The position numbers and the translations under genes are program-made. A stretch of DNA of 45,053 nucleotides from Escherichia phage vB_ecoS_OzMSK. Shown piece by piece: positions 1 to 45,053 of the stretch. The notes beneath the pieces were generated by a model that saw nothing but the letters and a program-made list of their open reading frames with translations, did not search any database and was not told the origin of the DNA. How positions within the stretch are numbered: the first letter of the stretch is position 1; each line of letters opens with the position of its first letter. The stretch lies in sequence record PQ659294.1; one strand, given 5' to 3'.

Positions 1-119
1 AGCAATATTGCTTCAGATGCAATGATGTTTTTGATTGTTGCGGATTGAGCAATTAAGTGGTGAGTGAGTGAATGAAAGATGGATGGACTACCATACAAGT
101 TGATTTTGATTCTTGCTAA

Positions 120-460
120 GCTACTTTCACGCATACACGTTATAAAAGTTATGCCGTGTAGATGCGCCAGCTCCCCGTTGGAATCATGTACGTCTATCAC
201 GCTAAATTACGCAATGGTTACATAATAATATCTATATATATCAACCATTTAGTACTATTATTATTATTATTATTATATACGCGTATATAATGTATATAGT
301 GGATATTGGATATTGCGATAGTTTTCTATGATTTTTTCCTACAAGTGTAGGAATTGGATGACACTGTAGGAATAAATAGGCATATATGGGCCAATGCTCC
401 ATGAAAGCCGATGTACAAGCTATACGCAGTGGTTACATTGAGCTATATCTGGGGTTTGGA
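120..460. repeat. AT-rich repeat region with palindrome ATATACGCGTATAT and (TTA)6; diverged copy of 25840..26150
   Basis: See the paired region; (TTA)6 at 258..275. Confidence 0.6.
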
Positions 461-571
461 ACTGAAAAGCGTAAATAAATTGAATTCAACCATAAATAAC
501 AATTGATAACATGTAACCTCAATGATACCATGCACCCATCTTAACGAGAGCAACCAATCAGGAGTATATCT

Positions 572-1093
572 ATGTCAAATCGCATTCAACCAGTAAGCCT
601 TGGTGATGTTATCCGCTACATGGCTAAGCAGGCACTTAAGGCCGACAACAGGACTTTTCATGCTCCAATCAATCTTATAGCTCGCCAGGTTTACGGGCTA
701 ACGTCTGATGATATGGGTCGAATCAGCGCTGAGGATCTAGATAGTGGTGGCAAATACAGCCTGGCAAAGCTGAAGGCTTCATATGTCTCTAACACGGTTG
801 CCAGGATGCCAGAAATTCAGGCGGCGAACGTTCGGGCTAAGCTGTCAATCAAGGACGGAGACTTCGGGGATGATGTTGATGTTCGATGCGCATACATCAC
901 CTTGGTTGATGGGGCAATACAAACGGGAAGGAGAGTTAAAGCCAACAATCAGATTGCACAGAATGCGGTGAACGACTTCAAGGATAGAATCCTTAAGCTG
1001 ATGCCATCTGTGACAGATTTTGAAGGAGATGAGATTACAGGAGCAATCAAAGCAATCAAGATGTACCAAGAAATGATTAAGGAGACAAAATAA
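572..1093 (+). CDS. hypothetical protein (173 aa)
   Basis: Long ORF with RBS-like AGGAG 7 nt upstream of ATG; no recognisable motif. Confidence 0.55.
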   Translation: MSNRIQPVSLGDVIRYMAKQALKADNRTFHAPINLIARQVYGLTSDDMGRISAEDLDSGGKYSLAKLKASYVSNTVARMPEIQAANVRAKLSIKDGDFGDDVDVRCAYITLVDGAIQTGRRVKANNQIAQNAVNDFKDRILKLMPSVTDFEGDEITGAIKAIKMYQEMIKETK

Positions 1094-1512
1094 TGGGGAT
1101 GTTTGATTTTAACGAAGATAAGCTGACTGATGATGAGATTATGAAGATTGCCATGCGGGACGGGCTTCCACCGCTGCGGGTTGCTATCAATGCCAATGGC
1201 TATCGGTAATCACAGAGATTCTGGTGCAGTGTTGAGGAGTTGCTAAGCACAAAACTCAGCAGTAAGTTAGGTGTGGTTGTGCGCAAGATTCACGGTCAGA
1301 GCAGGAATGGTAAAGGGGTTGTAGGTATTCGATCAACATACGAAGTGCTGAGAAAGGTCCAGCCATTTGCAGGACTCGGCGGGGTCATGTATGACATGAA
1401 AAACAACATCCTGCCATCGCTACAGGACGCGGGAATCATCTGCTTAATAGGGGATAAGATTTACGTTCATCCATACGTAGTGGGCATGCATGCGATAGAA
1501 GTTGAAGAGTAG
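1093..1512 (+). pseudogene. internally deleted, stop-interrupted remnant of a paralog of the 527-aa P-loop protein (41384..42967, minus)
   Basis: Single reading frame 1093..1512 with one in-frame TAA at 1207..1209; N-terminal 38 aa (MGMFDFNEDKL...LPPLRVAINANGYR) and C-terminal ~75 aa (NGKGVVGIRS...CLIGDKIYV) match the N- and C-termini of the 527-aa protein; the central ~400 codons are missing. Confidence 0.5.
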
Positions 1513-1640
1513 TGCAAAGACTGGGATGAAGGTGAGCGCGCTAGTAGACTACCATACCACTTGCGGTACAGTGAGGAAGAGGTGGAGAAGGCCATCGAGT
1601 TCTTCCGGAAAGCGAAAGCTCTCCTGAATGGTGAATATTA

Positions 1641-1856
1641 ATGCTTATAAAATGCGTTTACGTAAGGCAAGCCAATAGCCACAACCTTTCAGTTGTAAAT
1701 GGCGGGATATACGTAGCTAAGCCAATACCTTGTTTTAATGGCTCATACCACATCAAGATTGATGACAATGAGTACATAGTAAAGACGGTAGGTGAAGCCC
1801 TCATGATAAAGAGCCTAGGTATCATAATGGCTAAATTCGAAATCGTTAGCAAATAG
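1641..1856 (+). CDS. hypothetical protein (71 aa)
   Basis: ORF; stop TAG lies inside the first promoter-like motif copy. Confidence 0.4.
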   Translation: MLIKCVYVRQANSHNLSVVNGGIYVAKPIPCFNGSYHIKIDDNEYIVKTVGEALMIKSLGIIMAKFEIVSK

Positions 1857-1896
1857 CACGAATTGCTAAACAATGGATCGGGTAGTCAGCTATGAT
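1851..1896 (+). promoter_or_regulatory. class-A promoter-like cassette (AAATAGCACGAATTGCTAAA, ~22 nt, TATGAT)
   Basis: Inverted repeat TAGCA-N5-TGCTA followed at conserved spacing by a -10-like hexamer and a conserved leader; same architecture recurs about 15 times. Confidence 0.5.
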
Positions 1897-1926
1897 TACC
1901 CCATCGACAACAAAGAGGAAATTAAG

Positions 1927-2115
1927 GTGATTAACCTAACTGATGATGAGTGCATTGCTGTAATAAAGGTTTCTAAGTTGATGAGTCAAAGATTTGACAC
2001 GCTTTCACTAAAGCATGGTTTTGCCTGGGAGATTTTTGATGATCATGTCAACCTGGATGACTTCATGTCAGCATCTATTAAGATTAAAGAATATATAAAA
2101 GAGGTGAGTGAATAA
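1927..2115 (+). CDS. small protein, member 1 of a tandem paralog trio (GTG start; the track ORF 1873..2115 starts inside the promoter cassette)
   Basis: Leader aligns with other cassette leaders (..caaagaggaaattaagGTG); N-terminus INLTDDE resembles MITINLSEE and MITINLSDK of the next two genes. Confidence 0.4.
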   Translation: MINLTDDECIAVIKVSKLMSQRFDTLSLKHGFAWEIFDDHVNLDDFMSASIKIKEYIKEVSE

Positions 2116-2116
2116 G

Positions 2117-2308
2117 ATGATTACTATCAACCTGTCAGAGGAGATGGCTGCCGACCTTCTTGATTCGCTAAGCCTGGTCAAAATTCGCTACGGAACTTAC
2201 CACAGAAGCGAATCAGTAAAGGAGGTGGTAAAGCAAGTTAAGCAGCAGGTCGGAGTGGTCAAGATCGAATTGCAGAACACCCCATACGATTTTAAGAAAG
2301 GTGAATAA
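2117..2308 (+). CDS. small protein, tandem paralog 2 (63 aa)
   Basis: ATG 2117 preceded by gaggtgagtgaataag; N-terminus MITINLSEE. Confidence 0.5.
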   Translation: MITINLSEEMAADLLDSLSLVKIRYGTYHRSESVKEVVKQVKQQVGVVKIELQNTPYDFKKGE

Positions 2309-2309
2309 G

Positions 2310-2528
2310 ATGATTACAATTAACCTGTCAGATAAGCAAGCAGCAGAACTGAAGTCCATGCTGTCAATCTTTGAGAAGCCAAATGACCGAGCAATTTCAA
2401 AAGAGGTTATTACTCAAATCAACAACCAGCAATTCGACGTAAGTGACTTCGAGTCATCACGACAGTACGAGGCGCTTAGCGTCAATGCGGCATACCTGAC
2501 TAATTGGGATAAGGCGACTAATAAATGA
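2310..2528 (+). CDS. small protein, tandem paralog 3 (72 aa)
   Basis: ATG 2310 preceded by near-identical aaggtgaataag; N-terminus MITINLSDK. Confidence 0.5.
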   Translation: MITINLSDKQAAELKSMLSIFEKPNDRAISKEVITQINNQQFDVSDFESSRQYEALSVNAAYLTNWDKATNK

Positions 2529-2754
2529 TTCTAAATGTTGATTTTGCAAGCTCCAGAGCTTGTAATATTTTGGATTCCGACGCGGCATGAAGTTGATTGC
2601 TGTAGTAAACGAACGCGGAATCCTCACAGTTAAATAACCGAAGACTGGCGTGCATATGCACGTAAAAGAAAATGGCGGAAGAGTTTTTATCAGATCAATG
2701 TCTGGTGAAACAATGGTAGCATCCTCAAAAATATAAGTACAAGGCGAATAAGAA

Positions 2755-2898
2755 ATGATTTACATCCATACATACTACACTGGTAAGTTTAACAGCGTTA
2801 AGCACGTTCGAGTGTACGAGGGGTTTCATAAAGCATTTGAGCAGCAGAGGGTTCTTGGTGGAACTATTAAGTGGTGTGAAGTTGTCAAAGAATGCTAA
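2755..2898 (+). CDS. possible small protein (~47 aa)
   Basis: ORF below the track cutoff; start context gaataagaaATGATTTAC resembles the paralog trio starts; stop in motif copy 2. Confidence 0.25.
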   Translation: MIYIHTYYTGKFNSVKHVRVYEGFHKAFEQQRVLGGTIKWCEVVKEC

Positions 2899-2942
2899 AT
2901 AGCACGAATTGCTAAACGCAGTCGCCACGGATGGCATATAAT
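2897..2942 (+). promoter_or_regulatory. class-A promoter-like cassette (motif, then TATAAT at 2937..2942)
   Basis: Consensus motif and -10-like hexamer at the conserved spacing. Confidence 0.5.
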
Positions 2943-2972
2943 TACCCAGTCAACACAAAGAGAGATTGAGAA

Positions 2973-3143
2973 ATGTTAACGATAATGATGACTAACCTTG
3001 AGTTAAATGAATTCAGCATTCTAGCTTTTATTATGCCAATACTGCTAATTCTTCCATTCGCTGCGTACGTCGTAATGAAAGATAATGCAGAGTGGAAGCG
3101 GATTGATAAGAAAATCAAAGAAGCAACGCACAGGAATAAGTAA
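2973..3143 (+). CDS. small membrane protein (56 aa, one hydrophobic helix)
   Basis: ORF below the track cutoff; sits at the conserved distance after the cassette leader; hydrophobic segment FSILAFIMPILLILPFAAYVV. Confidence 0.35.
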   Translation: MLTIMMTNLELNEFSILAFIMPILLILPFAAYVVMKDNAEWKRIDKKIKEATHRNK

Positions 3144-3144
3144 A

Positions 3145-3384
3145 ATGTTCGGACTAAATGAAGCTATGTTTAATGCAGTAAAGCGCCAGGCTAAAAAGCT
3201 CAACGATAAGTATGAGTCATTAAGCAAGCTTGACCGCAAGAATGATAAGTTAGTTGCGGGTATAATCACTGAGATTTGGCAACCAGTTTCTACAGTTATT
3301 AGCAGGGATCGATTTGTGTGGGTAGCCGGGTATCTCAAAGGTCGAGTTGGTCATGACGAGAATGGGAATAGCCTTTATGAGTGA
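3145..3384 (+). CDS. hypothetical protein (79 aa; ATG at 3145 within track ORF 3085..3384)
   Basis: TAAAATG stop-start junction with the upstream small ORF; basic N-terminal region. Confidence 0.4.
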   Translation: MFGLNEAMFNAVKRQAKKLNDKYESLSKLDRKNDKLVAGIITEIWQPVSTVISRDRFVWVAGYLKGRVGHDENGNSLYE

Positions 3385-3707
3385 GTTAACAATCTGGTTT
3401 ATCGCGGGACTGATTGCTTGGGGTTACTTTTTAATCGTTTAGATGAGATTGTTAAAAAGAGCTTGCATCACTGACCGGAATTATCTAACATTAACAACGT
3501 AGACAAACGAGGCCACCAAGTGGCAACGGCGCACGGAGCGAACTACACGGTAAGCCCGCTGTTCATTAAGTAGCATATGCGGCACATTGGACCAAGAGGA
3601 TAAGGCGTAAACCTCAACCCTTATGGGACTTGGAAGACCTAGCGCAAATAGGCAGATTAACCGGCTGTATCAGGCAGCCCCGGAGCCGTAACCGGGACTC
3701 ATTCAAA

Positions 3708-3785
3708 GCTCCGCTAGCTCAATTGGATAGCAGCAACGACCTTCTAAGTCGTAGGTTACTGGTTCGAGGCCAGTGCGGAGCGCCA
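3708..3785 (+). tRNA. tRNA-Arg, anticodon UCU, with encoded CCA
   Basis: Hand-folded cloverleaf: acceptor GCTCCGC/GCGGAGC (7 bp), U8, A14, GG in D-loop, anticodon stem ACGAC/GTCGT with loop CTTCTAA, 5-nt variable loop, T-stem ACTGG/CCAGT with loop TTCGAGG, discriminator G, CCA. Confidence 0.7.
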
Positions 3786-3812
3786 AATTTAACCAATAAT
3801 CCTGGGGGATTC

Positions 3813-3998
3813 ATGAAAATTGTAACATTCATCGTGAAAGATTCAGAAACAGGTTCCGTTCAGAAGTTTAACGCAAAGATGGACTTCACGGAAACCCGAG
3901 TGGTCAAAGGATCACTTAATGGAGTTTCTGTATCCGCGCAGCTTCCGCATGGTTTTGATTACTTATTCGGAAAACAATCAGCAAATGACGATGAGTAG
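3813..3998 (+). CDS. hypothetical protein (61 aa)
   Basis: ATG at 3813 with upstream GGGGGA; this is the 3' part of track ORF 3630..3998, whose 5' part runs through the tRNA. Confidence 0.4.
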   Translation: MKIVTFIVKDSETGSVQKFNAKMDFTETRVVKGSLNGVSVSAQLPHGFDYLFGKQSANDDE

Positions 3999-4182
3999 CT
4001 TGTGGGATGTGAAGTTGTCCATTCGCTTAATGGGCCGCTCGTGCAAGAATTGCACTCAAGATTACATCGCGTCAGTTGCCGCAATCAGCGCTGAGGATGC
4101 GGTAGCGAAAGTAAAGAGTATGTCAGGAGCTGCCCCTGATACTCACAAATTCCTGGTAGCTTACGTTCGTGAGCGAAAGTAA
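3985..4182 (+). CDS. hypothetical protein (~65 aa)
   Basis: ORF followed by a strong intrinsic terminator; start 3985 or 3991 uncertain. Confidence 0.35.
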   Translation: MTMSSLWDVKLSIRLMGRSCKNCTQDYIASVAAISAEDAVAKVKSMSGAAPDTHKFLVAYVRERK

Positions 4183-4226
4183 AAAGCGTTATACCCTCGT
4201 TAAGTTTCGTTTCTCTCGTTGTTTTT

Positions 4227-4250
4227 AGCCCTCGCTTGAGGGCTTTTTTT
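4227..4250 (+). terminator. rho-independent terminator (AGCCCTCGCTTGAGGGCT + T7)
   Basis: GC hairpin followed by a T-run. Confidence 0.7.
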
Positions 4251-4270
4251 CGTCTGTAATATGGTATAAT
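4251..4270 (+). promoter_or_regulatory. sigma70-like promoter with extended -10 (TGGTATAAT) ahead of the packaging/head operon
   Basis: TGGTATAAT at 4262..4270 directly after the terminator; AAGGAGG RBS and ATG 4294 follow. Confidence 0.5.
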
Positions 4271-4293
4271 CTGACCTCAACAAAGGAGGATTT

Positions 4294-4800
4294 ATGAGCA
4301 AAGCAGCATTAAAGATTGGTGAGGGAAACTTCAAGGCGCTCTACAACAAGAAGTATGGCGATATTGCTATGGTCGCAATCAACCGTAAGTACACGCCCGA
4401 GGAGGTATTTGACTTTGCAGTGAGATACTTTTCATGGGCTGAGAATGAGGCAATCAAGGCCATTGAGACGGCTGCATTCCAGGGTGTGGTTAGCGAGAGC
4501 CTGGTTCACAAGCCTCGAGTGTTCACCTTAACTGGCCTGGCGCTATTTATGGGTGTCAATATCAATAGATTCGCTCGCTGGCGTACTGAGGCTGGTTACT
4601 CTGACGTGATGGAATTCATTGATAACGTAATTTATGAGCAGAAGTATCAGCTTGGCGTTGCAGGCATCATCAACTCCACAATCGTTGGTAAAGAGTTAGG
4701 GATTGATAAGCCGCAGGAGATTACCATTAGCAACAACTCCACAGCTAACGACGTTGATAGCATGAAGGAAGCGCTGGAGTCTGTGATTAGTAAGTTATAA
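4294..4800 (+). CDS. terminase small subunit (putative)
   Basis: 168-aa ORF immediately upstream of the large terminase; strong RBS AAGGAGG. Confidence 0.55.
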   Translation: MSKAALKIGEGNFKALYNKKYGDIAMVAINRKYTPEEVFDFAVRYFSWAENEAIKAIETAAFQGVVSESLVHKPRVFTLTGLALFMGVNINRFARWRTEAGYSDVMEFIDNVIYEQKYQLGVAGIINSTIVGKELGIDKPQEITISNNSTANDVDSMKEALESVISKL

Positions 4801-4818
4801 CAATAAGAGGGTATAACA

Positions 4819-6384
4819 ATGTCTTTAGTGTGGGAAGAAATGACCATTCAGGAGAAGATGGCGGTTAAGGCTATATCAGAACACAGCTTCGAGGGTTTCC
4901 TTCGGTGCTGGTTTTCAATAACCCAGGGAGAACGATACATCCCTAACTGGCATCACAAGTACTTGTGCAGAATCATTGACGAGATTATCGCAGGAGAGCG
5001 CAAGGATACCATCATTAACATAGCGCCGGGCAGCGGAAAGACGGAAATCGCTTCAATACACTTCCCGGCATACTCGATGGTTAAGCTGAAGAAGGTGAGG
5101 AATCTTAACATCTCATTTGCCGACTCCCTTGTAAAGCGCAACTCGAAACGCGTACGTGACCTTATCAAGTCTCAAGAATTTCAATCACTCTGGCCTTGCA
5201 AGTTTGGCACATGCAAGGATGATGAGCTTCAGGTTCTTGATGAGAGCGGAAAGGTTAGGTTTGAGTCAATATCAAAGGCGGCTGGAGGCCAGATTACTGG
5301 TGCTCGCGGTGGCTACATAACTGAAAATTACAGTGGTGCGGTGTTGTTAGATGATTTCGATAAGCCCGCAGATATGCTTTCTCCGGTTTATCGAGCTAAT
5401 AACCACGTAATGCTCAAGAACACAATTCGATCACGTCGCGCTAGCTCTGTAAAAGGAAAAGCGACACCAATCATTTCGATACAGCAGCGTCTGCACGTCA
5501 ATGACTCAACCTGGTTCATGATGGAAGGTGGGATGGGCATCGATTTTGACTTGATTAAGATACCAGCGCTAGTTACTGAGGATTACATCGACTCGCTCCC
5601 TGACTGGATTAAAGAGCAGTTTGCGGAAGACGTTTTAAGCAGTGAGTACATTGAGAGAGATGGCGTAAAGTACTATAGCTACTTCCCAAAAAAGGAGTCA
5701 GTAAACGACCTGGTTGCGATGTGGGATAGTGACCCGTACACTTTTCTCAGCCAGTATCAACAAGAACCAGTAGCACTTGGTGGCAATCTGATTAACGTAG
5801 ACTGGTTCCAGCGTCTTAGTGATACATTCAGGCATCCAGCCAAGTACGATTATAGATTTATAACTTGCGATACTGCGATGACCACAAAGAGTTATAGTGA
5901 CTTCTCTGTACTTCAGTTGTGGGGATATAAGGATGCTAAGATTTACCTGATAGACCAGCGCAGGGGTAAATGGGAGGCTCCAGAATTAGAGGCTGAATTA
6001 CTTGACTTCGAGAAGAAATCAAGGGCAACCAGTCAGTCAGATGGCATCCTACGAAAAATCATTATCGAGAAGAAAGCCTCTGGTATCGGCTTGATTCAAT
6101 CTGCAGGCAGGGTAATGCGAACTCCGATAGAGCCATACGTACCGGATAGCGACAAGCTGACTCGCGTGATGAGCGCGTTACCACAGATCAAGGCTGGTAA
6201 CGTCGTCCTTCCAGAGTCTGCGCCATGGCTAAATGGATTGCTTACGGAGGTTGCGGCTTTTACGGCAGATGACTCGCATAAGCACGACGACCAAATTGAC
6301 TGTCTAACAATGGCAGTAAACCTTGTTCTCAATATCGCGGATGATCCTAAGGCACGACTAATGCGCATAGCGGGAATTAAATAG
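4819..6384 (+). CDS. terminase large subunit
   Basis: 521 aa; Walker A-like NIAPGSGKT near the N-terminus; C-terminal nuclease-like acidic residues; position before portal. Confidence 0.85.
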   Translation: MSLVWEEMTIQEKMAVKAISEHSFEGFLRCWFSITQGERYIPNWHHKYLCRIIDEIIAGERKDTIINIAPGSGKTEIASIHFPAYSMVKLKKVRNLNISFADSLVKRNSKRVRDLIKSQEFQSLWPCKFGTCKDDELQVLDESGKVRFESISKAAGGQITGARGGYITENYSGAVLLDDFDKPADMLSPVYRANNHVMLKNTIRSRRASSVKGKATPIISIQQRLHVNDSTWFMMEGGMGIDFDLIKIPALVTEDYIDSLPDWIKEQFAEDVLSSEYIERDGVKYYSYFPKKESVNDLVAMWDSDPYTFLSQYQQEPVALGGNLINVDWFQRLSDTFRHPAKYDYRFITCDTAMTTKSYSDFSVLQLWGYKDAKIYLIDQRRGKWEAPELEAELLDFEKKSRATSQSDGILRKIIIEKKASGIGLIQSAGRVMRTPIEPYVPDSDKLTRVMSALPQIKAGNVVLPESAPWLNGLLTEVAAFTADDSHKHDDQIDCLTMAVNLVLNIADDPKARLMRIAGIK

Positions 6385-6432
6385 CCGTGATAAACTAAGC
6401 CCCTATATGGGGATTTTCTATTGGAGAAAAAC

Positions 6433-7701
6433 ATGGTTAAGACAGACAGCTACGCCAATATCTTTCTAGGCGGCAGTGATGGTAGTGAGATTTACGGGAG
6501 TTTGCAGAGCCAATCCCCTACAATTCTGGCTTCGCTTTATGCGGACAATGCGCTGGTGCGTCGAATCATCGACACAATCCCGGAAACAGCACTAGCGGCA
6601 GGATTCCACATTGATGGAATTGATGATGAGCCTGCATTCTGGTCGCGCTGGGACTATCTAGAACTAACAAAGCACATCAATGAAGCCTGGTCGTGGGCTA
6701 GATTGTTCGGTGGGGCAGCAATTGTTGCTATCGTTAAGGACAATAGAGCTCTAACAAGCCCGGTCAGAGAAGGGGCGGAACTTGAAACCGTTCGCGTTTA
6801 CGACCGTACTCAAGTAAAAGTACAAACTCGCGAAGAGAATCCCCGCAACGCACGTTTTGGCAAGCCACTAACCTATCGCGTCACCACTAATGAGAGCGAT
6901 ATGTTCTATGATGTGCACTACAGCCGAATTCACATCATTGACGGAGAGCGAATCCCTAACGTAATGCGTCGGCAGAATGATGGCTGGGGCCGCAGCGTTC
7001 TTTCCAGTGACATTCTTGACTCAATCAAGGATTACACCAACTGCGAAAGACTCGCCACCCAACTACTGAGACGAAAGCAGCAAGCAGTGTGGAAAGCCAA
7101 AGGTCTGGCTGAGTTGTGTGATGATAGCGAGGGATTTGGTGCCGCAAGGTTGCGCCTAGCACAGGTTGATAACAATAGCGGCGTTGGTCAGGCGATTGGC
7201 ATTGACGCGGAATCTGAAGAGTATAGCATCCTAAACTCTGATATTGGCGGGATTGATGCGTTCCTGGATAAGAAGTTTGACAGAATCGTTGCACTGAGCG
7301 GCATTCATGAGATTATCCTGAAGAATAAGAACGTTGGCGGCGTATCATCAAGTCAGAACACCGCATTGGAGACATTCCATAAACTAGTCGATCGCAAGCG
7401 TAACGCTGAACTACTGCCGATTCTCGGGTTCCTGATTCCGTTCATTTCAGACGAGCAAGAATGGTCAGTGGAGTTTAATCCCCTAGCGCAGGAATCAAGT
7501 AAGGATAAGGCCGAGATTCTTGAGAAGAACGTAAACAGCATTGCGACACTAATTGCAGCTGGCGCTATGGACATTGACGAAGCTAGGGATACATTGCGCA
7601 CAATCGCTCCAGAGGTTAAGATTAGTGACGGTTCAGTAGAAACAGAGGTGACAATTAGTGAAGCCAGTAATGACCCGCTGGAAGTACCCACAGACAATTG
7701 A
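6433..7701 (+). CDS. portal protein
   Basis: ~420 aa ORF directly after terminase; ATG 6433 with GGAG RBS (track start 6421 is TTG). Confidence 0.8.
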   Translation: MVKTDSYANIFLGGSDGSEIYGSLQSQSPTILASLYADNALVRRIIDTIPETALAAGFHIDGIDDEPAFWSRWDYLELTKHINEAWSWARLFGGAAIVAIVKDNRALTSPVREGAELETVRVYDRTQVKVQTREENPRNARFGKPLTYRVTTNESDMFYDVHYSRIHIIDGERIPNVMRRQNDGWGRSVLSSDILDSIKDYTNCERLATQLLRRKQQAVWKAKGLAELCDDSEGFGAARLRLAQVDNNSGVGQAIGIDAESEEYSILNSDIGGIDAFLDKKFDRIVALSGIHEIILKNKNVGGVSSSQNTALETFHKLVDRKRNAELLPILGFLIPFISDEQEWSVEFNPLAQESSKDKAEILEKNVNSIATLIAAGAMDIDEARDTLRTIAPEVKISDGSVETEVTISEASNDPLEVPTDN

Positions 7702-8386
7702 GAGCCAGGTAAACCGCAATCTTAGCATTGCGGTAACTGAGCTAATTTCAGCAATGAGGGAATCAGCAACAAGACTTAAAATTGATACTGCAGAGGAGCT
7801 GGAGGAAGAGGATGGATATCTTGACGGGATAATTGCGGCGCTGGTGGCTTCATTTATATCAACAATCCCAACCATAGGTGCAGCTATATACAGATACAAT
7901 AGCTCGCAATTTCTTGTGCTTGCAATCAAGACTGGCGGGAGGTCAAACCCTAGCGTTCTAGACCTTGAAGTTAATGGCATCAATGGCGATGAGCCGTGGT
8001 ATAATGATGACCTTAATCAGTGGGTTTACACCACAAACAAGTCAGTGATTAAATTGCTGAATAACATTAAAGATGACTTTTTGCAGACGGCGTCAACAAT
8101 CCAGAATGGGGACTACGTTAAGTTATCCGATAGGTACAAAACATACAGGAAGCGAACGGCAAACATTGCATCTGGAATTGTCTCAAGTCTGAACTCAACA
8201 CTTATGAGACGTAGGCTTGAGGATGCTGGTGTTAGCCGATACGTCTGGCATGGAATGCTAGATGAAAGAGAGCGCCAATCTCATATAGCGAGAGAAGGTC
8301 TTAGCTTTAAACTTGGTGGTGATGATATATTTCCAGGTCAAGAATACGGTTGTCGTTGCTGGTCAGTTCCTGATTGGGAATCATAA
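7658..8386 (+). CDS. head morphogenesis / minor head protein (SPP1 gp7 / Mu F-like, putative)
   Basis: 242-aa ORF overlapping the portal 3' end; GTG start with GAGGTG RBS. Confidence 0.55.
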   Translation: MKPVMTRWKYPQTIESQVNRNLSIAVTELISAMRESATRLKIDTAEELEEEDGYLDGIIAALVASFISTIPTIGAAIYRYNSSQFLVLAIKTGGRSNPSVLDLEVNGINGDEPWYNDDLNQWVYTTNKSVIKLLNNIKDDFLQTASTIQNGDYVKLSDRYKTYRKRTANIASGIVSSLNSTLMRRRLEDAGVSRYVWHGMLDERERQSHIAREGLSFKLGGDDIFPGQEYGCRCWSVPDWES

Positions 8387-8433
8387 TGTGAGGATAAACG
8401 ATGAATTTGATGGCTTTTAGTGAGGAGAATTAA

Positions 8434-9519
8434 ATGAGTAAAATCCGCTATGACAGCGCAAAGTTTAAGGCAACAATCGACGAGAATGGATTCTTAGTCG
8501 ATACACCAGTAGTCGCACGTCTAGGTGTGCAAGTCTACTACATGGAGGACGGTCGCACTGTTCGAGAGTTTCGCCCAGCAGAGGAGGTTTTCAAGGATGA
8601 ATCACTCTCCAGCTACCAGGGTAAGCCAATGACTCTGGATCATGTTTTCGTTAACTCAGAGAACGCTAAAGAGGTAGTGGTAGGTTCCGTTACTGGCAAA
8701 GCTGAGCCATTGGGTAGCTCAGTGGTTGCTCCGATTGTTGTTTACGATAACACAGCCATTCAGGAAGCTATGGCAGGTAACGCCAAGGAGTTATCCGTTG
8801 GTTACTCTGCAATTCTTGACGAAACCCCTGGCTGGGGTGACCCTATTACTGGTGAGTACGTACTTAAATCTGATGGTGATCAATTCGATGCGCCAGATGG
8901 TTGGCAGGAGTTCGACGCAATTCAGCGTGACATTAAAGTGAACCATCTCGCAATGGTGTATCGAGGTAGGGCAGGTATTGCCAAATTGAATATGGACGGT
9001 GAGCAGGAAAACCCGTATACTACTGACGTTGATATCAATAAAGAGGATAAACAGGAAATGATTAAGATTAAACTCGACGGCGCGCAGGAATTTGAGGTTG
9101 CCCCGGAAATCGCTTCTCACATCGAAGCACTGAACGCAAAGGCTGACACCGCAATCGCTGAGCGCGATGCACTGAAAGCTAAAGTTGATGCAATGCCTGC
9201 TGAAATTGAGGCCGCAGTTGCTAAAGCGAAAGCTGACGCTGATGCCCTGGCGGCTCTGGTAGCTGTTGCCGCTGAAGCTGGTGTCAAGGCTGACGGCCTG
9301 GATGCTAAAGGCATTAAAGTGGCTTACGTTAAAGAAATCTCCGGCCTTGATGTTGGCGAGAAGTCTGACGCGTACATCGACGCAGCGTTCGACATTGCCA
9401 AAGAATCTGATAAAATGGCTGAAGTACGTAGAGCGACTACCGCTTCCGACAAATCTGACAGCGCCGTAGAGCCTAAGAAATTAGACCCGCGTGCTCGTTT
9501 AGCTAAAATTAAGAAATAA
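8434..9519 (+). CDS. capsid scaffolding protein (putative)
   Basis: 361 aa; C-terminal half is Ala/Lys/Asp/Glu-rich predicted coiled coil; lies between head morphogenesis and capsid genes. Confidence 0.55.
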   Translation: MSKIRYDSAKFKATIDENGFLVDTPVVARLGVQVYYMEDGRTVREFRPAEEVFKDESLSSYQGKPMTLDHVFVNSENAKEVVVGSVTGKAEPLGSSVVAPIVVYDNTAIQEAMAGNAKELSVGYSAILDETPGWGDPITGEYVLKSDGDQFDAPDGWQEFDAIQRDIKVNHLAMVYRGRAGIAKLNMDGEQENPYTTDVDINKEDKQEMIKIKLDGAQEFEVAPEIASHIEALNAKADTAIAERDALKAKVDAMPAEIEAAVAKAKADADALAALVAVAAEAGVKADGLDAKGIKVAYVKEISGLDVGEKSDAYIDAAFDIAKESDKMAEVRRATTASDKSDSAVEPKKLDPRARLAKIKK

Positions 9520-9530
9520 GGAGTTATAAC

Positions 9531-10040
9531 ATGGCAATTCGTTCCGTAGCACTGGCTGGTATGGTTTCTGATACCTCTCTGTACAACATCGATGGCGCTT
9601 GTGTAGTTGGCGGCGCAGCAGCCATTCCGGTTGGCACTTTTGTTGGCGTTACATCCGCTCAGCCTGTAGATGGTCACAAGGTTGTTGGACTCCCAGTCGT
9701 AACTGGCTCGGCAGTTAAACCTTATGGTGTTGTTGTTAAATCTCATTACGAGACTCCAGATGGCACAGCTCGCGTAAATGAAGCGGTTAACGTAATGACA
9801 CATGGTCGAGTCTGGGTTCGTACAAATCTAGCGGCTGCGCCAGCTTTTGGTGGCAAGGTTTTTGTAAACGCGAGTGGCGTTGTTGTCGCAGAAGCGGCAG
9901 GTGCTACTTGGGAGACTGGTTTTACATTTGCTGGTGGTTACATTAAAAACACGAGCACAGACCCGCAAGACCTAAGCGTTGATGGCGCACTAGTTGAAGT
10001 TCAGCTTATTCAATCCGCAGGCTCAACTGTTGCAGCTTAA
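9531..10040 (+). CDS. putative head decoration / structural protein (169 aa)
   Basis: Gly/Val/Ala-rich ORF between scaffold and major capsid, followed by a strong terminator. Confidence 0.4.
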   Translation: MAIRSVALAGMVSDTSLYNIDGACVVGGAAAIPVGTFVGVTSAQPVDGHKVVGLPVVTGSAVKPYGVVVKSHYETPDGTARVNEAVNVMTHGRVWVRTNLAAAPAFGGKVFVNASGVVVAEAAGATWETGFTFAGGYIKNTSTDPQDLSVDGALVEVQLIQSAGSTVAA

Positions 10041-10055
10041 TAATTAAGATATATA

Positions 10056-10079
10056 AAGCCTCCTTCGGGAGGTTTTTTT
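10056..10079 (+). terminator. rho-independent terminator (AAAGCCTCCTTCGGGAGG + T-run)
   Basis: GC hairpin with TTCG loop and T7. Confidence 0.7.
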
Positions 10080-10085
10080 ATGTCA

Positions 10086-10113
10086 TTGCGTGGGCTAAAA
10101 ACTCGTGTATAAT
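10086..10113 (+). promoter_or_regulatory. sigma70-like promoter (TTGCGT, 16 nt, TATAAT) for the major capsid gene
   Basis: Near-consensus -35/-10 hexamers with 16-nt spacer. Confidence 0.55.
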
Positions 10114-10151
10114 GAATACGTAAACACATAACTGAAAAGGAACAATAAAGA

Positions 10152-11096
10152 ATGGCCATTAAATTTGATGCAGAACAAGCAAAAATCACCGCTCACCTCG
10201 AGCAAATGGGCGTAGAAAAAGCTGATGCCGCTGGTATCTGGACCGTTAGCCAGCTCACCGCTGCTCTGAACCGTGCTTACGAAAAAGAATACGCAGAAAA
10301 CTCAGTTGTTAATATCTTCCCTGTAACAAATGAAATTCCTGGTCACGCGAAGTATTTCGAATACCCAGAGTTTGATGGTGTTGGCATTGCTCAGATTATC
10401 GCTGACTACTCTGACGATCTGCCGCTGGTTGATGCGTTTATGACCGAGAAACAAGGCAAAGTGTTCCGTTTCGGTAACGCATTCCTGATTTCTACCGATG
10501 AAATTAAAGCGGGTGCTGCAACTGGTCAGTCTCTGTCAACTCGCAAGCAGGCATTGGCTTTCGAAGCGCACGATAACTTGCTGGATAAACTGGTGTGGTC
10601 TGGTTCCACTCCTCACGGTATCGTAAGTGTATTCGATCAACCGAACATCAACAACGTTGTTGCCACTCCAAACTGGAGCGTCGCGCAGAACGCGATTAAT
10701 GACGTCACTGCGATGATTGATGCGGTTGAGAGCTCAACCCAGGGCCTACATCATGTAACTGACATTCTGCTTCCAGCTTCCGCTCGTCGAGTGATGCAGG
10801 GACTGGTTCCGCAGACAAACCTGAGTTACGGCGAATTGTTCACTCGTAACAACCCGGGTCTGACCATTCGCTTTATGCAGTTCCTGGACAACTACGATGG
10901 CGCAGGTGGCAAGGCTGCTCTGGCGTTTGAAAAGAATCCACTCAATATGTCTATTGAGATTCCAGAAGCTACTAACGTACTTCCTGGGCAGCCCAAGGAC
11001 TTGCACTTTAAGTACCCTGTAACATCAAAGGCGACGGGTTTGATCGTTTATCGTCCACTGACGATGGCTGTAATGAAAGGTATCACCTTCGCGTAA
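10152..11096 (+). CDS. major capsid protein
   Basis: 314 aa; own promoter and flanking strong terminators (high-expression context); position in head module. Confidence 0.75.
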   Translation: MAIKFDAEQAKITAHLEQMGVEKADAAGIWTVSQLTAALNRAYEKEYAENSVVNIFPVTNEIPGHAKYFEYPEFDGVGIAQIIADYSDDLPLVDAFMTEKQGKVFRFGNAFLISTDEIKAGAATGQSLSTRKQALAFEAHDNLLDKLVWSGSTPHGIVSVFDQPNINNVVATPNWSVAQNAINDVTAMIDAVESSTQGLHHVTDILLPASARRVMQGLVPQTNLSYGELFTRNNPGLTIRFMQFLDNYDGAGGKAALAFEKNPLNMSIEIPEATNVLPGQPKDLHFKYPVTSKATGLIVYRPLTMAVMKGITFA

Positions 11097-11100
11097 TAAA

Positions 11101-11125
11101 CCGCCCTCTTCGGAGGGCTTTTTTT
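11101..11125 (+). terminator. rho-independent terminator (CCGCCCTCTTCGGAGGGC + T7)
   Basis: GC hairpin plus T-run; followed by ACGTCTGTA..GGTTATAATC promoter-like sequence. Confidence 0.7.
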
Positions 11126-11189
11126 ACGTCTGTACCAAATGGAATTGTTGGGTTATAATCACTCAATCAGATAAACAAAGGAGACAAAA

Positions 11190-11435
11190 ATGATTCGTTT
11201 AGAACACACTGGCGCTTGCCTTATCGTTTACAAGGGTGAGAAATATTTGCCTGGTGACACTTTCGAGGTTGATGTAATTTGCGACGGACTCAAGCGTTTA
11301 ATCGCAGAGGGTAAACTCACTATTGAAGGTGACGCTAAAGCAACCAAGCAAATCGCGCAAGAAATTGTTAGCAAGAAAAAGCGCAAAGAACCGAAAACCA
11401 TCTCCGAAGCTGAGACTGGTAACGAGTACAAATAA
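11190..11435 (+). CDS. hypothetical protein (81 aa)
   Basis: ORF with AAGGAG RBS, flanked by terminator-like hairpins. Confidence 0.5.
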   Translation: MIRLEHTGACLIVYKGEKYLPGDTFEVDVICDGLKRLIAEGKLTIEGDAKATKQIAQEIVSKKKRKEPKTISEAETGNEYK

Positions 11436-11476
11436 CAAACAGGGCGCTTCGGCGTCCTTTATTGTATGGAGCTAAT

Positions 11477-11878
11477 ATGAATGATGCAATTTTGGCGTTT
11501 ATGCGCTCTCTTGTTCCTGCGCTTAAAGCGGTGGATGACGAAGCAATTAATGTATGGATTGATTTGGCACGTCTATATGTATGCGAAAGCAAGTTTGGCG
11601 CAGACAAAGATAAGGCCGTAGGACTTTACGCGCTACACCTGATGCTTTCTGATGGCGCATTTAAGGGTGAGAGTGAAAGTCTGGAAACATACAGTCGAAG
11701 AATGGCAAGTTACGCACTGAGCGGTGAATTCTCTATCACCTATGATAACCAATCAGCAATCCAAGGTGATTTATCATCTTCCTCCTGGGGCCGCATGTAC
11801 AAAGCACTGCTCCGCAAGAAAGGTGGCGGCTTTGGATTTATTACTTCCGCTGGTGGCGGCGGGTGCGGTTGCCGATGA
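11477..11878 (+). CDS. head-tail connector / neck protein (putative)
   Basis: 133-aa ORF (ATG 11477 with GGAG RBS) in neck region; Gly-rich C-terminus. Confidence 0.4.
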   Translation: MNDAILAFMRSLVPALKAVDDEAINVWIDLARLYVCESKFGADKDKAVGLYALHLMLSDGAFKGESESLETYSRRMASYALSGEFSITYDNQSAIQGDLSSSSWGRMYKALLRKKGGGFGFITSAGGGGCGCR

Positions 11879-12246
11879 ACTACAGCGAAATCGAATCAAT
11901 CACTCGCTCTGGCATTGACTTCTTTAGTGATGCCAATGGCGTTTATGAAATGAGTACTGGTGATGGATATGTTGAAATCGTTAACGGCGTTGAAGTTGAA
12001 GTTCCTTCGCAAACACTTCAGCTAAAAGGCTTGGTGCGAGAAATCAAGACGCGAGATATCGATGGCGAGTTTATCCAGTTTGGCGATAAGCGCGGAATCT
12101 TCACGGCACAGGTAGAAATCAAGCAGGGTTATCAGATTAAAGTTGATGGCGAGACTTTTGTTGTTGTTGATCCTCGCCCAGTTAAACCAACTGGTACAGT
12201 TGTTGGTTATAGACCAATTCTTCGTAGGGTGACTACTTATGGCTAG
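11875..12246 (+). CDS. head-tail joining protein (putative)
   Basis: ATGA stop-start overlap at 11875; position in neck module. Confidence 0.4.
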   Translation: MNYSEIESITRSGIDFFSDANGVYEMSTGDGYVEIVNGVEVEVPSQTLQLKGLVREIKTRDIDGEFIQFGDKRGIFTAQVEIKQGYQIKVDGETFVVVDPRPVKPTGTVVGYRPILRRVTTYG

Positions 12247-12688
12247 TTTTATACCGAAGGCTAATGGCGGGGTTATTGAATTTAGCCGTTCCATTTCTGA
12301 ATGGATAGATAAGGTTGAATCTGGAGTTGATGAGGTTGTTGCAGGAACCATTATCAAGACAGCCAAGGGTCTGGTAGATCAGTCACCGGTTGACACTGGT
12401 AGATTTAAAGCCAACTGGCAAATAACAGCAAACTCCCCGGCTCAGCAGTCAGTAATTGACTATGATAAACTTGGAACAGAGACCAAAAGAGCACTCGCAA
12501 GACAGGCAAGGGCGGTAGCCAGAGCAAAGGGAACAAAGGTCATTTACATAACAAACAGGCTTGATTACTCAATTCACCTTGAGTATGGCGGCTCGGGTCA
12601 AGCACCAAACGGCATTATTAGGATTGTTCAGATGCGGCTTGGTCGATACTTCCAGGAAGCAGTAGAGGAGGCTAAACGTGCACTATGA
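12239..12688 (+). CDS. tail completion protein (HK97 gp10-like, putative)
   Basis: 149 aa; motif DTGRFKANW resembles the HK97 gp10 family signature; overlapping start. Confidence 0.45.
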   Translation: MASFIPKANGGVIEFSRSISEWIDKVESGVDEVVAGTIIKTAKGLVDQSPVDTGRFKANWQITANSPAQQSVIDYDKLGTETKRALARQARAVARAKGTKVIYITNRLDYSIHLEYGGSGQAPNGIIRIVQMRLGRYFQEAVEEAKRAL

Positions 12689-13079
12689 ATTGTCTATAGC
12701 TGCCAGGAAATATGTTAATGATTTGCTGGTGAGTAGCTTCCCAGTCAGATATCCAGTATCTTGGGAAAACGTTGCTTTCACTCCTCCAGCAGATGGCTCT
12801 ATCTGGCTAAAGTATGACTACATCGAGGTTGACACCGTAACATACGGGCTGAGCAGGAAGTGCAAATACTATGTAGGGATGGTGCAGGTTTCTGTCTTCT
12901 TCAGTCCAGGCACTGGCATTGATAAGCCTAGACAAATCGCTAATCGATTGGCAGAATCTATCGTTGATGGTACAATGCTTGACAGCGGGACCATTTATGA
13001 GTCTGGAGTTGTTAACCCGGTTATCAAATCCAAGTCTGGGTGGTTTATCCCGGTTCATTTTTATGTTCGTCTAGACTAA
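12678..13079 (+). CDS. tail terminator-like protein (putative)
   Basis: 133 aa; GTG start with GGAGGAGG RBS; position immediately before major tail gene. Confidence 0.4.
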   Translation: MHYELSIAARKYVNDLLVSSFPVRYPVSWENVAFTPPADGSIWLKYDYIEVDTVTYGLSRKCKYYVGMVQVSVFFSPGTGIDKPRQIANRLAESIVDGTMLDSGTIYESGVVNPVIKSKSGWFIPVHFYVRLD

Positions 13080-13094
13080 CAAAAGGAAAAATAC

Positions 13095-13751
13095 ATGGCT
13101 CATCTCAGCAATGGCACGCAGGTCTTCGTAGAAGGCTCTCGCGGTGACACAATTGATGTAACTGCAATTTCTAACGCAGCTACCCCTGTTTTAACTGTAT
13201 CTGACGCCTCTGGCTTGGTTGTTGGTGATTACCTGCTTTTCACCTCATCGGCCTCTACACTTCTGGCTGACAAGCAAGTACGAATTACTGCAATTTCTGG
13301 CACTTCGGTAACAGTTGAAGGTATTGATACCTCCAACACCACTAAGTTCCCTGCTGGCTTAACTGGTGAAGTTGTTAAGATTACTTCATGGTTCGAAGTC
13401 CCGTGTGTTCAGGACGTATCTACTGACGGCGGCGAACAGCAGTTTGTTAACTTCCAGTGCCTTTCTGATGACCGCGAACAGCAGATTCCGACTTATAAAT
13501 CTGCGGTAACAAACACCTTCACCTTTGCTCACGAGTACACCAACCAGGTCTATCCGGTTCTGCGTAACTACGATGAGTCTGGCCAGGTTGTCGCGATTCG
13601 TCTGTTCGTACCTCGCGCTCAGGAAATGCGTTTGCAGTCCGGCACTATCACTTTCAACGACACCCCTACCATTGGTGTTAACGAGATCGAAACGGTATCC
13701 ATCGCAGTATCAATTCGTGGTCGCCTGTCCTCTGTAGCAGCTGAAGTTTAA
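13095..13751 (+). CDS. major tail protein
   Basis: 218-aa Thr/Ser/Val-rich ORF followed by a strong terminator; precedes chaperone pair and tape measure. Confidence 0.65.
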   Translation: MAHLSNGTQVFVEGSRGDTIDVTAISNAATPVLTVSDASGLVVGDYLLFTSSASTLLADKQVRITAISGTSVTVEGIDTSNTTKFPAGLTGEVVKITSWFEVPCVQDVSTDGGEQQFVNFQCLSDDREQQIPTYKSAVTNTFTFAHEYTNQVYPVLRNYDESGQVVAIRLFVPRAQEMRLQSGTITFNDTPTIGVNEIETVSIAVSIRGRLSSVAAEV

Positions 13752-13757
13752 AACACA

Positions 13758-13779
13758 AACCCTCTTCGGAGGGTTTTTT
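13758..13779 (+). terminator. rho-independent terminator (AAACCCTCTTCGGAGGGTTTTTT)
   Basis: GC hairpin with TTCG loop and T-run. Confidence 0.7.
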
Positions 13780-13784
13780 ATTGC

Positions 13785-13827
13785 ATAGCACTTTTGCTAA
13801 AGCACTTATTCAGCTTTACTGTATAGT
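13785..13827 (+). promoter_or_regulatory. degenerate class-A cassette (ATAGCACTTTTGCTAAAG, then TATAGT) driving the moron
   Basis: Variant of the inverted-repeat motif plus -10-like TATAGT and a leader resembling other cassettes. Confidence 0.4.
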
Positions 13828-13860
13828 TATCTCATCTAAACGAAATGAGAGATTAAAGAA

Positions 13861-14109
13861 ATGAATAACGTTAAAAACATCATCAAACTTGCTGCAGTTC
13901 TTGTTGCTTTTTATGCAGTAGTTCAGATTGTTAACCCAACTGGCGAGGCTGATGCCAATAGCAAGGCAAACAAATATACCGTTGAGTTCGCTAAAGCTGA
14001 GCGAGCATGCCAGGAGCTTGTGGGTAGTAAAGTTGACCAAATCATGAAATATGGCAAAGAGGTCTGCAAGGACTCAGCTGCTAAGATTGCAAAAGAAAAC
14101 ACTAAGTAA
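13861..14109 (+). CDS. small secreted or membrane-anchored protein (82 aa); moron candidate inside the tail module
   Basis: N-terminal hydrophobic segment IIKLAAVLVAFYAVVQIV; own promoter-like cassette and upstream terminator; AT-rich flank. Confidence 0.5.
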   Translation: MNNVKNIIKLAAVLVAFYAVVQIVNPTGEADANSKANKYTVEFAKAERACQELVGSKVDQIMKYGKEVCKDSAAKIAKENTK

Positions 14110-14148
14110 TAGAATACATACTCACAAACAATAAGAGGATTAACTAAG

Positions 14149-14463
14149 ATGGCTAAGTTCAAACTTTCACTGGCAGCACTCCCTGACTTCAAGCTTCCGG
14201 TAAAATTCAAGCTGGCTAACGACCAGGATGTAGAGGTTATCTTTACAGTCAAGCATAAGAAAACATCTGAGCTTCAGGAGCTTTTGCAGAAAGAAGACTT
14301 GAGTACTAAAGAATTGATTATGGCAATCGCCTCTGATTGGGATTTGGAAGAAGAATACAACGAGGATAACGTTAATGAGTTCTCCGACCTGTTCCCAGCG
14401 TCAACAGTTGCACTGACTACCGCTTACATGCAGGCACTGGCAGGCCAGCGGGTAAAAAACTAA
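14149..14463 (+). CDS. tail assembly chaperone (lambda G-like)
   Basis: 104-aa acidic ORF immediately upstream of tape measure; ends with slippery heptamer A_AAA_AAC then TAA. Confidence 0.65.
   Translation: MAKFKLSLAALPDFKLPVKFKLANDQDVEVIFTVKHKKTSELQELLQKEDLSTKELIMAIASDWDLEEEYNEDNVNEFSDLFPASTVALTTAYMQALAGQRVKN
14454..14460 (+). promoter_or_regulatory. candidate -1 programmed frameshift site (A_AAA_AAC)
   Basis: X_XXY_YYZ heptamer in the zero frame two codons before the G stop; the -1 frame is open into ORF 14472..14783. Confidence 0.55.
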
Positions 14464-14471
14464 AGAGGGCG

Positions 14472-14783
14472 GTGTATCTACAGTACCAGTCAGATCCAAC
14501 AGATGCCGAACTGGAAGCTATTGGGATGCGCCGCTCTGATTACGAAGACGAAGAGCCTGAAGTTTTGCACTTCGACGATAACATGATGAAGGCGTGGGAC
14601 ATTTATTGTTCAATGGCGACACAGTGGAGAGTCGGAGCCAACGGACCAACGGGCCTAGATTACAACGTGCTAAATTTCCTCTTTAGAGTGTATAATGTTT
14701 CTGAAGAGGAATTGGTACTCAGCGATTTACGCATCCTTGAAGCTAAGGCTCTCGAGATGATGGATAACCTGATAAAAAAATAA
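14472..14783 (+). CDS. tail assembly chaperone T-like extension (probably made as a G-T fusion by -1 frameshift)
   Basis: ORF in the -1 frame relative to G, no convincing independent RBS, followed by terminator and tape measure. Confidence 0.5.
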   Translation: MYLQYQSDPTDAELEAIGMRRSDYEDEEPEVLHFDDNMMKAWDIYCSMATQWRVGANGPTGLDYNVLNFLFRVYNVSEEELVLSDLRILEAKALEMMDNLIKK

Positions 14784-14806
14784 CCCGCTTCGGCGGGTTT
14801 TCTATT
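14782..14806 (+). terminator. terminator-like hairpin (AACCCGCTTCGGCGGGTT + TTCTATT)
   Basis: GC hairpin with TTCG loop; weak T-run. Confidence 0.45.
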
Positions 14807-14818
14807 ATGGAGGCTTAG

Positions 14819-17797
14819 ATGGCAACAAATGAATTAGCTGGAATCACACTAGCCGTAGACGTCTCGCAGGTAGACAGAGGTACGCAGTCCCTGCAGAAGT
14901 TCAGGCAGGCAAACCAGCAAGCCGCTTCCGGCATTAGTGAGTTCGTCAATGCTGAGCAGGTTGCTAAAAACCAGGCTAGAGATACCGCTCGCGCACTTGC
15001 TGAGCAACAAGCATCTTTAGCTAAATTGCAAACGGCTATTGACCCAACTGCGGCAAAGTTCCGTAAGCTGCAAGAGGCAGCGGTGGGTCTTGATAAGGCG
15101 TTTGCTGCTGGCGTAGTTCCTGATGAGGAGTTTTTCCGCTTAGGTGAGGCACTTGAAACGCAGAACGCAAAACTTGCTCGATCACGTGCAGCGCTAACTG
15201 AAGAGGGTAGGGCAGCAGCTCAAGCCGCAAAGGATAAGGCAAAGGCAAAGGCTGAAGCTGATAGGTTCATTGCGTCACTTGAGCGTCAGGCTCAGGCGGC
15301 AACATTGACGCGTGAGGAGTACTTAAAATTACAGGCTGCTCAGCTTGGCGTAAGTTCTCAGGCAGCGCCTATTATTGACAGAATCGCCGATGCATCACAG
15401 AAGGCAAACACCCAGCTAATTGCTCAGAGCAAGGCATTTCAACGCTCTGGATTAAGCGCGGGTCAATACAAGGCTGCAATCTCTCAATTGCCAGCGCAGA
15501 TTACAGACATTGGGACATCACTTGCTGGCGGCATTCCGATTTGGCTTATTGCAATTCAGCAAGGCGGGCAAATTAAGGATGCATTTGGAGGTATTGGTAA
15601 CACCTTTAGATTCGCGCTAGCAGCCTTAAATCCATTCAATGTTGCTGTTGGGGTTTTGGGTGGCGCGCTTGTTGCTCTAGGTATCGGTGCTGCCCAGGCA
15701 GAGAGTGAATTCAGAGCATTAAATTCTGCCATTGCGTTCTCAAACAACTCCACAATCGCATCAATCTCGCAGGTTAGAGATTTGGTTAGCTCTGTTTCTG
15801 ATGCTACTGATGCAACCAGAGGACTTGTGACTAGCATCGCAACAAGCCTTATTGAGCAAGGGAACCTTACGCTGACGCAGATTGACAAGATTACTAAATC
15901 TACCGCCAGATGGGCGCAGTTGACAGGTAAGGATGCAAAGGAAATTACTGGTTACTATAACCAGATTGCGAGCGACCCAATTCAAGGACTTGCTGATTTA
16001 GACAAGAGGTTTAACTTCCTTACACAGGGGCAGTTAACAACAATTGAAAGATTGAGAGAGACTAGGGGTGAGGTTGAAGCCGTAACTGCTGCTATTGATA
16101 TATTTAGCAAATCACAGGAGGCAAACCTTAACGATATTGCAGCCCAGCTTACTCCTCTTGAATTGGCCTGGAATGACTTCAGGAAGTACATATCTGATGT
16201 ATGGGATGCAATTAGTCGCAGAACGGTTGGGGCGCTAAACCTGTTTGTTGACGTAATCGCCGGAACAATTGAGCAAATTAGGGTCTTCATCAACCAGGGT
16301 GATGTGCTGATTGGTGAATTCGTAATTAGCGCAACACAGGCACTGCAGAACATCCCCGGCCTTGATGGTGTTGGTGATGATGTTATCAAGGGGCAGCAGA
16401 AGATTATCGATGCAGCTAAGAAGCAAAACATTGAGCTAGAGAAGTCTATCAAGGAGCGCGATGCCAGAATCAGAGAAGGAGAACTTGGTTACGTTACTCG
16501 CAGAGAAAATCAGAATACCAATGAGCAGTCAGGCACTGATGAGGAGTTTGCAAAAAGGAAGAAAGCACTTCAGGATGAACTTGATGCGATCAAGAAGAAC
16601 AGGAAAGAAGAAAATGGTAGGGTTAAAGAGCAAAGAGACCTTACAATTGGTTACGAATCTGGCGTACTTGCACTACAGGCACAACTCAAGGTGCTTCAGG
16701 AAAACAGGGATATTGGCGCAGTAATAAGCAATGAGCGCAAGCAGTATCTTCAGGAGGAGGCTAAATTCAGGATTCTTGAGCAGAGGCAACTTGATGGCTC
16801 AATTACCAAAGAGCAAGCAAGGCTTCTAATTGAAAAGGATAAAGTTCTTGCACTCGCAAGGCAGAAAGCTGAGTTAGGCGATCAGATTGTTTTGCAGGAG
16901 CGCGCCAATAAGTTAGCTGAAGATAACCGCAAGAAGATTCTTCAGATTAACAACGAAGCAAGCAATATTAATTTGGGGGCTGGTTTGTCATCTCGCGAGC
17001 AGCAGAGGGCAAGAGAGATTCAGGCTCTCCAGTCCAATCAGGTTAATGCTGGTGGCTCTCTTGATGATTTTGATTTTCAGCAATTACTGGAAGCAAGAAA
17101 GGAATACTACAAGCAGGAGGATAATCTTAGGTCTGATTGGCAAGCTGGCGTAACATCAACGCTTGCAGACTTGGCTGAGAAATATACAGACTACAATCAG
17201 ATAGCTAAGGATTTAACTGTTGCGGCATTCGATGGAATTACAGACCAGATTACAAACCTTGTAACCACTGGTGAGACCAACTTCAGGGAGTTCACCGCAA
17301 ACATCCTCAAAATGATTGCGAAGATTGCAACTCAGTTACTTTTGGTTAAGGCCATCGAATCAACATTGACTAGTTTTGGTGGTGGAGGAGGTAACGCGTT
17401 TGGCTCAATTGCTTCCGGGTTAGGTTTCGCTGGTGGCGGCTACACTGGTGATGGTGGAAAATATCAGCCAGCAGGAACGGTACACCGAGGTGAGTTTGTA
17501 TTCACAAAAGAAGCGACAAGCAGAATTGGTGTGAAAAACCTTTACGCACTAATGAAAGGTTACGCGAATGGCGGTGTTGTTGGTGGCCCTTCTGGTTATG
17601 CGAATGGTGGATTGGTTTCTGGAGGCGCAGATGTTAATGTTAGCGGGATTACTGTTAGCGTTAATAGTGGGATTGGAAGCAACCCAGAGCAGGCCAAGGC
17701 GCTGCAAAATGGCGTTAAGGCAATCGTAGCTGAAGAGATTGCTCAGTCATTCCAGCAGGGGGGCAGAGCTTATCAGTACCTTCGCGGATTCAACTAA
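14819..17797 (+). CDS. tail tape measure protein
   Basis: 992 aa; long Ala/Gln/Glu-rich predicted coiled coil, hydrophobic central segment, Gly-rich C-terminus; precedes M-L-K-I-J. Confidence 0.9.
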   Translation: MATNELAGITLAVDVSQVDRGTQSLQKFRQANQQAASGISEFVNAEQVAKNQARDTARALAEQQASLAKLQTAIDPTAAKFRKLQEAAVGLDKAFAAGVVPDEEFFRLGEALETQNAKLARSRAALTEEGRAAAQAAKDKAKAKAEADRFIASLERQAQAATLTREEYLKLQAAQLGVSSQAAPIIDRIADASQKANTQLIAQSKAFQRSGLSAGQYKAAISQLPAQITDIGTSLAGGIPIWLIAIQQGGQIKDAFGGIGNTFRFALAALNPFNVAVGVLGGALVALGIGAAQAESEFRALNSAIAFSNNSTIASISQVRDLVSSVSDATDATRGLVTSIATSLIEQGNLTLTQIDKITKSTARWAQLTGKDAKEITGYYNQIASDPIQGLADLDKRFNFLTQGQLTTIERLRETRGEVEAVTAAIDIFSKSQEANLNDIAAQLTPLELAWNDFRKYISDVWDAISRRTVGALNLFVDVIAGTIEQIRVFINQGDVLIGEFVISATQALQNIPGLDGVGDDVIKGQQKIIDAAKKQNIELEKSIKERDARIREGELGYVTRRENQNTNEQSGTDEEFAKRKKALQDELDAIKKNRKEENGRVKEQRDLTIGYESGVLALQAQLKVLQENRDIGAVISNERKQYLQEEAKFRILEQRQLDGSITKEQARLLIEKDKVLALARQKAELGDQIVLQERANKLAEDNRKKILQINNEASNINLGAGLSSREQQRAREIQALQSNQVNAGGSLDDFDFQQLLEARKEYYKQEDNLRSDWQAGVTSTLADLAEKYTDYNQIAKDLTVAAFDGITDQITNLVTTGETNFREFTANILKMIAKIATQLLLVKAIESTLTSFGGGGGNAFGSIASGLGFAGGGYTGDGGKYQPAGTVHRGEFVFTKEATSRIGVKNLYALMKGYANGGVVGGPSGYANGGLVSGGADVNVSGITVSVNSGIGSNPEQAKALQNGVKAIVAEEIAQSFQQGGRAYQYLRGFN

Positions 17798-17827
17798 TTA
17801 ATGGGGCTTCGGCCCCTAAGGATTTTT

Positions 17828-18178
17828 ATGGCTATTGATACTTTTAACTGGTGCACGCAGATTCAGGGCGGGTCCGCATCTTTCAGTAACACAAACAACG
17901 TCCGCATTGTTAGCTTCGGTAATGGTTATGAGGCTAGAGGCACTGGCGGTTATCGCAGCAATAAGCGCAGCTACCAGATGACCTACACTAACAAGGACTG
18001 GAGAGATGTGATGGATTTCTGCCTCAACCACATCATTACCCCGTTCTTCTGGACTACGCCGCAGGGCGACACATCCATGTTCGTTATTCAGCAGGATAGT
18101 ATTAGCGTTACACCAGTCAGTAAGGAAGTTCAGACTGTAAGCATGCAATTCGTAGAAGTATTTAGTTCAATGCGTTAA
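17828..18178 (+). CDS. minor tail protein (lambda M-like)
   Basis: 116 aa from ATG 17828 (track start 17801 lies in a hairpin); first gene after tape measure. Confidence 0.65.
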   Translation: MAIDTFNWCTQIQGGSASFSNTNNVRIVSFGNGYEARGTGGYRSNKRSYQMTYTNKDWRDVMDFCLNHIITPFFWTTPQGDTSMFVIQQDSISVTPVSKEVQTVSMQFVEVFSSMR

Positions 18179-18181
18179 ACT

Positions 18182-18204
18182 AAGCCCCTATGCGGGGCTT
18201 TTTT
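18182..18204 (+). terminator. rho-independent terminator (AAGCCCCTATGCGGGGCTTTTTT)
   Basis: GC hairpin plus T6. Confidence 0.6.
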
Positions 18205-18217
18205 ATTGGAGAAATAT

Positions 18218-18973
18218 ATGCTAAGTTCAAAGTTTGAAAATCAGTTGCAAAGCCTTTTCCCTGGCGAGATTGTGACGCTAATCCAGGTTGACGGAACCTC
18301 CTTCGGAAGTCTCGTTTACAACTTCCACAATGAGAACATTTCATACACGCCAGAAGAGATTATGATGGCTCAAATGAATGGCGAGCCACTACCAGAGAAG
18401 ACTATTACATTTCGTGGTGAAGAGTATGGCCCCAGACCTTTTGGTATCTCGGGCATCAATATGACCTCTGACGGCAAGGCCAACAAAGTTACGCTAACAG
18501 TATCAAACGTAGACCAGCGAATTAGCGCATTGATTCGAACATACAACGGACTTGTTAAAGCTAAGGTTACCATCTGGATTACTACGCGAGACAACATCAA
18601 CGAAGATGGAAGCATTGCTGATGGGGACTATCGCAGATTTGTTTACTTCATTGAGCGACCGAAGCAGGTTGATTACAAAACCGCATCATTTGAGCTAAGT
18701 AGCCCAATGGATATGGATGGCATTTACATCCCAGCGAGACCTGTTCAGTCTGTTTGCTATTTCGCCTCTAGGGGCTGGTATCGAAGTGGTAATGGTTGCA
18801 CCTATGCTGGTAATAGATATTTCGACAAGGATGATAATCCAGTGGCGGACCCTTCATTAGACTTCTGTGCGGGGACTGTCAATAGCTGCAAAATCAGGTT
18901 TGGTGAGAATAATCAGTTAGATTTCGGCGGTTGCGCTGCCGCAAGCCTTCAGGCTAAAGCCAACCAGAGTTAA
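18218..18973 (+). CDS. minor tail protein (lambda L-like)
   Basis: ATG 18218 with GGAG RBS; Cys-containing C-terminal region; synteny M-L-K-I-J. Confidence 0.7.
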   Translation: MLSSKFENQLQSLFPGEIVTLIQVDGTSFGSLVYNFHNENISYTPEEIMMAQMNGEPLPEKTITFRGEEYGPRPFGISGINMTSDGKANKVTLTVSNVDQRISALIRTYNGLVKAKVTIWITTRDNINEDGSIADGDYRRFVYFIERPKQVDYKTASFELSSPMDMDGIYIPARPVQSVCYFASRGWYRSGNGCTYAGNRYFDKDDNPVADPSLDFCAGTVNSCKIRFGENNQLDFGGCAAASLQAKANQS

Positions 18974-18983
18974 GGGGGAGCAA

Positions 18984-19742
18984 ATGTTAACACCAAAAGT
19001 TAAGCTGCAAATATTCCAGCATGCAAAAGAAGTTTACCCGCACGAATGTTGCGGGGTTGTAACGCAGAAGGGCCGAGTCCAGAAATACCACAGAATCACC
19101 AATGCCAGTAAAGACCCAGAAAATGAGTTTATCCTTGATTCAAATGATTATTCTGATATCGCATTTGGCTTAGCTGACAATGAGTCAATTGTTTACGTAG
19201 TTCACTCCCACACGGGTGATGGAGTCACAACAAGACCTAGCCCAGCGGATATTTGCAGCTGCAACGAGTGTGAGATTCCTTATGTTATCGTCAGCATTCC
19301 GGAGGGAGATATGCGCATCCTTGAGCCATCATCTATGCCACTGATTGGTCGCCCGTGGGGGCTTGGTAGCTTTGATTGCTGGGGGCTTGTGATGGAATTC
19401 CACAAGAAATACGGAGTAAAACTGAATGACTACCGCGTCAATTACCCGTGGTGGGAGAAACGGTACAATGAAAATATCTATGACGACAACTGGATTAAGG
19501 AAGGATTTGAGCTGGTAAAAACTTCAGATATTCCTATTGGCTCGATGATTATGATGCAGGTGCAAAGCGAGGTGACAAACCACGCAGGAATCTACATTGG
19601 CAATAACAGATTCATTCATCACCTTTATGGCAAAATGAGCTCCGTTGATATCTACTCCGATTACTGGCGAGAGCGCACAGTGCGAATCGTTCGCCATAAG
19701 GATTTACCAGAGGATGTAATTTATGACCCAGAAACTGATTGA
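18984..19742 (+). CDS. tail assembly protein (lambda K-like; MPN/JAB plus NlpC/P60 domains)
   Basis: HSH-x-GD-x7-S-x2-D metalloprotease motif (HSHTGDGVTTRPSPAD) followed by a Cys/His-containing C-terminal half. Confidence 0.8.
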   Translation: MLTPKVKLQIFQHAKEVYPHECCGVVTQKGRVQKYHRITNASKDPENEFILDSNDYSDIAFGLADNESIVYVVHSHTGDGVTTRPSPADICSCNECEIPYVIVSIPEGDMRILEPSSMPLIGRPWGLGSFDCWGLVMEFHKKYGVKLNDYRVNYPWWEKRYNENIYDDNWIKEGFELVKTSDIPIGSMIMMQVQSEVTNHAGIYIGNNRFIHHLYGKMSSVDIYSDYWRERTVRIVRHKDLPEDVIYDPETD

Positions 19743-20295
19743 TATTAAGTTAGGCTTGTCTCTAGGCCGCAAGTTTGGAAAGATTCACCAGATGGCAGTG
19801 AATAGCGTGCCAGAGGCTATGCGAGCGCTTTGCTCTCAGATTCCTGCATTCAAGGAGTTCATGAGCAGCCACGTTGGGCAGAACACAAGATACGCAGTCT
19901 TTGTAGATGGTAAAAATGTGAACGAGCATCGAATCTCTGATTTTAGTGCCGTTCAGGAGATACGCATCTTGCCAATCCCGCAAGGCAGAAAGTCCGGCGG
20001 TTTGTTTCAGACAATTTTAGGTGCAGCGCTTATCACGGTTGGCATCTTCACTGGGCAGATTTATCTTGTTGGTGCTGGCGTATCTTTGGCAGCAGGTGGT
20101 ATTGCCCAGCTACTCTCACCGCAGGCAACTGGATTAAAGACCCAGAACAACCAAACAAGCAACAGAGCATCTTACGCATTTGGCTCCGCTGTAAACACGG
20201 TGGCTGCTGGTTATCCTGTTTGCCTTCCTTACGGCTATCGGACGGTTGGAGGATCTGTGTTTAGTGCCGGCAGCTACGCTGAAGATAATGCTTAA
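19723..20295 (+). CDS. tail assembly protein (lambda I-like)
   Basis: 190 aa, hydrophobic Gly-rich C-terminal half, between K-like and J-like genes. Confidence 0.65.
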   Translation: MTQKLIDIKLGLSLGRKFGKIHQMAVNSVPEAMRALCSQIPAFKEFMSSHVGQNTRYAVFVDGKNVNEHRISDFSAVQEIRILPIPQGRKSGGLFQTILGAALITVGIFTGQIYLVGAGVSLAAGGIAQLLSPQATGLKTQNNQTSNRASYAFGSAVNTVAAGYPVCLPYGYRTVGGSVFSAGSYAEDNA

Positions 20296-20301
20296 ATATC
20301 A

Positions 20302-20323
20302 TACCCGCCTAGTGCGGGTTTTT
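20302..20323 (+). terminator. terminator-like hairpin (ACCCGCCTAGTGCGGGT + T6)
   Basis: GC hairpin plus T-run. Confidence 0.55.
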
Positions 20324-20375
20324 TATTTAGTGTAGAATGGCACAAATGATCAAAACAAACATGAGGCTTTGTGAT

Positions 20376-23300
20376 ATGGCTGAAGATATTAAGATTTATG
20401 GTGCTAAAGGCGGCAGCCAGAAGCAGCATCAACCAGTGGAGCAGGAAGACAACCTGATTTCATTAAACAAGGTCAAGGTATTACTTGCGGTTGCTGACGG
20501 CGAGGTTGACCCTAACTTCTCAATGAAAGATTTATACCTTGCTGACGTTCCGGTGCAAAACCAGGATGGTAGCTACAATTATGAGGGTGTTCGCGCTGAG
20601 TTCCGTGCTGGCACGCAGTATCAGGACTATATCGCCGGGCTTGACGGTGCTAACTCAGAGATTCAGGCATCCAGAGAAATCAAGAACGATACCCCGTACA
20701 TCATTGCGGTTAACAATACTCAGCTTTCAGCAATTCGAGTTAAGCTATTCTGGCCTCGACTGGTCAAGCAAGAGAGCAACGGTGACCTGAACGGAACTAC
20801 ATGTGAGTATGCAATTGATCTTTCTGTTAATGGTGGCGCTTATCAGGAATATACTCGCGGAGTTGCTAACGGCAAGACCACTACAGGTTACGACCGCAGC
20901 ATTCGCGTGAACCTTCCGGCTGAATTTGATAGCGCACTGGTTCGCATCCGTAAGATCACACCAGACTCAACAAGTAGCACCCTGGTTAACGGAATGCAGA
21001 TAACAACCTATCAGGAGGTAATCGACGCTAAATTCCGCTATCCGCTTACAGCCCTGGTTTATGTTGAGTTCGGCTCTGACCTTTTCCCTAACGGGATTCC
21101 AACAATCTCAATCAAGAAGAGATGGAAGCTGATTCAGGTCCCAACTAACTACGACCCTGAAACCAGAACTTACAGCGGGACATGGAATGGCCTATTCAAA
21201 ATGGCATGGTCAAACAACCCAGCGTGGGTTCTGTATGACTTAGTGACAAACCGCCGCTACGGTCTTGATCAGCGAGAGTTGGGTGTAGAGATTGATAAGT
21301 GGGGCCTGTATGAAGCCGCGCAATTCTGTGACCAGATGGTTCCTGATGGTAAGGGTGGAATGGAGCCGCGCTACCTGTGCGACATGGTTGTACAGAATAA
21401 AGTTGAGGCTTACACGCTAATTCGTGACATCTGCTCAATCTTCCGTGGCCTGACTTTCTATGACGGCGAAAAGATTGGTATTGTGGTTGATAAGCCACGC
21501 AACCCATCATACATCTTCACGAATGATAACGTTGTTAATGGATTGTTCAGCCGCACATTTGCCAGTGATAAGAGCCTTTACACCACTGCAAACGTTCAGT
21601 TTGATGATGTTGAGAACAACTATCAGCAAGATGTTGAGCCTGTTTTTGAGCTCGAGGCCACTCGCCGATTCGGCTTCAATCCAGTCGACCTTACGGCAAT
21701 CGGCTGCACTCGAAGAAGTGAAGCAAACAGACGCGGCAGATGGCTCCTAAAAACCAATCTGAGAAGCGAAACTATCAGCTTCACCACTGGGTTGGAGGGC
21801 ATGATTCCGATGATTGGCGAGGTGATTGCGGTCAATGATGCTGCATGGTCTAGCAACTATCAGCTAAACCTTTCCGGTCGTATTGAATCAGTTCAGGGGT
21901 TGCAGGTTTTTACCCCGTTTAAAGTTGACGCAGCGCCAGGTGACAGAATTCTTCTGAACAAACCCGACGGAAGCCCTGAAGCAAGAACTATTGCCAGCAT
22001 TTCGGAAGACGGTAGAACCATCAACCTGAACACGGCGTTCAGCTTTGTAGCTCAGCCTGATACTGTGTTCGCAATTGATAAGGATAATCTGGCACTTCAG
22101 CAATATGTTGTGACCGGTATTCAAAAAGCAGATACTGATGGTAAGGACTCATTCCAGTATACGATTACTGCGGTAGAGTACGACCCTAACAAGTATGACG
22201 AGATCGACTACGGCGTTAACATTGCTGACCGCCCGACTTCAATTGTAGAGCCTGACAGATTATCGCCACCAGAAAACCTGACGGTATCAAGCTACAGTAA
22301 GGTTGTTCAGGGTTTATCAGTTGAGACGATGGTTATCGGATGGGATAAGGCTCCATACGCAAAAACCTACAATGTTCAGTGGAGGAAAGAGAATGGCAAC
22401 TGGATTAACGTACCAAGAACAGCTAGTACAGAGGTTGATATCGAAGGTATTTACGCAGGAATCTATGACGTTAGGGTTCGCAGCGTATCAGATACTGAAA
22501 ACGTGTCTGCCTGGTCTGATATTGTAACGGTATCGCTAACTGGCAAGATTGGTCGCCCATCTGCGCCTACGGTTATCACGGCGTCAACTGATGAGGTATT
22601 TGGCATCCGTGTTAAATGGGGATTCCCTGATGGCTCTGGTGATACTGCTTACACTGAGCTTCAGCAGGTTCCTGATAATGGCGATGGTACTTACAATCCT
22701 GATAACGCAAGCTTGCTGACGTTGCTGCCTTATCCAGCCTATGAATACTGGCATACTCCTATTCAGCCAGGTAAGGTTATCTGGTATCGCGCAAGATTGA
22801 TTGACAGAATAGGTAATACGTCTGATTGGTCTAGTTTCGCAAGAGGCATGAGTACTGACGACGAAAACATTATCAATGATTACATCAAAGTTGATATTGA
22901 AGGCTCAGAAGGATTCAAATACCTCGAGCAGAATGCGATTCAAAAGAATCAGGACATTCAGAACCAGGCAGAATCAATTCTTGAGAACGCATTAGCTAAT
23001 GACACTGATGTTCGTCGCATGACTAAGGAGAACGGCAAACGTAAGGCTGAATATGTTCAGGCTGTTAATCTCATAGCCGATGAGACTCAGGCGCGTGTAG
23101 AGGCTCTCACAGCTCTTAAAGCGCAGATAGATGATGAAGTTGTAGCATCGATTACAGAAGTTCAGACAGCGCTAGCCACCGAGACAGAAGCAAGGACTAC
23201 TGCAGACACGGCTCTATCAGCAAGATTGGGTGATAACGAGGCGGCACTAAACCAGAAACTGGATGCTTTCTCTAATGCCACATCCACTGGTGTGCAGTAC

Positions 23301-23762
23301 GGAATTAGTCTTGGCCTTAAATACAATGGACAGACTTATTCATCCGGCATGAGTATGGAGCTTGTTGGCACTGGTGGTAATGTTCGCAGTCAGTTCATCT
23401 TTGACGCAAACAGATTCGCAATCAGTAATGGTATTGGTTCTGGCTCCGGTCAATGGCAGCTCCCCTTCGTTGTCGAGAACGGAAACGTAATGATCCAAAG
23501 CGCAGTAATCGGAGATGGCTCAATTACTAACGCGAAGATTGGTAACAGGATTCAATCTAACAGCTACGTTCCTGGCTCTCAAGGATGGGCGATTGACAAG
23601 TCAGGAAGTGCGGAATTTAGTAACGCCACTGTAATGGGTAACCTGTATGCCAATAATGGTAACTTCGCATTTAACGGAACCAATAACACGGTTCAGATTA
23701 ACAATAACGGAATCACTGTAAACTTACCGAACGGAGGAAGAGTGGTAGTTGGAGTGTGGTAA
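20376..23762 (+). CDS. tail tip / central fibre protein (lambda J-like host specificity protein)
   Basis: ~1128 aa; N-terminal region aligns by eye with lambda J; ATG 20376 chosen over 20337 because of GAGG RBS and J-like N-terminus. Confidence 0.85.
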   Translation: MAEDIKIYGAKGGSQKQHQPVEQEDNLISLNKVKVLLAVADGEVDPNFSMKDLYLADVPVQNQDGSYNYEGVRAEFRAGTQYQDYIAGLDGANSEIQASREIKNDTPYIIAVNNTQLSAIRVKLFWPRLVKQESNGDLNGTTCEYAIDLSVNGGAYQEYTRGVANGKTTTGYDRSIRVNLPAEFDSALVRIRKITPDSTSSTLVNGMQITTYQEVIDAKFRYPLTALVYVEFGSDLFPNGIPTISIKKRWKLIQVPTNYDPETRTYSGTWNGLFKMAWSNNPAWVLYDLVTNRRYGLDQRELGVEIDKWGLYEAAQFCDQMVPDGKGGMEPRYLCDMVVQNKVEAYTLIRDICSIFRGLTFYDGEKIGIVVDKPRNPSYIFTNDNVVNGLFSRTFASDKSLYTTANVQFDDVENNYQQDVEPVFELEATRRFGFNPVDLTAIGCTRRSEANRRGRWLLKTNLRSETISFTTGLEGMIPMIGEVIAVNDAAWSSNYQLNLSGRIESVQGLQVFTPFKVDAAPGDRILLNKPDGSPEARTIASISEDGRTINLNTAFSFVAQPDTVFAIDKDNLALQQYVVTGIQKADTDGKDSFQYTITAVEYDPNKYDEIDYGVNIADRPTSIVEPDRLSPPENLTVSSYSKVVQGLSVETMVIGWDKAPYAKTYNVQWRKENGNWINVPRTASTEVDIEGIYAGIYDVRVRSVSDTENVSAWSDIVTVSLTGKIGRPSAPTVITASTDEVFGIRVKWGFPDGSGDTAYTELQQVPDNGDGTYNPDNASLLTLLPYPAYEYWHTPIQPGKVIWYRARLIDRIGNTSDWSSFARGMSTDDENIINDYIKVDIEGSEGFKYLEQNAIQKNQDIQNQAESILENALANDTDVRRMTKENGKRKAEYVQAVNLIADETQARVEALTALKAQIDDEVVASITEVQTALATETEARTTADTALSARLGDNEAALNQKLDAFSNATSTGVQYGISLGLKYNGQTYSSGMSMELVGTGGNVRSQFIFDANRFAISNGIGSGSGQWQLPFVVENGNVMIQSAVIGDGSITNAKIGNRIQSNSYVPGSQGWAIDKSGSAEFSNATVMGNLYANNGNFAFNGTNNTVQINNNGITVNLPNGGRVVVGVW

Positions 23763-23767
23763 TAAAT

Positions 23768-23795
23768 AAAGCCCCTTAATTGGGGCTTTTCTTTT
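23768..23795. terminator. bidirectional terminator between J (plus) and the RBP candidate (minus)
   Basis: AAAGCCCCTTAATTGGGGCTTTT flanked by A-run and T-run. Confidence 0.65.
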
Positions 23796-24765
23796 AGTAG
23801 AAGTTTGGAATGAATGGAAGTTCCATTGATATGTTCGTGTCGAAAGGAAACCGAGCGCCTGATTGCGTCGAGTAGTTACCAATTACAGAGCCAGGAACAG
23901 CCCTAACAGAGCCTCCAGACATGCAGACCCCCTTGTACCTTAAGTTGTTATAACCTCCAGTAACTCTAGTCGTAGCGCCGCATCTAAGCAGCGGGAAGAA
24001 TCCACCATTTATTGACTGGTATCCATTATTGATCTGAATGAATCCACCAAGAACAAATGGGCGGCGAACACTTGAAAAAACAATCTGACCAGAACTATTC
24101 GACATTGTTAGTCCTGGTCCGGCTGGTGGGGGTTCATTTCTGAATATCACCAACTGAACATAAGTACTTGCCGCAATATCATCTGTACCTCCGTAGGTTA
24201 TATCCCTACACCATATTGTTGATCCATCTGATTCAAGTGATACGTTTGGATTATCCCACTTGCCGAATGGTATGCCGCTAACTGGTAGCGATGCCGCCCT
24301 GTTAACCTGTATTCCTCCAACCCATGCTGCTGACATTAGTCTAGAGTTGCTTGATATAGCAAGGAAATCAGTTGAGTTTTCAACGAGTATCCCTGGGCTT
24401 GATGAAGATGATGCTGGTAGAATTTCAAAGCAATTCCCAGCAAAGTCAATTATTCGACCTTTAGCACCATTGAAGTTGCTGAGCGTTATCCTACCAGTGC
24501 CGTCATTTACCTTTTGAAACCCGTTCATGTAATAAACTTCGGGTATAACATCATAAGCGTCAACGTGGACTGCCTTCGTTGGTATGCAGAAAGCCGTAGA
24601 ACCGGGGGACATTGTCAATCCAAAATCCCACGAACTTGCTGGGGTTGAAAGTCCATTGGTATTTATTGATCCAGTCACAGCAGGCGCCCTTAATCCTGCC
24701 GTTATTTCCATCGCTGGTCTTCCGTCATTGAGGTCAATCAATATACCCTGCGGCATTATTTCCAC
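23794..24765 (-). CDS. putative receptor-binding protein (323 aa)
   Basis: Gly/Ser/Asn/Thr-rich beta-type composition; convergent with J and co-transcribed downstream of a lipoprotein gene. Confidence 0.4.
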
Positions 24766-25001
24766 TCCTTACTGCCATGATCTGCAACAGATCCGCCGTA
24801 ACCTCCGCCAGCTTTGCTTTCAATGCCAGCGTATCGAATATCAACCTCACCAGCCGGAACAACCAAACCGCCTTTCCACTTAGCTACGCACACGCCGTTT
24901 GCTTGCGTTGCACACCAACCATCAGGACGGGGACCTGATGAACAACCAACTGCCATGATTACTGCTGCTGCGATGATTGCTGATTTGATGAAGTTATTCA
25001 T
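24756..25001 (-). CDS. small lipoprotein, superinfection-exclusion candidate (Cor/Llp-like)
   Basis: Signal peptide with lipobox AVGC ([23 protein letters not shown]); ATG at 25001 with AAGGA RBS; own class-A cassette upstream. Confidence 0.55.
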
Positions 25002-25036
25002 TTTGTATTCCTTAGTAATTTCGTTTCGATGGAGTA

Positions 25037-25082
25037 ATAGTATCGCATCCTTGCGATCAGTGTTTAGCAATTCGTGCTATTT
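25037..25082 (-). promoter_or_regulatory. class-A promoter-like cassette inside the 3' end of the methylase gene, ahead of the lipoprotein gene
   Basis: Minus-strand AAATAGCACGAATTGCTAAA then TACTAT at the conserved spacing; the motif encodes the methylase C-terminus INSTNC and its stop. Confidence 0.5.
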
Positions 25083-25756
25083 ATTCTTTCTTTCGCAATT
25101 TTAAAGTAATCCGAATCAAGCTCTATACCTATAAAGCTCCTTCTTGTATTGACGCATGCCACGCCAGTGGTTCCGCTACCCATGCAGTTATCAAGAACTG
25201 TATCCCCTTCGTTTGTATATGTATTAATCAGGTATTCCATTAACGCTACGGGCTTTTGGGTAGGGTGTGCGCCTGTTTCTGTTGCGAATTCAAGAATTGT
25301 GGTTGGGTATCCAGTAACTGTTTGTCTTGTTGTCTTACTGCACTCATTGTAATTTCCGCGATTGGTTCTTGAAACCATCACATCCGTTTGCCTTGTCCCT
25401 TGCGGGTTGTATGTTGGCTGATTTGCATAAAACACCGCTATATCTTCAGTGTTTATAAGTGGTTGCTTTTTCGCATTTAGATGTCCAGTAGGTTTTGATT
25501 TTTTCCAAATCCAGCAATATTTAAATTCCTTTAGATTGCTTGTTATCAGCGCGGACGTGAAAGGCTGTGCGCAAGTAAGAACAACCGCCCCACGGCTTAT
25601 GCGGCGGTATTGACGCCAAAGTAACCGCAAATCGATGATGACATCCCATCTGTTTCTCGTTGTTCCATACGGCAAATCACATAAAATAAGGTCTATACTC
25701 TTGTCTGGGATATCATTCATCATCTCTAAGCAGTCGCCATTCATTAATTTAATCAT
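25064..25756 (-). CDS. dam: DNA N6-adenine methyltransferase (Dam-like)
   Basis: Motif IV DLPYG (ILCDLPYGT) precedes motif I-like [10 protein letters not shown], as in N6-adenine methyltransferases; 230 aa. Confidence 0.8.
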
Positions 25757-25790
25757 TTTCTATCTCTCTCTTCGTGTTTTTGATGTGGTA

Positions 25791-25835
25791 ATAATACAGC
25801 CGCCGCTGCGGAATGTCTTTAGCTATTCGTGCTAT
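25791..25835 (-). promoter_or_regulatory. class-A promoter-like cassette upstream of the methylase operon
   Basis: Minus-strand AATAGCACGAATAGCTAAA then TATTATTACC and a conserved leader. Confidence 0.5.
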
Positions 25836-25839
25836 TGTA

Positions 25840-26150
25840 TACGCGTAATCGATGTAACTCGATGTATACAATTTCATCCGCGGAAAATGGTATACGCGCT
25901 GTTACGCCAATTTACGCATTAGTTACATTGAAATATCTATATATATCAACCTTTTACTCTTATTATTATTATTATACATATTACTGTGTATATCATGTAA
26001 CTACTTCTATAGAGCGTTCCGGTTATAATTTTAATATCATGTGGATTTATACAGTATTGCGTGGCAGCTATACTAATGCACCCCCTGCAAGAAACGGTAT
26101 ACACGATATACACGATGGTTACATTTAGCTATAGCTGGGATGAGATGCCA
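25840..26150. repeat. AT-rich repeat region with palindromes (TACGCGTA, GTATAC) and (TTA)n; diverged copy of window region ~120..460
   Basis: Shared blocks ACGCA(A/T)TGGTTACAT...ATATCTATATATATCAACC...TTATTATTATTAT and GGTTACATT(G/T)AGCTATA(T/G)CTGGG in both regions. Confidence 0.6.
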
Positions 26151-26297
26151 TTTTACGTAACAAGTGGCAATGCCTACACGGAATTACAATGATTCGCACG
26201 TAAACTTAAATCAACGATTGGCAAAACCAATTGGACTGGTTACCGTGCTGAATATATAGTTAACCCATCTAAAGCAAACAACCAGAGAGATACAGAA

Positions 26298-26492
26298 ATG
26301 ACCCACTACATTATCAAAGAGAAAAACAACGCACTGTTCGGTGATTGCTACTTTGGTGGCCCTGCTGGATACACCACAGATAAGAGTGAAGCTGACAGAT
26401 TCGAGACTAAAGAAGAAGCCCGAGATGTGCTGACTGGCTACTTCACCGAGGAAGACCTCAAGTCTGTTAAAGTAGTTAAGGTTAAGGAATAG
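26298..26492 (+). CDS. hypothetical protein (64 aa)
   Basis: ORF with AGAGAGA RBS-like sequence. Confidence 0.45.
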   Translation: MTHYIIKEKNNALFGDCYFGGPAGYTTDKSEADRFETKEEARDVLTGYFTEEDLKSVKVVKVKE

Positions 26493-26495
26493 GAT

Positions 26496-27461
26496 ATGAG
26501 CTTTAAAGTTTTTACGAGAAATGAGCTAAGCAACGAGGCTTACCACTCTGAGACTGATCACATCTCAGGATCCTCACTTGTCGAGATTATTCAGGGTTCA
26601 CCAGCCAAGTGGAAATTCAAGCAGCGCAATAGCGATAGCAAGGCTCTTAAGTTTGGCACCCTAAGCCACACGATGATTTTAGAGCAAGATGTATTTGATA
26701 AAGAATACCTTCGAGCTACAGACCTTGACGCGATTGAAGGATTAATTACAAGCCAGGCTGGACTGTCGGCAGCACTTAAAAAAAATGGCGTGGCTGGCAC
26801 GTCCGGGAAGGGCTGTAGCGAGCTCGTGGAGATGATGTACAGCTCTGGCGAGGATTGGCCTGTTAAATGGCTAATTGAGCAGCAGGAGAGCGCTCAAGCG
26901 CTTGTGGAGGGTAAGGAGCTAGTTAGTGCCGCTGACTACGATAAAGTTGTGGCTATGCGTGAGGTTCTTTGCAATATACCGGCATATAATGCAATCGTGA
27001 ATAGTGAGACAGCACAAAAAGAGCTATCAATATTCGGTGAGATTCTTGGTGTCGGCGTGAAGATTCGAATTGACCACGTTGACGTTGTTGATGGGGTGGT
27101 AATGATCAACGATTATAAAACTACCGCAGACGCAAGCCCGGAAGGGTTTGGTAAATCGGCATTCTCGCACGGATATCTTGCAAAAATGGCATTGCAGCGA
27201 GATCTGTTTGTGAAGGCATTTAACGAGAAGCGCAAGGTTGTTGTGGGATTACTGGCACAGGAGAAGGTAGAGCCATACTTGCCAATGCGATACACGCTAA
27301 CAGATGAACAGCTACGAATCGGTAGATTGCAGTATCTTGAGGCGCTTGCCACTTACAAGAAGTGCAAGGAGCTTGATATCTGGCCTGGCTACTCAAATGG
27401 CATTACAGAGCAAGAGCTATTGGTTCCTGAGTGGGCATTAAAACAATACAAAGAAATCTAA
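26496..27461 (+). CDS. PD-(D/E)XK-type exonuclease (putative recombination exonuclease)
   Basis: 321 aa; candidate nuclease motif D..INDYK (RIDHVDVVDGVVMINDYKT); immediately upstream of Erf-like and SSB genes. Confidence 0.5.
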   Translation: MSFKVFTRNELSNEAYHSETDHISGSSLVEIIQGSPAKWKFKQRNSDSKALKFGTLSHTMILEQDVFDKEYLRATDLDAIEGLITSQAGLSAALKKNGVAGTSGKGCSELVEMMYSSGEDWPVKWLIEQQESAQALVEGKELVSAADYDKVVAMREVLCNIPAYNAIVNSETAQKELSIFGEILGVGVKIRIDHVDVVDGVVMINDYKTTADASPEGFGKSAFSHGYLAKMALQRDLFVKAFNEKRKVVVGLLAQEKVEPYLPMRYTLTDEQLRIGRLQYLEALATYKKCKELDIWPGYSNGITEQELLVPEWALKQYKEI

Positions 27462-27505
27462 ATAGCACTAATTGCTAAAAACAAAATTGAAAGATTGGGT
27501 ATGAT
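27460..27505 (+). promoter_or_regulatory. class-A promoter-like cassette (AAATAGCACTAATTGCTAAA, then TATGAT)
   Basis: Motif overlaps the upstream stop codon; -10-like hexamer at the conserved spacing. Confidence 0.5.
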
Positions 27506-27536
27506 TACCACATCAACAACGAACGAGGTTAATCTA

Positions 27537-27686
27537 ATGAAAGTCTACATTGTAACGTCACACGATCAATATGATTACGATACAGAAATTGTGTCCGCAT
27601 TCCTTAGTGAAGAACTAGCAAGTGCATTTATTGACAAGTCAATCTTGCCATGCCTAATGATTGAAGAAGTGGAGGTATCTGAGTAA
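27537..27686 (+). CDS. hypothetical protein (49 aa; the track 27495 start lies in the -10 element)
   Basis: ATG 27537 with GAGG RBS at the conserved leader position. Confidence 0.4.
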   Translation: MKVYIVTSHDQYDYDTEIVSAFLSEELASAFIDKSILPCLMIEEVEVSE

Positions 27687-28336
27687 TGCAAATTTCAGAG
27701 TCATGCAAATCAATTTTAAACGCGCTGCACACTGCTAAATCGCTATTCGCAAAGGCTGAAAAGTCTAAGCAGAACTCACACCTTAAGAATAAATACGCTA
27801 CCCTAGAAGACGTTTTGGCGGCCGTTGAGCCTGGACTTGATGAGTGCGGATTGGTGATGTTCCAGAGTGTGCTTGATGATGAACAAACTAATCGCATGAA
27901 GGTTGAGACAAAGCTATTTCACGCAGAGTCAGGAGAATGGGTTAGCTTCTTGATGATTGTACCAATCAGTAAGAATGATGCGCAAGGTTACGGCTCAGCT
28001 TTAACATACGCTCGACGCTACGGAATCACGGCAGCTTTAGGTCTTAGCCAGGCGGATGATGATGGTAATCTAGCAGCTAAAGGTGTTAAAGACTTTAAGA
28101 GAGAACTCGAGAAATGCAATAATCTAGATGAGCTTCGTAATGTATGGAAAGAAGCCAAGCAATCACTTGATGCGGCAGGATGGAAGGTTTTTGAGCCTCA
28201 CATTATCGAGAGAAAAGCAGAAATCGAAGCAAATGCGATGACTGGCTTTAACCCAGCAACACCAAAGAAAGTTGCAGAAAAAAGTAGTCCTGAAGAAAAG
28301 ATTAAAGTAGAATCACAACAAATCGACACGTTCTAA
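27686..28336 (+). CDS. Erf-like single-strand annealing protein (putative)
   Basis: 216 aa; sequence GYGSALTYARRYG resembles ERF-family annealing proteins; sits between exonuclease and SSB. Confidence 0.5.
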   Translation: MQISESCKSILNALHTAKSLFAKAEKSKQNSHLKNKYATLEDVLAAVEPGLDECGLVMFQSVLDDEQTNRMKVETKLFHAESGEWVSFLMIVPISKNDAQGYGSALTYARRYGITAALGLSQADDDGNLAAKGVKDFKRELEKCNNLDELRNVWKEAKQSLDAAGWKVFEPHIIERKAEIEANAMTGFNPATPKKVAEKSSPEEKIKVESQQIDTF

Positions 28337-28377
28337 ATTTAACGGGGCTTCGGCCCCAACAATAGAGAGATAAAAAC

Positions 28378-28812
28378 ATGCACGTAATTACCGGTCAGAT
28401 TCGCCGCGCTCCGTTCACCAAAGAAGGTCAAAACGCCAATGGTAACTGGAAGATGTTTGCGGTTGATTTGAGTGAGAGATACAAGGATAAAGATGGTCAA
28501 ACTCAGTACACAAACTACCGCGCAGTACTTTTCGCCAAAGAGTCGATGCTGGATTGGTATAACGAAGCATTTCAGGAAGGTAAAGTTGTCAGCCTAAGCG
28601 CCGAGAGTTTGTCGGTTGATGTTCGCGATAAAGATGGCAAGACTTACGTTACAGTTAATATGAATAATCCTCGACTGGAATTTAGTCAGCGAGGTGATTC
28701 AGCGACACAACAGCAGATGCAAAACCAACAGCGTCAGCAACAGAAGCAGCAGCAACAACAGCGACAACAGCCACAACAGCAAAGTCAATTTGACGACGAC
28801 ATTCCTTTTTGA
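28378..28812 (+). CDS. ssb: single-stranded DNA-binding protein
   Basis: OB-fold-like N-terminal region, Gln-rich linker and acidic C-terminal tip DDDIPF typical of bacterial-type SSBs. Confidence 0.8.
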   Translation: MHVITGQIRRAPFTKEGQNANGNWKMFAVDLSERYKDKDGQTQYTNYRAVLFAKESMLDWYNEAFQEGKVVSLSAESLSVDVRDKDGKTYVTVNMNNPRLEFSQRGDSATQQQMQNQQRQQQKQQQQQRQQPQQQSQFDDDIPF

Positions 28813-28823
28813 TGTAAAATATA

Positions 28824-28846
28824 AAGCCCCTTTCGGGGCTTTTTTA
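28824..28846. terminator. bidirectional terminator (AAAGCCCCTTTCGGGGCTTTTTT)
   Basis: GC hairpin flanked by A-run and T-run, between convergent ssb and tail fibre genes. Confidence 0.7.
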
Positions 28847-28847
28847 T

Positions 28848-31298
28848 TTAATAAATATTTACATCTGGAGAAATTCCAACGCAAGTCCAGCGCGAGAACT
28901 TGGCATCATAAACGAATGACATTCCAATTTGTCTCCCCTCAGATGGAGTTGTGAATGAGCCAACTCTAAACTTATTGCTAAATGAAACGGATGGACGCCG
29001 GCCGCCTGAAAGGTTGTAAATTATGAAGTCTATCCTCTGTGCATCTCTTGCGTTATCCTGAACATCAATAACTACAGGACTTGAATCAATTACAACGGTT
29101 GCAAGACTTGTTCTTAGTGGGTTAAATAGAATACTACCACCAGATAGCTGAACCCTTTTTTGAACGGGGTTAGAAGAATCCGTGTACAACCCTGTGTTTA
29201 TATTATACAAAGCCTCCCATGAATTCAGTTTTGAGTCATCAATCACTGTTGCATGCTGCCCAAATAGTATAGTCCCTTCTACATGGTTTCCTGAAGCTCC
29301 ATTATAAAAATCAAAACCAGAAGCTGATCCACCAACAAACCTATTAGCTCTAGCTCCGTTAACTTGAATTGATGGAGACTGAAAACCTGACTTCAGGCCA
29401 TTGAACAAGTTTCCTGTCGCCGTCTTCCTAAGAACGACGTCACCACCAGAGTTGACCTCAAGGTCGCAACCAATAACAGTGTTAGTTACTGCTGTTATGC
29501 CTAGGTCTGACTCATGACCGAAAGAAAACCCATACTTATTTCCCTCGCTGGTTCCACCAATAAATGTCGTATTACTGCAGAATGTAGCCTCAATTCCTGA
29601 TTCTGTTACATGCTCGCAAGTTGGGTTAATAAAAAGATCTGCAGATGTGCCGCGGAAGTTCACAGCGCCAGCCTCTGCGTCAATTAATATGCCGTACGTA
29701 GGCGTCGTTGTGAAGGTCTCAACGTTACCAGAGCACACAAAGTTATTATGCACGCATAGCTGAGTCCACCAGCAGTGTAAACCAGCCCTTCTAATGTTCG
29801 TAGCCATTAGGTTGTCAAAGCATGATGATATGACACCCCTTAATGAAAAGCCATCACTAGCATACCCATTCCCATCGACAATGATGTTGCTCATATATGA
29901 GTTGTATGCCCAATAATCTAGGTTTACATCCCTATGATCCATTTGGATGACGTAATCATGAGGTCCGCTAGTTAGTGAGATTCTTGCGCCTTTCTCACCG
30001 ATAATTGTTGCTGGCCTCAGAAAGTTTAATGGCTGAGATGTAAGATAATTACCTTTAGGAATATGTATAGCAATAGCGTTGTTTCTAGATGCCTCAACAG
30101 CGGCAAGCAATGCCTGAGTATCATCTGTTACACCATCACCAACAGCGCCAAAGTCCTTCTTAATATCGACATGAGTAAGTAAAGCGTTTACCTCTGGCTT
30201 TGAGTAAACATCAAGATTTGTTCTTGCTGCTGACTTATTTGCAACATCAGAGAAATTCAATGATTTTTGAAAAGTCTCATTTTTTGAATAAACATCAAGA
30301 TTTGTTCTTGCTTCTGACTTATTTGCAACATCAGAGAAATTCAATGATTTTTGAAAAGTCTCATTTTTTGAATAAACATCAAGTAAGTTTCTAGCCCTCG
30401 ATGCCGTAGCTCCACCTCCGGACTTGCCAGCCTCAACCATCACCATTTCCCTACCTGGTGCATAAACCCTGCTTCCGGGCGCTCCCACAAACTGAATGTA
30501 AATCTCCCTGCTATACTGGTTGCTTGTTGAAGATTGGCCTACAACTCGCAAGGAGTGCGTGGTTGTATTGCTTGACTTTGATATTACCTGAATGCATAAA
30601 GCAGCAATTGATGTTCCAAATGTTGAGATTATGTCATTTGGAGCATTTATCATTGATGAAACGTTAACCATATAAAGGCCACCGGATTTAAAAACAAATT
30701 CCTGCCAATCAAAATTGCTTATCAATGGCGTAGTGTCTGTCGCCAATCCATATCCGGCAAGAGTTACCAACGTTCCGGCATCCCCGGCGTTATTAATTGC
30801 TTTAATCGTCTGATCTCTTGCTGCAGTGGTCGTGTCTCTTGCACTAATAGCAGTAGCGGCGCTCTCTTCGGCAGCAATCTGGCTAGCAAGAGCCTCAGCA
30901 GCTCCAGTGGTGGATTGTTTTGCAAGCTGCTCGAAGAGAGGCCAGTCGAAAGTGTCTTGACCAATAAATTGCAACAATCCTTCGATTGATGTCTCCTTTG
31001 ACTGGTAGTAACGCAAAGTCTCTGCTACATCCTGAGCCAACCCCTGAACGGTAATTCCATCGTGCGCAAGAATTGCATAACCAGTTCCGGAAGGAACAGT
31101 TTCAGAGTTAGGGTTGTAAACATTAATCTGAGTATCGCTGATGATTTCAGAGATGGTATAAATCTTCAGGGGGCTGGTTTTAAAAATAATGGTTGCACCT
31201 ACGCGAATAAGTGTAAGCGGTGCTTTCCATGTTGTACCCACGCCAGTTACCTCGCCATTTGCGGCCAGCGACGCTGTTCCTAAGTCATAAATTGCCAT
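28848..31298 (-). CDS. lateral tail fibre / tailspike with right-handed beta-helix (pectate-lyase-like) domain
   Basis: 816 aa from ATG 31298 (GGAG RBS); motif DIKKDFGAVGDGVTDDTQAL typical of pectate-lyase-type tailspikes; internal 28-aa tandem repeats. Confidence 0.75.
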   Translation of the reverse strand: MAIYDLGTASLAANGEVTGVGTTWKAPLTLIRVGATIIFKTSPLKIYTISEIISDTQINVYNPNSETVPSGTGYAILAHDGITVQGLAQDVAETLRYYQSKETSIEGLLQFIGQDTFDWPLFEQLAKQSTTGAAEALASQIAAEESAATAISARDTTTAARDQTIKAINNAGDAGTLVTLAGYGLATDTTPLISNFDWQEFVFKSGGLYMVNVSSMINAPNDIISTFGTSIAALCIQVISKSSNTTTHSLRVVGQSSTSNQYSREIYIQFVGAPGSRVYAPGREMVMVEAGKSGGGATASRARNLLDVYSKNETFQKSLNFSDVANKSEARTNLDVYSKNETFQKSLNFSDVANKSAARTNLDVYSKPEVNALLTHVDIKKDFGAVGDGVTDDTQALLAAVEASRNNAIAIHIPKGNYLTSQPLNFLRPATIIGEKGARISLTSGPHDYVIQMDHRDVNLDYWAYNSYMSNIIVDGNGYASDGFSLRGVISSCFDNLMATNIRRAGLHCWWTQLCVHNNFVCSGNVETFTTTPTYGILIDAEAGAVNFRGTSADLFINPTCEHVTESGIEATFCSNTTFIGGTSEGNKYGFSFGHESDLGITAVTNTVIGCDLEVNSGGDVVLRKTATGNLFNGLKSGFQSPSIQVNGARANRFVGGSASGFDFYNGASGNHVEGTILFGQHATVIDDSKLNSWEALYNINTGLYTDSSNPVQKRVQLSGGSILFNPLRTSLATVVIDSSPVVIDVQDNARDAQRIDFIIYNLSGGRRPSVSFSNKFRVGSFTTPSEGRQIGMSFVYDAKFSRWTCVGISPDVNIY
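30199..30385. repeat. 84-bp direct tandem repeat (two copies plus a partial third) inside the tail fibre gene
   Basis: AAACATCAAG recurs at 30206, 30290 and 30374; copies differ at about one position; encodes ARTNLDVYSKNETFQKSLNFSDVANKSE twice. Confidence 0.85.
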
Positions 31299-31318
31299 TG
31301 TGTAAATTCTCCATTTGT

Positions 31319-31338
31319 AAAATAGCACGAATTGCTAA
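31319..31338 (+). promoter_or_regulatory. class-A motif copy in plus orientation, 21 nt upstream of the minus-strand tail fibre start
   Basis: AAATAGCACGAATTGCTAAG; the only copy oriented against the adjacent downstream gene. Confidence 0.4.
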
Positions 31339-31363
31339 GTTGGATTGTAGCATCTTTCAGGCA

Positions 31364-31386
31364 TAAAAAAACCTCCCAAAGGAGGT
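31364..31386 (-). terminator. rho-independent terminator for the primase transcript
   Basis: Minus strand reads AACCTCCTTTGGGAGGTTTTTTT. Confidence 0.65.
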
Positions 31387-32312
31387 TAGTCTATTAATTC
31401 GCTTGCTTTGTATATTCGCTTTCTTATGCCAGACTTGAAAAAATTATCATCATTTGGCATTACAACATCAAGATTGCGATCATCAGCAACGGCAAGTAAA
31501 TCAAAAGAGTGGCGAGTACAAGCGACGCGTAACTTGTAGTTTCTAAGCGCATAAGCAACCATTTCCATGTTGTAGCTGGAGTGGCAAACAAGCACGCAGC
31601 GGTTGCCACTAGCAAGATGAACGCGAACACCATCAATCCAATTATCGACCAGATAAGCGTACTCACTATCCTTAAAGGCACCAATAACAGCCACAGATTG
31701 GCGAGTATAATCTTTTGCAGCATAACTAACATCTCCCTCTTCATTTATAAAAATTACATTGCACATCTCATCTGACACGCCGTCACTATAAGCCATAAAG
31801 CACGGCACTGCGTGTATTAGTTCACCAGATTTAGCCCTACCAACATCAAAGCCGAACTCGCTATAGATACCCTCGTATATACTGAGTGGAGTTGATTCTA
31901 CTCTTTCCGTCCTTCCCATTATCTCTAAGCATCTTTCGTGGTCAATCTGAGCGCCCATTTTGTATGGTGATGTTCTTGAAGCTCTTTTGTTTGCTTTTGA
32001 TATAACCTCTACTGGAACTAGATTCAGCCAATCACCAAGCGTATCTATTGTTTCACTATAACTCATTCCGGAACACTTCATTACCCAACCAACACCAGAA
32101 TCATTTCCGCACTGGTTGCATATTGCTGCGCCATTTCCCTTTTCCTGACCTAACTCATCAGTGAAGCGAAACCTATCCCTTCCAAAGCAGTAAGGGCACG
32201 GACCATGTTTCTTGCTGAGATTCTCCTTTGTCCATCCAAGGTGCGATGAGTAGAAATCACTCCACATTCCCTTCATTTTTGCTATCACTTCGTTCTTATC
32301 ATGGTGACTCAT
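31386..32312 (-). CDS. DNA primase (zinc-binding)
   Basis: Cys-rich N-terminal segment CPYC...CNQC (GPCPYCFGRDRF...AICNQCGN); ATG 32312 with GGAGG RBS. Confidence 0.65.
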   Translation of the reverse strand: MSHHDKNEVIAKMKGMWSDFYSSHLGWTKENLSKKHGPCPYCFGRDRFRFTDELGQEKGNGAAICNQCGNDSGVGWVMKCSGMSYSETIDTLGDWLNLVPVEVISKANKRASRTSPYKMGAQIDHERCLEIMGRTERVESTPLSIYEGIYSEFGFDVGRAKSGELIHAVPCFMAYSDGVSDEMCNVIFINEEGDVSYAAKDYTRQSVAVIGAFKDSEYAYLVDNWIDGVRVHLASGNRCVLVCHSSYNMEMVAYALRNYKLRVACTRHSFDLLAVADDRNLDVVMPNDDNFFKSGIRKRIYKASELID

Positions 32313-32337
32313 AGTTACCTCCATAAACAATAAATGC

Positions 32338-32383
32338 ACTATACACAATGTATAGCGCCACTGTTTATCAATTCGTGCTATTT
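32338..32383 (-). promoter_or_regulatory. class-A promoter-like cassette upstream of primase
   Basis: Minus-strand AAATAGCACGAATTGATAAA then TATAGT; motif overlaps the stop of the upstream gene. Confidence 0.5.
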
Positions 32384-32860
32384 CCCTTGCTCTTTAGCTT
32401 TTCGCGCTGCCTCGTTAGCGGCCTTAATCTTGCGCCATGATCGACACTCTGTCTTGGTGGCTAATTCAGCCTCAGTAACAACACGCAGCATGTGACGCTT
32501 TTTGCAACGAAGAGTTAGCGGCTTCCCGTTACCGTCGAATTGCAAATCTGGTCGGCAGAATGTGGCGCGAAAACCTTCTCCATTTCGCTTGTAGTAGTTG
32601 TGCGACAGCTGGGCGCCACGTGCCGATATCATGCCGCGCTTAAACCATTGTTCTACAGCCTGTGGTGTTACCTTTAACTGCTTTGCGATATTCGCCTTTG
32701 TGCCGAAGAAATCAAGAACTATCTCCAGGCGTGCCCGTAACCCTGCTCTTACTTCATCCTTTAAAACGTAGTAACCTGAAGGTCGTTTACGTTGCTTTTT
32801 GTCTTCAGTGCGGATAGTTCCGTTGTTGCCGTTAATGGTTCTCTTGTCGACTGTATTCAT
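32378..32860 (-). CDS. putative DNA-binding protein (160 aa, basic, HTH-like segment)
   Basis: Highly basic; segment IAKQLKVTPQAVEQWFKRG resembles a helix-turn-helix. Confidence 0.4.
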   Translation of the reverse strand: MNTVDKRTINGNNGTIRTEDKKQRKRPSGYYVLKDEVRAGLRARLEIVLDFFGTKANIAKQLKVTPQAVEQWFKRGMISARGAQLSHNYYKRNGEGFRATFCRPDLQFDGNGKPLTLRCKKRHMLRVVTEAELATKTECRSWRKIKAANEAARKAKEQGK

Positions 32861-32961
32861 CTTATTACCTCAATAGCATTTTTTGTTAAAAGTAATTCTG
32901 ATTTGATGTTAGTATTGTACTTAATTGAACGCTACAAGACAATTTTTATAGGAGTTTAGAT

Positions 32962-34956
32962 ATGTTGCCTATCGAGAAGCTGGTTGCAAACTTCGATAAA
33001 GAAAGAATCAAGCAGATTCAGAAAGATTACCAGTTTGGCGAGATAACCCCTTACGAATTCCAGTGCGTTACATTTGACGTAATTGGGAAGGCTATTGGCA
33101 AGTACGAAGCGCCATTTATCGCAGACCTTTCCGTATCGGCTGGTAAGACAATCATTCTTGCTATGATTGGAAAGCGAATGGAGCAGCTTGGTCTTCCTTA
33201 TATGGTTCTCTCTCGCCAGTCAGAGATAATCAGCCAGAACTCAGAAGAGCTTCGTAATTTCGGGATCCGTAACAGCGTATATTGCGCTGGCCTTAACGTT
33301 AAATCAGTTTACTACCCAACCATAGTTGCTAGCGAAGGAACTGCGGCTAATGGCTTATTTAAGGGGCTTGGTGACTATGTTCCTGCCGTTATAGCTATAG
33401 ATGAATGTCACATGCTTGATACCATAGATATTGTGGAAGCCGAAGAGAATGAAGAAACATTTGAGCAAATGAGCACAAAGAAGGGCGAGATGGTTTTTAA
33501 GGATGGCGTTAATACTGGATTGCTTGGTACTGGTCGTGCGCAGTACACGCTAATAATCACTGAGATGAAGCGTCGCTGCCGTGAAAAATACGGGCGGGAG
33601 CTTCGTATATTCGGCCTTACTGGTAGCCCTTATCGAAACAATGACCATATCGTCGTCAGCAATCCAAACATCCGTGGGTTCTGGCGAAAAGCTGTGATTC
33701 ATGTTCCAACAAATTACCTTGTTGATTTGGGATTCGTGGTTCCTACTGTTTATGGCGAGGTTGGCGATTTAGGTTATGACCTTAGCGAGTTTGTTCCAGA
33801 CGGTAGTGATGGCGTGAAAGACTTTAGCAGAAAAGAAATGGATGCAATGGTCGCAAAGATTCACGACAACCAAACCATGACACAAAAGATAATGCAGTTT
33901 GTCGTCAAAATACTGGAGACTCGCAACGCCGCATTGGTCACCTGCGCCGGAAAACTCCATTGCAGCGAAGCGGCTTCCGCACTGCCTGACGGATACCCTT
34001 ACGCTATTATCACCGATTCTACCGGAGAGAGGAAGCGCAGAGAGATTCTTGCAGATTGCCAGACTGGAAAGTACAAGATTATCTTTCAGATTGGATGTCT
34101 AACCACGGGTGTAAACCAACCGCTGTGGGATACTAGCGTCATACTACGCAAGATTGGCAGTCTAACCTTAATGATTCAGCTTCTTGGTCGTGGCATGCGA
34201 AAACTAAAAAAGGCGCACATAGATGCTGGGTTCAAGAAGGAGGACCACTTGGTATTAGACTTTGCCGGAGCGCTTGATGACATGGCAGAGCTTTACTTTG
34301 ACCCGATAATTGAAGAGATTCAGGCTGAAAAGTTTAAAACATCAAGGAGGAGTGGTGATGAGGTTCGCCAGTGTCCGCAGTGTGGATATGATAACTCGCC
34401 ATTTGCTCGACGCTGTAGCAATAAGATTAATGGCGTTAGATGCGATCACTTTTTCCAGTTCACAACATGTGAGGATATTACCGACCAACAAACAAAGGCG
34501 GTAATCAAGAAAGGTTGTGGAACTAAAAATGACATAGCAGCAAAAGTTTGTCGTGAATGCGGAGAAATGCTTAAAGACCCAAACGCTAACCTGACTGGAA
34601 AGATGTATCGTCGCGGAGACTATTTGCGTGTTTATGACTTCCAGGTTGGATTAAGCAAAAATAAAACTGGTATAGTAGTTAAGTATAATATCATGGCGCA
34701 CAACGGAGAGAGGTTTAACGCGTGGGAGTTCTTTAACCCAGAATCAGACCATAGGGTTTGTAGTGTGCTTTGGAAAAACTTTTGCCTTGCTCACATTGAA
34801 AATCGCGCTGAAGCAGCACGGATTGGTAAAATTCGTAACGCAAAAATGATTATGATGAATGTAGATAAATTCCGTGCTCCAGTGCAAGTTACACACAGGA
34901 AGAACGGAAAGGGGAAGGATGTGATCGCATACAAGAATTTTGGAGAATTGAAATGA
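32962..34956 (+). CDS. SF2 helicase (DEAD/DEAH-like) with C-terminal Cys-rich zinc-ribbon region
   Basis: Walker A SVSAGKT, Walker B-like IDECHML, paired CxxC motifs (CPQCG, CRECG). Confidence 0.75.
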   Translation: MLPIEKLVANFDKERIKQIQKDYQFGEITPYEFQCVTFDVIGKAIGKYEAPFIADLSVSAGKTIILAMIGKRMEQLGLPYMVLSRQSEIISQNSEELRNFGIRNSVYCAGLNVKSVYYPTIVASEGTAANGLFKGLGDYVPAVIAIDECHMLDTIDIVEAEENEETFEQMSTKKGEMVFKDGVNTGLLGTGRAQYTLIITEMKRRCREKYGRELRIFGLTGSPYRNNDHIVVSNPNIRGFWRKAVIHVPTNYLVDLGFVVPTVYGEVGDLGYDLSEFVPDGSDGVKDFSRKEMDAMVAKIHDNQTMTQKIMQFVVKILETRNAALVTCAGKLHCSEAASALPDGYPYAIITDSTGERKRREILADCQTGKYKIIFQIGCLTTGVNQPLWDTSVILRKIGSLTLMIQLLGRGMRKLKKAHIDAGFKKEDHLVLDFAGALDDMAELYFDPIIEEIQAEKFKTSRRSGDEVRQCPQCGYDNSPFARRCSNKINGVRCDHFFQFTTCEDITDQQTKAVIKKGCGTKNDIAAKVCRECGEMLKDPNANLTGKMYRRGDYLRVYDFQVGLSKNKTGIVVKYNIMAHNGERFNAWEFFNPESDHRVCSVLWKNFCLAHIENRAEAARIGKIRNAKMIMMNVDKFRAPVQVTHRKNGKGKDVIAYKNFGELK

Positions 34957-35372
34957 ATATTACAGACAAAGTTGATTACATTGAGTTTTACCCGGGCCCG
35001 GTTAAGTCATGTCCTAAAGAGGATGACGAACAAATCTTTTGTTCTGATTGGGTTAAGTATAACTACCCGGATATGGTATTTTTCCACTGCGTGAATGAGG
35101 GTAAGAAAACCATTGGTCAAGCAAGAAAGGACCAGGCTAAAGGATTGCTTAAAGGGGTTTCGGACTGCTTATTCCTTATACCTGAATCACTGCGAGGCAA
35201 ATACCCATTTGGCGCTATAGAGCTAAAGAGAGCAGGTAAAACGCAAGCTAGCCCAGTTAGCGATGAGCAGAAGTCATTCCTAAAAAGCGTAAGAGAATCA
35301 GGTGGCTTCTCCGCAGTAGCCTATGGCAGAGGTGGCTTTCTTGCAGCATTCGCAGAGATGATTCGAAAATAG
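34953..35372 (+). CDS. VRR-NUC domain nuclease (PD-(D/E)XK fold)
   Basis: 139 aa; motif DCLFLIPE...GAIELKRAGK matches the D..E.K signature; ATGA overlap with helicase. Confidence 0.55.
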   Translation: MNITDKVDYIEFYPGPVKSCPKEDDEQIFCSDWVKYNYPDMVFFHCVNEGKKTIGQARKDQAKGLLKGVSDCLFLIPESLRGKYPFGAIELKRAGKTQASPVSDEQKSFLKSVRESGGFSAVAYGRGGFLAAFAEMIRK

Positions 35373-35412
35373 CACGAATTGCTAAAGACGAATCGGTGAG
35401 GTGGTGTATTAT
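35367..35412 (+). promoter_or_regulatory. class-A promoter-like cassette (first of a tandem pair)
   Basis: AAATAGCACGAATTGCTAAA then TATTAT; downstream ~165 nt has no plausible ORF. Confidence 0.5.
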
Positions 35413-35576
35413 CAACTCATCGAAACGAAACACTCACAAAAAAGGTGAGAAGTTGCAAACGTAGGCCGGAGCAACGAAAGACGTTTCAAAATATGATGTG
35501 ACAAACCCATGAGAAAGGAAGTTGCAAACGTAGGCCGGAGCAACGAAAATCACATCATAATAAATTATAACTTAGT
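35413..35576 (+). ncRNA. candidate small non-coding RNA or iteron region with two copies of a 29-bp element
   Basis: AGTTGCAAACGTAGGCCGGAGCAACGAAA at 35451..35479 and 35520..35548; each is an inverted repeat GTTGC..GCAAC around GGCCGG; no ORF longer than 8 codons. Confidence 0.3.
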
Positions 35577-35622
35577 AAATAGCACGAATTGCTAAAGAGG
35601 AATCGGTGAGGTGGTGTATTAT
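35577..35622 (+). promoter_or_regulatory. class-A promoter-like cassette (second of the tandem pair)
   Basis: Near-identical to 35367..35412 including GAATCGGTGAGGTGGTGTATTATCA. Confidence 0.5.
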
Positions 35623-35658
35623 CACTTCATCGAAACGAGACGCAGAGAGAGAAATAAA

Positions 35659-35853
35659 ATGTCTACTATCTTTACTGGTAAAATCTACGAATCACGCAAA
35701 ACTGGTTACGAGTATGAATTAGTAATCACCGCTGATGGTTATGTTCTTGACGATGGTGAAGGTTATTCTTTCGAAGTCAGCCCAACCTACAAAGATGATT
35801 TAGAAACTGTTAAAAACGAATTTGGCGAAAAATTTGATGAGATATCTGAATAA
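35659..35853 (+). CDS. hypothetical protein (64 aa)
   Basis: ATG 35659 after conserved leader; the track start 35611 lies inside the promoter element. Confidence 0.45.
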   Translation: MSTIFTGKIYESRKTGYEYELVITADGYVLDDGEGYSFEVSPTYKDDLETVKNEFGEKFDEISE

Positions 35854-36071
35854 TGCAAATCTTAACCTTTGACAAACAATGGGAGCTATTTCAGGCAATG
35901 GCGGTTCAGGAGCTACACAATGCTGGTTATAAAGGTGACTCATGGTTTTTAGCAGGATGCCTTGATTACAGCTTTGAAGAAGATTACTTGCGAACGGACA
36001 TCGAAACATGGCGCGAACGCATGGTTGCAGACATTGCAGAAATGAAGAAAGATATCCCGGAGGATTTTTAA
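35853..36071 (+). CDS. hypothetical protein (72 aa)
   Basis: TAATG stop-start overlap; acidic. Confidence 0.45.
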   Translation: MQILTFDKQWELFQAMAVQELHNAGYKGDSWFLAGCLDYSFEEDYLRTDIETWRERMVADIAEMKKDIPEDF

Positions 36072-36073
36072 CA

Positions 36074-36199
36074 ATGAAAATCGTAGATAAAGAGATTTTC
36101 CAGATTGCTCAAATTTATGCGAAGCAAGCAGTTAGAGATAATGACAATTATTGCTGGATGCTAGCAAAAGAGTATATAAAAATGGCTTATGGCTTATGA
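36074..36199 (+). CDS. hypothetical small protein (41 aa)
   Basis: ATG 36074 with GGAGGA RBS. Confidence 0.3.
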   Translation: MKIVDKEIFQIAQIYAKQAVRDNDNYCWMLAKEYIKMAYGL

Positions 36200-36444
36200 T
36201 AGTTGAAACCGGACGAGACGCAGTATGGGCGCACTGTGGAGAGGCGGGGTTGCAGGATGACATTAAGCAGATATCCCGCTTCTTTGACATAAAAGATATC
36301 AGCGTTGTGTTTAATGGTAAATTCTCTTACATGGATGAGCGACCAAGAAAATACGTAAGAGTTAAGCCAGGTGTGAGAATTGATGTTAATGAGTTCCTTA
36401 AATCAAAGGGACTCAAGTTTAAGATAACGAATCCTAAGGATTGA
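36196..36444 (+). CDS. hypothetical protein (82 aa)
   Basis: ATGA overlap with the upstream ORF. Confidence 0.4.
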   Translation: MIVETGRDAVWAHCGEAGLQDDIKQISRFFDIKDISVVFNGKFSYMDERPRKYVRVKPGVRIDVNEFLKSKGLKFKITNPKD

Positions 36445-36446
36445 TT

Positions 36447-36593
36447 ATGAAGCCACAAGAATATTCAGCATTGGTTAACGGGTTGCTTGATATTTCTATA
36501 AAATTCAAGGACACGCAGCAGTTAAGAGAGCAGCTATCGCGAGAACTATCAAGGCATGGTATTAGGCCGAGACATAAGATGAAAAAGGATTAA
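36447..36593 (+). CDS. possible small protein (48 aa)
   Basis: ORF below the track cutoff, tightly packed between neighbours. Confidence 0.25.
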   Translation: MKPQEYSALVNGLLDISIKFKDTQQLREQLSRELSRHGIRPRHKMKKD

Positions 36594-36595
36594 AC

Positions 36596-36847
36596 ATGTT
36601 GGGTTTAGATTTTCAGCCAGATCATTATGATTTAGTTCATGGCAGTAGCGGTGCTAAGTTTAGGGCGATACCTATTGCTGATTGGTTCCCACCTGATTAT
36701 GTGGATGTTAATGCTAAGACGAAGGATGGTAAGTGGGTACATATTTACTACTCGCCAGCTTGCGGTAATCTATGCATGACAGACCTGGACCAGAAATTAG
36801 CAATTAGTGCGGATTTAATTGATTATTGGTTGAAAGAGGTTGTATGA
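36596..36847 (+). CDS. hypothetical protein (83 aa)
   Basis: ORF with AAGGA RBS. Confidence 0.45.
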   Translation: MLGLDFQPDHYDLVHGSSGAKFRAIPIADWFPPDYVDVNAKTKDGKWVHIYYSPACGNLCMTDLDQKLAISADLIDYWLKEVV

Positions 36848-36928
36848 AGTACGCCGCCCTAGTAGCATTAGTACCACTGTTTAGCTTTACTATCTTATAT
36901 TTTATCGTGATGAACTAAGGACTTAAAA

Positions 36929-38059
36929 ATGGCAGTAGCAAAGATTACCAACGAGCAGCTTATCGAAGAGTTGAAAAATGGCATGACTAACAAGGCGATT
37001 GCAGAGAAGTATGGCATGAACATTCGCAACGTCGAGCTTCGTCGCAGCAAGTTGGCTAAGAGTGGAGTTGGGCATGGTAATGAGGGTATCAATAAGCTAG
37101 TACCGGATGGATATTTAGTCAAGGGCACTTCAACCATGATTGATGCGGAAGGGAATGAGAAGCTGCGCTGGGTTAAGACGAGCGTTGATAATGAGCGCCT
37201 TGAGGTTTTAATGGAGCAAGCTCGAGAAGCGTTTTGCTCTGAGTTGCCAAAGGCAGATTCGGTCAACCACTCAGGTAATGAGGTCAATTCTGAATTAATG
37301 ACTCTTTACCCGATTTTCGATATCCATATCGGCATGATGGCTCATCGACATGAGTCTGGTGAAAATTATGACACGAACACAGCAGAGAAATTGATGGGGT
37401 CATATTTTGACCATGCAATTTCTGTATCACCAGCCTCGGAGAAAGCCGTGATTTTAGTTGGCGGCGACTTCCTTCACTCTGATGGACTGGAGGCTGTAAC
37501 CCCAGCAAGCGGACACTGCCTTGATCAAGATAGTCGATATGCCAAGTTAGTTTATGTAGCAATTCGATCAATTCGCGGTGCGGTAGAGAAGATGCTTAAG
37601 AAACACAAGGAGGTCGAGATTCAAATCATAGAGGGCAATCATGATCAAAGTGGTATGATTTGGCTTCGCGCTGCAATGGCTGCATTTTATGAAAGAGAGA
37701 GTCGAGTGTTTGTTGATACCAGTCCGGCAATCATGCACAAGACGCGATTTGGCTCAACATTACTTGGTTACACGCACGGTCACACGATGAAGAAAGCCGA
37801 GGGTCGACTAGCAGCAATGGCGACCGACTACCGCAAAGACTTTGGTGAATGTGAGTTTGTTTACTGCCACTCCGGCCATTTCCATCATGCAACTGTTACA
37901 GAGTGCACTCTTGGGATTGATGAAGTCCACCCTGCACTTGCTAGCAAGGATGCATATGCGGCACGGGGAGGGTGGAGATCATATCGACAAGCGGCTGCAA
38001 TTATTTACCACAAGAATTTTGGCGAGGTTGGTCGACACATTTATCGCCCAGGTATGTAA
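36929..38059 (+). CDS. metallophosphoesterase (calcineurin/Mre11-SbcD-like motifs) with N-terminal HTH-like domain
   Basis: Motifs FDIHIG (D-x-H), GGDFLHSDG (GD), EGNHDQ (GNHD), YTHGHT (GH); N-terminal MTNKAIAEKYGMNIRNVELRR resembles a sigma70-region-4/LuxR-type HTH. Confidence 0.55.
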   Translation: MAVAKITNEQLIEELKNGMTNKAIAEKYGMNIRNVELRRSKLAKSGVGHGNEGINKLVPDGYLVKGTSTMIDAEGNEKLRWVKTSVDNERLEVLMEQAREAFCSELPKADSVNHSGNEVNSELMTLYPIFDIHIGMMAHRHESGENYDTNTAEKLMGSYFDHAISVSPASEKAVILVGGDFLHSDGLEAVTPASGHCLDQDSRYAKLVYVAIRSIRGAVEKMLKKHKEVEIQIIEGNHDQSGMIWLRAAMAAFYERESRVFVDTSPAIMHKTRFGSTLLGYTHGHTMKKAEGRLAAMATDYRKDFGECEFVYCHSGHFHHATVTECTLGIDEVHPALASKDAYAARGGWRSYRQAAAIIYHKNFGEVGRHIYRPGM

Positions 38060-38133
38060 ATAGTACTTTTTGTTAATAAAGCCTCAAAGGATTGAGGCAA
38101 AATGAATAAACGATAAAGAGATGAGGAATTGTA

Positions 38134-38607
38134 ATGATTTACGTATTTGATATCGATGGAACTATAGCTAATAATGAGCATAGAAGTAACCTCTTGCCAT
38201 TCAGCGACCTTCACTTGACTTCAAGTTGGAAGGATTACAATAAAGCCTGTTCTGGAGACTCACCAATAATTCCAATGATAAACATGATGAATACGTTATC
38301 CGACTCATCGCCAGTTTACATCATGACCTCAAGAAGTGATGAAGTTGAATGGAGGACTCTTGAGTGGCTTAAGGATAATGAGGTTGAGTATGATTCGATA
38401 TACATGAGAAGTCGATATGACAACCGAAAAGATTACAAAATAAAAGAGGAATGGCTTAATGAAATCAGTGGTGGCGATAAAAGCAATGTGATTATTTTTG
38501 AAGATAACCCACAAGTAATTAAGCACCTAAGAAGTTGCGGATACACCGTTATGGCTGTATGTGAATATGAAGACCTACCTAAAGACTGCGAATCTCACGG
38601 AGAATGA
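38134..38607 (+). CDS. HAD-family phosphatase (putative nucleotidase)
   Basis: N-terminal HAD motif I VFDIDGTIA; 157 aa; adjacent to the dNMP kinase gene. Confidence 0.5.
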   Translation: MIYVFDIDGTIANNEHRSNLLPFSDLHLTSSWKDYNKACSGDSPIIPMINMMNTLSDSSPVYIMTSRSDEVEWRTLEWLKDNEVEYDSIYMRSRYDNRKDYKIKEEWLNEISGGDKSNVIIFEDNPQVIKHLRSCGYTVMAVCEYEDLPKDCESHGE

Positions 38608-39161
38608 AAATGACTAAATTATTTATCCTTAATGGCCCAGCTGGAGTTGGCAAGGACACTATAGCGGATATGATGGTTGAGACTGGTGTCGCAAAAGAAA
38701 AGGTATCATTCAAGTCACCAATATTTAGAGTTGCAAAAGGAATGCTATCAAGCGATGAATTTGATGAATTCATCAAGAATTACGACAATAGAGACTATAA
38801 GGAATCACCTCATAGATTTCTTGTCGGTATGACAGTTCGTGAATTTATGATTTGGATTAGCGAGTCTGTAATGAAGCCAGCCTTTGGTGATGATGTTTTC
38901 GGTAAAAGGCTAGCGCAGTCACTTGGTGATGGCTGCTACATTTGCGCTGACGGTGGATTTGCTAGCGAGATTAAGCCACTGATCGACGCTGGTGTTGAGG
39001 TCACGTTAATCAGATTGCATAGGGCAGGGTACACATTTGATGGCGATAGTCGCTCATACATTCACGGGGTGTGCGCAAGAGAAATTGATGTTCGTGTTGT
39101 TGATTGTGATATTAATGGAACATCAGCATTGGTAAGGCACGTAATAAATAGCACAAATTGA
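38604..39161 (+). CDS. deoxynucleoside monophosphate kinase (P-loop kinase, putative)
   Basis: N-terminal P-loop ILNGPAGVGKDT; size and motif typical of phage dNMP kinases; C-terminus INSTN is encoded by a class-A motif copy. Confidence 0.55.
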   Translation: MKMTKLFILNGPAGVGKDTIADMMVETGVAKEKVSFKSPIFRVAKGMLSSDEFDEFIKNYDNRDYKESPHRFLVGMTVREFMIWISESVMKPAFGDDVFGKRLAQSLGDGCYICADGGFASEIKPLIDAGVEVTLIRLHRAGYTFDGDSRSYIHGVCAREIDVRVVDCDINGTSALVRHVINSTN

Positions 39162-39166
39162 TAAAG
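39147..39166 (+). promoter_or_regulatory. class-A motif copy (AAATAGCACAAATTGATAAA) overlapping the kinase stop
   Basis: Motif variant followed by the conserved leader ..ACATCGAAACGAG.. Confidence 0.4.
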
Positions 39167-39232
39167 ATAATAATAAAAACTTAGTTATCATTAACACATC
39201 GAAACGAGATTAACTAAACGAGGAAACACAAA

Positions 39233-39409
39233 ATGACTAAAATGATTTATTGCACCAAAAACAACTCCAAGACTCTGCCATTTACAGTTAACCAGCCGTA
39301 CAACGCAGAGTACCAGGGCGATGGATATTACAAGATTTATGGAGACGATATGACGCACATCTTAGCGCCGATTGATGGTTCGTTGGTTGAATTTATTATC
39401 GCTGACTAG
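39233..39409 (+). CDS. hypothetical small protein (58 aa)
   Basis: ATG with GAGG RBS after a class-A cassette, followed by a strong terminator. Confidence 0.4.
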   Translation: MTKMIYCTKNNSKTLPFTVNQPYNAEYQGDGYYKIYGDDMTHILAPIDGSLVEFIIAD

Positions 39410-39435
39410 CGCAGCAAAAACATAATGTTACGAAC

Positions 39436-39463
39436 GGGGAGCCTTTTGGCTCCCTTTTTTTAT
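39436..39463 (+). terminator. rho-independent terminator (GGGGAGCCTTTTGGCTCCC + T7)
   Basis: GC hairpin plus T-run. Confidence 0.7.
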
Positions 39464-39539
39464 GCTTCTTTTCCGAGCGGTGCTAATGTATCATTCTTTT
39501 ATTAACTTAAGAATTGACAAATACATAAAGGTGGATCAC

Positions 39540-39755
39540 ATGAGGGAAGTAATCAACGCCGCTACAGCATCAACTGGCGGTGCTGCGTTTACTGGAGCGG
39601 CAACTGGTCAAATGACTATAGCAATAATCAGCCTTATCGCTCTAATCATTTTTGGAGCTTGGGGTGCTTACTGGAAGTATAAGGATAGTCAAGCTATCAG
39701 GCGGGCGCTTGAATCTGGAGACTTGAAAATAGCAATCAATATAAGGAGCAAATAA
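39540..39755 (+). CDS. holin (71 aa)
   Basis: Hydrophobic core TIAIISLIALIIFGAWGAYW with charged C-terminus; immediately upstream of endolysin; AGGTGG RBS. Confidence 0.55.
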   Translation: MREVINAATASTGGAAFTGAATGQMTIAIISLIALIIFGAWGAYWKYKDSQAIRRALESGDLKIAINIRSK

Positions 39756-40241
39756 ATGAAGCAGAAGCTGCTAATTGGCGCGGCTACGGCTGCGGCGATA
39801 TACATCGCAGCGCCGCTTGTTGAGCTCGTTGAGGGTGTGGAGAATAATCCTTACATGGACATTGCCGGAATCCCTACGGTATGTTCCGGTATTACTGGAC
39901 CTGATGTTGTTTGGGGTAAGACTTACAGCAATAGGGAGTGCCGGAACCTACTGGAGAAGCACATCCAGATTCATGCTAAGTATGTTCAGGATGCGGTTAC
40001 TTACCCAATTGCACAGCAGACAAGGGCAGCGTTAATTAGCTTTAGCTACAACGTTGGTGGTCATGCCATGAAGAACTCAACGGCAGTTCGACTTATCAAC
40101 CAGGGTAAAGTGGAGCAGGGTTGCAAGGCTCTCGGAATGTGGAATAAGGCTACCGTTAATGGAAAAAAGGTTGTCGTTAAGGGTTTGGTGAATCGCAGGA
40201 ATGAGGAGATTAAGTTATGCTTAAGCGGATTGCAGCGTTAG
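39756..40241 (+). CDS. endolysin, T4-lysozyme-like (GH24) with probable N-terminal SAR signal-anchor
   Basis: Catalytic-triad spacing E-x8-D-x5-T (ELVEGVENNPYMDIAGIPTVCSGIT); Ala/Gly-rich weakly hydrophobic N-terminus LLIGAATAAAIYIAAPLV. Confidence 0.75.
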   Translation: MKQKLLIGAATAAAIYIAAPLVELVEGVENNPYMDIAGIPTVCSGITGPDVVWGKTYSNRECRNLLEKHIQIHAKYVQDAVTYPIAQQTRAALISFSYNVGGHAMKNSTAVRLINQGKVEQGCKALGMWNKATVNGKKVVVKGLVNRRNEEIKLCLSGLQR

Positions 40242-40606
40242 TAATGTGCGTAGCTTTATCTGGATGTTCAGCAACATCTGCTCTGACCGGCTTGATTGGC
40301 AGTAAGCCAGAGATTAGCGCTCAAGCTGGTGCAGAGAACAATAAGATTGGGGTTGGGTTAACTAATAAGGTTGACTCCAGTAACTCAAGTGATGCTTCCG
40401 TTAAGGATTCTAGTGTTGGCTCTCTGGATAGCTCTAGCGGCAAAAAGACCTCTGACAACTCGATTAAGGCATCCACAATAACTGCTGAAAAGATTGAGAT
40501 CACCAATAACGACTCTTCCGCTCTTCCGTGGATTGGAACAGGGGCTATGGGGTTGCTGGTTTTTATTCTCCTGGCAGTAATCTTAAGACGTAAAAAAGCC
40601 CCTTGA
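40217..40606 (+). CDS. unimolecular spanin (T1 gp11-type)
   Basis: N-terminal lipoprotein signal with lipobox LSGC, Ser/Asn-rich periplasmic region, C-terminal transmembrane helix AMGLLVFILLAVIL plus RRKK; overlaps the endolysin 3' end. Confidence 0.75.
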   Translation: MLKRIAALVMCVALSGCSATSALTGLIGSKPEISAQAGAENNKIGVGLTNKVDSSNSSDASVKDSSVGSLDSSSGKKTSDNSIKASTITAEKIEITNNDSSALPWIGTGAMGLLVFILLAVILRRKKAP

Positions 40607-40626
40607 TAGGGGCTGTATATTTTTAT
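40592..40626. terminator. terminator hairpin (GCCCCTTGATAGGGGC) between the convergent lysis and right-arm transcripts
   Basis: GC hairpin with A-run upstream and T-rich downstream. Confidence 0.5.
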
Positions 40627-40638
40627 CTACAACTAACT

Positions 40639-40848
40639 TTAAAGTGGGATTAACTGCATTGATTCCACTCTAATTTCAATCCCGCGCACAAGTCCTTCCA
40701 GGCTTGTGGTGATGAATGACTCCGATACGTATCCACCATCAGAGATGGTAGCGATAATGTCACCATCACCCTGCTCTTTAATATCCACGGTCAGGAGGTT
40801 GGCTTTTGCTTTTGCAAGTACTGCCATCAGTTTTTCTACTGTGCTCAT
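40639..40848 (-). CDS. hypothetical protein (69 aa)
   Basis: ATG 40848 with AGGAG RBS (track ORF extends to 40896). Confidence 0.4.
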   Translation of the reverse strand: MSTVEKLMAVLAKAKANLLTVDIKEQGDGDIIATISDGGYVSESFITTSLEGLVRGIEIRVESMQLIPL

Positions 40849-40931
40849 TTTATATACTCCTGTCTTAATATTATTTTCGGGTTGGCTTTTAAGCACCCGC
40901 GCTTCGATGGATTAATAATAGCAAAAGCCCT

Positions 40932-40955
40932 CTAGGGGCTTTTAACAAAAAGGGC
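40932..40955 (-). terminator. terminator-like hairpin (AAAAGCCCCTAGAGGGCTTTT)
   Basis: GC hairpin with flanking T-run on the minus strand. Confidence 0.5.
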
Positions 40956-40958
40956 TAT

Positions 40959-41294
40959 TTAATAGAATAATTCGTCGTCAGTCATTTTTCCTATGTTCAT
41001 CATCTCTTTTATGTACTTGCTCTCATACCCGCTAAGTGACTCAAAGTTGAAGCTAAATGGCCTATTTAAACTCCCCTTGCTAACAAACTCCCCACACTTA
41101 CCATCAATGTATCCAGCAGTTAACATCTTTGCGCAAAACTCCTTTGAAGCAGCGCTGCAAAACTCTCTATGCGATAACCCTGCCGCCTTGCTAAATCTCT
41201 TAGAATCCTTATGTTGGTAGATGAATCGCGCCAAATGCTGGCGCGTGAAATAGGAATACGACTCGCAGAACTTAAATATATCGAGCAGGAACAT
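40959..41294 (-). CDS. hypothetical protein (111 aa)
   Basis: ORF with several Cys and basic residues. Confidence 0.45.
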   Translation of the reverse strand: MFLLDIFKFCESYSYFTRQHLARFIYQHKDSKRFSKAAGLSHREFCSAASKEFCAKMLTAGYIDGKCGEFVSKGSLNRPFSFNFESLSGYESKYIKEMMNIGKMTDDELFY

Positions 41295-41296
41295 AA

Positions 41297-41380
41297 TTAA
41301 CTCCAGGATATGCTTAAAACAACTACGATACCAAAAATCAATACAAAGAAATCAAGCAATATAAGTAGAATTTCAATCAT
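41297..41380 (-). CDS. possible 27-aa hydrophobic peptide
   Basis: MIEILLILLDFFVLIFGIVVVLSISWS; stop overlaps the next start (TAATTATG); GGGGTGA upstream. Confidence 0.25.
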   Translation of the reverse strand: MIEILLILLDFFVLIFGIVVVLSISWS

Positions 41381-41383
41381 CTA

Positions 41384-42967
41384 TCACCCCAGCAGTCGTG
41401 GATTAATGTAAACTTTATCACCAATCAGGCACGTATAGTTTTTCTCATCAAGCATTGGTAGTAAGTGGTCTTTAATCTTCGTCATTACTCCCGCTTGACC
41501 CTCGAACGGCTTAACCTTGCGAGCAGCTTCATATAGAGACCGGATGCCTACTACGCCTTTCCCATTTTTTACTTGCTTAATCAGAATATCAATCAGCTTA
41601 TTCATCTCTGCATTGTCGCCAGCGTGACCCGCAGCGTTGGCAGATGACAAATAAGTCTTGCTAAGTTCCTGGAACATAATTACAGCTTCCTGCATTGTAT
41701 CAAGCTCAATTTCTCTCGACTTCTGAGGGCTACCGCCATTTGGGTTGAACCAGTTACGCACAGTGTGAAGAACCGCCGCAATCCTGATTGCCTGCTTATC
41801 GAACTTACCCAACGCGCCTCGCAACATTGTGTGTGAATACTTCCCGCCGTCAGCAAGGTGCGGTTCCATTTCCTGACGAGCGCGGTTGAGATATTTCATT
41901 GCTGAATTACTAACTGTCAACTTAACTTCTTGCTCATTCATTATCTCGTGAACTAAACGGAAGTAATCAGCCTTCAACCCGGCATCAATTGGCTCATAAG
42001 TCGATTCGCCATTTTCATCAACGAATACACGCTCGCCCAGGAGTGACTTTTCACGTACAAGCAGGAAACGCTCAGATACACCGATACCACGCGCGCCAGC
42101 GTTCATGATAGCGTTGATTGTCTCATCCTGCGCAATTACAGAGATGCAACCCATAGCTACGAAGCTCATGTTGTTTTCAGCGTTAGCACGAGCGATAGAT
42201 ACGTTGCCAGCATCCCATGCCTTCAGTACAAGCTCGCTGTTCGTTTTCTTTGATCCGTCACCATAGGTCATGCCAAGTAGTGAGTTTACACTCGTTGCCT
42301 CATCCGAGATTACTGCAAAGTTACCCTGACGATTGTTTATTCGCGCAAGACCTTCCGGTGTGGTATCTGAAACCGGGAAAACGATATCGCATAGTTTCTC
42401 GAGCTTTTCCTCAAGATCTTCTTTCTCCTCAAAAAGCGATTTCATCTCAGATGGTGACTTTTCCTGCTTCATCTCTTTGGATAACGCAGATAGTTTAGCC
42501 ATAATCTTTTTGCGCTCGCGCTTTCGAACTTCATTCAGTCGCTGAGTCTCGGCAATCATTGGCGCAATAGAAAGTGAGTTAATTGCTGATTTACCAGTCG
42601 ATGGTGGCTGACTCGTTACGACGTAAAGCGAGGTTGGCTGCTGAGTTCCGTGATACTCTACGGTAAAACGTCCAAGCATGGCAGCGGAAATACACCCCAG
42701 GAAGTGCATGTATGCGGACGACTCCGGGAATTGCACGCTCCGAGCAATGTTAGCTGACAGCTTACCAACAACATCAATATCATTTCCGAGTGATATTACA
42801 GGGTACTTATCATTTGCCGCATCAATCTCGACAGGAGCCTTCCAGAATGATTGAGACTGGCGATAGCCATTTGCATTAATAGCGACGCGCAAAGGTGGAA
42901 GGTTGTCTGCGGCAGCAATTGCCATAACCTGTTCAACAGATAGTTTATCTTCGTTGAAATCAAACAT
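41384..42967 (-). CDS. P-loop NTPase of unknown function (527 aa; possible replication-associated ATPase)
   Basis: Walker A-like PPSTGKS and Walker B-like AVISDE; GGAGAG RBS; N- and C-termini are paralogous to the remnant at 1093..1512. Confidence 0.55.
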   Translation of the reverse strand: MFDFNEDKLSVEQVMAIAAADNLPPLRVAINANGYRQSQSFWKAPVEIDAANDKYPVISLGNDIDVVGKLSANIARSVQFPESSAYMHFLGCISAAMLGRFTVEYHGTQQPTSLYVVTSQPPSTGKSAINSLSIAPMIAETQRLNEVRKRERKKIMAKLSALSKEMKQEKSPSEMKSLFEEKEDLEEKLEKLCDIVFPVSDTTPEGLARINNRQGNFAVISDEATSVNSLLGMTYGDGSKKTNSELVLKAWDAGNVSIARANAENNMSFVAMGCISVIAQDETINAIMNAGARGIGVSERFLLVREKSLLGERVFVDENGESTYEPIDAGLKADYFRLVHEIMNEQEVKLTVSNSAMKYLNRARQEMEPHLADGGKYSHTMLRGALGKFDKQAIRIAAVLHTVRNWFNPNGGSPQKSREIELDTMQEAVIMFQELSKTYLSSANAAGHAGDNAEMNKLIDILIKQVKNGKGVVGIRSLYEAARKVKPFEGQAGVMTKIKDHLLPMLDEKNYTCLIGDKVYINPRLLG

Positions 42968-43153
42968 TACTTCTCTCCGTGTTGTTTCTGAGAGGCCATT
43001 ATATCAACGACCTCTTACAATTCATTATCAATTTGTGATATTGGTTGTTCTTAATCCACTTTAGGCACATCCACAATCCAGCCCCATAAAATGCAATCTT
43101 AAGAATTTCAACCAACAAAAGGATAATAAAGTAACCACCACCAAGTAAATCAA

Positions 43154-43393
43154 TCATTTTTTAATCTCCATTTCCACAATTTCATAACTTATGTAATTAT
43201 TTATCATTCCAATAAGTGATTTTTGGTATGTTTTCATATGCTCCCTAGCGGAATCTTCATCAAGATGCGCTGATATGTTGTGAAAATTGTATTCATAATC
43301 CATGCCCATTAGTATGTATATCTTATCGTGCGCCTTAATGAGGTTATTTGATTTTATTTCCCCAAGCGACCATCCTTTTCCTTTTCTAATCAT
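43154..43393 (-). CDS. hypothetical protein (79 aa)
   Basis: ORF; overlapping stop-start with its neighbour. Confidence 0.45.
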   Translation of the reverse strand: MIRKGKGWSLGEIKSNNLIKAHDKIYILMGMDYEYNFHNISAHLDEDSAREHMKTYQKSLIGMINNYISYEIVEMEIKK

Positions 43394-43743
43394 TTGTATT
43401 GAGCCTCAAATCGATAGTCGCCGCAAACTGTAACAAAGCCAACATCTTCGTCACGATATAGCTGCCAGGCGCTGCCCTCTTTATCGTAAATGTATCCAGC
43501 ACGCTGCCCAAGTCCAGCATGGAGATCTACTTGATATCTCTTCCCTTCAGTGAAGTACTTACGAATGGATGAGCGATGATTAACATTTGTGCAGTAAATG
43601 GTCTTTGTCTTGATGTACTTGCCCCGCTCTTCAAGGTTAATCCATTTTCCATCTTTCTTGATTTGCTCTACTCCATTTTTAACGCGAGCTTTATAGAGTA
43701 CATTTTCGTTGCTGATCCAGTTTTTAGTTAGTGTAGTAGTCAT
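43390..43743 (-). CDS. hypothetical protein (117 aa)
   Basis: ORF; overlapping stop-start with its neighbours. Confidence 0.45.
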   Translation of the reverse strand: MTTTLTKNWISNENVLYKARVKNGVEQIKKDGKWINLEERGKYIKTKTIYCTNVNHRSSIRKYFTEGKRYQVDLHAGLGQRAGYIYDKEGSAWQLYRDEDVGFVTVCGDYRFEAQYK

Positions 43744-43904
43744 TTTGTTACTCTCTTAGTTGTCCACATGAATTTGTTAGGTACTGATTTGCGCACGATT
43801 CGCACAACAATCTTGTCAACCTTCTGAACTAAACCGTAAATCTTTCCATCAGGTGAGGCTCGGTAAAAAGCCTCATCAATTGCGTCATTAAAGTTGTCGA
43901 ACAT
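43740..43904 (-). CDS. possible small protein (54 aa)
   Basis: ORF below the track cutoff; ATGA overlap with the downstream gene and TAATG overlap with the upstream ORF. Confidence 0.3.
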   Translation of the reverse strand: MFDNFNDAIDEAFYRASPDGKIYGLVQKVDKIVVRIVRKSVPNKFMWTTKRVTK

Positions 43905-44083
43905 TAAATCTCTACCTTAACGTCAAACTCTTCAATAAGATAATAATCAGGACCAATTTCAAGATCTTTATCGATACCTGATAGTCTATTTTTTTCCAAT
44001 TCAGCCAGTTCATATGTATCAAAAACACCAAAAATTTCAAAACCGTCATAGTTAGTGTAACCATTAAGTATGTAAACTTTCAT
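43904..44083 (-). CDS. possible small protein (59 aa)
   Basis: ATG 44083 with GGGAG RBS directly after a class-A cassette. Confidence 0.35.
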   Translation of the reverse strand: MKVYILNGYTNYDGFEIFGVFDTYELAELEKNRLSGIDKDLEIGPDYYLIEEFDVKVEI

Positions 44084-44109
44084 TTTTTATCTCCCGTTTA
44101 GATGAGATG

Positions 44110-44155
44110 AATATACAGGAAAAGCCCCTGAAGGGTTTTAGCAATTCGTGCTATT
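44110..44155 (-). promoter_or_regulatory. class-A promoter-like cassette with an embedded hairpin
   Basis: Minus-strand AATAGCACGAATTGCTAAA, then CCCTTCAGGGG hairpin, then TATATT. Confidence 0.45.
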
Positions 44156-44299
44156 GCGTGCCTTTTCTATCGCCTTAAGCATAATTTCGTGACTTTCCAG
44201 TAAGTCCTCTCGGAACCAGTCCCCGCAAGGCCAACCCTTTCCGCTGTATGCGCTAATAACTTCCAGATCGAAGTAGTTTATCTCAGATGGTAATAGCAT
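44138..44299 (-). CDS. possible small protein (53 aa) ending ..NSTNC inside the motif
   Basis: ORF below the track cutoff; C-terminal NSTNC plus stop encoded by the class-A motif. Confidence 0.3.
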   Translation of the reverse strand: MLLPSEINYFDLEVISAYSGKGWPCGDWFREDLLESHEIMLKAIEKARNSTNC

Positions 44300-44310
44300 C
44301 AGTAATCATC

Positions 44311-44496
44311 CTATTCTTCTGGTTCGAAATCCCATACGATATATTCGCCTAATCTCTGAATTTCCGCACCAGACAGAAAATCGCCTAAAGCGAAAGATCT
44401 GTCTTCATCAGTTTTAAACGACTCCAAAGGGTACCGCTCGTAAAACTTATTAATTAAGTGTGCAATGTCAAATTTATCTGATTGATTAGTCATCAC
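44311..44496 (-). CDS. hypothetical protein (61 aa, acidic)
   Basis: ORF in a compact minus-strand block. Confidence 0.4.
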   Translation of the reverse strand: MMTNQSDKFDIAHLINKFYERYPLESFKTDEDRSFALGDFLSGAEIQRLGEYIVWDFEPEE

Positions 44497-44732
44497 TTCA
44501 CCTCGTCAAAAGTTGCAATACCAGGAATAAACATTTTAACCTTCCAGCCTTCGATAGCAATCCAGCCAGAATCGTTCTTGTGCGGTCTCTCAGCGCCATT
44601 AATCAACCACTCGTTCGGGATTACCTTGCCGTTAATGATTAGTGGCTCAGCGTCGTATACAGAGCCTTTAACGAACGGTGTTAACACTTTTTTGTCGGTA
44701 CTTGTAATGCAATTGGTGCAGCGAATTTTCAT
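44493..44732 (-). CDS. hypothetical protein (79 aa)
   Basis: ATG 44732 with GAGGA RBS; N-terminal CTNC pair. Confidence 0.45.
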   Translation of the reverse strand: MKIRCTNCITSTDKKVLTPFVKGSVYDAEPLIINGKVIPNEWLINGAERPHKNDSGWIAIEGWKVKMFIPGIATFDEVK

Positions 44733-44742
44733 ATCTCAATCC

Positions 44743-44922
44743 TCAAATAAATGGTAGGCATTCGGCGCATCCAAGTCCATCACAGCACAGGAATTCATCC
44801 TCTGACTGGAATTGCTTAGCCAAATCTATGTCTAACTTTCCGCGCAACACAAGGTCGGTGTAATCTTCGTTAAGCTCAATCAGTGCGCAATCGTGGCGCA
44901 ATTCATCTTTATCAATCTTCAT
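44743..44922 (-). CDS. possible small Cys-rich protein (59 aa)
   Basis: Hand-translated, no internal stops; GAGGG RBS; C-terminal CCDGLGCAEC; preceded by a degenerate class-A cassette. Confidence 0.35.
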   Translation of the reverse strand: MKIDKDELRHDCALIELNEDYTDLVLRGKLDIDLAKQFQSEDEFLCCDGLGCAECLPFI

Positions 44923-44949
44923 ATCTATACCCTCGTTGTTGGTGAGTTA

Positions 44950-44995
44950 ACTATAGCCTCGCCACCAGCACATGTCTTTAGCAAAAAGTGCTATT
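44950..44995 (-). promoter_or_regulatory. degenerate class-A cassette (AATAGCACTTTTTGCTAAA, then TATAGT)
   Basis: Motif variant with -10-like hexamer at the conserved spacing. Confidence 0.4.
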
Positions 44996-45053
44996 CGTTA
45001 GATTTATGTATTGTTGCATATATTGCAATGATTCACATGATTATTGCACATAC

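Follow-up and report, generated by a model that had tools for sequence, protein, structure and literature searches.

Several described systems bear on the two non-coding regions analysed here. In satellite phage P4, two dispersed clusters of the iteron TGTTCACC, ori and crr, are both needed in cis, and the alpha protein, a fusion of primase, SF3 helicase and binding protein, binds these iterons through its C-terminal winged helix. The Rep proteins of the S. aureus pathogenicity islands (SaPIs) are self-loading helicases, whose winged helix binds 6–12 short iterons; these are divided between the two sides of an AT-rich centre, and the whole origin measures about 320–370 bp. In Bacillus phage SPP1, two origins, oriL and oriR, are bound by one initiator. 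For the T1-like family it has been stated in the literature that no replication origin was found, and we did not find useful transcription start-site or origin data in publications on these phages. A repeated non-coding element of 21 nt, aaATAGCACnnnTTGnTAAAA, has been described for the family member TLS.

The window analysed in this study, 45,053 bp long, is the complete genome of Escherichia phage Msk, an Rtp-like member of the Drexlerviridae. A first-pass annotation, made from the letters alone, had pointed to two look-alike non-coding regions, here called A and B, and had named a replication origin, a packaging site or a regulatory hub as candidate functions. As the window presents the full genome in circularly permuted form, region A truly consists of positions 44733–45053 plus 1–571. 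The resemblance is real, and all the sequence features listed for it were found. In a blastn search of positions 1–571 against the whole genome, 182–453 match 25886–26139 (66.5 % over 278 nt, E=1.2e-21), and the Smith–Waterman score of A against B is 64 as compared with 14.8±2.7 for Markov-shuffled B (z=18), which is far above chance and goes beyond mere AT-richness. In a MAFFT alignment the homology extends over about 128–470 and about 25838–26161. The shared blocks are ordered: the first runs from ACGCAATGGTTACAT through ATATCTATATATATCAACC to (TTA)n in A (209–275) and from ACGCATTAGTTACAT through the same 19-mer to (TTA)n in B (25914–25974), and the second is GGTTACATTGAGCTATATCTGGG at 431–453 in A and GGTTACATTTAGCTATAGCTGGG at 26117–26139 in B. 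The two TTA runs are the sole runs of at least three units in the genome. Plus-strand genes do lie downstream of both regions, with starts at 572 (A) and 26298 (B), and B does follow the methylase operon, a minus-strand block (23794–25756) encoding a membrane protein, a lipoprotein and an N6/N4 DNA methylase. The reported palindromes are also present, namely ATATACGCGTATAT at 275–288 in A, TACGCGTA at 278–285 in A and 25840–25847 in B, and GTATAC, four of whose seven genome copies lie in B; however, in relatives they are not conserved as palindromes, and they mark spots where 7-bp words of opposite orientation abut. On the strength of their sequences, A and B are ancient copies of one DNA module.

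Each copy comprises about 330 bp of non-coding DNA, in which a 57-bp core of 84–88 % AT is flanked by phased 7-bp words, GTTACRY/TATACRY, spaced 9–11 bp apart and present in both orientations (Table 1). Module A contains no ORF of at least 60 aa and is 64 % AT, as compared with 56 % for the genome; a mechanical ORF at B (25829–26128) is without counterpart in A, and in Rtp the annotated Rtp46, which overlaps that phage's copy of the module, appears to be over-extended. The heptamer is matched 17 times in Msk B and nine times in Msk A, against about one match expected per strand. The densest 150-bp heptamer windows genome-wide are two in B (nine and six matches) and two in A (five and four), all others holding at most three, and the Poisson expectation for a window with at least nine is 2e-6. 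In B, four plus-oriented heptamers are followed by the core (84 % AT) and two minus-oriented ones; in A, three plus-oriented heptamers, the core (88 % AT) and two minus-oriented ones follow in the same order, the heptamers of A being fewer and weaker. Rtp, EC3a and T1 share the left heptamer triplet of B. Among all 57-bp duplex windows of the genome, 223–279 is the least stable (nearest-neighbour dG −51.0; mean −75.6, sd 4.7), and 25927–25983 ranks second (dG −54.3). A 20-mer, a (TTA)n run and an integration host factor (IHF) consensus occur in each Msk core. Of seven A copies, five have the identical 20-mer, the exceptions being Rtp A and EC3a A, and it is the same in all nine aligned B copies. 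Putative IHF sites with the strict pattern WATCAANNNNTTR number three in the genome, two of which are those at 239–251 and 25944–25956, which have an AT-rich 5′ flank; neither Rtp A and EC3a A nor T1 and TLS contain this consensus.

Table 1. Coordinates of the two modules, their parts and the associated genes and sites in the Msk genome
Feature	Position	Strand	Basis or remark
A-specific pac-proximal element, right part, TTGCA/TGCAAT repeats	1–90	.	Conservation, repeat count
pac cleavage zone, start of first headful, packaged rightward	91–107	+	PhageTerm MSK, SU57 record
Module A, paralogous non-coding module adjoining packaging end; candidate origin copy A	128–470	.	Aligns with 25838–26161
A plus-oriented heptamer array: TATCACG, ATTACGC (206), GTTACAT (217); 10–11 bp apart	194–223	+	
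AT-rich core A, 57 bp, 87.7 % AT, candidate DNA-unwinding element	224–280	.	Coincides very nearly with least stable window of genome
20-mer AATATCTATATATATCAACC and IHF consensus TATCAACCATTTA (239–251), core A	227–251	+	Alignment, pattern scan
(TTA)6 run, core A	258–275	+	Spacing to next heptamer kept among orthologues
A minus-oriented heptamers beyond core: GCGTATA (281), ATGTATA (290)	281–296	−	
A block 2: TGTACAA, TATACGC (421), GTTACAT (432), then GAGCTATATCTGG	411–453	+	
Promoter-like TTGATA-17-TACCAT (with TG) downstream of module A, for first rightward gene	503–531	+	Consensus scan
Leftward promoter region with 21-nt repeat (TAGCACGAATAGCTA at 25820–25834), left border of B	25791–25837	−	Repeat known from TLS
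Module B (candidate origin), non-coding paralogue of module A, upstream of recE-erf-ssb operon	25838–26161	.	
B left array, three minus-oriented heptamers (25843, 25852, 25862; 9–10 bp apart)	25843–25868	−	
B array: TATACGC, GTTACGC, TTTACGC, GTTACAT; spacing 10, 10, 11	25891–25928	+	
AT-rich core B, 57 bp, 84.2 % AT, candidate DNA-unwinding element	25929–25985	.	Coincides very nearly with second least stable window
Same 20-mer and IHF consensus TATCAACCTTTTA (25944–25956), core B	25932–25956	+	Alignment, pattern scan
(TTA)5 run, core B	25960–25974	+	Exactly five units in 7/9 B orthologues
B minus-oriented heptamers beyond core: GTGTATA, ATGTAAC	25986–26001	−	
B block 2: TATACAC, TATACAC, GTTACAT (spacing 9, 11), then palindrome AGCTATAGCT (26127–26136)	26098–26139	+	
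Promoter-like site for operon after B, TGGACT-17-TATAGT, downstream of module	26232–26260	+	Consensus scan
Primase, zinc ribbon of primase-helicase type	31386–32348	−	Domain match; Rtp51 / T1 gp24 annotation
DUF3987 MCM-like helicase, C-terminal winged helix; candidate initiator/iteron reader	41384–42967	−	Pfam, AF2, Foldseek
A-specific pac-proximal element, left part, crossing window ends	44997–45053	.	Conservation, repeats

The A/B pair is also present in Rtp (E=1.5e-37), EC3a (E=5e-14), T1 and TLS. Module B and its counterparts in Rtp and EC3a share 90–93 % identity, no less than the flanking genes do (79–86 % for recE), and the module is conserved between genera although the gene to its left has been replaced. 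Module A is much less conserved than B, its copies having diverged to 51–71 % identity, with the heptamers and the 20-mer retained. The duplication is ancient and has been maintained. The repeated word itself depends on the lineage, and a change of word affects both copies: each copy in Msk, Rtp, EC3a and T1 holds GTTAC two to nine times and TGTTC at most once, whereas both TLS A and TLS B contain TGTTC six to seven times and GTTAC not at all, and other words are found in more distant relatives. As all of these phages infect E. coli, the protein that reads the word is most likely encoded by the phages. Host-factor sites resembling the heptamer, that is direct repeats of the OmpR/RstA/ArcA type and the sites of TyrR, NarL and H-NS, were dropped from consideration for the same reason, since phages that share a host differ in the word. 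These findings also bear on the idea that the similarity between A and B reflects AT-rich low complexity or is a neutral relic of an old duplication without specific function. Both regions are AT-rich with simple repeats, and in T1 the A/B similarity is mostly (TA)n-like sequence; however, the score in Msk stands far outside that of composition-matched shuffles, ordered blocks are kept across subfamilies, the non-coding B is conserved at or above the coding level and the motif changes in both copies together. We give this idea next to no credence and regard it as effectively refuted. A whole-genome Rfam search returned a single match, the tRNA-Arg at 3708–3782, and hence no known RNA in A or B.

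In terminase-binding regions such as lambda cosB and P1 pac an IHF site is flanked by repeats, and the modules resemble them in this respect. It could accordingly be proposed that the heptamer arrays are sites for the small terminase subunit (GP3_package match, 4294–4800), with A as the recognition part of pac and B as a second, non-cleaved or weakly used pac-like site. By neighbourhood, the suggestion of a packaging site in the first-pass annotation was apt. In the published PhageTerm analysis of phage MSK a single forward terminus was placed at record position 36,862, which is window position 91; the SU57 record was opened at its PhageTerm end and starts at the equivalent of window position ~107, and the T1 record, which has a 2.8-kb terminal repeat, begins some 23 nt to the left of window position 1. 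Copy A thus abuts the mapped start of the packaging series, a point of likeness to the pac sites of headful phages (P22, SPP1, P1 and T1 itself), packaging runs rightward through module A, and it is a published opinion that pac of the T1-like phages lies in this untranslated region. However, the mapped terminus is outside the shared module, about 25–40 bp from the left edge of A, and no terminus has been reported near B. The sequence around the cut belongs to an A-specific element (44990–45053 plus 1–127) that is absent from B, is 92–93 % identical to Rtp and EC3a, in part is common to T1 positions 1–60, and carries its own repeats, with ATTGCA/TGCAAT present four times against 0.29 expected. 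Since the terminus lies in this element, which B lacks, and none is reported at B, the shared blocks are not the pac site. Conservation points the same way: the adjoining module A is the least conserved part, and B, at which no terminus is reported, is the better conserved copy and has more heptamers. In addition, the corresponding iteron region of three relatives is tied to replication genes, as described below. We therefore think it very unlikely that the heptamers serve the terminase.

A more serious competitor is transcriptional control, and in this regard the regulatory hub of the first-pass annotation is still a live alternative. The modules would then be operator or enhancer arrays for a phage transcription factor, acting with IHF to switch the early rightward operons (572 and 26298) and the leftward ones, with the core as divergent sigma-70 promoters or an UP element. 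Both modules are situated immediately upstream of promoter-like sites and first genes and, in Msk, between divergently transcribed blocks, and the word GTAACC/GGTTACC occurs in the spacer of both downstream promoters. A leftward TATACA-16-AATAAT match is found at the same place in both cores, in-silico promoters have been annotated by others in the B core of EC3a, and a promoter would be an equally good reading of AT-rich cores that contain TATA-like hexamers. The co-variation of the motif is compatible with any phage-encoded binder, and a Cro-like helix–turn–helix regulator is encoded by the phage at 32378–32860. However, the near-consensus promoters are outside the modules, downstream of them, a location also occupied by near-consensus promoters in T1, TLS-like and Klebsiella relatives; inside the modules a sigma-70 consensus scan gave two matches in A against 3.4 in shuffles and six in B against 3.5±1.8, hence no enrichment. 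For the Cro-like regulator a target has already been proposed, the TAGCA-N5-TGCTA repeat, and module B of TLS follows a terminator rather than lying between divergent genes. Furthermore, some 10–17 phased words of fast-evolving specificity, placed around the least stable duplex, and always accompanied by an MCM-like helicase gene, are more typical of origins. Taken together, we consider a purely regulatory role possible but rather improbable. The regulatory reading is not exclusive of an origin, as origins can be activated by transcription. The 21-nt repeat of the T1-like phages is likewise a repeated non-coding motif, and it lies near B (25820–25834) and upstream of A (44972–44996). However, it is a single palindromic site found upstream of many genes, with 11 copies genome-wide; the repeat is identical in TLS and Msk, and it is not part of the shared A/B module.

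We suggest instead that A and B are two anciently duplicated replication origins of the iteron type. The evidence, that is the iterons, the AT-rich core, the IHF consensus, the co-variation of the words and the encoded helicase, favours the origin named in the first-pass annotation, and we regard the proposal as about evenly poised between right and wrong. From this evidence we infer binding, melting, initiation, the role of IHF and the identity of the word-reading protein alike. According to the model, a phage-encoded protein would bind the phased GTTACRY/TATACRY words on both sides of the 57-bp core, host IHF may bend the core at TATCAACCWTTTA, and the core, as the least stable duplex of the genome, would melt. 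The helicase would then load itself, the phage primase would prime and the host polymerase would extend. Later, RecE, Erf and SSB, encoded just downstream of B, would build concatemers, which the terminase would cut at the separate pac element immediately left of A and package rightward. A DnaA-dependent, oriC-like origin was considered and rejected for lack of a DnaA box cluster: there is no TTWTNCACA in A or B, and the only copy in the whole genome is at 17530. The GC skew follows the direction of transcription and carries no origin signal.

The prime candidate for the binding protein is the DUF3987 helicase, which would act through its C-terminal winged helix. According to the literature, DUF3987 proteins are replicative helicases related to MCM and carry a winged helix–turn–helix at the C-terminus. 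The Msk product matches the Pfam family with E=1.7e-41, and its confident AlphaFold2 (AF2) model (pLDDT 86) combines an MCM-like ATPase with a winged helix, the latter at residues 451–521; the top Foldseek matches of the model are MCM subunits (E 1.8e-6 to 1e-3) and Orc1/Cdc6. At the sequence level, there was nothing significant in the PDB and no match in NCBIfam. Relatives with the same helicase have other iterons in a large intergenic region beside their replication genes: TGTTCTC in L024 (12 of 13 copies in that region), GGGCGAA in L025 (six of nine), GGGGTAA in L026 (four of five, two on the plus and then two on the minus strand around an AT centre) and CTTACA in L027 (10 of 20, plus a (CAA)13 run). 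In L025, L026 and L027 the iteron module is located directly upstream of a small gene, the helicase gene and the primase gene, less than 300 bp from the first two. The orientation of the iterons around the core varies by lineage, being the same on both sides in L024. A further sequence, an IMG/VR match to the 19-mer (L013), turned out to be unrelated. In Msk the helicase gene is about 2.2 kb from A and about 15 kb from B, so that neither copy adjoins the gene of the candidate initiator.

The identity of the helicase and the identity of the word do not go hand in hand. The L024 helicase is 78 % identical to that of Msk and hardly differs from it in the winged helix, but the iterons of L024 read TGTTCTC, and the T1 helicase is only 58 % identical, yet GTTAC is common to both phages. 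Among the lineages compared, none of the winged-helix residue patterns tracked the iteron type. A single residue, R524 (NPRL), fits as specificity determinant in Msk, T1, TLS and L024 but fails on L027, and we do not claim it as the determinant, since L027 has CTTACAT iterons without the arginine. As helicase similarity does not track iteron type, the reader may be another phage protein, for example one of the small proteins whose genes, at 43154–43393 and 43390–43743, lie a short way upstream of the helicase gene. The small proteins at this place were set aside as a conserved partner, as they have no Pfam family and gave no convincing alignment. The first genes after A (DUF7174) and B (a 64-aa protein) were also considered as binders and dropped, as they have no DNA-binding annotation; the 64-aa gene before recE is missing in T1 and TLS.

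If A and B are origins, their closest parallels are the SaPI origins. These have 6–12 iterons around a central AT-rich region, at least two per side and in opposite directions, their length compares well with the ~330 bp of the Msk modules, and their specificity differs between related elements, as do the lineage-specific words of the Msk family. The SaPI initiator is an MCM-clade AAA+ protein with a C-terminal winged helix that reads the iterons, and the predicted fold of the Msk helicase matches it. However, SaPIs have a single origin immediately downstream of rep, whereas Msk, a virulent Gram-negative siphophage, has two copies dispersed from its helicase gene, and its candidate iterons, proposed from sequence, are accompanied by a second sub-module, block 2, and by a trinucleotide run and an IHF consensus within the core. 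SPP1, a pac-type siphophage like Msk, also has two separate origins and one phage initiator, and replicates early by the theta mode and then through recombination-driven concatemers with a phage exonuclease, annealase and SSB. In contrast, its initiator G38P is not a helicase but works with a separate loader and a DnaB-type helicase, oriL is inside the initiator gene, and there is no sequence relationship to the Msk modules. In the case of P4, the TLS word TGTTCAC resembles the P4 iteron and the T1 primase has been annotated as similar to P4-type alpha primases, but the Msk primase and MCM-like helicase are separate proteins, and the two copies are 19–26 kb apart as opposed to about 4.5 kb in P4.

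It is tempting to go further and assign different tasks to the two copies, although we see this as a long shot. B might be the main origin, its firing coupled to the recombination operon, and A, fused to the pac element, might couple firing (or bending by helicase and IHF) to the first terminase cut, with one nucleoprotein complex setting the starts of both replication and packaging; alternatively, A and B might pair in cis like ori and crr of P4. In either case the word would co-evolve with the MCM-like self-loading helicase.

Two candidate origins of about 330 bp, a candidate initiator and a set of binding words that differ by lineage make a precise and testable proposal. T1 belongs to the classic set of seven T phages, and its relatives are frequent contaminants of laboratories and fermentations as well as candidates for phage therapy. 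If the proposal holds, the SaPI-type mechanism of self-loading helicase and iterons would reach into a large family of virulent Gram-negative phages, and two large non-coding regions present in every family member would be accounted for. The origin would also be set apart from a pac site only tens of base pairs away, and parts would become available for T1-based replicons, origin-targeted defences or engineering.

Finally, it had been suggested that the TTA runs could allow slipped-strand variation, and this is not supported, given their constancy in B (Table 1), where one outlier is offset, leaving a net length change of 1 nt. The A orthologues have four to seven TTA units, with the spacing to the next heptamer held at 33–35 nt, and across genera the spacing from CAACC to the heptamer is held at 33–35 nt as well.

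By megablast, the window is the whole genome (45,053 bp) of the Rtp-like Escherichia phage Msk (MW057918), which belongs to the T1-like phages (Drexlerviridae); it is rotated such that record position 36,772 is window 1. The Rtp record begins at the corresponding point and the T1 record ~23 nt before it; the T1 record opens at the packaging end and has an annotated 2.8-kb terminal repeat. Given the circular permutation of this genome, region A in fact comprises the intergenic stretch 44733-45053 plus 1-571. When 1-571 was compared with the whole genome, it strongly matched, apart from itself, only 25886-26139 (66.5% over 278 nt, E=1.2e-21), with a local alignment score 18 standard deviations over composition-matched shuffles, and multiple alignment widened the homology to two paralogous modules, A and B. 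The first-pass annotation had described ordered blocks and TTA runs common to both regions, and all of these are present; the palindromes that it listed also exist but arise from abutting words of opposite orientation (see below) and are not kept as palindromes among relatives. Rtp (132-495 vs 28005-28374, E=1.5e-37) and EC3a (E=5e-14) carry the pair, diverged versions are present in T1 and TLS, and phages of the Rogue1 and Sd1 types have BLAST matches to both copies, which makes the duplication older than the family's radiation.

The non-coding module B of Msk shares 90-93% identity with that of Rtp or EC3a, a level equal to or higher than that of the neighbouring genes recE (79-86%) and erf (85-89%), and its conservation persists although the gene to its left differs in Rtp and EC3a. 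Module A is far more diverged, and the best EC3a match of Msk A is EC3a's own B copy. No ORF of at least 60 aa was found in module A, a mechanical ORF across B has no counterpart in A, and the Rtp46 annotation over the Rtp module copy corresponds to a 64-aa Msk gene that begins only at 26298. An Rfam search of the whole genome returned a single tRNA-Arg and no known RNA in A or B. The module is therefore neither a gene nor a known RNA, and A and B are a real, conserved and functionally constrained non-coding pair; that they have no function is effectively excluded. The start annotated for rtp46 (132 aa, Rtp 28260-28658) lies inside module B, while the Msk-equivalent start is Rtp 28464, and it has probably been set too far upstream, in non-coding DNA that resembles an origin. 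The Msk gene next to B, for an N6/N4 DNA methylase, is missing from this position in Rtp and EC3a, the latter having an 'anti-repressor' there, and the very edge of module B looks like a gene-replacement hotspot.

A footprint alignment of seven A and nine B copies from different phages gave identities of 81-95% among B copies, 51-71% among A copies and ~57-66% between the two; because the A copies are so diverged, elements common to all copies are likely to be functional. These elements are 7-bp words, GTTACRY/TATACRY, arranged on both sides of an AT-rich core (table). Against an expectation of about one per strand, A contains 9 matches to the heptamer pattern and B contains 17, and the halves of B and of A make up the four 150-bp windows in which the pattern is densest genome-wide. 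When 57-bp windows are ranked by duplex stability, the cores are the two least stable places in the genome, and they hold two of its three matches to the strict IHF consensus, which is lineage-restricted among relatives. Their TTA runs, the only two in the genome, had been suggested as possible sites of slipped-strand variation. This idea is not supported, since the count is exactly five in 7/9 B orthologues and changes in unit number are offset by neighbouring bases, so that CAACC and the next heptamer stay 33-35 nt apart; by its sequence, the run would rather behave as a fixed-length, easily melted spacer. A positional analogue, (CAA)13, lies in the AT core of the L027 iteron region (6385-6428).

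Table. Coordinates of the modules, their elements and other features of Msk and related contigs
Feature	Position	Description
Module A	~128-470
Module B	~25838-26161
Element 1		three minus-oriented words, consensus YGTAWM (GTTACRY/TATACRY on the other strand)
Element 2	25891-25928 (Msk B)	three to four plus-oriented words 10-11 bp apart; in Msk B TATACGC, GTTACGC, TTTACGC, GTTACAT
Element 3, core	224-280 (A), 25929-25985 (B)	57 bp, 88% and 84% AT; invariant 20-mer AATATCTATATATATCAACC, IHF consensus TATCAACCWTTTA, (TTA)5-6 run
Element 4		two minus-oriented words after core
Element 5		~100 bp beyond; two to three plus-oriented words, then palindrome AGCTATAGCT
Element 6		one further minus-oriented word
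Cut-side element	44990-45053 (or 44997-45053) + 1-127	A-specific
Promoter candidates	503-531, 26232-26260	downstream of module, beside first genes
TAGCACGAATTGCTA, plus copies	1854-1868, 2900-2914, 27463-27477, 31323-31337, 35370-35384, 35580-35594, 39149-39163
TAGCACGAATTGCTA, minus copies	25065-25079, 25820-25834, 32366-32380, 44139-44153
Tandem intergenic stretch	35356-35641	~210 bp; 35362-35431 vs 35572-35641 91%, 35449-35493 vs 35518-35562 87%
Chi sites (GCTGGTGG)	7840, 9930, 11849, 17048, 17429, 24122 (+); 29766, 44962 (-)
DUF3987 helicase	41384-42967	T1 gp09 homologue
Primase	31386-32348
Cro-like HTH protein	32378-32860
DNA methylase	25064-25756 (-)
tRNA-Arg	3708-3785 (Rfam 3708-3782)	anticodon TCT; among small early genes, as in related phages
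Tail-fibre gene	28848-31328 (-)
84-nt tandem	30199-30366	two copies in perfect register, 98% identical
Small ORFs	2108-2308, 2301-2528	adjacent; same first 50 nt (GTGAATAAGATGATTAC...), 80% identical
Iterons, L024		TGTTCTC, 12/13 copies in one 420-bp intergenic stretch; arrays, 10-bp period
Iterons, L025		GGGCGAA, 6/9
Iterons, L026		GGGGTAA, 4/5; two plus- then two minus-oriented around AT centre
Iterons, L027		CTTACA, 10/20; (CAA)13 run in core

Each copy in Msk, Rtp, EC3a and T1 has two to nine GTTAC and at most one TGTTC, whereas TLS A and B alike have no GTTAC and six to seven TGTTC, and a TLS-like B copy has five TGTTC; the word thus changes in A and B together. As all the compared phages infect E. 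coli, its reader is most likely phage-encoded. Four contigs with more distant DUF3987 helicase homologues (L024-L027) show the same design with other words and, in three of the four, the module is directly upstream of small gene-helicase-primase-second helicase-recE; iteron orientation varies between lineages. AlphaFold modelled the Msk helicase with confidence (pLDDT 86, pTM 0.85) and placed a canonical winged helix at its end (residues 451-521); among solved structures, MCM subunits and Orc1/Cdc6 have the most similar folds. DUF3987 proteins have been described as replicative helicases that are related to MCM and carry a winged helix at the C terminus, and the Rep proteins of S. aureus pathogenicity islands, which belong to the same AAA+ clade, are self-loading initiator helicases whose winged helix binds 6-12 short iterons flanking an AT-rich centre in origins of ~320-370 bp. 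The winged helix of the Msk helicase is the prime candidate for the word reader. However, the L024 helicase is 78% identical to that of Msk, yet the iterons differ; helicase similarity does not follow iteron type, and the reader could be another protein. A candidate specificity residue of the helicase failed on L027.

The likeliest reading, though only an even call, is that the two modules are replication origins; word binding, core melting and helicase loading are all inferred. A phage protein, with the winged helix of the helicase as prime candidate, would bind the phased words that flank the core, which IHF might bend; the AT core would melt, the helicase would load, the primase would prime and host polymerase would extend. 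Concatemers would then be made by the recombination genes just downstream of B and be cut by terminase at the pac element beside A. The modules are best filed with iteron/AT-rich origins served by a self-loading MCM-like helicase, among which they stand out as a duplicated, dispersed pair of which one member abuts pac; Bacillus phage SPP1 is a precedent in that a single initiator binds both of its origins. Caution is called for, as copy A is the weaker one and is not as well conserved as B. The consulted papers on T1-like phage replication report neither an origin nor iterons, and the long-missing origin of the T1 family is now directly testable, which gives the pair moderate-to-high interest for phage biology.

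It is rather unlikely, though compatible with an origin, that the modules are an operator or enhancer hub for early promoters. A consensus scan gave no excess of promoter-like sites in the A or B region; the best Msk candidates are downstream of the module, at the place where T1, TLS-like and Klebsiella relatives have near-consensus TTGACT...TATAAT promoters, and TLS module B follows a tail-gene terminator rather than lying between divergent genes. Promoters may still lie within the AT cores, since some have been predicted by others in EC3a and the same leftward TATACA-16-AATAAT match is found in both Msk cores. A literature search found no transcription start-site data for T1-like phages. The palindromic repeat TAGCACGAATTGCTA, already known from T1-like phages as their 21-nt repeat, has eleven copies in the window (0.15 expected). 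In five plus-strand copies and the minus copy 25820-25834, a TATnAT -10-like hexamer follows 22-23 nt past TTGCTA, so that the palindrome is centred near -42, as expected of a class II activator site and not of a -35 element. The tandem stretch 35356-35641 contains two successive promoter regions of this kind. The Cro-like HTH protein is the obvious candidate for the binder, and Rtp52 has reportedly been proposed in this role.

A packaging site had also been among the functions suggested for the two regions. In the Msk paper, PhageTerm analysis of virion reads showed packaging to be of the headful (pac) type and placed a single terminus on the forward strand, at record position 36,862 (window 91), with none on the reverse strand; independently, the SU57 record, opened at an end chosen by its authors from PhageTerm output and a coverage step, starts at the equivalent of window ~107. 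The cut does adjoin copy A, but it falls 20-40 bp to its left, outside the shared blocks and in an element absent from B, where the equivalent position has a leftward promoter with the 21-nt repeat. This cut-side element has four TTGCA/TGCAAT repeats (0.29 expected), is shared with the first 60 nt of T1 and, at 92-93% identity, is the best conserved part of region A. Terminase recognition of pac in this family, for which publications state that no site has been pinned down, probably takes place at this element, and pac is thus a separate neighbour of A and not the function of the shared module. That the modules are a terminase-binding accessory of pac, as the proximity of A might suggest, is accordingly improbable.

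Chi sites number eight in the window, where ~1.4 are expected for its length, and three each in Rtp and EC3a; the six plus-strand sites are in the late region, and one minus-strand site is ~180 bp upstream of the pac cut. The 84-nt tandem adds 28 in-frame codons to the tail-fibre gene, and the two adjacent small ORFs, alike at their starts, may stem from a small early gene that was duplicated in tandem.

Follow-up and report, generated by a model that had tools for sequence, protein, structure and literature searches.

The window analysed here, a stretch of 45,053 nucleotides, was identified by megablast as a rotation of the genome of Escherichia phage Msk (MW057918.1; 45,053 bp), an Rtp-like member of the Drexlerviridae. 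The phage was sourced from lysed E. coli C cultures. Window positions 1-3000 correspond to 36772-39771 of that record and positions 41000-45053 to 32718-36771, and the two ends of the window adjoin in the record (window 1 is 36772 and window 45053 is 36771). Msk is reported to package its DNA by the headful from a pac site and to be terminally redundant and circularly permuted, with a PhageTerm packaging start at record position 36,862 (PMC8421802), which is window position ~91; the window is thus numbered by the T1/Rtp convention. A replicative helicase gene and a short gene, hereafter called the mini gene, are divergently transcribed from starts at 42967 and 1093 that lie 3,178 bp apart across this junction. 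The features of the locus, in window coordinates, are as follows.

41384..42967, minus strand: intact gene for a 527-aa DUF3987, MCM-like (SF6) replicative helicase with a C-terminal winged helix; the parent gene.
1..571: right half of a divergent intergenic control region, continuing from 44923-45053, between the leftward helicase and the rightward DUF7174/mini-gene early operons (from ORF maps); the PhageTerm start at ~91 lies within it.
572..1093, plus strand: DUF7174 gene (PF23796; rtp1 homologue; Pfam E=1.3e-50), its stop overlapping the mini-gene start.
1093..1641, plus strand: Msk allele of the helicase-derived mini gene (PHROG 7327; orthologue of FP_0002, JK_46 and bas03_0065).
1093..1206, plus strand: N-module, MGMFDFNEDKLTDDEIMKIAMRDGLPPLRVAINANGYR, 38 codons, homologous to helicase residues 1-36 (BLASTP E=5e-19).
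1207..1209, plus strand: first premature stop, TAA, with T as the next base; CAG, CAA or CAT/CAC in relatives.
1210..1509, plus strand: linker and C-module (one helix and a winged-helix domain), homologous to helicase residues ~453-527.
1510..1512, plus strand: second premature stop, TAG; TGG (Trp) in 26/26 aligned relatives.
1513..1641, plus strand: in-frame tail (SRLPYHLRYSEEEVEKAIEFFRKAKALLNGEY, then TAA at 1639-1641), behind the TAG and cut off from translation.

The divergent control region spans ~700 bp in total and holds a sigma-70-like site at 503-531. Downstream of it, the mini gene of Msk retains translational coupling to the DUF7174 gene: the ATG at 1093 overlaps the stop of the upstream gene (TAATG, 1091-1095) and is preceded at a distance of 8 nt by a good ribosome-binding site (AAGGAG, 1079-1084). 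The mini gene of Msk comprises 183 codons in a single frame with two nonsense codons inside. Its first two pieces were annotated by the Msk authors, with no comment, as separate hypothetical ORFs, MSK_000060 (38 aa), which is the N-module piece (1093..1206), and MSK_000061, which is the linker and C-module piece (1210..1509). In-frame candidate re-initiation starts are found at TTG 1240, GTG 1273 and GTG 1279, all with weak signals. The 38-aa N-module peptide is predicted to be the one product of the gene in Msk, and it is the only piece whose production appears assured.

Similarity between the mini gene and the helicase was assessed by BLASTP of the frame at 1093..1512 against the 527-aa product of 41384..42967 (minus strand). 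Residues 3-50 of the frame aligned with helicase residues 1-48 (32/48 identical, E=5e-19) and residues 69-131 with helicase residues 465-527 (35/63 identical, E=3e-22). The initial annotation had described this frame as resembling both ends of the helicase, and the two significant blocks place that resemblance far beyond chance or a few residues. Profile-profile alignment with hhalign widened the C-terminal match to 75 columns (mini-gene residues 57-131 against helicase 453-527, probability 99.5%, E=3e-23); hhalign gave an alignment of the C-module only, and homology of the N-module stands on the BLAST and PHROG matches. Resemblance at the DNA level was confined to the N-part (96/128 nt, 75%, E=2e-19). 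The mini gene has nothing that corresponds to about 416 helicase residues (~49-464), Walker A (GKS 125-127) among them, and its description as a helicase paralogue lacking the ATPase core is borne out. The TAA at 1207-1209 aligned with helicase Gln37 (CAG) and is the in-frame stop at a Gln position that had been proposed. The end assigned to the frame needs correction: the TAG at 1510-1512 replaces a Trp codon and the gene runs on to the TAA at 1639-1641. Some tblastn alignments (query residues 69-161) appeared to continue the homology past the helicase stop. This was rejected as an extension artefact, the translations having no convincing similarity beyond the C-terminus.

At the same locus in phages FP, JulesPiccard and JeanPiccard, the mini-gene frame is uninterrupted and encodes 175-181 aa, which answers the earlier question of an intact copy in relatives; the gene is also intact in P818 and AHP42. 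The intact orthologues match PHROG 7327, a family of Drexlerviridae hypothetical proteins that also includes SU57_0002, from end to end (E=1.9e-75), with the helicase family PHROG 2373 as a secondary match of both the orthologues and the Msk translation, at its two ends only. No DUF3987 (PF13148) match was obtained for the intact orthologues in Pfam. The conceptual translation of Msk covers positions 1-179 of the 179 in the phrog_7327 profile (E=3.1e-70) and is 86% identical to FP_0002 over 181 aa. Each piece also matched the profile separately: 1093..1206 at positions 1-36 (E=1.4e-18), 1240-1509 at positions 49-131 (E=5e-32) and 1513..1641 at positions 141-179 (E=5.5e-6). The 42-aa tail is found in all intact relatives and is still encoded by the Msk frame past the TAG.

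A search of 5.8 billion proteins returned 331 matches, and of the best 120 clusters more than 100 were full-length (174-192 aa). The mini gene is carried at >=80% coverage by 106 GenBank phage records, and the helicase matched 826 records. Usable loci numbered 13 from IMG/VR and 13 from JGI, most of the diversity being found in Logan/ENA assemblies. An exhaustive profile search indicated a narrow family, with ~10 full-length clusters at 50% identity and otherwise only Drexlerviridae-type helicases as relatives. Searches of Pfam, NCBIfam and PDB sequences gave no match for the mini protein, and the PDB sequence search gave none for the helicase. Pairwise dN/dS among PHROG 7327 members was 0.12-0.45, low values that point to purifying selection on the mini gene. 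On these sequence comparisons, the motor-less architecture is that of a conserved functional gene, not of decay. The mini proteins evolve much faster than the helicases: phages that share 91-99% identity in the helicase share 52-89% in the mini protein. Close relatives differ in whether they carry the gene; phage Rtp retains the DUF7174 gene (rtp1) and lacks the mini gene, which indicates that the mini gene is dispensable. Within the Drexlerviridae, the mini gene is accordingly classed as an accessory early gene conserved in the Braunvirinae/Rogunavirinae/Nouzillyvirus branch. As far as could be found, the derivation of this family from two helicase ends has not been described earlier in the literature.

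The initial annotation had regarded the locus as decayed and as a possible fossil of recombination between genome ends. The two copies do lie near opposite ends of the window and in inverted orientation, but the genome is permuted and packaged by the headful, the window is one rotation of it, and the placement at opposite ends is an artefact of the cut point. The two genes flank the ~700-bp divergent region, and the same arrangement is found in relatives (including L001, L002, L004-L007 and L009) whose records are not broken there. In this family the mini gene always follows directly on a DUF7174 gene, the stop codon of one overlapping the start codon of the other. The spacing and orientation of the pair are conserved across subfamilies, the mini gene is intact in most of these phages, and its architecture is under purifying selection. 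Synteny and intact orthologues refute a genome-specific relic, to which we assign almost no probability, and the supposed genome-end symmetry of Msk vanishes. The missing centre, previously taken as an internal deletion during decay, is the architecture of PHROG 7327 itself (>100 clusters, dN/dS 0.12-0.45); decay in Msk amounts to two nonsense substitutions only. Terminal redundancy had been dismissed from the outset, and rightly, as the copies stand in inverted orientation with an identity of only 75-79% over 53-128 nt, and the window ends are adjacent in the record.

The age of the duplication was examined with an identity matrix of the first 126 nt. Mini-gene copies were 67-87% identical among themselves and helicase copies 69-94%, while mini-gene and helicase copies were only 62-78% identical to each other, with no extra identity within a genome. 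The duplication had been called old, and the separate identity groups formed by the two sets of copies agree with this. A recent conversion of one of the two genes by the other was considered and rejected, the within-genome identity (73% in Msk) being no higher than the between-genome range. Since the mini-gene N-modules group apart from those of the helicases with no within-genome excess, one old origin is favoured, and the presence of the gene in Braunvirinae, Rogunavirinae and Nouzillyvirus is consistent with this. At the level of sequence, the pattern indicates a single old duplication with deletion of the core and no ongoing gene conversion.

The uninterrupted ORF of 174-192 aa that is the norm for the family is broken in Msk, which therefore carries an interrupted allele. 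Both stops can be reached by single base changes. The closest sequence around position 1207 (L007) has CAA, from which a C-to-T change gives the Msk TAA, and the TAG at 1510 is one base from TGG. Alignment of the DNA with FP, JulesPiccard and JeanPiccard showed no frame-shifting indels in Msk. Against its nearest relatives, Msk had a dN/dS of 0.12-0.24 at a dS of ~0.5-0.6, no higher than between intact genes, and only two conserved positions are altered: W140 has become the stop, and in the tail an otherwise near-invariant Tyr is Phe (Y171F). A long-standing pseudogene, marked by dN/dS near 1, frameshifts and loss of conserved residues, is not what these data show. Given the absence of frameshifts, the normal dN/dS and the single further change at a conserved site, the inactivation appears to be recent. 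From the sequence, the mini gene of Msk is very probably a PHROG 7327 member that has recently become a pseudogene. MSK_000060, MSK_000061 and the untranslated stretch beyond them are in this case one recently broken gene.

It is improbable that both stops are errors of sequencing or assembly and that the gene is intact in Msk. Such errors might be expected in a genome merged from SOAPdenovo, SPAdes, ABySS and CISA short-read assemblies with polishing not stated and deposited in GenBank with no annotation, and the otherwise undamaged frame has the look of an intact gene. Both changes are, however, substitutions and not homopolymer indels; equivalent stops, at identical or adjacent codons, recur in independently isolated phages and across three separate sequencing runs; and the gene calls made by the Msk authors likewise break the gene at this point. 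Of 68 annotated FP proteins, 57 have a match in Msk, and internal stops were found in the mini gene alone, an observation that excludes poor sequence quality across the genome or dependence on a suppressor host. FP_0066 was the sole other Msk case flagged in this comparison, its stop lying just three codons earlier at the C-terminus.

Decoding of the stops by programmed read-through or suppression, so that full-length protein is made, would fit a frame that is intact and conserved on either side of each stop. Several observations speak against it, and we consider it extremely unlikely. The two stop codons differ (TAA and TAG), each is followed by T, and UAAU is a strong terminator in E. coli. 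The only tRNA of the phage is Arg(TCT), not a suppressor, and no other gene among the 57 compared needs suppression. Relatives have sense codons at both Msk sites, and the stops of other lineages fall at other codons and are of other types, so there is no conserved recoding signal.

In-frame stops in an otherwise intact mini-gene frame recur in other lineages. A TAA in the codon after NGYR(H/S/Q) was found in a metagenomic phage recovered in three separate runs (L009-L011), in an IMG/VR sequence (L022) and in the isolate ETEP102, which at this codon differs from TH30 by one base change, TCA to TAA. The same codon has been changed from TCA to TAA three times in very different sequence backgrounds (L009, L022 and ETEP102). 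IME542 has a TGA two codons before this site, and TGA stops in the linker occur at codon 52 in L012 and codon 60 in L007. Further stops lie just ahead of the tail in 43 Veterinaerplatzvirus isolates, DTL and L042, and within the tail in L039. Two clusters are apparent, one at columns 35-38 (Msk, L009-L011, L022, IME542 and ETEP102) and one at columns 140-151 (Msk, Veterinaerplatzvirus, DTL and L042). Several metagenomic fragments consisting of the N-module only are frameshifted just past the N-module end, and IME542 and L051 are also frameshifted, which represents true decay. Among the 36 lineages not picked for truncation, 8 have an interrupted mini gene; the DUF7174 gene directly upstream is stop-free in all 27 readable loci (8/36 vs 0/27, Fisher P=0.008) and the helicase was interrupted in 0/18. 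Concentration of the stops in two short windows had P ~0.005 in a simulation weighted by stop-accessible codons and run before ETEP102 was added; this test was made after the pattern had been seen, and three of the lineages had been found through their truncation. The distribution suggests that truncation at the N-module end and loss of the tail are tolerated or favoured. Simple dispensability predicts spread-out disruptions, and the two-site clustering suggests something more specific than neutral loss.

One explanation of the clustering is that the gene has been split and not killed, with stops that fall where modules meet. Its products (the N-module of 38 aa, a winged-helix fragment arising by re-initiation and perhaps the tail) would still be made and would work separately or in non-covalent assembly. 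The position of the stops in independent lineages, after the N-module and before the tail, is what this predicts, and the downstream sequence remains in frame and conserved with normal dN/dS. Internal starts are at hand as well: ETEP102 has a downstream ATG annotated by its authors as a second ORF, Msk has the TTG at 1240 and the GTGs at 1273 and 1279, and gene callers choose a GTG in L007, L009 and L012. A tail-less 140-aa form is retained by the 43 Veterinaerplatzvirus isolates. Yet the ribosome-binding sequences at internal starts are weak or badly spaced (in Msk a GAGGAG directly abuts the TTG), and the stops at codons 39-60 fall in confidently predicted helices and not in a disordered linker. 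The frameshifts in IME542, L051 and several N-module-only fragments also argue against working pieces, and the clustering test is subject to its post hoc design. A split gene is judged rather unlikely, with perhaps one chance in a handful or a little better.

Repeated selection for loss is a slightly weaker contender. Here the full-length protein, or its winged-helix and tail part, would be harmful in some hosts, for example through being sensed by a defence system, and Msk would carry an escape allele. Nonsense mutations in the trigger gene are the usual route of phage escape from abortive-infection systems, and recurrent independent nonsense changes in one non-essential gene, with none in its neighbours, fit this route. 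The two stops of Msk within the mini gene, with none elsewhere among the 57 genes compared, are of the same kind, as are the threefold TCA-to-TAA change at one codon and the patchy presence of the gene among close relatives. Conversely, no defence system is known to target PHROG 7327, and the literature, searched for Drexlerviridae escape mutants affected in the mini gene or for a role of the gene in triggering defence, yielded nothing relevant. A plain knock-out would also permit stops across the first 130 codons, not mainly at codons 36-40.

A more specific and equally doubtful proposal is that the first ~36 residues of the helicase form a self-contained docking peptide, that PHROG 7327 proteins act as decoys of the helicase termini, and that truncation exactly where this peptide ends has been selected in at least five independent lineages, three times through the same TCA-to-TAA change. 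These are Msk, ETEP102, IME542 and two lineages known from metagenomes, of which one was recovered in three runs. The outcome would be a free peptide of 35-39 aa without the winged-helix part, and the cut might reflect either host defence sensing the winged helix or tail, or a deliberate split into two products. If true, this would be a natural repeated experiment identifying the interaction motif of a poorly studied helicase class.

The tail has properties of its own. Identity at third codon positions was 0.62-0.74 in the tail and 0.34-0.53 in the gene body, three metagenomic contigs (L056-L058) have a detached tail that follows unrelated sequence, and the mini-gene stop codon of many relatives falls within AAATAGCACGAATTGCTAAA, a promoter-like motif that is repeated. 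The tail may therefore have a second role as a boundary for recombination or regulation, which would help to explain why stops are common just upstream of it.

The structure of an intact orthologue was predicted with AlphaFold2 from 103 family members (pLDDT 84.6, pTM 0.70). In this confident model the counterpart of the helicase N-terminus is a set of three short helices at 13-43. The model further has two other helices, a winged-helix domain at 76-125 (E76-78, H79-86, H98-112, E116-119, E122-125), a low-confidence linker at 144-150 and a tail helix at 161-178. In the helicase model a less confident stretch at 42-65 lies between the N-module and the core, which would fit the N-module being a tethered docking element.

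These results can be drawn together in one explanation. The mini gene arose once, long ago, from the gene of the phage's MCM-like DUF3987 helicase, keeping the N-terminal three-helix module and the C-terminal helix and winged-helix domain, joined by a short linker, and gaining a helical tail of ~40 aa. In relatives the result is an intact ORF of 174-192 aa translationally coupled to the upstream DUF7174 gene. Its product may be an ATPase-less mimic of the terminal docking surfaces of the helicase, which would bind the partners of the helicase termini (DNA, primase or a loading partner) and so modulate helicase loading or the initiation of replication. The gene is dispensable and often lost or truncated; in Msk, changes of CAA/CAG to TAA at 1207 and of TGG to TAG at 1510 have left the frame in three pieces, and full-length protein can therefore not be made. 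Mimicry of the helicase termini as the mechanism is put forward tentatively, with the odds against it, and that the intact family protein modulates the full-length helicase is a reasonable hypothesis. Taken as a whole, a conserved core-less paralogue, recently broken in Msk and a possible mimic of the helicase termini, is the likely explanation of the locus. Two nonsense codons with almost no other damage are unusual for neutral decay and count against it.

The broken gene of Msk is itself ordinary. Leads of modest interest are the link of the family to the helicase termini and the sites at which truncation recurs. The former ties an uncharacterised family to the two ends of an MCM-like DUF3987 helicase and marks those ends as separable functional modules, and PHROG 7327 may offer a cheap route to the docking partners of the helicase. 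The latter, recurrent truncation at two boundaries, is a testable lead that may point to a host factor making the full-length protein costly.

Compared with the rest of PHROG 7327, the Msk copy shares the full-profile match, the position overlapping the DUF7174 gene and the divergence from the helicase operon, and differs in its two in-frame stops, an uninterrupted frame being the norm for the family. Phage replicative helicases of the DUF3987/SF6 MCM-like type with a C-terminal winged helix have been described previously (Kazlauskas et al. 2016, PMC4889955; AgaPH, PMC11724360). The mini protein has clear homology to these in its N-terminal ~40 residues and its C-terminal helix and winged helix, but lacks the AAA+/P-loop core (~416 residues) and so cannot be a helicase. 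Similarity to the winged helices of ORC, Cdc6 and MCM, which act in origin binding and helicase loading, amounts to 10-14% identity only, and the match reflects a common fold, not a shared function. Shortened, catalytically dead forms of replication or transposition proteins that regulate the full-length protein are known in phiX174 A*, T7 gp4B and the Tn5 inhibitor protein, all of which are made from internal starts of the same gene. By analogy, the mini protein is smaller than the enzyme of the same genome whose interaction surfaces it shares, and it could act as a competitor or modulator of that enzyme; it differs from the shortened forms in being a separate, old and divergent paralogue from which the middle, not an end, has been removed.

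The mini gene, a core-less paralogue of the helicase, carries frameshifts in addition to stops in the copies of two relatives, L027 (phage IME542, MK372342; 1501-2032) and L051. Because of these frameshifts the two copies are truly decayed, and the mini gene family therefore ranges from intact through freshly interrupted to degraded states. The C-terminal helical tail of the mini gene was also observed by itself. A 32-aa stretch of it (SRLPYHLRYSEEEVE..FYRKAKSLL) was found alone, 3' of unrelated sequence, in three JGI/ENA metagenome contigs:

L056, ~545-640, detached tail
L057, 223-318, detached tail with an in-frame stop inside
L058, 1001-1096, detached tail with an in-frame stop inside

Third-codon-position identity of the tail was unusually high across the mini gene family. 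Together with the detached copies, this suggests that the tail may be under DNA-level constraint or may serve as a recombination linker.

In many relatives the stop codon of the mini gene lies inside a repeated motif, AAATAGCACGAATTGCTAAA, of which 11 copies are present in the window against 0.02 expected by chance:

Plus strand: 1851-1870, 2897-2916, 27460-27479, 31320-31339, 35367-35386, 35577-35596, 39146-39165
Minus strand: 25063-25082, 25818-25837, 32364-32383, 44137-44156

As judged by reading ORF maps, the strand of the copies apparently matches local gene direction. Within the motif are a short palindrome, TAGCA-N5-TGCTA, and the -35-like element TTGCTA; at 1867-1896 this is followed by a -10-like box, TATGAT. 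The motif is probably a phage promoter/operator or a module-boundary element. A 101-nt direct repeat (78% identical) was also noted at 194-294 and 25899-25999. Its first copy contains an AT-rich (TTA)n run and sits close to the reported packaging start (~91), within the divergent control region; packaging site, origin and promoter region are candidate roles only.

One tRNA gene was found, a tRNA-Arg with anticodon TCT at 3708-3785, the same as reported by the authors of the Msk genome, and it is not a suppressor tRNA.

The gene 3' of the helicase is as follows:

40959-41294, minus strand, PHROG 2794, function not assigned

It occupies the equivalent place in relatives L001, L006 and L031. In JeanPiccard, Veterinaerplatzvirus and Rtp it opens in the helicase frame directly after a double stop; an insertion of about 90 nt separates it from the helicase gene in Msk and JulesPiccard.

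Two small adjoining ORFs, 2108-2308 (66 aa) and 2301-2528 (75 aa), both start with MNKMITINLS and share 80% identity over the first 50 nt. They are therefore the product of a local tandem duplication of a gene of the early region. Within an 826-aa ORF (28848..31328, minus strand), an 84-bp unit is present at 30199-30366 in two tandem copies of 98% identity, an in-frame duplication of 28 aa. Conservation between this ORF and FP_0046, its homologue in the related phage FP, is limited to the first 340 residues, as would be expected for a variable tail-fibre-like gene.

Follow-up and report, generated by a model that had tools for sequence, protein, structure and literature searches.

The window analysed here is the complete genome, 45,053 nucleotides, of the T1-like Escherichia phage Msk. 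Its repeated 19-base element is real and supplies a compact promoter cassette with its upstream half. Cassette promoters are predicted to drive nearly all non-structural genes in Msk and in the whole phage family. The 19-mer AATAGCACGAATTGCTAAA has 12 genome matches with three or fewer mismatches versus 0.03 expected, and the core repeat TAGCA-N5-TGCTA, allowing one mismatch, has 18 matches versus 2.0 expected. A scanning matrix trained on other phages only, with Msk left out, yielded 18 sites compared to 1.45 in shuffles. The box or a variant of it was present at all 15 positions at which an earlier note on this DNA had placed a repeated promoter-like element, and three sites were added to that list, at 40941-40959(-), 43024-43042(-), and 34812-34830(+). 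All boxes, box-less promoters, and candidate reader genes are presented in Table 1.

Table 1. Boxes, box-less promoters and candidate reader genes in the Msk genome (starts are predicted).
Feature	Coordinates	Strand	-10 hexamer and downstream signals	Gene or context	Score (bits)
Canonical box-less promoter TTGATA-17-TACCAT with TG	503..531	+	cassette-type leader ATCTTAACGAG	first gene (DUF7174)	
G-type consensus box	1852..1870	+	TATGAT 1891-1896, start ~1903, GTG 1927		31.8
G-type box	2898..2916	+	TATAAT 2937-2942, start ~2949, ATG 2973		
18-bp box variant CATAGCACTTTTGCTAAA, 4-nt centre	13784..13801	+	TATAGT 13822-13827, ATG 13861		
G-type box	25063..25081	-	TACTAT 25037-25042, start ~25030	cor-type lipoprotein gene	
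Box AATAGCACGAATAGCTAAA	25818..25836	-	TATTAT 25791-25796, spacer 21	230-aa ORF 25064-25756	
Promoter-like box-less site TGGACT-17-TATAGT	26232..26260	+	cassette-type leader	recombination genes downstream	
Box AATAGCACTAATTGCTAAA	27461..27479	+	TATGAT 27500-27505	small ORF, then Erf and SSB genes	33.3
Operator-type box AATAGCACGAATTGCTAAG	31321..31339	+	no -10 hexamer	tail-fibre promoter start site	
Box AATAGCACGAATTGATAAA	32364..32382	-	TATAGT 32338-32343, leader differs	primase gene	
160-aa Cro/cI-fold protein, phrog_2856	32378..32860	-		leading candidate box reader	
T-type box AATAGCATTTTTTGTTAAA	32872..32890	+	TAGTAT 32910-32915	helicase promoter, divergent regulator/helicase region	
Canonical sigma70 promoter TTGTCT-17-TACAAT	32914..32942	-		regulator gene	
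Weak box AGCAGCACGGATTGGTAAA	34812..34830	+	TATGAT 34851-34856	inside 3' end of helicase gene	16.9
G-type box	35368..35386	+	TATTAT 35407-35412, start ~35419		
G-type box	35578..35596	+	TATTAT 35617-35622, ATG 35659	near-duplicate of the 35368 cassette	
Degenerate T-type box AATAGTACTTTTTGTTAAT	38059..38077	+	weak, CAAAAT 38098-38103	polynucleotide kinase gene	19.3
Box AATAGCACAAATTGATAAA	39147..39165	+	TATCAT 39186-39191, ATG 39233 (DUF7244)	lysis genes downstream	
T-type box AATAGCCCTTTTTGTTAAA	40941..40959	-	TATTAT 40915-40920		
111-aa winged-helix-fold protein, core (T1 gp10, Rtp66)	40959..41294	-		alternative candidate reader	
Box variant AATATCACAAATTGATAAT	43024..43042	-	TATAAT 42998-43003	527-aa helicase gene	
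G-type box	44137..44155	-	TATATT 44110-44115, spacer 21, ATG 44083		
T-type box AATAGCACTTTTTGCTAAA	44977..44995	-	TATAGT 44950-44955, spacer 21, ATG 44922		

A TAnnnT-type -10-like hexamer, as previously described, follows 14 of the 15 Msk boxes at 19-21 nt past the box end, or 21-23 nt past TTGCTA, a spacing with a binomial P of ~2e-16 at a background probability of 0.02 per position. The leader of the CATCGAAACGA type, RBS, and start codon described in the earlier note were also present; the leader is short and A/C-rich, with a predicted length of 19-40 nt in most cassettes, and the spacer often houses the terminator hairpin of the previous operon. At 22 nt from the -10 hexamer, TTGCTA is indeed too distant to act as a sigma70 -35 element, and none was found at 16-18 nt from the -10, where the best match averages 2.58 of 6 positions versus a background of 2.47. 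A scan of 40 kb of genome sequence showed no enrichment of canonical sigma70 sites. The suggestion of a phage-specific promoter class is corroborated by the box-to--10 spacing, which is constant in 84 of the 100 boxes examined in six genomes, and a 100-instance profile from seven genomes has an architecture identical to the Msk cassette. Cassette promoters have A at +1 of the predicted transcript, G at the -14 position in 78%, and a TG extended -10 in 40%; the TG-bearing promoters might fire without an activator. The box centre lies at about -42 relative to the predicted start, the position of a class II activator, a figure possibly off by 1-2 bp because it depends on predicted start sites.

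Two box alleles, G-type and T-type, are conserved, each being retained at orthologous promoters. The form with a TTTTT spacer had been regarded as degenerate, but it represents the second allele, AATAGCAC-TTTT-TG[T/C]TAAA, which is kept family-wide. The proposed inverted repeat holds for 5 bp per arm but not for the remaining conserved positions, which are asymmetric in the 100-instance profile; the site is largely asymmetric, and dimer binding at the palindrome is conjectural. Nor does every listed site carry a complete cassette: the box at 31321-31339 lacks both a -10 hexamer and a gene in its direction, the site at 35368 has a box and a -10 but drives no ORF, being followed by a structured ~160-nt region, and the box at 38059 is present with only a weak -10. 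The spacer of the 38059 cassette holds a hairpin, that of the 40941-40959 cassette is filled by a terminator hairpin (40923-40943), and the -10 of the primase cassette lies within a hairpin with a 10-bp stem. The 13784-13801 box, the sole one in the structural module, directly follows a terminator (13757-13776) and keeps the normal spacing of 20 nt to its -10. Orthologs of the 43024-43042 box occur in six further genomes. The box at 34812-34830 is a possible, though uncertain, internal promoter for VRR-NUC, and the 230-aa ORF downstream of the 25818-25836 box is a putative DNA methyltransferase, judged by its N-terminal sequence only.

The late structural genes, as the earlier note held, use terminator-coupled promoters that lack the box (TGgTATAAT at 4262, TTGCGT-16-TATAAT at 10086-10113, and TATAAT at 11154). 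The box-less promoter upstream of the first gene is a candidate immediate-early promoter. The promoter of the regulator gene is conserved in Rtp, PCEc3, T1, GJL01, L247, and L248, and scores 9-10 of 12.

The cassette, in its two conserved alleles, occurs in ~15-20 copies each in T1, Rtp, a Salmonella Tlsvirus, Citrobacter HCF1, and Vibrio phage Vc1; the phages with the cassette include GJL01 and remote metagenomic relatives, and the box is invariant among phages of Escherichia, Salmonella, Klebsiella, Citrobacter, and Vibrio. Scanning of 100,044 species genomes revealed no host promoter class with the cassette; the Enterobacterales matches represent one coding locus with a TATT centre. Rtp has 20 boxes when up to two mismatches are allowed, and its perfect TAGCA-N5-TGCTA repeats number exactly 10; both lie upstream of genes. 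These inverted repeats are the same element as the Msk box, which was probably noted earlier in Rtp: the 2006 Rtp genome paper reportedly describes the repeats and attributes them to the putative regulator Rtp52, and the GenBank note for rtp52 and the 10 perfect repeats are consistent with this account. That paper is not known to describe the fixed -42 geometry, the existence of two alleles, the boxes at operator-type positions, the invariance across the family, or the missing co-variation with the regulator.

The earlier note had offered a promoter class with a factor-bound upstream palindrome and an operator family as alternatives, and both apply: most boxes lie near -42, the activator position, and a few at operator positions, namely over the start site of the tail-fibre gene and within the 5' leader of the gene for the Cro-like regulator. 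The tail-fibre promoter has an extended -10, TGcTACAAT (TACAAT at 31344-31349), and the 31321-31339 box starts 4 nt after it on the minus strand and therefore covers the promoter start site. An identical copy of this 19-mer occupies the same place in Rtp and T1, and such identity at a non-promoter, operator position favours a trans-acting DNA-binding protein over direct recognition by polymerase. The 32872-32890 box stands at about -42 of the helicase promoter and, reversed, spans +17 to +35 of the transcript of the regulator gene, and the -10 elements of the two promoters overlap on opposite strands. In every case the regulator and helicase genes are transcribed divergently, and the regulator start codon is 10-14 nt away from the box.

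The regulator, a 160-aa protein previously noted as a basic HTH protein, has a Cro/cI fold, extended at the N-terminus by 30 basic-type residues and at the C-terminus by a subdomain. T1 gp23 is its ortholog, and it shares 97% identity with Rtp52; it is encoded between the primase and helicase genes as in Rtp, and is core in 824 T1-like records. This protein is the most likely box reader and would act as both activator and repressor. Each cassette would be a promoter for host sigma70 RNA polymerase, ordered as a 19-21-bp box, a 20-nt free spacer, a TATAAT-like -10, and a C-rich discriminator, followed by an A start, the leader, an RBS, and a start codon. With the box centre ~42 bp upstream of the predicted start, a protein bound there would touch polymerase like lambda cI at PRM or a class II activator. 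The Cro-like gene alone has a canonical sigma70 promoter and could therefore be made first; its product would then switch on ~16 box promoters for replication, recombination, nucleotide metabolism, lysis, and small early genes. The protein would also shut off the promoter it is made from, which has a box in its leader and a -10 that overlaps with the box-dependent helicase promoter, and restrain the tail-fibre promoter, whose start site the box covers. The anatomy, its statistics, the family-wide conservation, the missing -35, the protein fold, and the conserved switch geometry are observed in the sequences, whereas the start sites, binding, activation, repression, and reader identity are inferred, and we give the whole explanation, host sigma70 promoters with a box read by the phage Cro/cI-fold protein, about an even chance of being correct.

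Several facts count against this reader. The box does not co-vary with the Cro-like protein, whose HTH helices have almost no invariant residues: it is unchanged in the Vc1/HCF1 clade, P0121, and P0122, where the recognition helix is quite different, and in P0117, whose regulator lacks the otherwise invariant N-terminal arm. Moreover, a mostly asymmetric box is unusual for a Cro-type homodimer, and the genome encodes a second core protein whose fold is of a DNA-binding type and whose helix 3 is better conserved. It is conceivable, though unlikely, that the box is read by the 111-aa winged-helix protein, alone or with the Cro-like protein, e.g. with one allele each. Helix 3 of the winged-helix protein, with R43, F45, S50, K51, E52, and F53 invariant across subfamilies, is a better fit to an invariant box than the Cro-like protein; the winged-helix protein is core in all lineages, with 58% identity in the remote contig L248, and the retention of two discrete alleles would also fit this reading. 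However, its gene lies inside an operon under the box promoters 44137 and 43024, so that as a sole activator it would need itself. The protein has no Pfam match, and no box stands beside its gene in an autoregulatory place other than the 40941-40959 box, which abuts the 3' end and serves the next gene.

Box invariance across phages of five host genera while phage proteins diverge would also suit a host protein present at infection, for which Lrp (yAGhAwATTwTdCTr) gives the best sequence match: the TAGCA/TGCTA arms and 5-bp centre fit the confirmed consensus YAGHA/TDCTR exactly, and the AT-rich centre of the T-type allele matches the preference of Lrp. On this reading, box promoters would be truly immediate-early, and boxes over late promoters would delay these until the factor is titrated. 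We regard this as very improbable, given that the G-type centre CGAAT breaks four of five central consensus positions, the flanks do not match, and conservation is equal at positions beyond the 15-bp Lrp site; box conservation in the phage regulator leader points instead to autoregulation. Mutants of E. coli resistant to T1, studied for decades, map to fhuA and tonB and are not known to map to lrp. Host invariance is likewise expected of a strong constitutive upstream element read by RNA polymerase itself, through sigma70 region 4 and/or alpha-CTD with no separate factor, perhaps once a small phage protein has remodelled the polymerase, as in the case of T4 AsiA/MotA. The TTGCTA or TTGTTA within the box, the flanking A-runs, and the extended -10 features of many cassette promoters favour this reading, which nevertheless seems improbable: the 22 nt separating TTGCTA from the -10 exceed the sigma70 range, the box is too low in A/T for an UP element and is offset by ~8 bp from the UP position, and reversed copies of the asymmetric 19-mer are conserved over the tail-fibre start and in the regulator leader, where they cannot be promoter elements. 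No match to the MotA or AsiA family was found among 20 small ORFs scanned. The lack of host regulatory loci or promoters with the cassette among the scanned species genomes speaks against both the host-factor and the direct-polymerase readings.

The preferred Cro-like reader has a close parallel in lambda cI at OR2/PRM, where a Cro/cI-fold protein is also encoded beside its own site, a ~17-19 bp sequence with 5-bp inverted arms near -42 of a promoter without a good -35; there, too, the same site type occupies repressing positions and divergent promoters overlap. Msk differs in being strictly lytic, in having ~17 sites genome-wide, a single box in the divergent region, and no tripartite OL/OR operators, and in its strongly asymmetric site and the additional N-terminal and C-terminal parts of its protein. 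The Mu Mor/C middle and late promoters and CRP/FNR class II promoters share with Msk a -10 without a -35 and a dyad activator site over the -35 region centred at about -41.5 to -43.5, but the protein families are unrelated, and the small ORFs scanned yielded no Mor/C or CRP domain. In T4 middle promoters, with a MotA box and AsiA sigma appropriation, a sigma70 -10 is likewise combined with a phage-specific upstream box that contains TGCT and replaces the -35. Finally, AGCAC...TTGC in the Msk box resembles the sigma54 -24/-12 element (TGGCAC-N5-TTGC), although it has AG for GG, a spacing of 3 nt versus 5, and a sigma70-type -10 hexamer 20 nt further on.

The recurring box family described in the earlier note is real and highly significant in the genome of Escherichia phage Msk. 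At up to three mismatches, AATAGCACGAATTGCTAAA has 12 matches in the window against 0.03 expected, and a weight matrix built from six other genomes alone recovered 18 Msk sites of at least 9 bits against 1.45 in shuffles. The shorter pattern TAGCA-N5-TGCTA has 18 matches at no more than one mismatch (2.0 expected), and multiple copies stand 5' of genes, as in the repeat set of the related phage Rtp. Once the copies are oriented, the cassette is directional and runs from the 19-base box through 20 nt, TATNAT, a TAcCnC discriminator and ATCGAAACGA or a variant of it to a ribosome-binding site and a start codon. The -10-like hexamer claimed to follow the box was found 19-21 nt past it in 14 of the 15 Msk boxes (background 0.02 per position; binomial P ~2e-16). 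RNA structure in the conserved leader was rejected, as variants such as ATCAAAACGA and ATAGAAACGA disrupt the 3-bp TCG/CGA pairing and carry no compensatory change. Further boxes obtained by scanning are listed in the table together with other mapped features.

The cassette is a property of the whole phage family. A motif search of the genome and its T1-like relatives, which the earlier note had proposed as a check, located it in T1, Rtp, Salmonella Tlsvirus GJL01, Citrobacter phage HCF1 and Vibrio phage Vc1, with approximately 15-21 boxes per genome in an identical arrangement. Many viral contigs of 45-51 kb hold several copies of the pattern ATAGCAC-N3-TTGCTAAA, and the -10 hexamer lies exactly 20 nt past the box in 154 of 248 unique instances. 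A profile of 100 box instances from seven genomes showed two near-invariant blocks, AATAGCAC at -51 to -44 and TTG[C/T]TAAA at -40 to -33, separated by a variable box centre and followed by G at -14 (78%), TAtaaT, C at -3 and -1, and A at +1 (81%); 84 of 100 boxes (six genomes) are of the promoter type. According to the profile, the two-fold symmetry of the box is a true palindrome at five positions per arm only, and the further conserved positions, C at -44, T at -40 and A-runs on either side of the box, are asymmetric.

The box comes in two discrete alleles. A [G/T]AAT centre is accompanied by C at -37 in 39 of 41 cases, and a TTTT centre by T at this position in 23 cases and by C in 8. Orthologous promoters tend to retain the same allele: that of the helicase is T-type (TTTT centre) in all six genomes compared, whereas the promoter of the 527-aa helicase is G-type (GAAT-type centre) in six of seven and the cor promoter in four of four. 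The TTTTT-centre form, which had been regarded as degenerate, is therefore better described as a second functional allele.

The distance between the box and the hexamer defines the promoter logic. As the earlier note argued, TTGCTA is too distant to act as a canonical sigma70 -35, being 22 nt from the -10 hexamer. Matches to TTGACA at 16-18 nt from the -10 of box promoters average 2.58/6, compared with 2.47/6 at random -10-like hexamers, and none reaches 5; canonical sigma70 sites were not enriched in the 40 kb of the genome scanned. If the conserved A, which is the seventh base past the hexamer (six intervening bases), is the start, the box centre would fall at -42, close to the -41.5 position overlapping the -35 region where class II activators bind. 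The promoters show two features of class II activation, a recognisable -10 at a fixed distance from the box and no functional -35 at 16-18 bp. The reading as a phage-specific promoter class is well supported by the comparison of genomes, and we infer a mechanism in which an activator bound at -42 would double as an operator-bound repressor.

Several other promoter readings of the element were rejected. The use of TTGCTA as a -35 with an alternative -10 located 17 nt downstream was ruled out by sequence inspection. A sigma54 promoter (GG at -24 and GC at -12, TGGCAC-N5-TTGC) would call for GG and N5, whereas the box has AG and N3 and its -10 hexamer lies 20 nt downstream; a sigma32 promoter (CCCCAT) was ruled out on spacing or position. 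The UP element, an A/T-rich tract at -59 to -38, is offset in register and does not account for the conserved G/C-containing cores AGCAC and TTGC. The T4 MotA box has its centre at -30 and is separated from the -10 by 11-13 bp, whereas the Msk box ends 20 nt from it; no Pfam or PHROG match to MotA or AsiA was obtained for the subset of 20 small ORFs scanned.

Essentially every non-structural operon, on either strand, has a box promoter. The late structural genes had been assigned to terminator-coupled promoters, and this is what we observed: the promoters of the structural module are box-less and follow terminators, and the sole box in the module is at 13784. Within the tail operon, strong terminator-like hairpins (14782-14799, 18182-18200 and 20303-20319) have a ribosome-binding site and start codon within 10-20 nt, too close for a promoter to fit between. 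Late transcription must therefore read through them, either by antitermination or by leaky termination, or because the hairpins serve as RNA stabilisers.

Coordinates and sequences of mapped features. L124 and L125 are the genomes of HCF1 and Vc1.
Feature	Genome	Position	Strand	Sequence
Extra box, matrix scan	Msk	43024-43042	-	
Extra box, matrix scan	Msk	34812-34830	+	
Extra box, earlier scan	Msk	40941-40959	-	
Box-less structural promoter	Msk	4262-4270		TGgTATAAT
Box-less structural promoter	Msk	10086-10113		TTGCGT-16-TATAAT
Box-less structural promoter	Msk	11154		TATAAT
Regulator's own canonical promoter	Msk, PCEc3, Rtp			TTGTCT-17-TACAAT
Regulator's own canonical promoter	T1			TTGAAT-17-TATAAT
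Regulator's own canonical promoter	GJL01			TTGACT-17-TATCAT
Promoter with repeat-flanked -10	T1 (L122)	3534, 4863, 47118		
Promoter with repeat-flanked -10	GJL01 (L123)	28915, 30017, 27479, 32025		
Promoter with repeat-flanked -10	L124	2515, 5242		
Promoter with repeat-flanked -10	L125	46432		
tRNA-Arg(TCT) gene	Msk	3708-3785	+	

Not all boxes occupy the -42 position. No -10 hexamer accompanies the 19-mer AATAGCACGAATTGCTAAG at 31321-31339, which on the opposite strand begins 4 nt past the TGcTACAAT of the tail-fibre gene. It is identical and same-placed in Rtp and T1, where the T1 promoter is a canonical TTGCAA-17-TAAAAT. That a box is conserved outside any promoter context points to a DNA-binding protein acting in trans rather than to direct recognition by the polymerase. 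A single box also lies between the divergent genes for a candidate regulator and the helicase in all seven genomes compared, its distance being 10-14 nt to the regulator start codon and 19-20 nt to the helicase -10. The regulator has its own canonical promoter, as it does in two remote contigs (L247 and L248); the -10 of this promoter and that of the helicase overlap on opposite strands, and the box, in reversed orientation, lies at +14 to +17 of the regulator transcript. The arrangement looks like an autoregulatory switch.

This regulator, encoded between the primase and helicase genes, is the Msk ortholog of Rtp52 and T1 gp23. The 160-aa basic helix-turn-helix protein singled out in the earlier note (32378-32860, minus strand) is indeed Cro-like, with a basic N-terminal arm, a phrog_2856 match at E=6e-84 and a P22_Cro/YdaS match just under the Pfam threshold. 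The protein belongs to the core of 824 T1-like records and shares 97% identity with Rtp52, for which the GenBank note gives an HTH regulator similar to T1 gp23. The family is narrow: a search of 1.84 billion representatives gave about 20 clusters at E below 1e-10. Its invariant residues lie in the basic N-terminal arm (DKRxINGNNGTRRG...), helix 1 and the C-terminal subdomain, whereas the predicted recognition helix varies. No co-variation of regulator and box was detected at any depth compared (T1, GJL01, HCF1, Vc1 and the diverged homologs P0121, P0122 and P0117): HCF1 and Vc1 keep the same box despite a quite different recognition helix, and it is likewise unchanged beside the most remote homologs P0121 and P0122 and beside P0117, which lacks the N-terminal arm. 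The presence of about 17 sites per genome may freeze the DNA code and so explain the failed co-variation, which lends the Cro-like protein no positive support.

A real alternative is that the box is read by a second core protein of 111 aa (40959-41294, minus strand; phrog_2794), corresponding to T1 gp10 and Rtp66 and confidently predicted to adopt a winged-helix fold. This protein is expressed from box-driven operons, whereas the gene of the Cro-like protein has a host-type promoter. Other DNA-binding families were absent among the 20 small ORFs scanned, and the DUF7174 protein encoded by the first gene was rejected as a family-wide factor because it is not core. Among host factors, Lrp was considered, and the box arms fit its consensus. 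The string yAGhAwATTwTdCTr was confirmed in the literature, and the arms match it at 10/10 positions; the centre matches at only 1-2/5 in G-type and 3/5 in T-type boxes, and neither the G-type centre nor the conserved flanks fit. In the 100,044 species genomes scanned, no host regulatory locus carried the cassette, the matches being chance ones in AT-rich taxa, T1-like phage fragments and one Enterobacterales coding locus. The latter (L126, L143, L147, L192 and ~15 others) is conserved and holds AATAGCACTATTTGCTAAA; it has a TATT centre, lacks a -10 hexamer and is apparently the 3' end of a coding gene, the reverse strand being read by eye as ...WWRDEILANSAI..., and was dismissed as a coding coincidence. 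T1-resistant mutants map to fhuA and tonB. Between the two phage proteins, we favour the Cro-like one as the candidate reader of the box.

As in the lambdoid Cro/cI system, the gene of a Cro/cI-fold protein adjoins the candidate operator. A lambdoid operator is ~17 bp long and two-fold symmetric; the Msk box is symmetric over 5 bp per arm, and its other conserved positions are asymmetric. The divergent region holds a single box in seven of seven genomes, not tandem operators between divergent promoters, and the co-variation of recognition helix and operator is not seen among T1-like relatives. A speculative and on balance unlikely extension would be that T1-like virulent phages run almost all non-structural genes via one frozen operator that occurs as two discrete position-specific alleles, GAAT/TGCTA and TTTT/TGTTA, and that either or both of the core DNA-binding proteins, Cro-like and winged-helix, would read. 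A lambda-style activator/repressor switch would thereby be rebuilt as a lytic timing device, site multiplicity locking the DNA code while the proteins drift.

The cassette regulon is not a new kind of mechanism, and the cassette has probably been noted already in Rtp. The abstract of the 2006 Rtp genome paper by Wietzorrek and colleagues reportedly mentions Rtp52 as a putative regulator and 10 conserved inverted repeats upstream of genes, compared with one in E. coli; we counted exactly 10 perfect TAGCA-N5-TGCTA repeats in Rtp. No promoters are annotated in T1, Rtp, PCEc3 and other public records. Our literature search retrieved no paper with the motif string and none on Drexlerviridae promoter motifs or transcriptomes, nor was the Rtp repeat claim quoted. 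T1 is a classical coliphage, and to our knowledge its transcription programme has never been mapped. The cassette is of moderate interest because it makes this programme directly testable. One defined cassette accounts for ~17 promoters per genome and provides correct promoter annotation for >800 Drexlerviridae genomes, many of them phage-therapy candidates, as well as a small decisive set of experiments for identifying the regulator and a compact, portable pairing of promoter with regulator that could be used in engineering. The authors of two genome papers on close relatives relied solely on NNPP or BPROM, which are generic sigma70 predictors and fail to detect the box promoters.

Several observations concern the surroundings of the boxes. 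Stop codons of upstream ORFs lie within or abut boxes at 1854-1856, 35370-35372, 27459-27461, 38057-38059 and 39159-39161, for example as the TAG of AATAGCAC and as the TGA of TTGATAA, and at the first two sites the box itself supplies the TAG, which shows tight genome packing. The 20-nt spacer often holds the intrinsic-terminator hairpin of the upstream operon (40923-40943 and 44116-44136 in the window, both minus strand; 39975 and 41955 in T1). The terminator U-tract merges into the -10 hexamer, and terminator and promoter are therefore nested in ~45 bp. The primase promoter -10, TATAGT, forms one arm of a hairpin with a 10-bp stem followed by a T-rich tract (32336-32358, minus strand); the hairpin is likely the terminator of the regulator gene, which would thus overlap the primase promoter. 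The cassette at 35368 drives an ORF-less region of ~160 nt (35419-35577, plus strand) with two 31-nt direct repeats (35449 and 35518), each of which folds into a GUUGC...GCAAC hairpin. The region has a fold energy z of -3.6, no Rfam match, and similar DNA in Escherichia virus TH27 (90% identity) and Salmonella phage FSL SP-126 (73%); it is possibly a small RNA or an iteron-like element.

A promoter subclass not seen in Msk has an inverted repeat flanking the -10 (e.g., GGCCA-tttgatatagt-GGCC). Its pairing is preserved by compensatory changes between sites (GGGCA/TGCCC, GGCACA/TGTGCC and GGGTA/TACCC), and its leader, CCTTATTGAAG...AACCAATCAGGAG, is distinct. In T1 (as AACCAGTCAG), HCF1 and Vc1, the 10-mer repeated most often is AACCAATCAG(G/A)GGA, with ~9 copies in each of these genomes (L122, L124 and L125) and an occurrence at ~550-560 in the window; it stands at the ribosome-binding site in the examples inspected and may therefore be an extended translation-initiation signal.

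By megablast, the window is the complete genome of Msk (MW057918.1), circularly permuted, a T1-like siphovirus of the Drexlerviridae with relatives including Rtp, SU57 and vB_EcoS_CEB_EC3a; gene content was taken from the annotated relatives PCEc3, T1 and Rtp. An Rfam scan of the window gave no match beyond the tRNA, and the 122-aa ORF overlapping the tRNA-Arg(TCT) gene (3630-3998) is probably spurious. Homologs of the 111-aa winged-helix protein are labelled 'YdbL' in some records. Many 'Campylobacter phage' and some 'Pseudomonas phage' records (MG065688 and others, PP134917, ON843697) are ordinary T1-like coliphage genomes with up to ~89% nucleotide identity to Msk, and their host labels look doubtful.

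Follow-up and report, generated by a model that had tools for sequence, protein, structure and literature searches.

Upstream of the tRNA-Arg(UCU) gene of Escherichia phage Msk, an Rtp-like phage of the Drexlerviridae, lies a leader RNA that, judged by its relatives, is an evolutionarily conserved folded RNA and recurs at a fixed position upstream of terS among T1-like phages, whether or not a tRNA gene follows it. Within the window (the whole 45,053-nt stretch of Msk DNA that was analyzed), comparison with relatives shows positions 3463-4251 as one small predicted transcription unit that runs from a promoter through an RNA of ~210 nt, tRNA-Arg(UCU), and a pair of small ORFs to an intrinsic terminator. 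The RNA represents a previously undescribed family that matches no Rfam family and no description in the literature searched. The features of the locus are:

3449-3462 (+): A-rich UP-element-like tract TTGTTAAAAAGAGC, abutting the -35 hexamer from upstream; almost invariant in 19 Braunvirinae (alignment A1)
3463-3491 (+): predicted sigma-70-type promoter; -35 TTGCAT at 3463-3468, 17-nt spacer, -10 TAACAT at 3486-3491
3497-3707 (+): structured non-coding leader RNA, ~210 nt; supported by covariance model R1 and covariation, with no Rfam match and no conserved ORF
3499-3511 (+): single-stranded 5' motif GUAGAC-AAACGAG; family consensus CGUARAC-N-ARGAG
3512-3524 (+): hairpin H1, GCCAC-CAA-GUGGC; supported by covariation
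3529-3541 (+): hairpin H2, GCGC-ACGGA-GCG(A); supported by family-wide covariation
3556-3582 (+): nested hairpin H3/H4, CCGC..GCGG around UGUU-CAUUAAGU-AGCA; specific to Braunvirinae
3596-3615 (+): H5a, an optional module, GAGG-AUAAGGCGUAAA-CCUC; only in some relatives (alignment A2)
3618-3627 (+): H5b, an optional module, CCC-UUAU-GGG; only in some relatives (A2)
3638-3652 (+): hairpin H6, CCUA-GCGCAAA-UAGG; 94.6% paired in A2
3664-3678 (+): hairpin H7, GCUG-UAUCAGG-CAGC, abutting H8; supported by covariation
3679-3696 (+): hairpin H8, CCCGG-AGCCGUAA-CCGGG, the family signature; 100% paired, supported by covariation
3697-3707 (+): 3' tail ACUCAUUCAAA, from comparison with relatives
3708-3785 (+): tRNA-Arg(UCU), CCA encoded; ARAGORN and Rfam
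3813-3998 (+): ORF1, 61 aa, phrog_16862; not universal in the family
3985-4182 (+): ORF2, 65 aa, a CxxC protein, phrog_2919, T1 gp56-like; from the ORF list and phrog match
4227-4251 (+): intrinsic terminator closing the unit, AGCCCUC-GCUU-GAGGGCU followed by U7; from a terminator scan
4262-4270 (+): extended -10 promoter TGGTATAAT of terS, identified by motif; start of the next unit, outside the element

ARAGORN identified tRNA-Arg with anticodon TCT at 3708..3785 on the plus strand as the sole tRNA in the window, and the Rfam tRNA model (RF00005) matched 3708-3785 with 53 bits (E = 3e-10) against a gathering score of 29. Both programs thus accept the cloverleaf, confirming the well-formed tRNA with anticodon UCU that had been proposed in an earlier reading of the sequence only. 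The anticodon loop is CUUCUAA (7 nt), and in the Rfam alignment the D-loop reads ..UUGGAUAG.., that is, G18 G19 A20, with C35 also present. A20 and C35, as well as G18-G19-A20, are identity elements for ArgRS, and with UCU in a 7-nt loop, A20, and C35, the phage tRNA has the sequence features of an Arg(UCU) isoacceptor. AGA, the codon that had been assigned to this tRNA, is rare in E. coli. The phage uses it heavily (11.7 of every 1000 codons), and the tRNA suits Msk because AGA makes up 24.7% of its Arg codons. The phage tRNA and host argU have a common anticodon and ~78% identity; the phage tRNA differs from argU in the acceptor stem and T-arm, has in most Braunvirinae one additional base in the region of the D-arm, and, unlike argU, is embedded in a phage operon. 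The tRNA-Arg of MSK has been published previously (PMC8421802).

The leader RNA was delimited at its 5' end from the -10 hexamer, and its 3' end was placed where RNase P is predicted to cut the tRNA. The match to covariance model R1 spans 3489-3707 (183.5 bits) and is the sole significant copy in the window. The G+C content is 0.545 at 3500-3699 versus ~0.38-0.42 in the upstream 1.5 kb and 0.42-0.50 downstream. When positions 3000-4300 were searched against Rfam 15 (4227 models) at E up to 10, the leader returned only mir-544 at chance level (16 bits, E = 10), and searches of ten variant loci at the gathering threshold returned tRNAs alone. In a search for host homology or antisense targets, E. 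coli genomes matched the tRNA alone. An exact 16-mer scan of IMG/VR recovered only already sequenced isolates and L033, and the same scan of GTDB genomes gave ~120 matches resembling chance in GC-rich genomes, four of which had one loose flanking signature. The core sequences of the RNA are absent from the literature searched, and no description was found there; the MSK paper states 'no sRNA' (PMC8421802) and the TLS re-annotation is silent on the region (PMC11447400). The RNA is unannotated in the inspected records, several of which have spurious CDS calls overlying it, and a model of the RNA would improve the annotation of phage genomes.

Of 73 loci, 52 had a covariance model match, which lay at a constant position ahead of terS. 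When four versions of the RNA served as BLAST queries, they matched 88, 98, 33, and 351 phage records, sets that may overlap and in which the Webervirus version retains the 5' part only. The RNA is found in several Drexlerviridae subfamilies and spans T1-, Rtp-, TLS-, and Rogue1-like phages (in the TLS record, the copy occupies 7787-7940) as well as Klebsiella Webervirus phages; in T1 it lies in an unannotated gap. T1 is a classical coliphage, and T1-like phages are common laboratory contaminants and candidates for phage therapy whose gene regulation is almost unknown; a conserved RNA that precedes the packaging genes and has a predicted promoter to itself offers a concrete handle on it. In T1, the L182-L187/L235 type, and the Webervirus type, no tRNA follows the RNA. 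The same ..AUUCARG tail continues into the Shine-Dalgarno sequence in the tRNA-less relatives, and comparison of these loci shows the RNA as the predicted 5' UTR of a gp57/gp56-like small-protein operon. Elsewhere, the RNA is followed by Arg, Ser, Trp+Arg, or Arg+Val tRNAs, or by six tRNAs, and in PCEc3 an Ile(UAU)-like tRNA is located after tRNA-Arg. These sets start at the 3' end of the RNA match or within ~2 nt of it. These loci show the apparent insertion of one to six tRNA genes of varied identity at the junction of the RNA tail and the Shine-Dalgarno sequence. Because many phages carry the RNA without a tRNA and others carry it with varied tRNAs, the RNA is the conserved element and the tRNAs are passengers, and the presence of the same RNA at the same place in tRNA-less Drexlerviridae indicates that the tRNA was placed behind a pre-existing RNA. 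The suggestion that the upstream stretch could be a leader therefore holds, but the stretch is more than a leader of the tRNA, as the same RNA occurs in phages without a tRNA, including T1. The repeated gain of tRNA genes at one junction behind a pre-existing RNA bears on how phages collect tRNAs and for what reason.

The structure was evaluated in a MAFFT alignment of 25 Braunvirinae sequences (A2) and in a family-wide alignment of 34 sequences (A4). In A2, 98.1% of cells were paired versus 24-41% in slid controls, nine pairs were compensatory, and the covariation score was reached by 0 of 500 shuffles. The top seven hits of an unbiased all-against-all covariation scan were pairs of H1, H7, and H8. 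In A4, which was fitted to the covariance model and is hence biased towards the structure, 97.7% of cells were paired, 23 of 30 pairs were compensatory, and all measures exceeded those of 500/500 shuffles. Because the phages are related and recombine, independent substitution events are fewer than the cell counts suggest. The minimum free energy of the whole stretch was no better than chance against shuffles (z = -0.14), and that of the 3' double hairpin was barely better (z = -1.2). It is the comparison with relatives alone that establishes the hairpins as real, single-sequence folding being uninformative. The GC-rich hairpins noted in the sequence-only reading are thus present and kept by compensatory changes in relatives, but they do not stand out from chance in the Msk sequence by itself; the example given there, CCCGG-AGCCGTAA-CCGGG, exists at 3679-3696 as H8, the most conserved element of the stretch.

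Within the 5' motif, GTAG is invariant in A2, and the motif is retained in the RNAs of T1, Rogunavirinae, the Webervirus type, and the ESCO41 type. Both sides of H1 change in four of five pairs within Braunvirinae and in five of five family-wide, with H1 pairs occupying the top three positions of the unbiased MI scan. H2 is invariant within Braunvirinae and covaries at 4/4 pairs family-wide (e.g., GCAUC-GCGGA-GAUGC in Rogunavirinae). In H3/H4, pair 74-96 is G-C or A-U and U.G is commonest at pairs 75-95 and 76-91. The optional modules H5a and H5b give no covariation information; the H5a loop bears a second GUAAAC motif. H6 has no compensatory change in A2 and is absent from TR2 and ES, while the equivalent helix covaries in A4. 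Two of the four H7 pairs are compensatory in A2 (GCUG/CAGC versus GUCG/CGAC) and all four in A4. All five H8 pairs covary across the 34 sequences of A4, with stems of CCCGG/CCGGG, GCUGG/CCAGC, CCCGC/GCGGG, GCGGG/CCCGC, GUGGG/CCCAC, GCCGG/CCGGC, and GCCGC/GCGGC. The H8 loop is 8-10 nt and ends in CCGUAA in most lineages, GCGUAA in TR2 and ES, and CGGUAA in phiKP26. The length of the RNA across relatives ranges from 75 to 370 nt: JulesPiccard and A110b carry two copies of the H7-H8 module, and the Webervirus short form of ~75 nt retains only the 5' motif, H1, and one more hairpin. Because H7 and H8 are missing from Webervirus-type RNAs, they are not essential for every function. Several further pairings were considered and rejected. 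A kissing interaction of the H2 and H8 loops (ACGG:CCGU) is lost, as judged by eye, in DTL, L217, and phiKP26, and the closing helices seen in minimum free energy folds (5' GUAG/CUAC or 5' GAGG/3' CCUC) are unconserved across lineages. No conserved alternative pairing of the leader with the Shine-Dalgarno sequence was found, and genome-wide operators resembling H8 were not evident (four loose matches versus 2.6 expected).

The earlier observation that no plausible ORF precedes the tRNA was upheld. ORFs within 3443-3707 are limited to minus-strand ORFs of at most 34 aa and one TTG-start ORF crossing the tRNA, and across relatives no open frame is conserved and 70 of 111 indel runs have a length not divisible by three. 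A hidden small protein-coding gene or leader peptide is, given these data, scarcely credible; GAGG followed by GUG or AUG at H1 does create ORFs of 9-17 codons in some phages, but the start codon and frame vary among H1 variants and are missing in TR2. Two observations support a plus-strand RNA: U.G is commonest at two pairs, and the reverse complement contains no GUA(R)AC motif. These same observations weigh against a DNA-level element near terS, such as a pac site, a replication origin, or cruciform hairpins, since a U.G pair would be an A.C mismatch on the other strand and is irrelevant in duplex DNA, and the motif is strand-specific. The position ~590 nt upstream of terS and the many inverted repeats would suit such an element, but a promoter lies directly upstream, and the explanation is very improbable. 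A pac site in particular is contradicted by the T1 and TLS coordinates: the T1 terminal repeat and pac end are at 1-2800, ~7.6 kb from the RNA, and the TLS copy lies at the position given above.

The proposal that the upstream stretch is a promoter region was borne out by the conserved sigma-70-type promoter predicted at 3463-3491. The pattern was found in 25 of 28 relatives, the spacer contains a conserved CTGACCGG at 3471-3478, and the A-rich tract upstream may function as an UP element. The Msk promoter matches only 7/12 consensus positions and is not flagged by the promoter scan. Promoters predicted at the same position are TTGACA-N17-TACATT in ES, TTGACG-N17-TAGTAT in phiKP26, TTGACC-N17-TAGTAT in T1, and TTGACG-N17-TAACAT in L184, which the scan flags (9/12 with TG). 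Across the relatives, the predicted promoter is shown to be either conserved or swapped for another promoter-like sequence at the same site. Downstream, an ORF2 homolog follows the RNA in every locus with inspected downstream ORFs. Searches of Pfam, NCBIfam, and PDB with the ORF2 protein returned no match, only close homologs were found, and the AlphaFold model has a pLDDT of 55, so the fold is not predictable. The terminator arrangement of Msk also occurs in L184 and in the T1 annotation, and the extended -10 motif before terS is identical in L184.

Our best explanation of the locus as a whole, which we judge somewhat likelier to be right than wrong, combines this promoter-RNA-tRNA-ORF unit, tRNA insertion behind the RNA, RNase P release, and a protein-binding leader that acts on its own unit. 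In Msk, transcription would start just downstream of the -10 hexamer, RNase P would cut at the 5' end of the tRNA and thereby release the leader as a separate, presumably stable RNA, and the tRNA-Arg would provide AGA decoding for an AGA-rich phage. The leader may bind a protein, with the GUA(R)AC motif displayed by the invariant H8 loop, by several other loops, and by the single-stranded 5' end, and it would most likely act in cis or co-transcriptionally on transcript elongation, on stability, or on expression of the downstream small proteins or tRNA. A cis role on translation would be impossible in Msk after excision of the tRNA. The Braunvirinae RNAs are the most elaborate despite the tRNA between RNA and ORFs, which, together with the duplication of H7-H8, argues for a function that would survive separation from the ORFs. 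A more tentative prospect, to which we give clearly less credence, is that the leader belongs to a new class of phage RNA working away from its own ORFs, as a processive antitermination RNA that acts on host RNA polymerase or as an RNase P-released decoy. If either were true, it would explain why tRNAs have repeatedly settled directly behind the RNA and would address late transcription or host control, an open question according to the TLS authors (PMC11447400).

In the decoy form, a stable leader would accumulate after release and use its repeated GUA(R)AC loops to sequester a host or phage protein in trans. Candidate targets are RNA-binding regulators, enzymes directed at tRNA, and defense nucleases. 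Such a role fits the conservation and elaboration of the RNA in lineages with a tRNA between RNA and ORFs, the duplication, gain, and loss of its modules, and the tRNA islands that other phage structured RNAs also adjoin (PMC12286853). GUA(R)AC, a motif defined post hoc, occurs at 28 sites versus 3.9 expected, and the loops of H8 and H5a both carry it. However, tRNA-less phages show no obvious release of the RNA from the mRNA, ~75 nt is short for the Webervirus form to act in this way, and the E. coli searches gave no host complementarity or homology. A CsrB/RsmZ-type sponge was rejected, as the H2 loop is ACGGA in Braunvirinae but GCGGU, CGG, or CAG elsewhere, leaving its GGA unconserved, and there is no Rfam match to CsrB or RsmY. 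On balance we consider a decoy rather unlikely, though a possibility to be reckoned with. The antitermination form is less probable still. Here the RNA, especially H7 and H8, would modify the transcribing RNA polymerase to pass the terminator at 4227 and late terminators, in the manner of HK022 put RNA and lambda nut, the promoter-proximal antitermination stem-loops at the head of a phage operon. The leader resembles put and nut in being promoter-proximal, in having stem-loops whose loops are conserved while the stems vary, and in its indifference to downstream content; the adjacency of H7 and H8 is put-like in layout, and an H8 loop of 8-10 nt is not a boxB-type pentaloop. The element always heads the packaging and late region, its function would be independent of downstream insertions, the promoter spacer holds a conserved CTGAYYGG motif, many plus-strand intrinsic terminators are located in late regions (Msk and the T1 annotation), and few recognizable promoters were found in TLS (PMC11447400). 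Against this, terS has its own strong extended -10 promoter just past the terminator, that terminator is strong and conserved as if the unit were intended to end there, and H7 and H8 are missing from Webervirus-type RNAs. Antitermination is not known from T1-like phages. A lambda-type nut site (a CGCUCUUUA-like boxA with a close, GNRA-like boxB pentaloop) was rejected: the boxA-like GCUCAUUAA lies ~110 nt before H8 and is confined to Braunvirinae; T1 and the L235 and ESCO41 types lack it.

The stretch could also be a functionless leader or spacer of the tRNA precursor, or the remains of one or more further tRNAs, in line with the decayed second tRNA that had been suggested from the sequence. 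It does lie directly 5' of the tRNA, where RNase P would remove it, its CGGAGCG resembles the 3' acceptor strand of the tRNA, and H4 is loosely D-arm-like. T1 and many other phages nevertheless have the RNA with no tRNA beside it, its helices are maintained by compensatory changes, and H1-H8 do not form a cloverleaf. Within 3443-3707, the Rfam tRNA model gave no further match at E up to 10, and ARAGORN found one gene. An alternative pairing between CGGAGCG and the acceptor strand of the tRNA was rejected for want of covariation (T145P1). Decay of a second tRNA is thus contradicted, and the explanation as a whole is highly improbable. The reading of the stretch as a structured non-coding leader, its helices backed by covariation, is the one that held, and the protein-binding leader acting on its own unit is the explanation that we prefer.

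Among known phage RNAs, the closest comparison is with GOLLD and ROOL, large structured phage RNAs that adjoin tRNA genes, with tRNAs sometimes embedded in the locus (PMC12286853). Both these and the Drexlerviridae RNA are phage-encoded, highly structured, non-coding, and next to tRNAs. The Drexlerviridae RNA is 4-8 times smaller (75-370 nt versus ~600-800 nt or more) and, unlike GOLLD and ROOL, has a fixed place as the promoter-proximal leader of a single operon that precedes terS and is confined to enterobacterial Drexlerviridae. Membership of these families (RF01998 or RF03087-type, >500 nt) was rejected on size and on the lack of an Rfam match. T4 species 1 and 2 (rnaC/rnaD) are small structured RNAs from a phage tRNA precursor that are released by tRNA-processing enzymes; compared by description, they are located inside or behind the tRNA cluster, whereas the Drexlerviridae RNA is at the 5' end and also occurs without tRNAs. 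In lambdoid Stx phages, the ileZ-argN-argO tRNAs (AGA, AGG, AUA) lie in the late-operon leader downstream of pR'. The two loci are alike in having rare-codon tRNAs in an untranslated operon leader near a promoter, but the Stx phages are a different phage family with no homology, and only the Drexlerviridae locus has a conserved structured RNA before the tRNAs. In position, the RNA resembles a riboswitch or other cis-regulatory 5' UTR element wherever its tail meets the Shine-Dalgarno sequence, as it does in T1 and in the L235 and Webervirus types; in Msk the tRNA and 27 nt separate the leader RNA from the first ORF. H8 also bears a resemblance, and only that, to the anticodon-arm mimic of the thrS operator, with a stem of 5 bp and a loop whose last bases are CGU-AA (Thr-like) and, in phiKP26, GGU-AA; its loops are 8-10 nt versus the 7 nt of an anticodon arm, and the second H8 copy reads CAU.

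The window matches Escherichia phage Msk (MW057918.1, 45,053 bp) at 100% identity; this phage is a Rtp-like siphovirus (Drexlerviridae/Braunvirinae). The tRNA-Arg(UCU) picked out by the sequence-only reading is real: ARAGORN returned it with anticodon TCT at 3708-3785 (+), as the sole tRNA of the window, and its cloverleaf was accepted by the Rfam tRNA model, which scored it at 53 bits (gathering score, 29). In the Rfam alignment its CCA end is encoded and G18-G19-A20 and C35 are present; the host argU is ~78% identical. The tRNA itself is already known, having been published for MSK, for which 'one tRNA-arg (78 bp)' and 'no sRNA' are stated (PMC8421802), and annotated in many relatives. Codon usage was taken from a greedy set of 62 ORFs; per 1000 codons it contains 11.7 AGA, the codon that the tRNA was expected to read, and 6.9 AGG, and AGA makes up 24.7% of Arg codons. 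AGA and AGG are rare codons in E. coli. As the phage is AGA-rich and the host AGA-poor, AGA decoding is the most direct reading of the tRNA's role, and shielding from tRNA-targeting defences is another possible role. The anticodon is CCU in place of UCU in TR2, ES, and Rogunavirinae.

The adjoining stretch (3443-3707) is without a plausible ORF, as had been stated, and contains the hairpin that had been quoted, CCCGG-AGCCGTAA-CCGGG, at 3679-3696 (H8). G+C rises in it to 0.545 (3500-3699), from ~0.38-0.42 over the upstream 1.5 kb, and is 0.42-0.50 on the downstream side. The description of the stretch was borne out, and the hairpins are present; taken by itself, however, the single sequence folds no better than shuffles (z = -0.14 for the whole stretch, z = -1.2 for the 3' double hairpin), and what the hairpins mean could not be read from single-sequence folding. 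With the stretch alone as the BLAST query, 88 phage records were retrieved, all Rtp-like, in which its length ranges from ~165 to 370 nt. Alignments of 19 (A1) and 25 (A2) Braunvirinae revealed a chain of hairpins (H1-H8) 3' of a promoter, with stems whose two sides change together; in Msk this leader RNA covers ~210 nt (about 3497-3707, +). A structure written by hand was then tested on the MAFFT alignment of the 25 distinct A2 sequences. Standard pairs occupied 98.1% of 789 cells, against 24-41% with partners slid by 1-3 columns, and nine pairs were compensatory (four in H1, one in H3, and two each in H7 and H8). The covariation score, 0.204 compared with 0.085 for shuffles, was reached by 0/500 shuffles, and the top seven pairs of a structure-blind all-against-all scan were exactly pairs of H1, H7, and H8. 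The commonest state at two pairs is U.G, which fits a + strand RNA. Comparison of reading frames across relatives found none conserved in the stretch, and a coding function was rejected.

Modules H5a and H5b are gained and lost among close relatives, Rtp and AugustePiccard have an optional 60-nt hairpin in the leader RNA, and IME542-type phages have an extra hairpin 5' of the tRNA. In JulesPiccard (L157, ~1141-1209) and A110b (L164, ~828-896), the first copy of H7-H8 is separated from the tRNA by a second, tandem copy with other loops (UAAAGG and AAUCAUAA).

The proposal that the stretch is a leader or promoter region, or else a decayed second tRNA, held for its first part: a conserved promoter precedes the structured RNA, and neither ARAGORN nor the Rfam tRNA model gave a second tRNA, and the decayed-tRNA reading was rejected. 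The promoter, TTGCAT-N17-TAAYAT with an A-rich tract 5' of it (3449-3491 in Msk), is nearly invariant in A1 (n = 19) and A2 (n = 25). At the same position, ES has TTGACA-N17-TACATT and other subfamilies have TTGACG/TTGACC-N17-TAGTAT/TAACAT. A promoter scan flagged the version in locus L184 and did not flag that of Msk, which matches only 7/12 consensus positions. From its conservation and its replacement in place we infer promoter activity, with a predicted transcript start near 3497-3499. The promoter spacer also holds a conserved CTGAYYGG motif (Msk 3471-3478, CTGACCGG), which adjoins the -35 hexamer in Braunvirinae; in T1 and in the L235 and Webervirus types it adjoins the -10 hexamer instead. 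The motif could be an operator. A hydrophobic 21-codon ORF (3377-3442, MSELTIWFIAGLIAWGYFLIV) ends just 5' of the promoter; the EC3a record lists it as a putative membrane protein, and phiKP26 contains a counterpart.

A covariance model (R1) was built from A2 and searched against loci of Drexlerviridae, for which the small terminase gene, terS, served as anchor. It matched 52/73 loci at a constant place ~500-650 nt upstream of terS, with E-values from 3e-17 to marginal that are rough, the calibration having been quick. In T1, the match (7614-7743, 37.8 bits, E = 3e-12) falls between gp58 and gp57, in a 164-nt gap that carries no annotation. BLAST with diverged versions added 98 further records (TLS, LL5, Stevie; Salmonella, Citrobacter, Klebsiella, and Cronobacter phages), an ESCO41-like version was found in 33 records, and a short form in 351 Klebsiella Webervirus records. 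The initial BLAST had overlooked the diverged leader RNA of phiKP26 (Rogunavirinae), in which the 5' start is unchanged, H2 has another stem but a CGGA loop, and the 3' double hairpin ends in CCCGC-AUUCGGUAA-GCGGG. The leader RNA was annotated in none of the records examined.

A family-wide alignment (A4) of 34 distinct sequences, drawn from five or more lineages, was made to the covariance model and is thus biased towards the modelled structure; cell counts, here as in A2, exceed the true number of independent events. Paired cells make up 97.7% of A4 (slid controls, 29-39%), 23/30 pairs show compensatory changes, and all five measures lie above each of 500/500 shuffles. H2, invariant inside Braunvirinae, covaries here, and H8 is 100% paired with 5/5 pairs covarying. 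The H8 stems are legible straight from the sequences, without the model: CCCGG/CCGGG, GCUGG/CCAGC, CCCGC/GCGGG, GCGGG/CCCGC, GUGGG/CCCAC, GCCGG/CCGGC, and GCCGC/GCGGC. Under all seven the loop starts with A; it ends in CCGUAA in most lineages, GCGUAA in TR2/ES, and CGGUAA in phiKP26. Other places in the Msk genome show no repeats of H8-like hairpins. All forms share the promoter, a single-stranded 5' CGUARAC-N-ARGAG, and H1, and most have H2, H7, and H8; the Webervirus form consists of just the 5' motif, H1, and one more hairpin adjoining the RBS. A GUA(R)AC motif recurs at several places.

Positions of GUA(R)AC in the leader RNA
5' end of the leader RNA
H8 loop
H5a loop
Directly 3' of H1 (Rogunavirinae, L235 type)
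H1 loop (Webervirus)

In 15 representative RNAs there are 28 such sites, compared with 3.9 expected and 0 on the reverse complement, an enrichment that is only suggestive because the motif was defined post hoc and the lineages are related.

The sequence that follows the leader RNA differs among lineages.

Arrangements 3' of the leader RNA
No tRNA: T1, L182-L187/L235 type, Webervirus type
tRNA-Ser(GCU): locus L203
tRNA-Arg(CCU) alone
tRNA-Trp and tRNA-Arg(CCU)
tRNA-Arg(CCU) and tRNA-Val
Six tRNAs, Arg(CCU)-Ser(UGA)-Ser(GCU)-Asn-Trp-Met: locus L218, 320-967

L218, a Drexlerviridae-like contig (IMGVR_UViG_3300048920_000084), has the largest tRNA load at this junction. In every case the first tRNA begins where the RNA match ends on its 3' side, or at most ~2 nt away. 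In tRNA-less phages the tail ..AUUCARG continues directly into the Shine-Dalgarno sequence that precedes a small-protein gene; this gene is gp57 in T1 and elsewhere encodes a CxxC protein with T1 gp56 and Msk ORF2 (phrog_2919) as homologues; one or two more small ORFs follow before an intrinsic terminator, and after it come an extended -10 promoter, TGGTATAAT, and terS. The leader RNA is independent of the tRNAs and is not a tRNA appendage. The simplest history is that it is the ancestral 5' leader of this small-protein operon, with tRNAs (and ORF1 in Msk) inserted at the junction with the Shine-Dalgarno sequence. These comparisons establish the anatomy of the unit, the conservation of its structure, and the constant link of the leader RNA with the promoter and, in each locus with downstream ORFs inspected, with a small-protein operon.

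We regard the leader RNA as an RNA family not described before, unannotated, common across a classical phage group, and open to direct testing in T1 and the BASEL phages. Rfam gave no credible match to it, either in Msk or in ten variant loci. In E. coli genomes only the tRNA had a match; the leader RNA is neither host-derived nor antisense to the host. GOLLD and ROOL are likewise phage-borne structured RNAs of unknown function by tRNA islands (PMC12286853), and put and nut resemble it in their promoter-proximal position; it is a member of neither GOLLD nor ROOL and is not a nut site, and it is probably distinct from put as well.

In the mechanism we propose, the Msk transcript would start near 3497-3499, RNase P would cut it at 3707/3708, freeing the leader RNA, and a protein would recognise the latter. 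Protein recognition is indicated by invariant loops on drifting stems, a motif repeated in unpaired positions, and duplicated modules; recognition of a small-molecule ligand, or a role that is purely thermodynamic, agrees less well with this pattern. Conservation of the RNA persists where a tRNA separates it from the ORFs, and its most elaborate forms are found in those lineages; its role is therefore not solely translational control of the next gene, and, judging from these comparisons, it would have to act in trans, on the precursor, or while transcription is under way. The reading ranked first is that of a protein-binding leader working in cis or co-transcriptionally on its own unit, and we consider this statement as a whole somewhat probable. 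Antitermination of the put type, scored apart from it, shares the promoter-proximal position and appears improbable; a nut site was rejected because the boxA-like sequence is limited to Braunvirinae.

A sponge or decoy acting in trans ranks second and is a less likely reading; a CsrB-type sponge was rejected, since the GGA in the H2 loop is not kept across lineages. Trivial or DNA-level explanations come last and are jointly very unlikely. Among these, a pac site was rejected, the T1 terminal repeat lying at 1-2800 and the TLS copy of the leader RNA ~7.8 kb into its record. For the candidate partner protein ORF2, homology searches, among them Pfam, NCBIfam, and PDB, and structure prediction gave no functional clue.

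Several side observations concern the surrounding sequence and public records. The extended -10 promoter is identical in the window (4262-4270) and L184 (2434-2442), which represent two distant subfamilies. The late region (4227-18200) has many strong + strand intrinsic terminators (terminator scan: 4227, 10055, 11103, 11441, 13757, 14782, and 18182), a pattern also seen in the T1 annotation; terminator-like sites on both strands number 33 against 16.6 expected, and promoter-like sites, 22 against 30.3, show no enrichment. The tRNA-Arg gene was said to be missing from Rtp and DTL (PMC8421802); ARAGORN found it in both (L003 997-1073; L009 915-992), so what the two records lack is only its annotation. 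In PCEc3 (L159, PQ314493.1), a second tRNA-like gene lies directly 3' of tRNA-Arg (995-1093; Rfam tRNA model 39.4 bits, gathering score 29), with anticodon loop CUUAUAC (UAU; Ile, rare codon AUA) and a ~25-nt insert in the variable region. ARAGORN missed it, and the record annotates a 102-nt tRNA-Ile; EC3a (L007) and BEK6 (L008) have ~100 extra nt at this site, and Msk lacks such a gene. CDS calls that overlap the tRNA, promoter, or leader RNA (L008 905-1018, L009 930-1190, L017 699-935, L002/L006 465-701) are probably over-predictions: a minus-strand 'hypothetical protein' runs across the tRNA in BEK6, a CDS starts inside the tRNA in DTL, and the last bases of a 'transcriptional repressor' overlap the promoter in TR1/TR2. 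MG065688.1 'Campylobacter phage A110b' (flagged UNVERIFIED) and PP134917.1 'Pseudomonas phage PsgS01F' are Rtp-like coliphage genomes, the latter equal to E. coli phage PCEc3 in length (44,679 bp) and match statistics, and the host assignments of both look doubtful.

Follow-up and report, generated by a model that had tools for sequence, protein, structure and literature searches.

Why would a virulent phage carry a gene for a small, seemingly exported protein in the midst of its tail genes? This question is raised by an 82-aa ORF of Escherichia phage vB_ecoS_OzMSK. The window analyzed here (the whole stretch of 45,053 bp) corresponds to the complete genome and is 100% identical to Escherichia phage Msk (MW057918.1), a virulent T1-like siphophage of the Braunvirinae, family Drexlerviridae (PMC8421802, PMC13035648). 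OzMSK was described as an isolate near-identical to Msk that uses LptD as receptor (PMC13035648). In both published annotations (Msk, PMC8421802; OzMSK, PMC13035648), the ORF is listed as a hypothetical protein. Note that the Msk record MW057918 carries an 'unverified' flag. T1-like phages of the Rtp/Msk type are feared as contaminants in laboratories and fermentations, while some interest in them also stems from their candidacy for phage therapy.

Gene neighbourhood of the 82-aa ORF

An earlier reading based on the sequence alone (hereafter the sequence-only reading) had placed the ORF between the major tail gene, which ends in a terminator, and the tail chaperone gene, and all these elements were found where that reading had put them (Table 1). 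The terminator hairpin (13757-13776) comprises 8 bp, is GC-rich and has a folding energy of -11.5 kcal/mol (z = -2.56; terminator scan and folding), and the terminator sequence is identical across all Braunvirinae examined. A known-RNA search of the region returned only a sub-threshold rsmX match, located over this terminator. On the other side of the ORF, a slippery A AAA AAC sequence is present at 14454-14460, phrog_17368 covers both chaperone ORFs, and a gene for a 992-aa tape measure protein lies downstream of them.

The terminator scan of the window revealed no terminator in 14109-14149; the next one on the + strand is found at 14782-14799. Furthermore, the promoter scan detected a sigma-70-like promoter for the chaperone genes that overlaps the 3' end of the ORF. 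This promoter is kept in divergent alleles as TTGTAA-17-TATAAT and TTGCAA-17-TACAAT, and the equivalent place in phage EC3a carries a promoter annotation. The insertion is thus located between the major-tail terminator and the chaperone promoter. As the latter overlaps the end of the ORF and the ORF has no terminator of its own, read-through into the tail genes is to be expected.

Table 1. Layout of the region from the major tail gene to the tail assembly chaperone genes, ordered by position in the window.
Feature	Position	Strand	Remarks
Major tail (tube) protein gene	13095-13751	+	PF08813, E = 7.8e-67; phrog_584; left border of the slot
Intrinsic terminator of the major tail transcript	13757-13782	+	AAACCCTC-TTCG-GAGGGTTT plus T6
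Drexlerviridae direct repeat (DR), T-type	13785-13801	+	ATAGCAC-TTTT-GCTAAA; one T short in this record
-10-like hexamer	13822-13827	+	TATAGT; 20 nt past the DR end (modal distance)
Conserved leader/initial transcribed sequence	13831-13845	+	CTCATCTAAACGAAA; cassette alignment; CATCGAAACGA in relatives
Shine-Dalgarno-like sequence	13847-13852	+	GAGAGA; 8 nt 5' of the ATG; read from the sequence
82-aa ORF	13861-14109	+	open reading frame; phrog_22925
Predicted signal peptide, residues 1-32	13861-13956	+	n-region with K5/K9, h-region residues 10-24, N25-P26, A30-D-A32, then N33
Predicted mature 50-aa domain and stop codon	13957-14109	+	C50 at 14008-14010, C69 at 14065-14067; K82 invariant
Sigma-70-like promoter for the chaperone genes	14087-14115	+	TTGCAA-17-TAGAAT; promoter scan; overlaps ORF codons 76-78 and the stop codon
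Tail assembly chaperone ORF 1	14149-14463	+	PF08748
Tail assembly chaperone ORF 2	14472-14783	+	DUF1799/PF08809; right border of the slot = 14149-14783 (G and G-T type genes)

Evidence for a gene under purifying selection

The ORF matches the profile of phrog_22925, a family of unknown function, over its entire length (E = 1.3e-55; residues 1-82 on profile positions 1-82). According to tblastn, it is present in 81 phage records, all of them Braunvirinae-like, and also in many metagenome contigs. Pairwise dN/dS values range from 0.06 to 0.36 across allele pairs, including alleles that are only ~50% identical, and synonymous distances among pairs with dN/dS well below 1 reach about 2. Moreover, 22 residues, C50 and C69 among them, are invariant in 15 diverse homologues. 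To judge from this pattern of substitutions, the ORF is a real gene under purifying selection and not a chance reading frame. That it could be a chance ORF or a decaying, functionless remnant might be suggested by its shortness and the absence of a Pfam family, but this idea is effectively refuted by the selection analysis (dN/dS far under 1 even where synonymous distances approach 2; 22 invariant residues among alleles merely ~50% identical), and it is also at odds with the presence of a ribosome-binding site and a conserved promoter and with the occurrence in 81 isolates and many metagenome contigs.

The homology searches returned the family itself. A word-indexed search of 5.8 billion proteins retrieved close relatives only, and a HMMER profile search of 1.84 billion representatives retrieved only the ORF's own cluster. 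One further HMMER match extended over profile positions 13-40 only, a section of the hydrophobic N-terminus, and was discarded as probably spurious. No Pfam family matches the 82-aa protein, searching the whole set of PDB sequences with a profile produced no match at E up to 10 (entries for T4 RI and Spackle included), and Foldseek gave no match to viral models at E up to 0.001. In summary, no homologue was found beyond Braunvirinae-like phages among the 1.84 billion representatives and in the PDB. The gene family has already been catalogued as hypothetical, and tail modules that harbour an accessory gene for an envelope protein are a familiar arrangement.

A putative composite promoter of the direct-repeat type

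The sequence ATAGCACGAATTGCTAAA occurs 12 times in the window at ≤3 mismatches (0.08 expected). The copies are distributed over both strands, and each of them is located upstream of non-structural genes, with the same layout throughout the genome: repeat, 20-21 nt, -10-like hexamer, leader tacCNCATCGAAACGA, ribosome-binding site and start codon. In seven Braunvirinae genomes, the hexamer stands exactly 20 nt past the repeat in 102 of the 134 DR copies. No -35 hexamer is present at the usual 17-bp distance; the TTGCTA contained in the repeat is 22 nt upstream of the -10 hexamer, and the repeat as a whole covers roughly -50 to -33. Because its distance to the -10 hexamer is fixed at 20 nt, the DR can be regarded as the upstream half of a promoter, and this argues that DR, -10 hexamer and leader together constitute a putative composite promoter.

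The repeat itself has been seen before. A 21-nt direct repeat, aaATAGCACnnnTTGnTAAAA, was described for phage TLS and reported to be present in T1, Rtp and Rogue1 as well; it is located ~76 nt before start codons, and the authors left open whether it serves as a stoperator, an enhancer site or an UP element (PMC11447400). The repeats studied here share with those of TLS the T-type consensus, the orientation with respect to transcription and the distance of ~76 nt to the start codon, and differ in the fixed 20-nt spacing to a -10 hexamer. A literature search with the repeat string ATAGCAC yielded unrelated papers only.

The copy in front of the 82-aa ORF begins 76 nt upstream of the ATG and keeps the shared leader CTCATCTAAACGA. 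Taken as a short pattern alone, it is a weak match (1 match vs 0.10 expected), with one T of the central spacer missing. In fact, it deviates from the canonical form in two places: its central spacer reads TTTT, not TTTTT, and its leader carries a G to T change (CATCTAAACG for CATCGAAACG). Both deviations are found only in the Msk record MW057918, and the canonical form is present in nine other listed contigs encoding an identical protein. All 14 relatives examined possess the canonical repeat as well (phiA2-1, IME253, IME542, FP, EC3a, DTL, JulesPiccard, 12210I, ES, Rao1, CY1, ACG-M12, TR1 and Rtp). The deviation is thus a mutation private to Msk, unless it reflects an error in sequencing a homopolymer, which is possible. 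The sequence-only reading had described a degenerate class-A cassette at this place; the cassette is indeed there, but its degeneracy is a private feature of the Msk record.

Elsewhere, DR-type cassettes head clusters of small ORFs as well as the recombination, primase and helicase units, and the same class heads the unit (39148+) that leads into the holin, endolysin and spanin genes. The proposal that the ORF has a promoter-like cassette of its own, whose other copies in this phage all precede non-structural genes, is borne out by this distribution. The designation of the cassette as 'early' is an assumption, as no transcript timing was found in the literature for any Drexlerviridae.

From this arrangement, host RNA polymerase would be expected to start at the composite promoter (DR, no -35 element, TATAGT, leader); we infer a transcription start near 13834. 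The transcript would then run on into the chaperone genes, with no stop before them. The DR promoter class is a more unusual item than the gene it precedes here; it appears to control most non-structural genes across the family. Its single copy inside the structural module could serve as a convenient natural reporter for the timing and mode of action of this promoter class.

Occupancy and exchange of the slot

The sequence-only reading had taken the ORF for a moron-like gene and had named its presence or absence in related phages as a check. This comparison came out in favour of the proposal: the slot is empty in the Drexlerviridae examined from outside the Braunvirinae and is occupied by unrelated cargo in some close relatives. 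The major tail protein family comprises 1140 records, compared with 81 records carrying the ORF. For the empty slot, members of Rogunavirinae and Tempevirinae as well as Webervirus were examined. In Rogunavirus (UDF157lw, AHP42), Hanrivervirus (vojen) and Webervirus, the tube and chaperone genes are separated by only 70-100 nt, and DNA comparison showed that Rogunaviruses lack ~330 nt here, i.e., the cassette plus the ORF. The annotation of Rtp equates rtp33 with T1 gp41 and rtp35 with T1 gp40, with nothing between the two T1 genes; by annotation, the T1 slot is therefore empty as well.

In Rtp, AugustePiccard and TR1, the slot contains a gene for an unrelated lipoprotein of 126-128 aa (rtp34 family; lipobox LLAGC or LTLTGC). 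It starts at the same ATG, and terminator, repeat, -10 hexamer and leader are unchanged while the cargo differs. The rtp34/TR1 lipoprotein resembles the 82-aa protein in its predicted export and in possessing two further conserved Cys residues and a terminal Lys, and differs from it in sequence, length and the presence of a lipobox. Homology between the two families was considered and rejected (hhalign probability 0.2%), and the apparent shared motifs are due to chance. In Rao1 and CY1, an additional, unannotated 46-aa peptide with two transmembrane segments is encoded ahead of the 82-aa homologue. A scan of IMG/VR for the terminator-plus-repeat junction identified 7 loci and no new cargo types. 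As all three types of cargo are predicted to be targeted to the envelope, the slot seems to have a common envelope theme.

Alleles of the ORF are also exchanged between close relatives, and the borders of these exchanges are sharp. Msk and ACG-M12 are 94% identical (aa) in the major tail protein, 96% in the chaperone and 96% in the tape measure protein, compared with 51-56% in the ORF. A co-variation test with 7 genomes revealed that the ORF allele tracks no receptor-binding protein, tape measure or other gene. For example, the receptor-binding protein of Msk shares 93-96% identity with its counterparts in ES and ACG-M12, phages whose ORF alleles are the most divergent ones, and phiA2-1 possesses an ORF identical to that of Msk together with an unrelated receptor-binding protein. 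The GC content is 41.0% for the ORF and 38.8% for the whole insert, compared with 46.4 +/- 3.1% for the structural module; the ORF thus lies at the 4th percentile, a modest deviation.

The term moron as defined by Juhala and Hendrix includes an own promoter and an own terminator (PMC3594210). What holds of the earlier designation is the insertion that is absent in relatives, the deviating GC content and the promoter-like cassette; what does not hold is the terminator, which the ORF lacks. Expression from a prophage, a further hallmark of morons, is inapplicable to a virulent phage. To regard the ORF as a moron-like, lineage-restricted and swappable accessory gene nevertheless appears largely right. 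Among the Braunvirinae genomes examined, hardly any has an empty slot; some cargo may thus be needed, and this counts against an accessory nature of the gene.

This near-ubiquity also bears on another explanation, in which the DR promoter would mainly restart transcription past the major-tail terminator for the chaperones, the tape measure and the distal tail genes, and the ORF would encode a tail-assembly helper or a minor structural protein. Indeed, no terminator separates the ORF from the chaperone genes, and the 81 records with the ORF and 4 with rtp34 compare with ~88 records in which the major tail protein is at least 80% identical. Moreover, a plain promoter is found at the same place in other subfamilies (e.g., TGTTATAAT in AHP42 and TGTACAAT in vojen), and the gap between rtp34 and rtp35 in Rtp is just 18 nt long and contains no recognizable promoter. 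In Rtp, where no separate promoter is visible, the chaperone genes may therefore be transcribed mainly from the DR promoter. However, Msk-type genomes retain the separate sigma-70-like chaperone promoter, and other Drexlerviridae build homologous tails without any gene at this position. Furthermore, the cargo is swapped for unrelated proteins, its alleles co-vary with no tail gene, and every cargo has an export signal even though tails are assembled in the cytoplasm. We therefore consider a primary role in tail expression or assembly unlikely and prefer the interpretation of the ORF as an accessory gene.

The predicted protein

The N-terminal hydrophobic segment and the two Cys residues pointed out in the sequence-only reading were confirmed as a core at residues 10-24 and as C50 and C69. 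The core, LAAVLVAFYAVVQIV, consists of 15 residues with a mean Kyte-Doolittle value of 2.55. Across the homologues, position -1 of the signal peptide is always A and position -3 is only A, T, V, S or G, whereas the neighbouring positions vary; a usable site of the A-x-A type is kept in every allele. The protein thus has the features of a Sec-type signal peptide with a predicted SPase I cleavage site. No Cys precedes residue 50, i.e., there is no lipobox, and the 82-aa protein does not look like an SPase II-processed lipoprotein. A signal peptide (SignalP 4.1) and a transmembrane helix (TMHMM) have been reported for MSK_000011 (PMC8421802), which should be this ORF, given that number 10 in the gene order is the tube protein and number 14 the tape measure.

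The predicted mature protein consists of 50 aa (5.5 kDa) and is basic (pI 9.2), with C50 on its hydrophobic face; its C-terminal Lys (K82) is invariant in 15 of 15 homologues. AlphaFold2 modelled the full-length precursor with low confidence (pLDDT 62.7) and the mature part as one continuous helix (residues 2-51 of a 52-aa construct; pLDDT 87.9). According to this model, the mature domain would be entirely alpha-helical. The single-helix model neither supports nor excludes a disulfide-stapled hairpin.

The 82-aa product would thus be exported by Sec and probably cut after A32, and the resulting periplasmic protein of 5.5 kDa would be basic and all-helical. Oxidation of the two invariant cysteines would be expected in the periplasm, either as an intramolecular staple or as an inter-chain bond in a coiled-coil dimer. 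If the signal peptide stayed uncut, the protein would instead be anchored in the inner membrane.

Possible role in the envelope of the infected cell

The ORF quite probably encodes an exported accessory protein expressed from its own promoter. With more reservation, we lean towards a fuller explanation of the locus as a moron-like accessory cassette whose product would not be a part of the virion, would act on the envelope of the infected cell and might have a role in exclusion. Msk virion proteins were assigned by matching SDS-PAGE band sizes only (PMC8421802), and no virion mass spectrometry was found in the literature for Braunvirinae. The most likely role of such a protein would be superinfection exclusion or some other protection of the envelope, by analogy with Spackle, Imm, Llp, Cor and HK97 gp15; taken by itself, an exclusion-type function is a tentative proposal.

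Spackle (Sp) of phage T4, a small, periplasm-exported, helical and disulfide-bonded protein, is, like Imm, an early superinfection-exclusion protein of this virulent phage; its target is the tail lysozyme. The 82-aa protein, likewise encoded by a virulent phage, would share the small size, the export and the helical structure. However, the PDB search revealed no sequence similarity between the two proteins, and the compact multi-helix fold of Spackle differs from the one long helix modelled here. The prediction of a single long helix instead of a compact fold was counted against the explanation that we prefer.

Further counterparts are the receptor-blocking lipoproteins T5 Llp and T1/phi80 Cor, encoded by envelope-targeted accessory genes that are located in or beside the tail genes and transcribed independently of the late operon. 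The 82-aa ORF differs from them in the absence of a lipobox and in an allele that does not track the receptor-binding protein. Msk-type phages already carry a gene for a Cor-like lipoprotein beside the receptor-binding gene, and masking of the phage's own receptor is probably the task of that lipoprotein instead. Since the ORF allele varies independently of both the receptor-binding protein and the tape measure, a mask of the own receptor is unlikely and a self-specific block of injection is not favoured for the 82-aa protein; it more likely targets a competitor or some component of the host.

With HK97 gp15 and the tail-module morons of lambdoid phages, the gene shares the insertion between conserved tail genes, the absence in relatives, the deviating base composition, a putative promoter of its own and a product that is predicted to be membrane-associated. 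It differs from them in belonging to a virulent phage without prophage expression, in having no own terminator and in its promoter, which is of the family-specific DR type and not plain sigma-70. At present, the gene stands as one more lineage-specific accessory gene. If our explanation is true, a small exported protein expressed independently of the tail genes would provide a new handle on envelope management and the exclusion of competitors, and the gene is short enough to be tested directly from a plasmid.

A more far-reaching interpretation can be conceived as well, although we consider it improbable. In this interpretation, the slot would serve specifically for the exchange of genes whose products form a new class of proteins that act in the periplasm and confer receptor-independent protection, for example by blocking the genome entry of competitors or by disarming an envelope-based host defence. 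The known cargoes would then be the helical 82-aa protein with two Cys residues, the rtp34 lipoprotein and the 46-aa membrane peptide, and their expression would depend on a family-specific, activator-dependent promoter class that has a DR element in the place of the -35 element.

Alternatively, instead of blocking entry, the protein could control the timing of lysis from the periplasm, as does the antiholin T4 RI, or could inhibit an enzyme of the envelope in the manner of periplasmic lysozyme inhibitors. A small, helical and presumably exported protein of a virulent phage would suit such a function, and the promoter class in front of the ORF is the same as that heading the unit with the holin, endolysin and spanin genes. 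However, the gene is unlinked to the lysis cassette, the protein resembles none of the solved structures in sequence (T4 RI and Spackle included), and holins of the T1 type are pinholins, which lack a large periplasmic domain. We regard a function in lysis timing as quite improbable.

Finally, an invariant C-terminal Lys at the end of a 50-aa mature domain that is modelled as one continuous amphipathic helix brings to mind the lipoprotein Lpp. An Lpp-like periplasmic coiled coil could be cross-linked through its C-terminal Lys to peptidoglycan by host L,D-transpeptidases and would then remodel the tethering between outer membrane and peptidoglycan during infection or compete with it. The fact that rtp34 and the TR1 lipoprotein end in Lys, too, is in line with this idea. 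Nevertheless, both the cross-linking and the resulting change in tethering are very unlikely in our opinion: similarity to Lpp at the sequence level was rejected, as BLASTP against E. coli Lpp produced no alignment, and the profile search of the PDB was empty as well. Furthermore, Lys is a common C-terminal residue, and the residue that precedes the terminal Lys is unlike that of Lpp.

The direct repeat as a probable part of a promoter

The direct repeat of 18-21 nt is found family-wide, and its function was left open by the TLS paper (PMC11447400). Besides the copies listed in the table, the window contains further, weaker ones, and the repeat is also present in the relatives' loci L007 and L024-L028. 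In 102 of the 134 copies from seven Braunvirinae genomes, a -10-like hexamer is located exactly 20 nt past the repeat end, with a conserved initial transcribed sequence (tacCNCATCGAAACGA) after it. A -35 element is absent, so the repeat covers about -50 to -33. Judged from its sequence context, the repeat probably makes up the upstream half of a composite promoter, at a position where a site for an activator or a re-targeted contact with sigma would be expected.

The obvious candidate for a protein binding the repeat is a helix-turn-helix protein homologous to rtp52 and T1 gp23; a repeat copy lies directly downstream of its gene, ahead of the primase gene. In vojen (Hanrivervirus), a member of a subfamily with an empty slot, a T-type repeat is present in reverse orientation, bordered on one side by a TGTACAAT promoter and on the other by the ribosome-binding site of the chaperone gene; here the element could serve in the manner of an operator.

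Features of the window and of the corresponding loci of related phages
Feature	Location	Strand	Remarks
Direct repeat copies	1853, 2899, 27462, 35369, 35579, 39148	+	
Direct repeat copies	25080, 25835, 32381, 44154, 44994	-	
Reversed T-type repeat	L003 (vojen) 2535-2552	-	
Helix-turn-helix protein	32381-32860	-	160 aa; phrog_2856 'transcriptional regulator', P22_Cro-like HTH
GC-rich hairpin terminators	4229, 10059, 11104, 13760, 14784		near-identical family, CCCTCTTCGGAGGG-type
46-aa ORF	L009 (Rao1) 818-958; L013 (CY1) 743-883		MILIGMLTAFFYYATGLTFWVSLGAAIGAYFVSALLALIVIALRNR; unannotated; phrog_16572
Predicted outer-membrane-type lipoprotein	L016 (Rtp, rtp34) 901-1287; L015 (TR1) 2272-2652		
Tail-chaperone genes	14149-14783		phrog_17368 (213 aa) spans both ORFs
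Slippery A AAA AAC	14454-14460		just ahead of the first chaperone ORF's stop codon
T5 run, one T short	13792-13795		private to the Msk record
G to T in conserved leader	13837		private to the Msk record
Putative lateral tail fibre/tailspike gene	28848-31298	-	816 aa
Tandem duplication	30199-30366		84 bp, copies 98% identical; inside the 816-aa gene

Other genes in the slot and the surrounding structural module

In Rao1 and CY1, the 46-aa ORF is placed between a repeat-type promoter and the homologue of the 82-aa gene, and its product is predicted to have two transmembrane segments. In Rtp, AugustePiccard and TR1, the slot of the 82-aa gene is taken by the predicted rtp34-family lipoprotein, which shares with the 82-aa protein a C-terminal Lys and also two further Cys that are conserved. 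In Rtp, rtp34 is followed by no visible promoter of the chaperone genes' own.

The structural module is punctuated by the hairpin terminators, and the ribosome-binding site of the next gene follows close behind each of them, which suggests graded read-through instead of separate late promoters. The tail-chaperone genes have the classic G/G-T arrangement, with the second ORF in the -1 frame relative to the first.

Neither of the two differences private to the Msk record occurs in the nine other contigs shown with a gene for the identical protein; both may be sequencing errors in the GenBank entry, which is flagged unverified. The duplication in the putative tail fibre gene agrees with an internal repeat of OzMSK that has been described as variable (PMC13035648).
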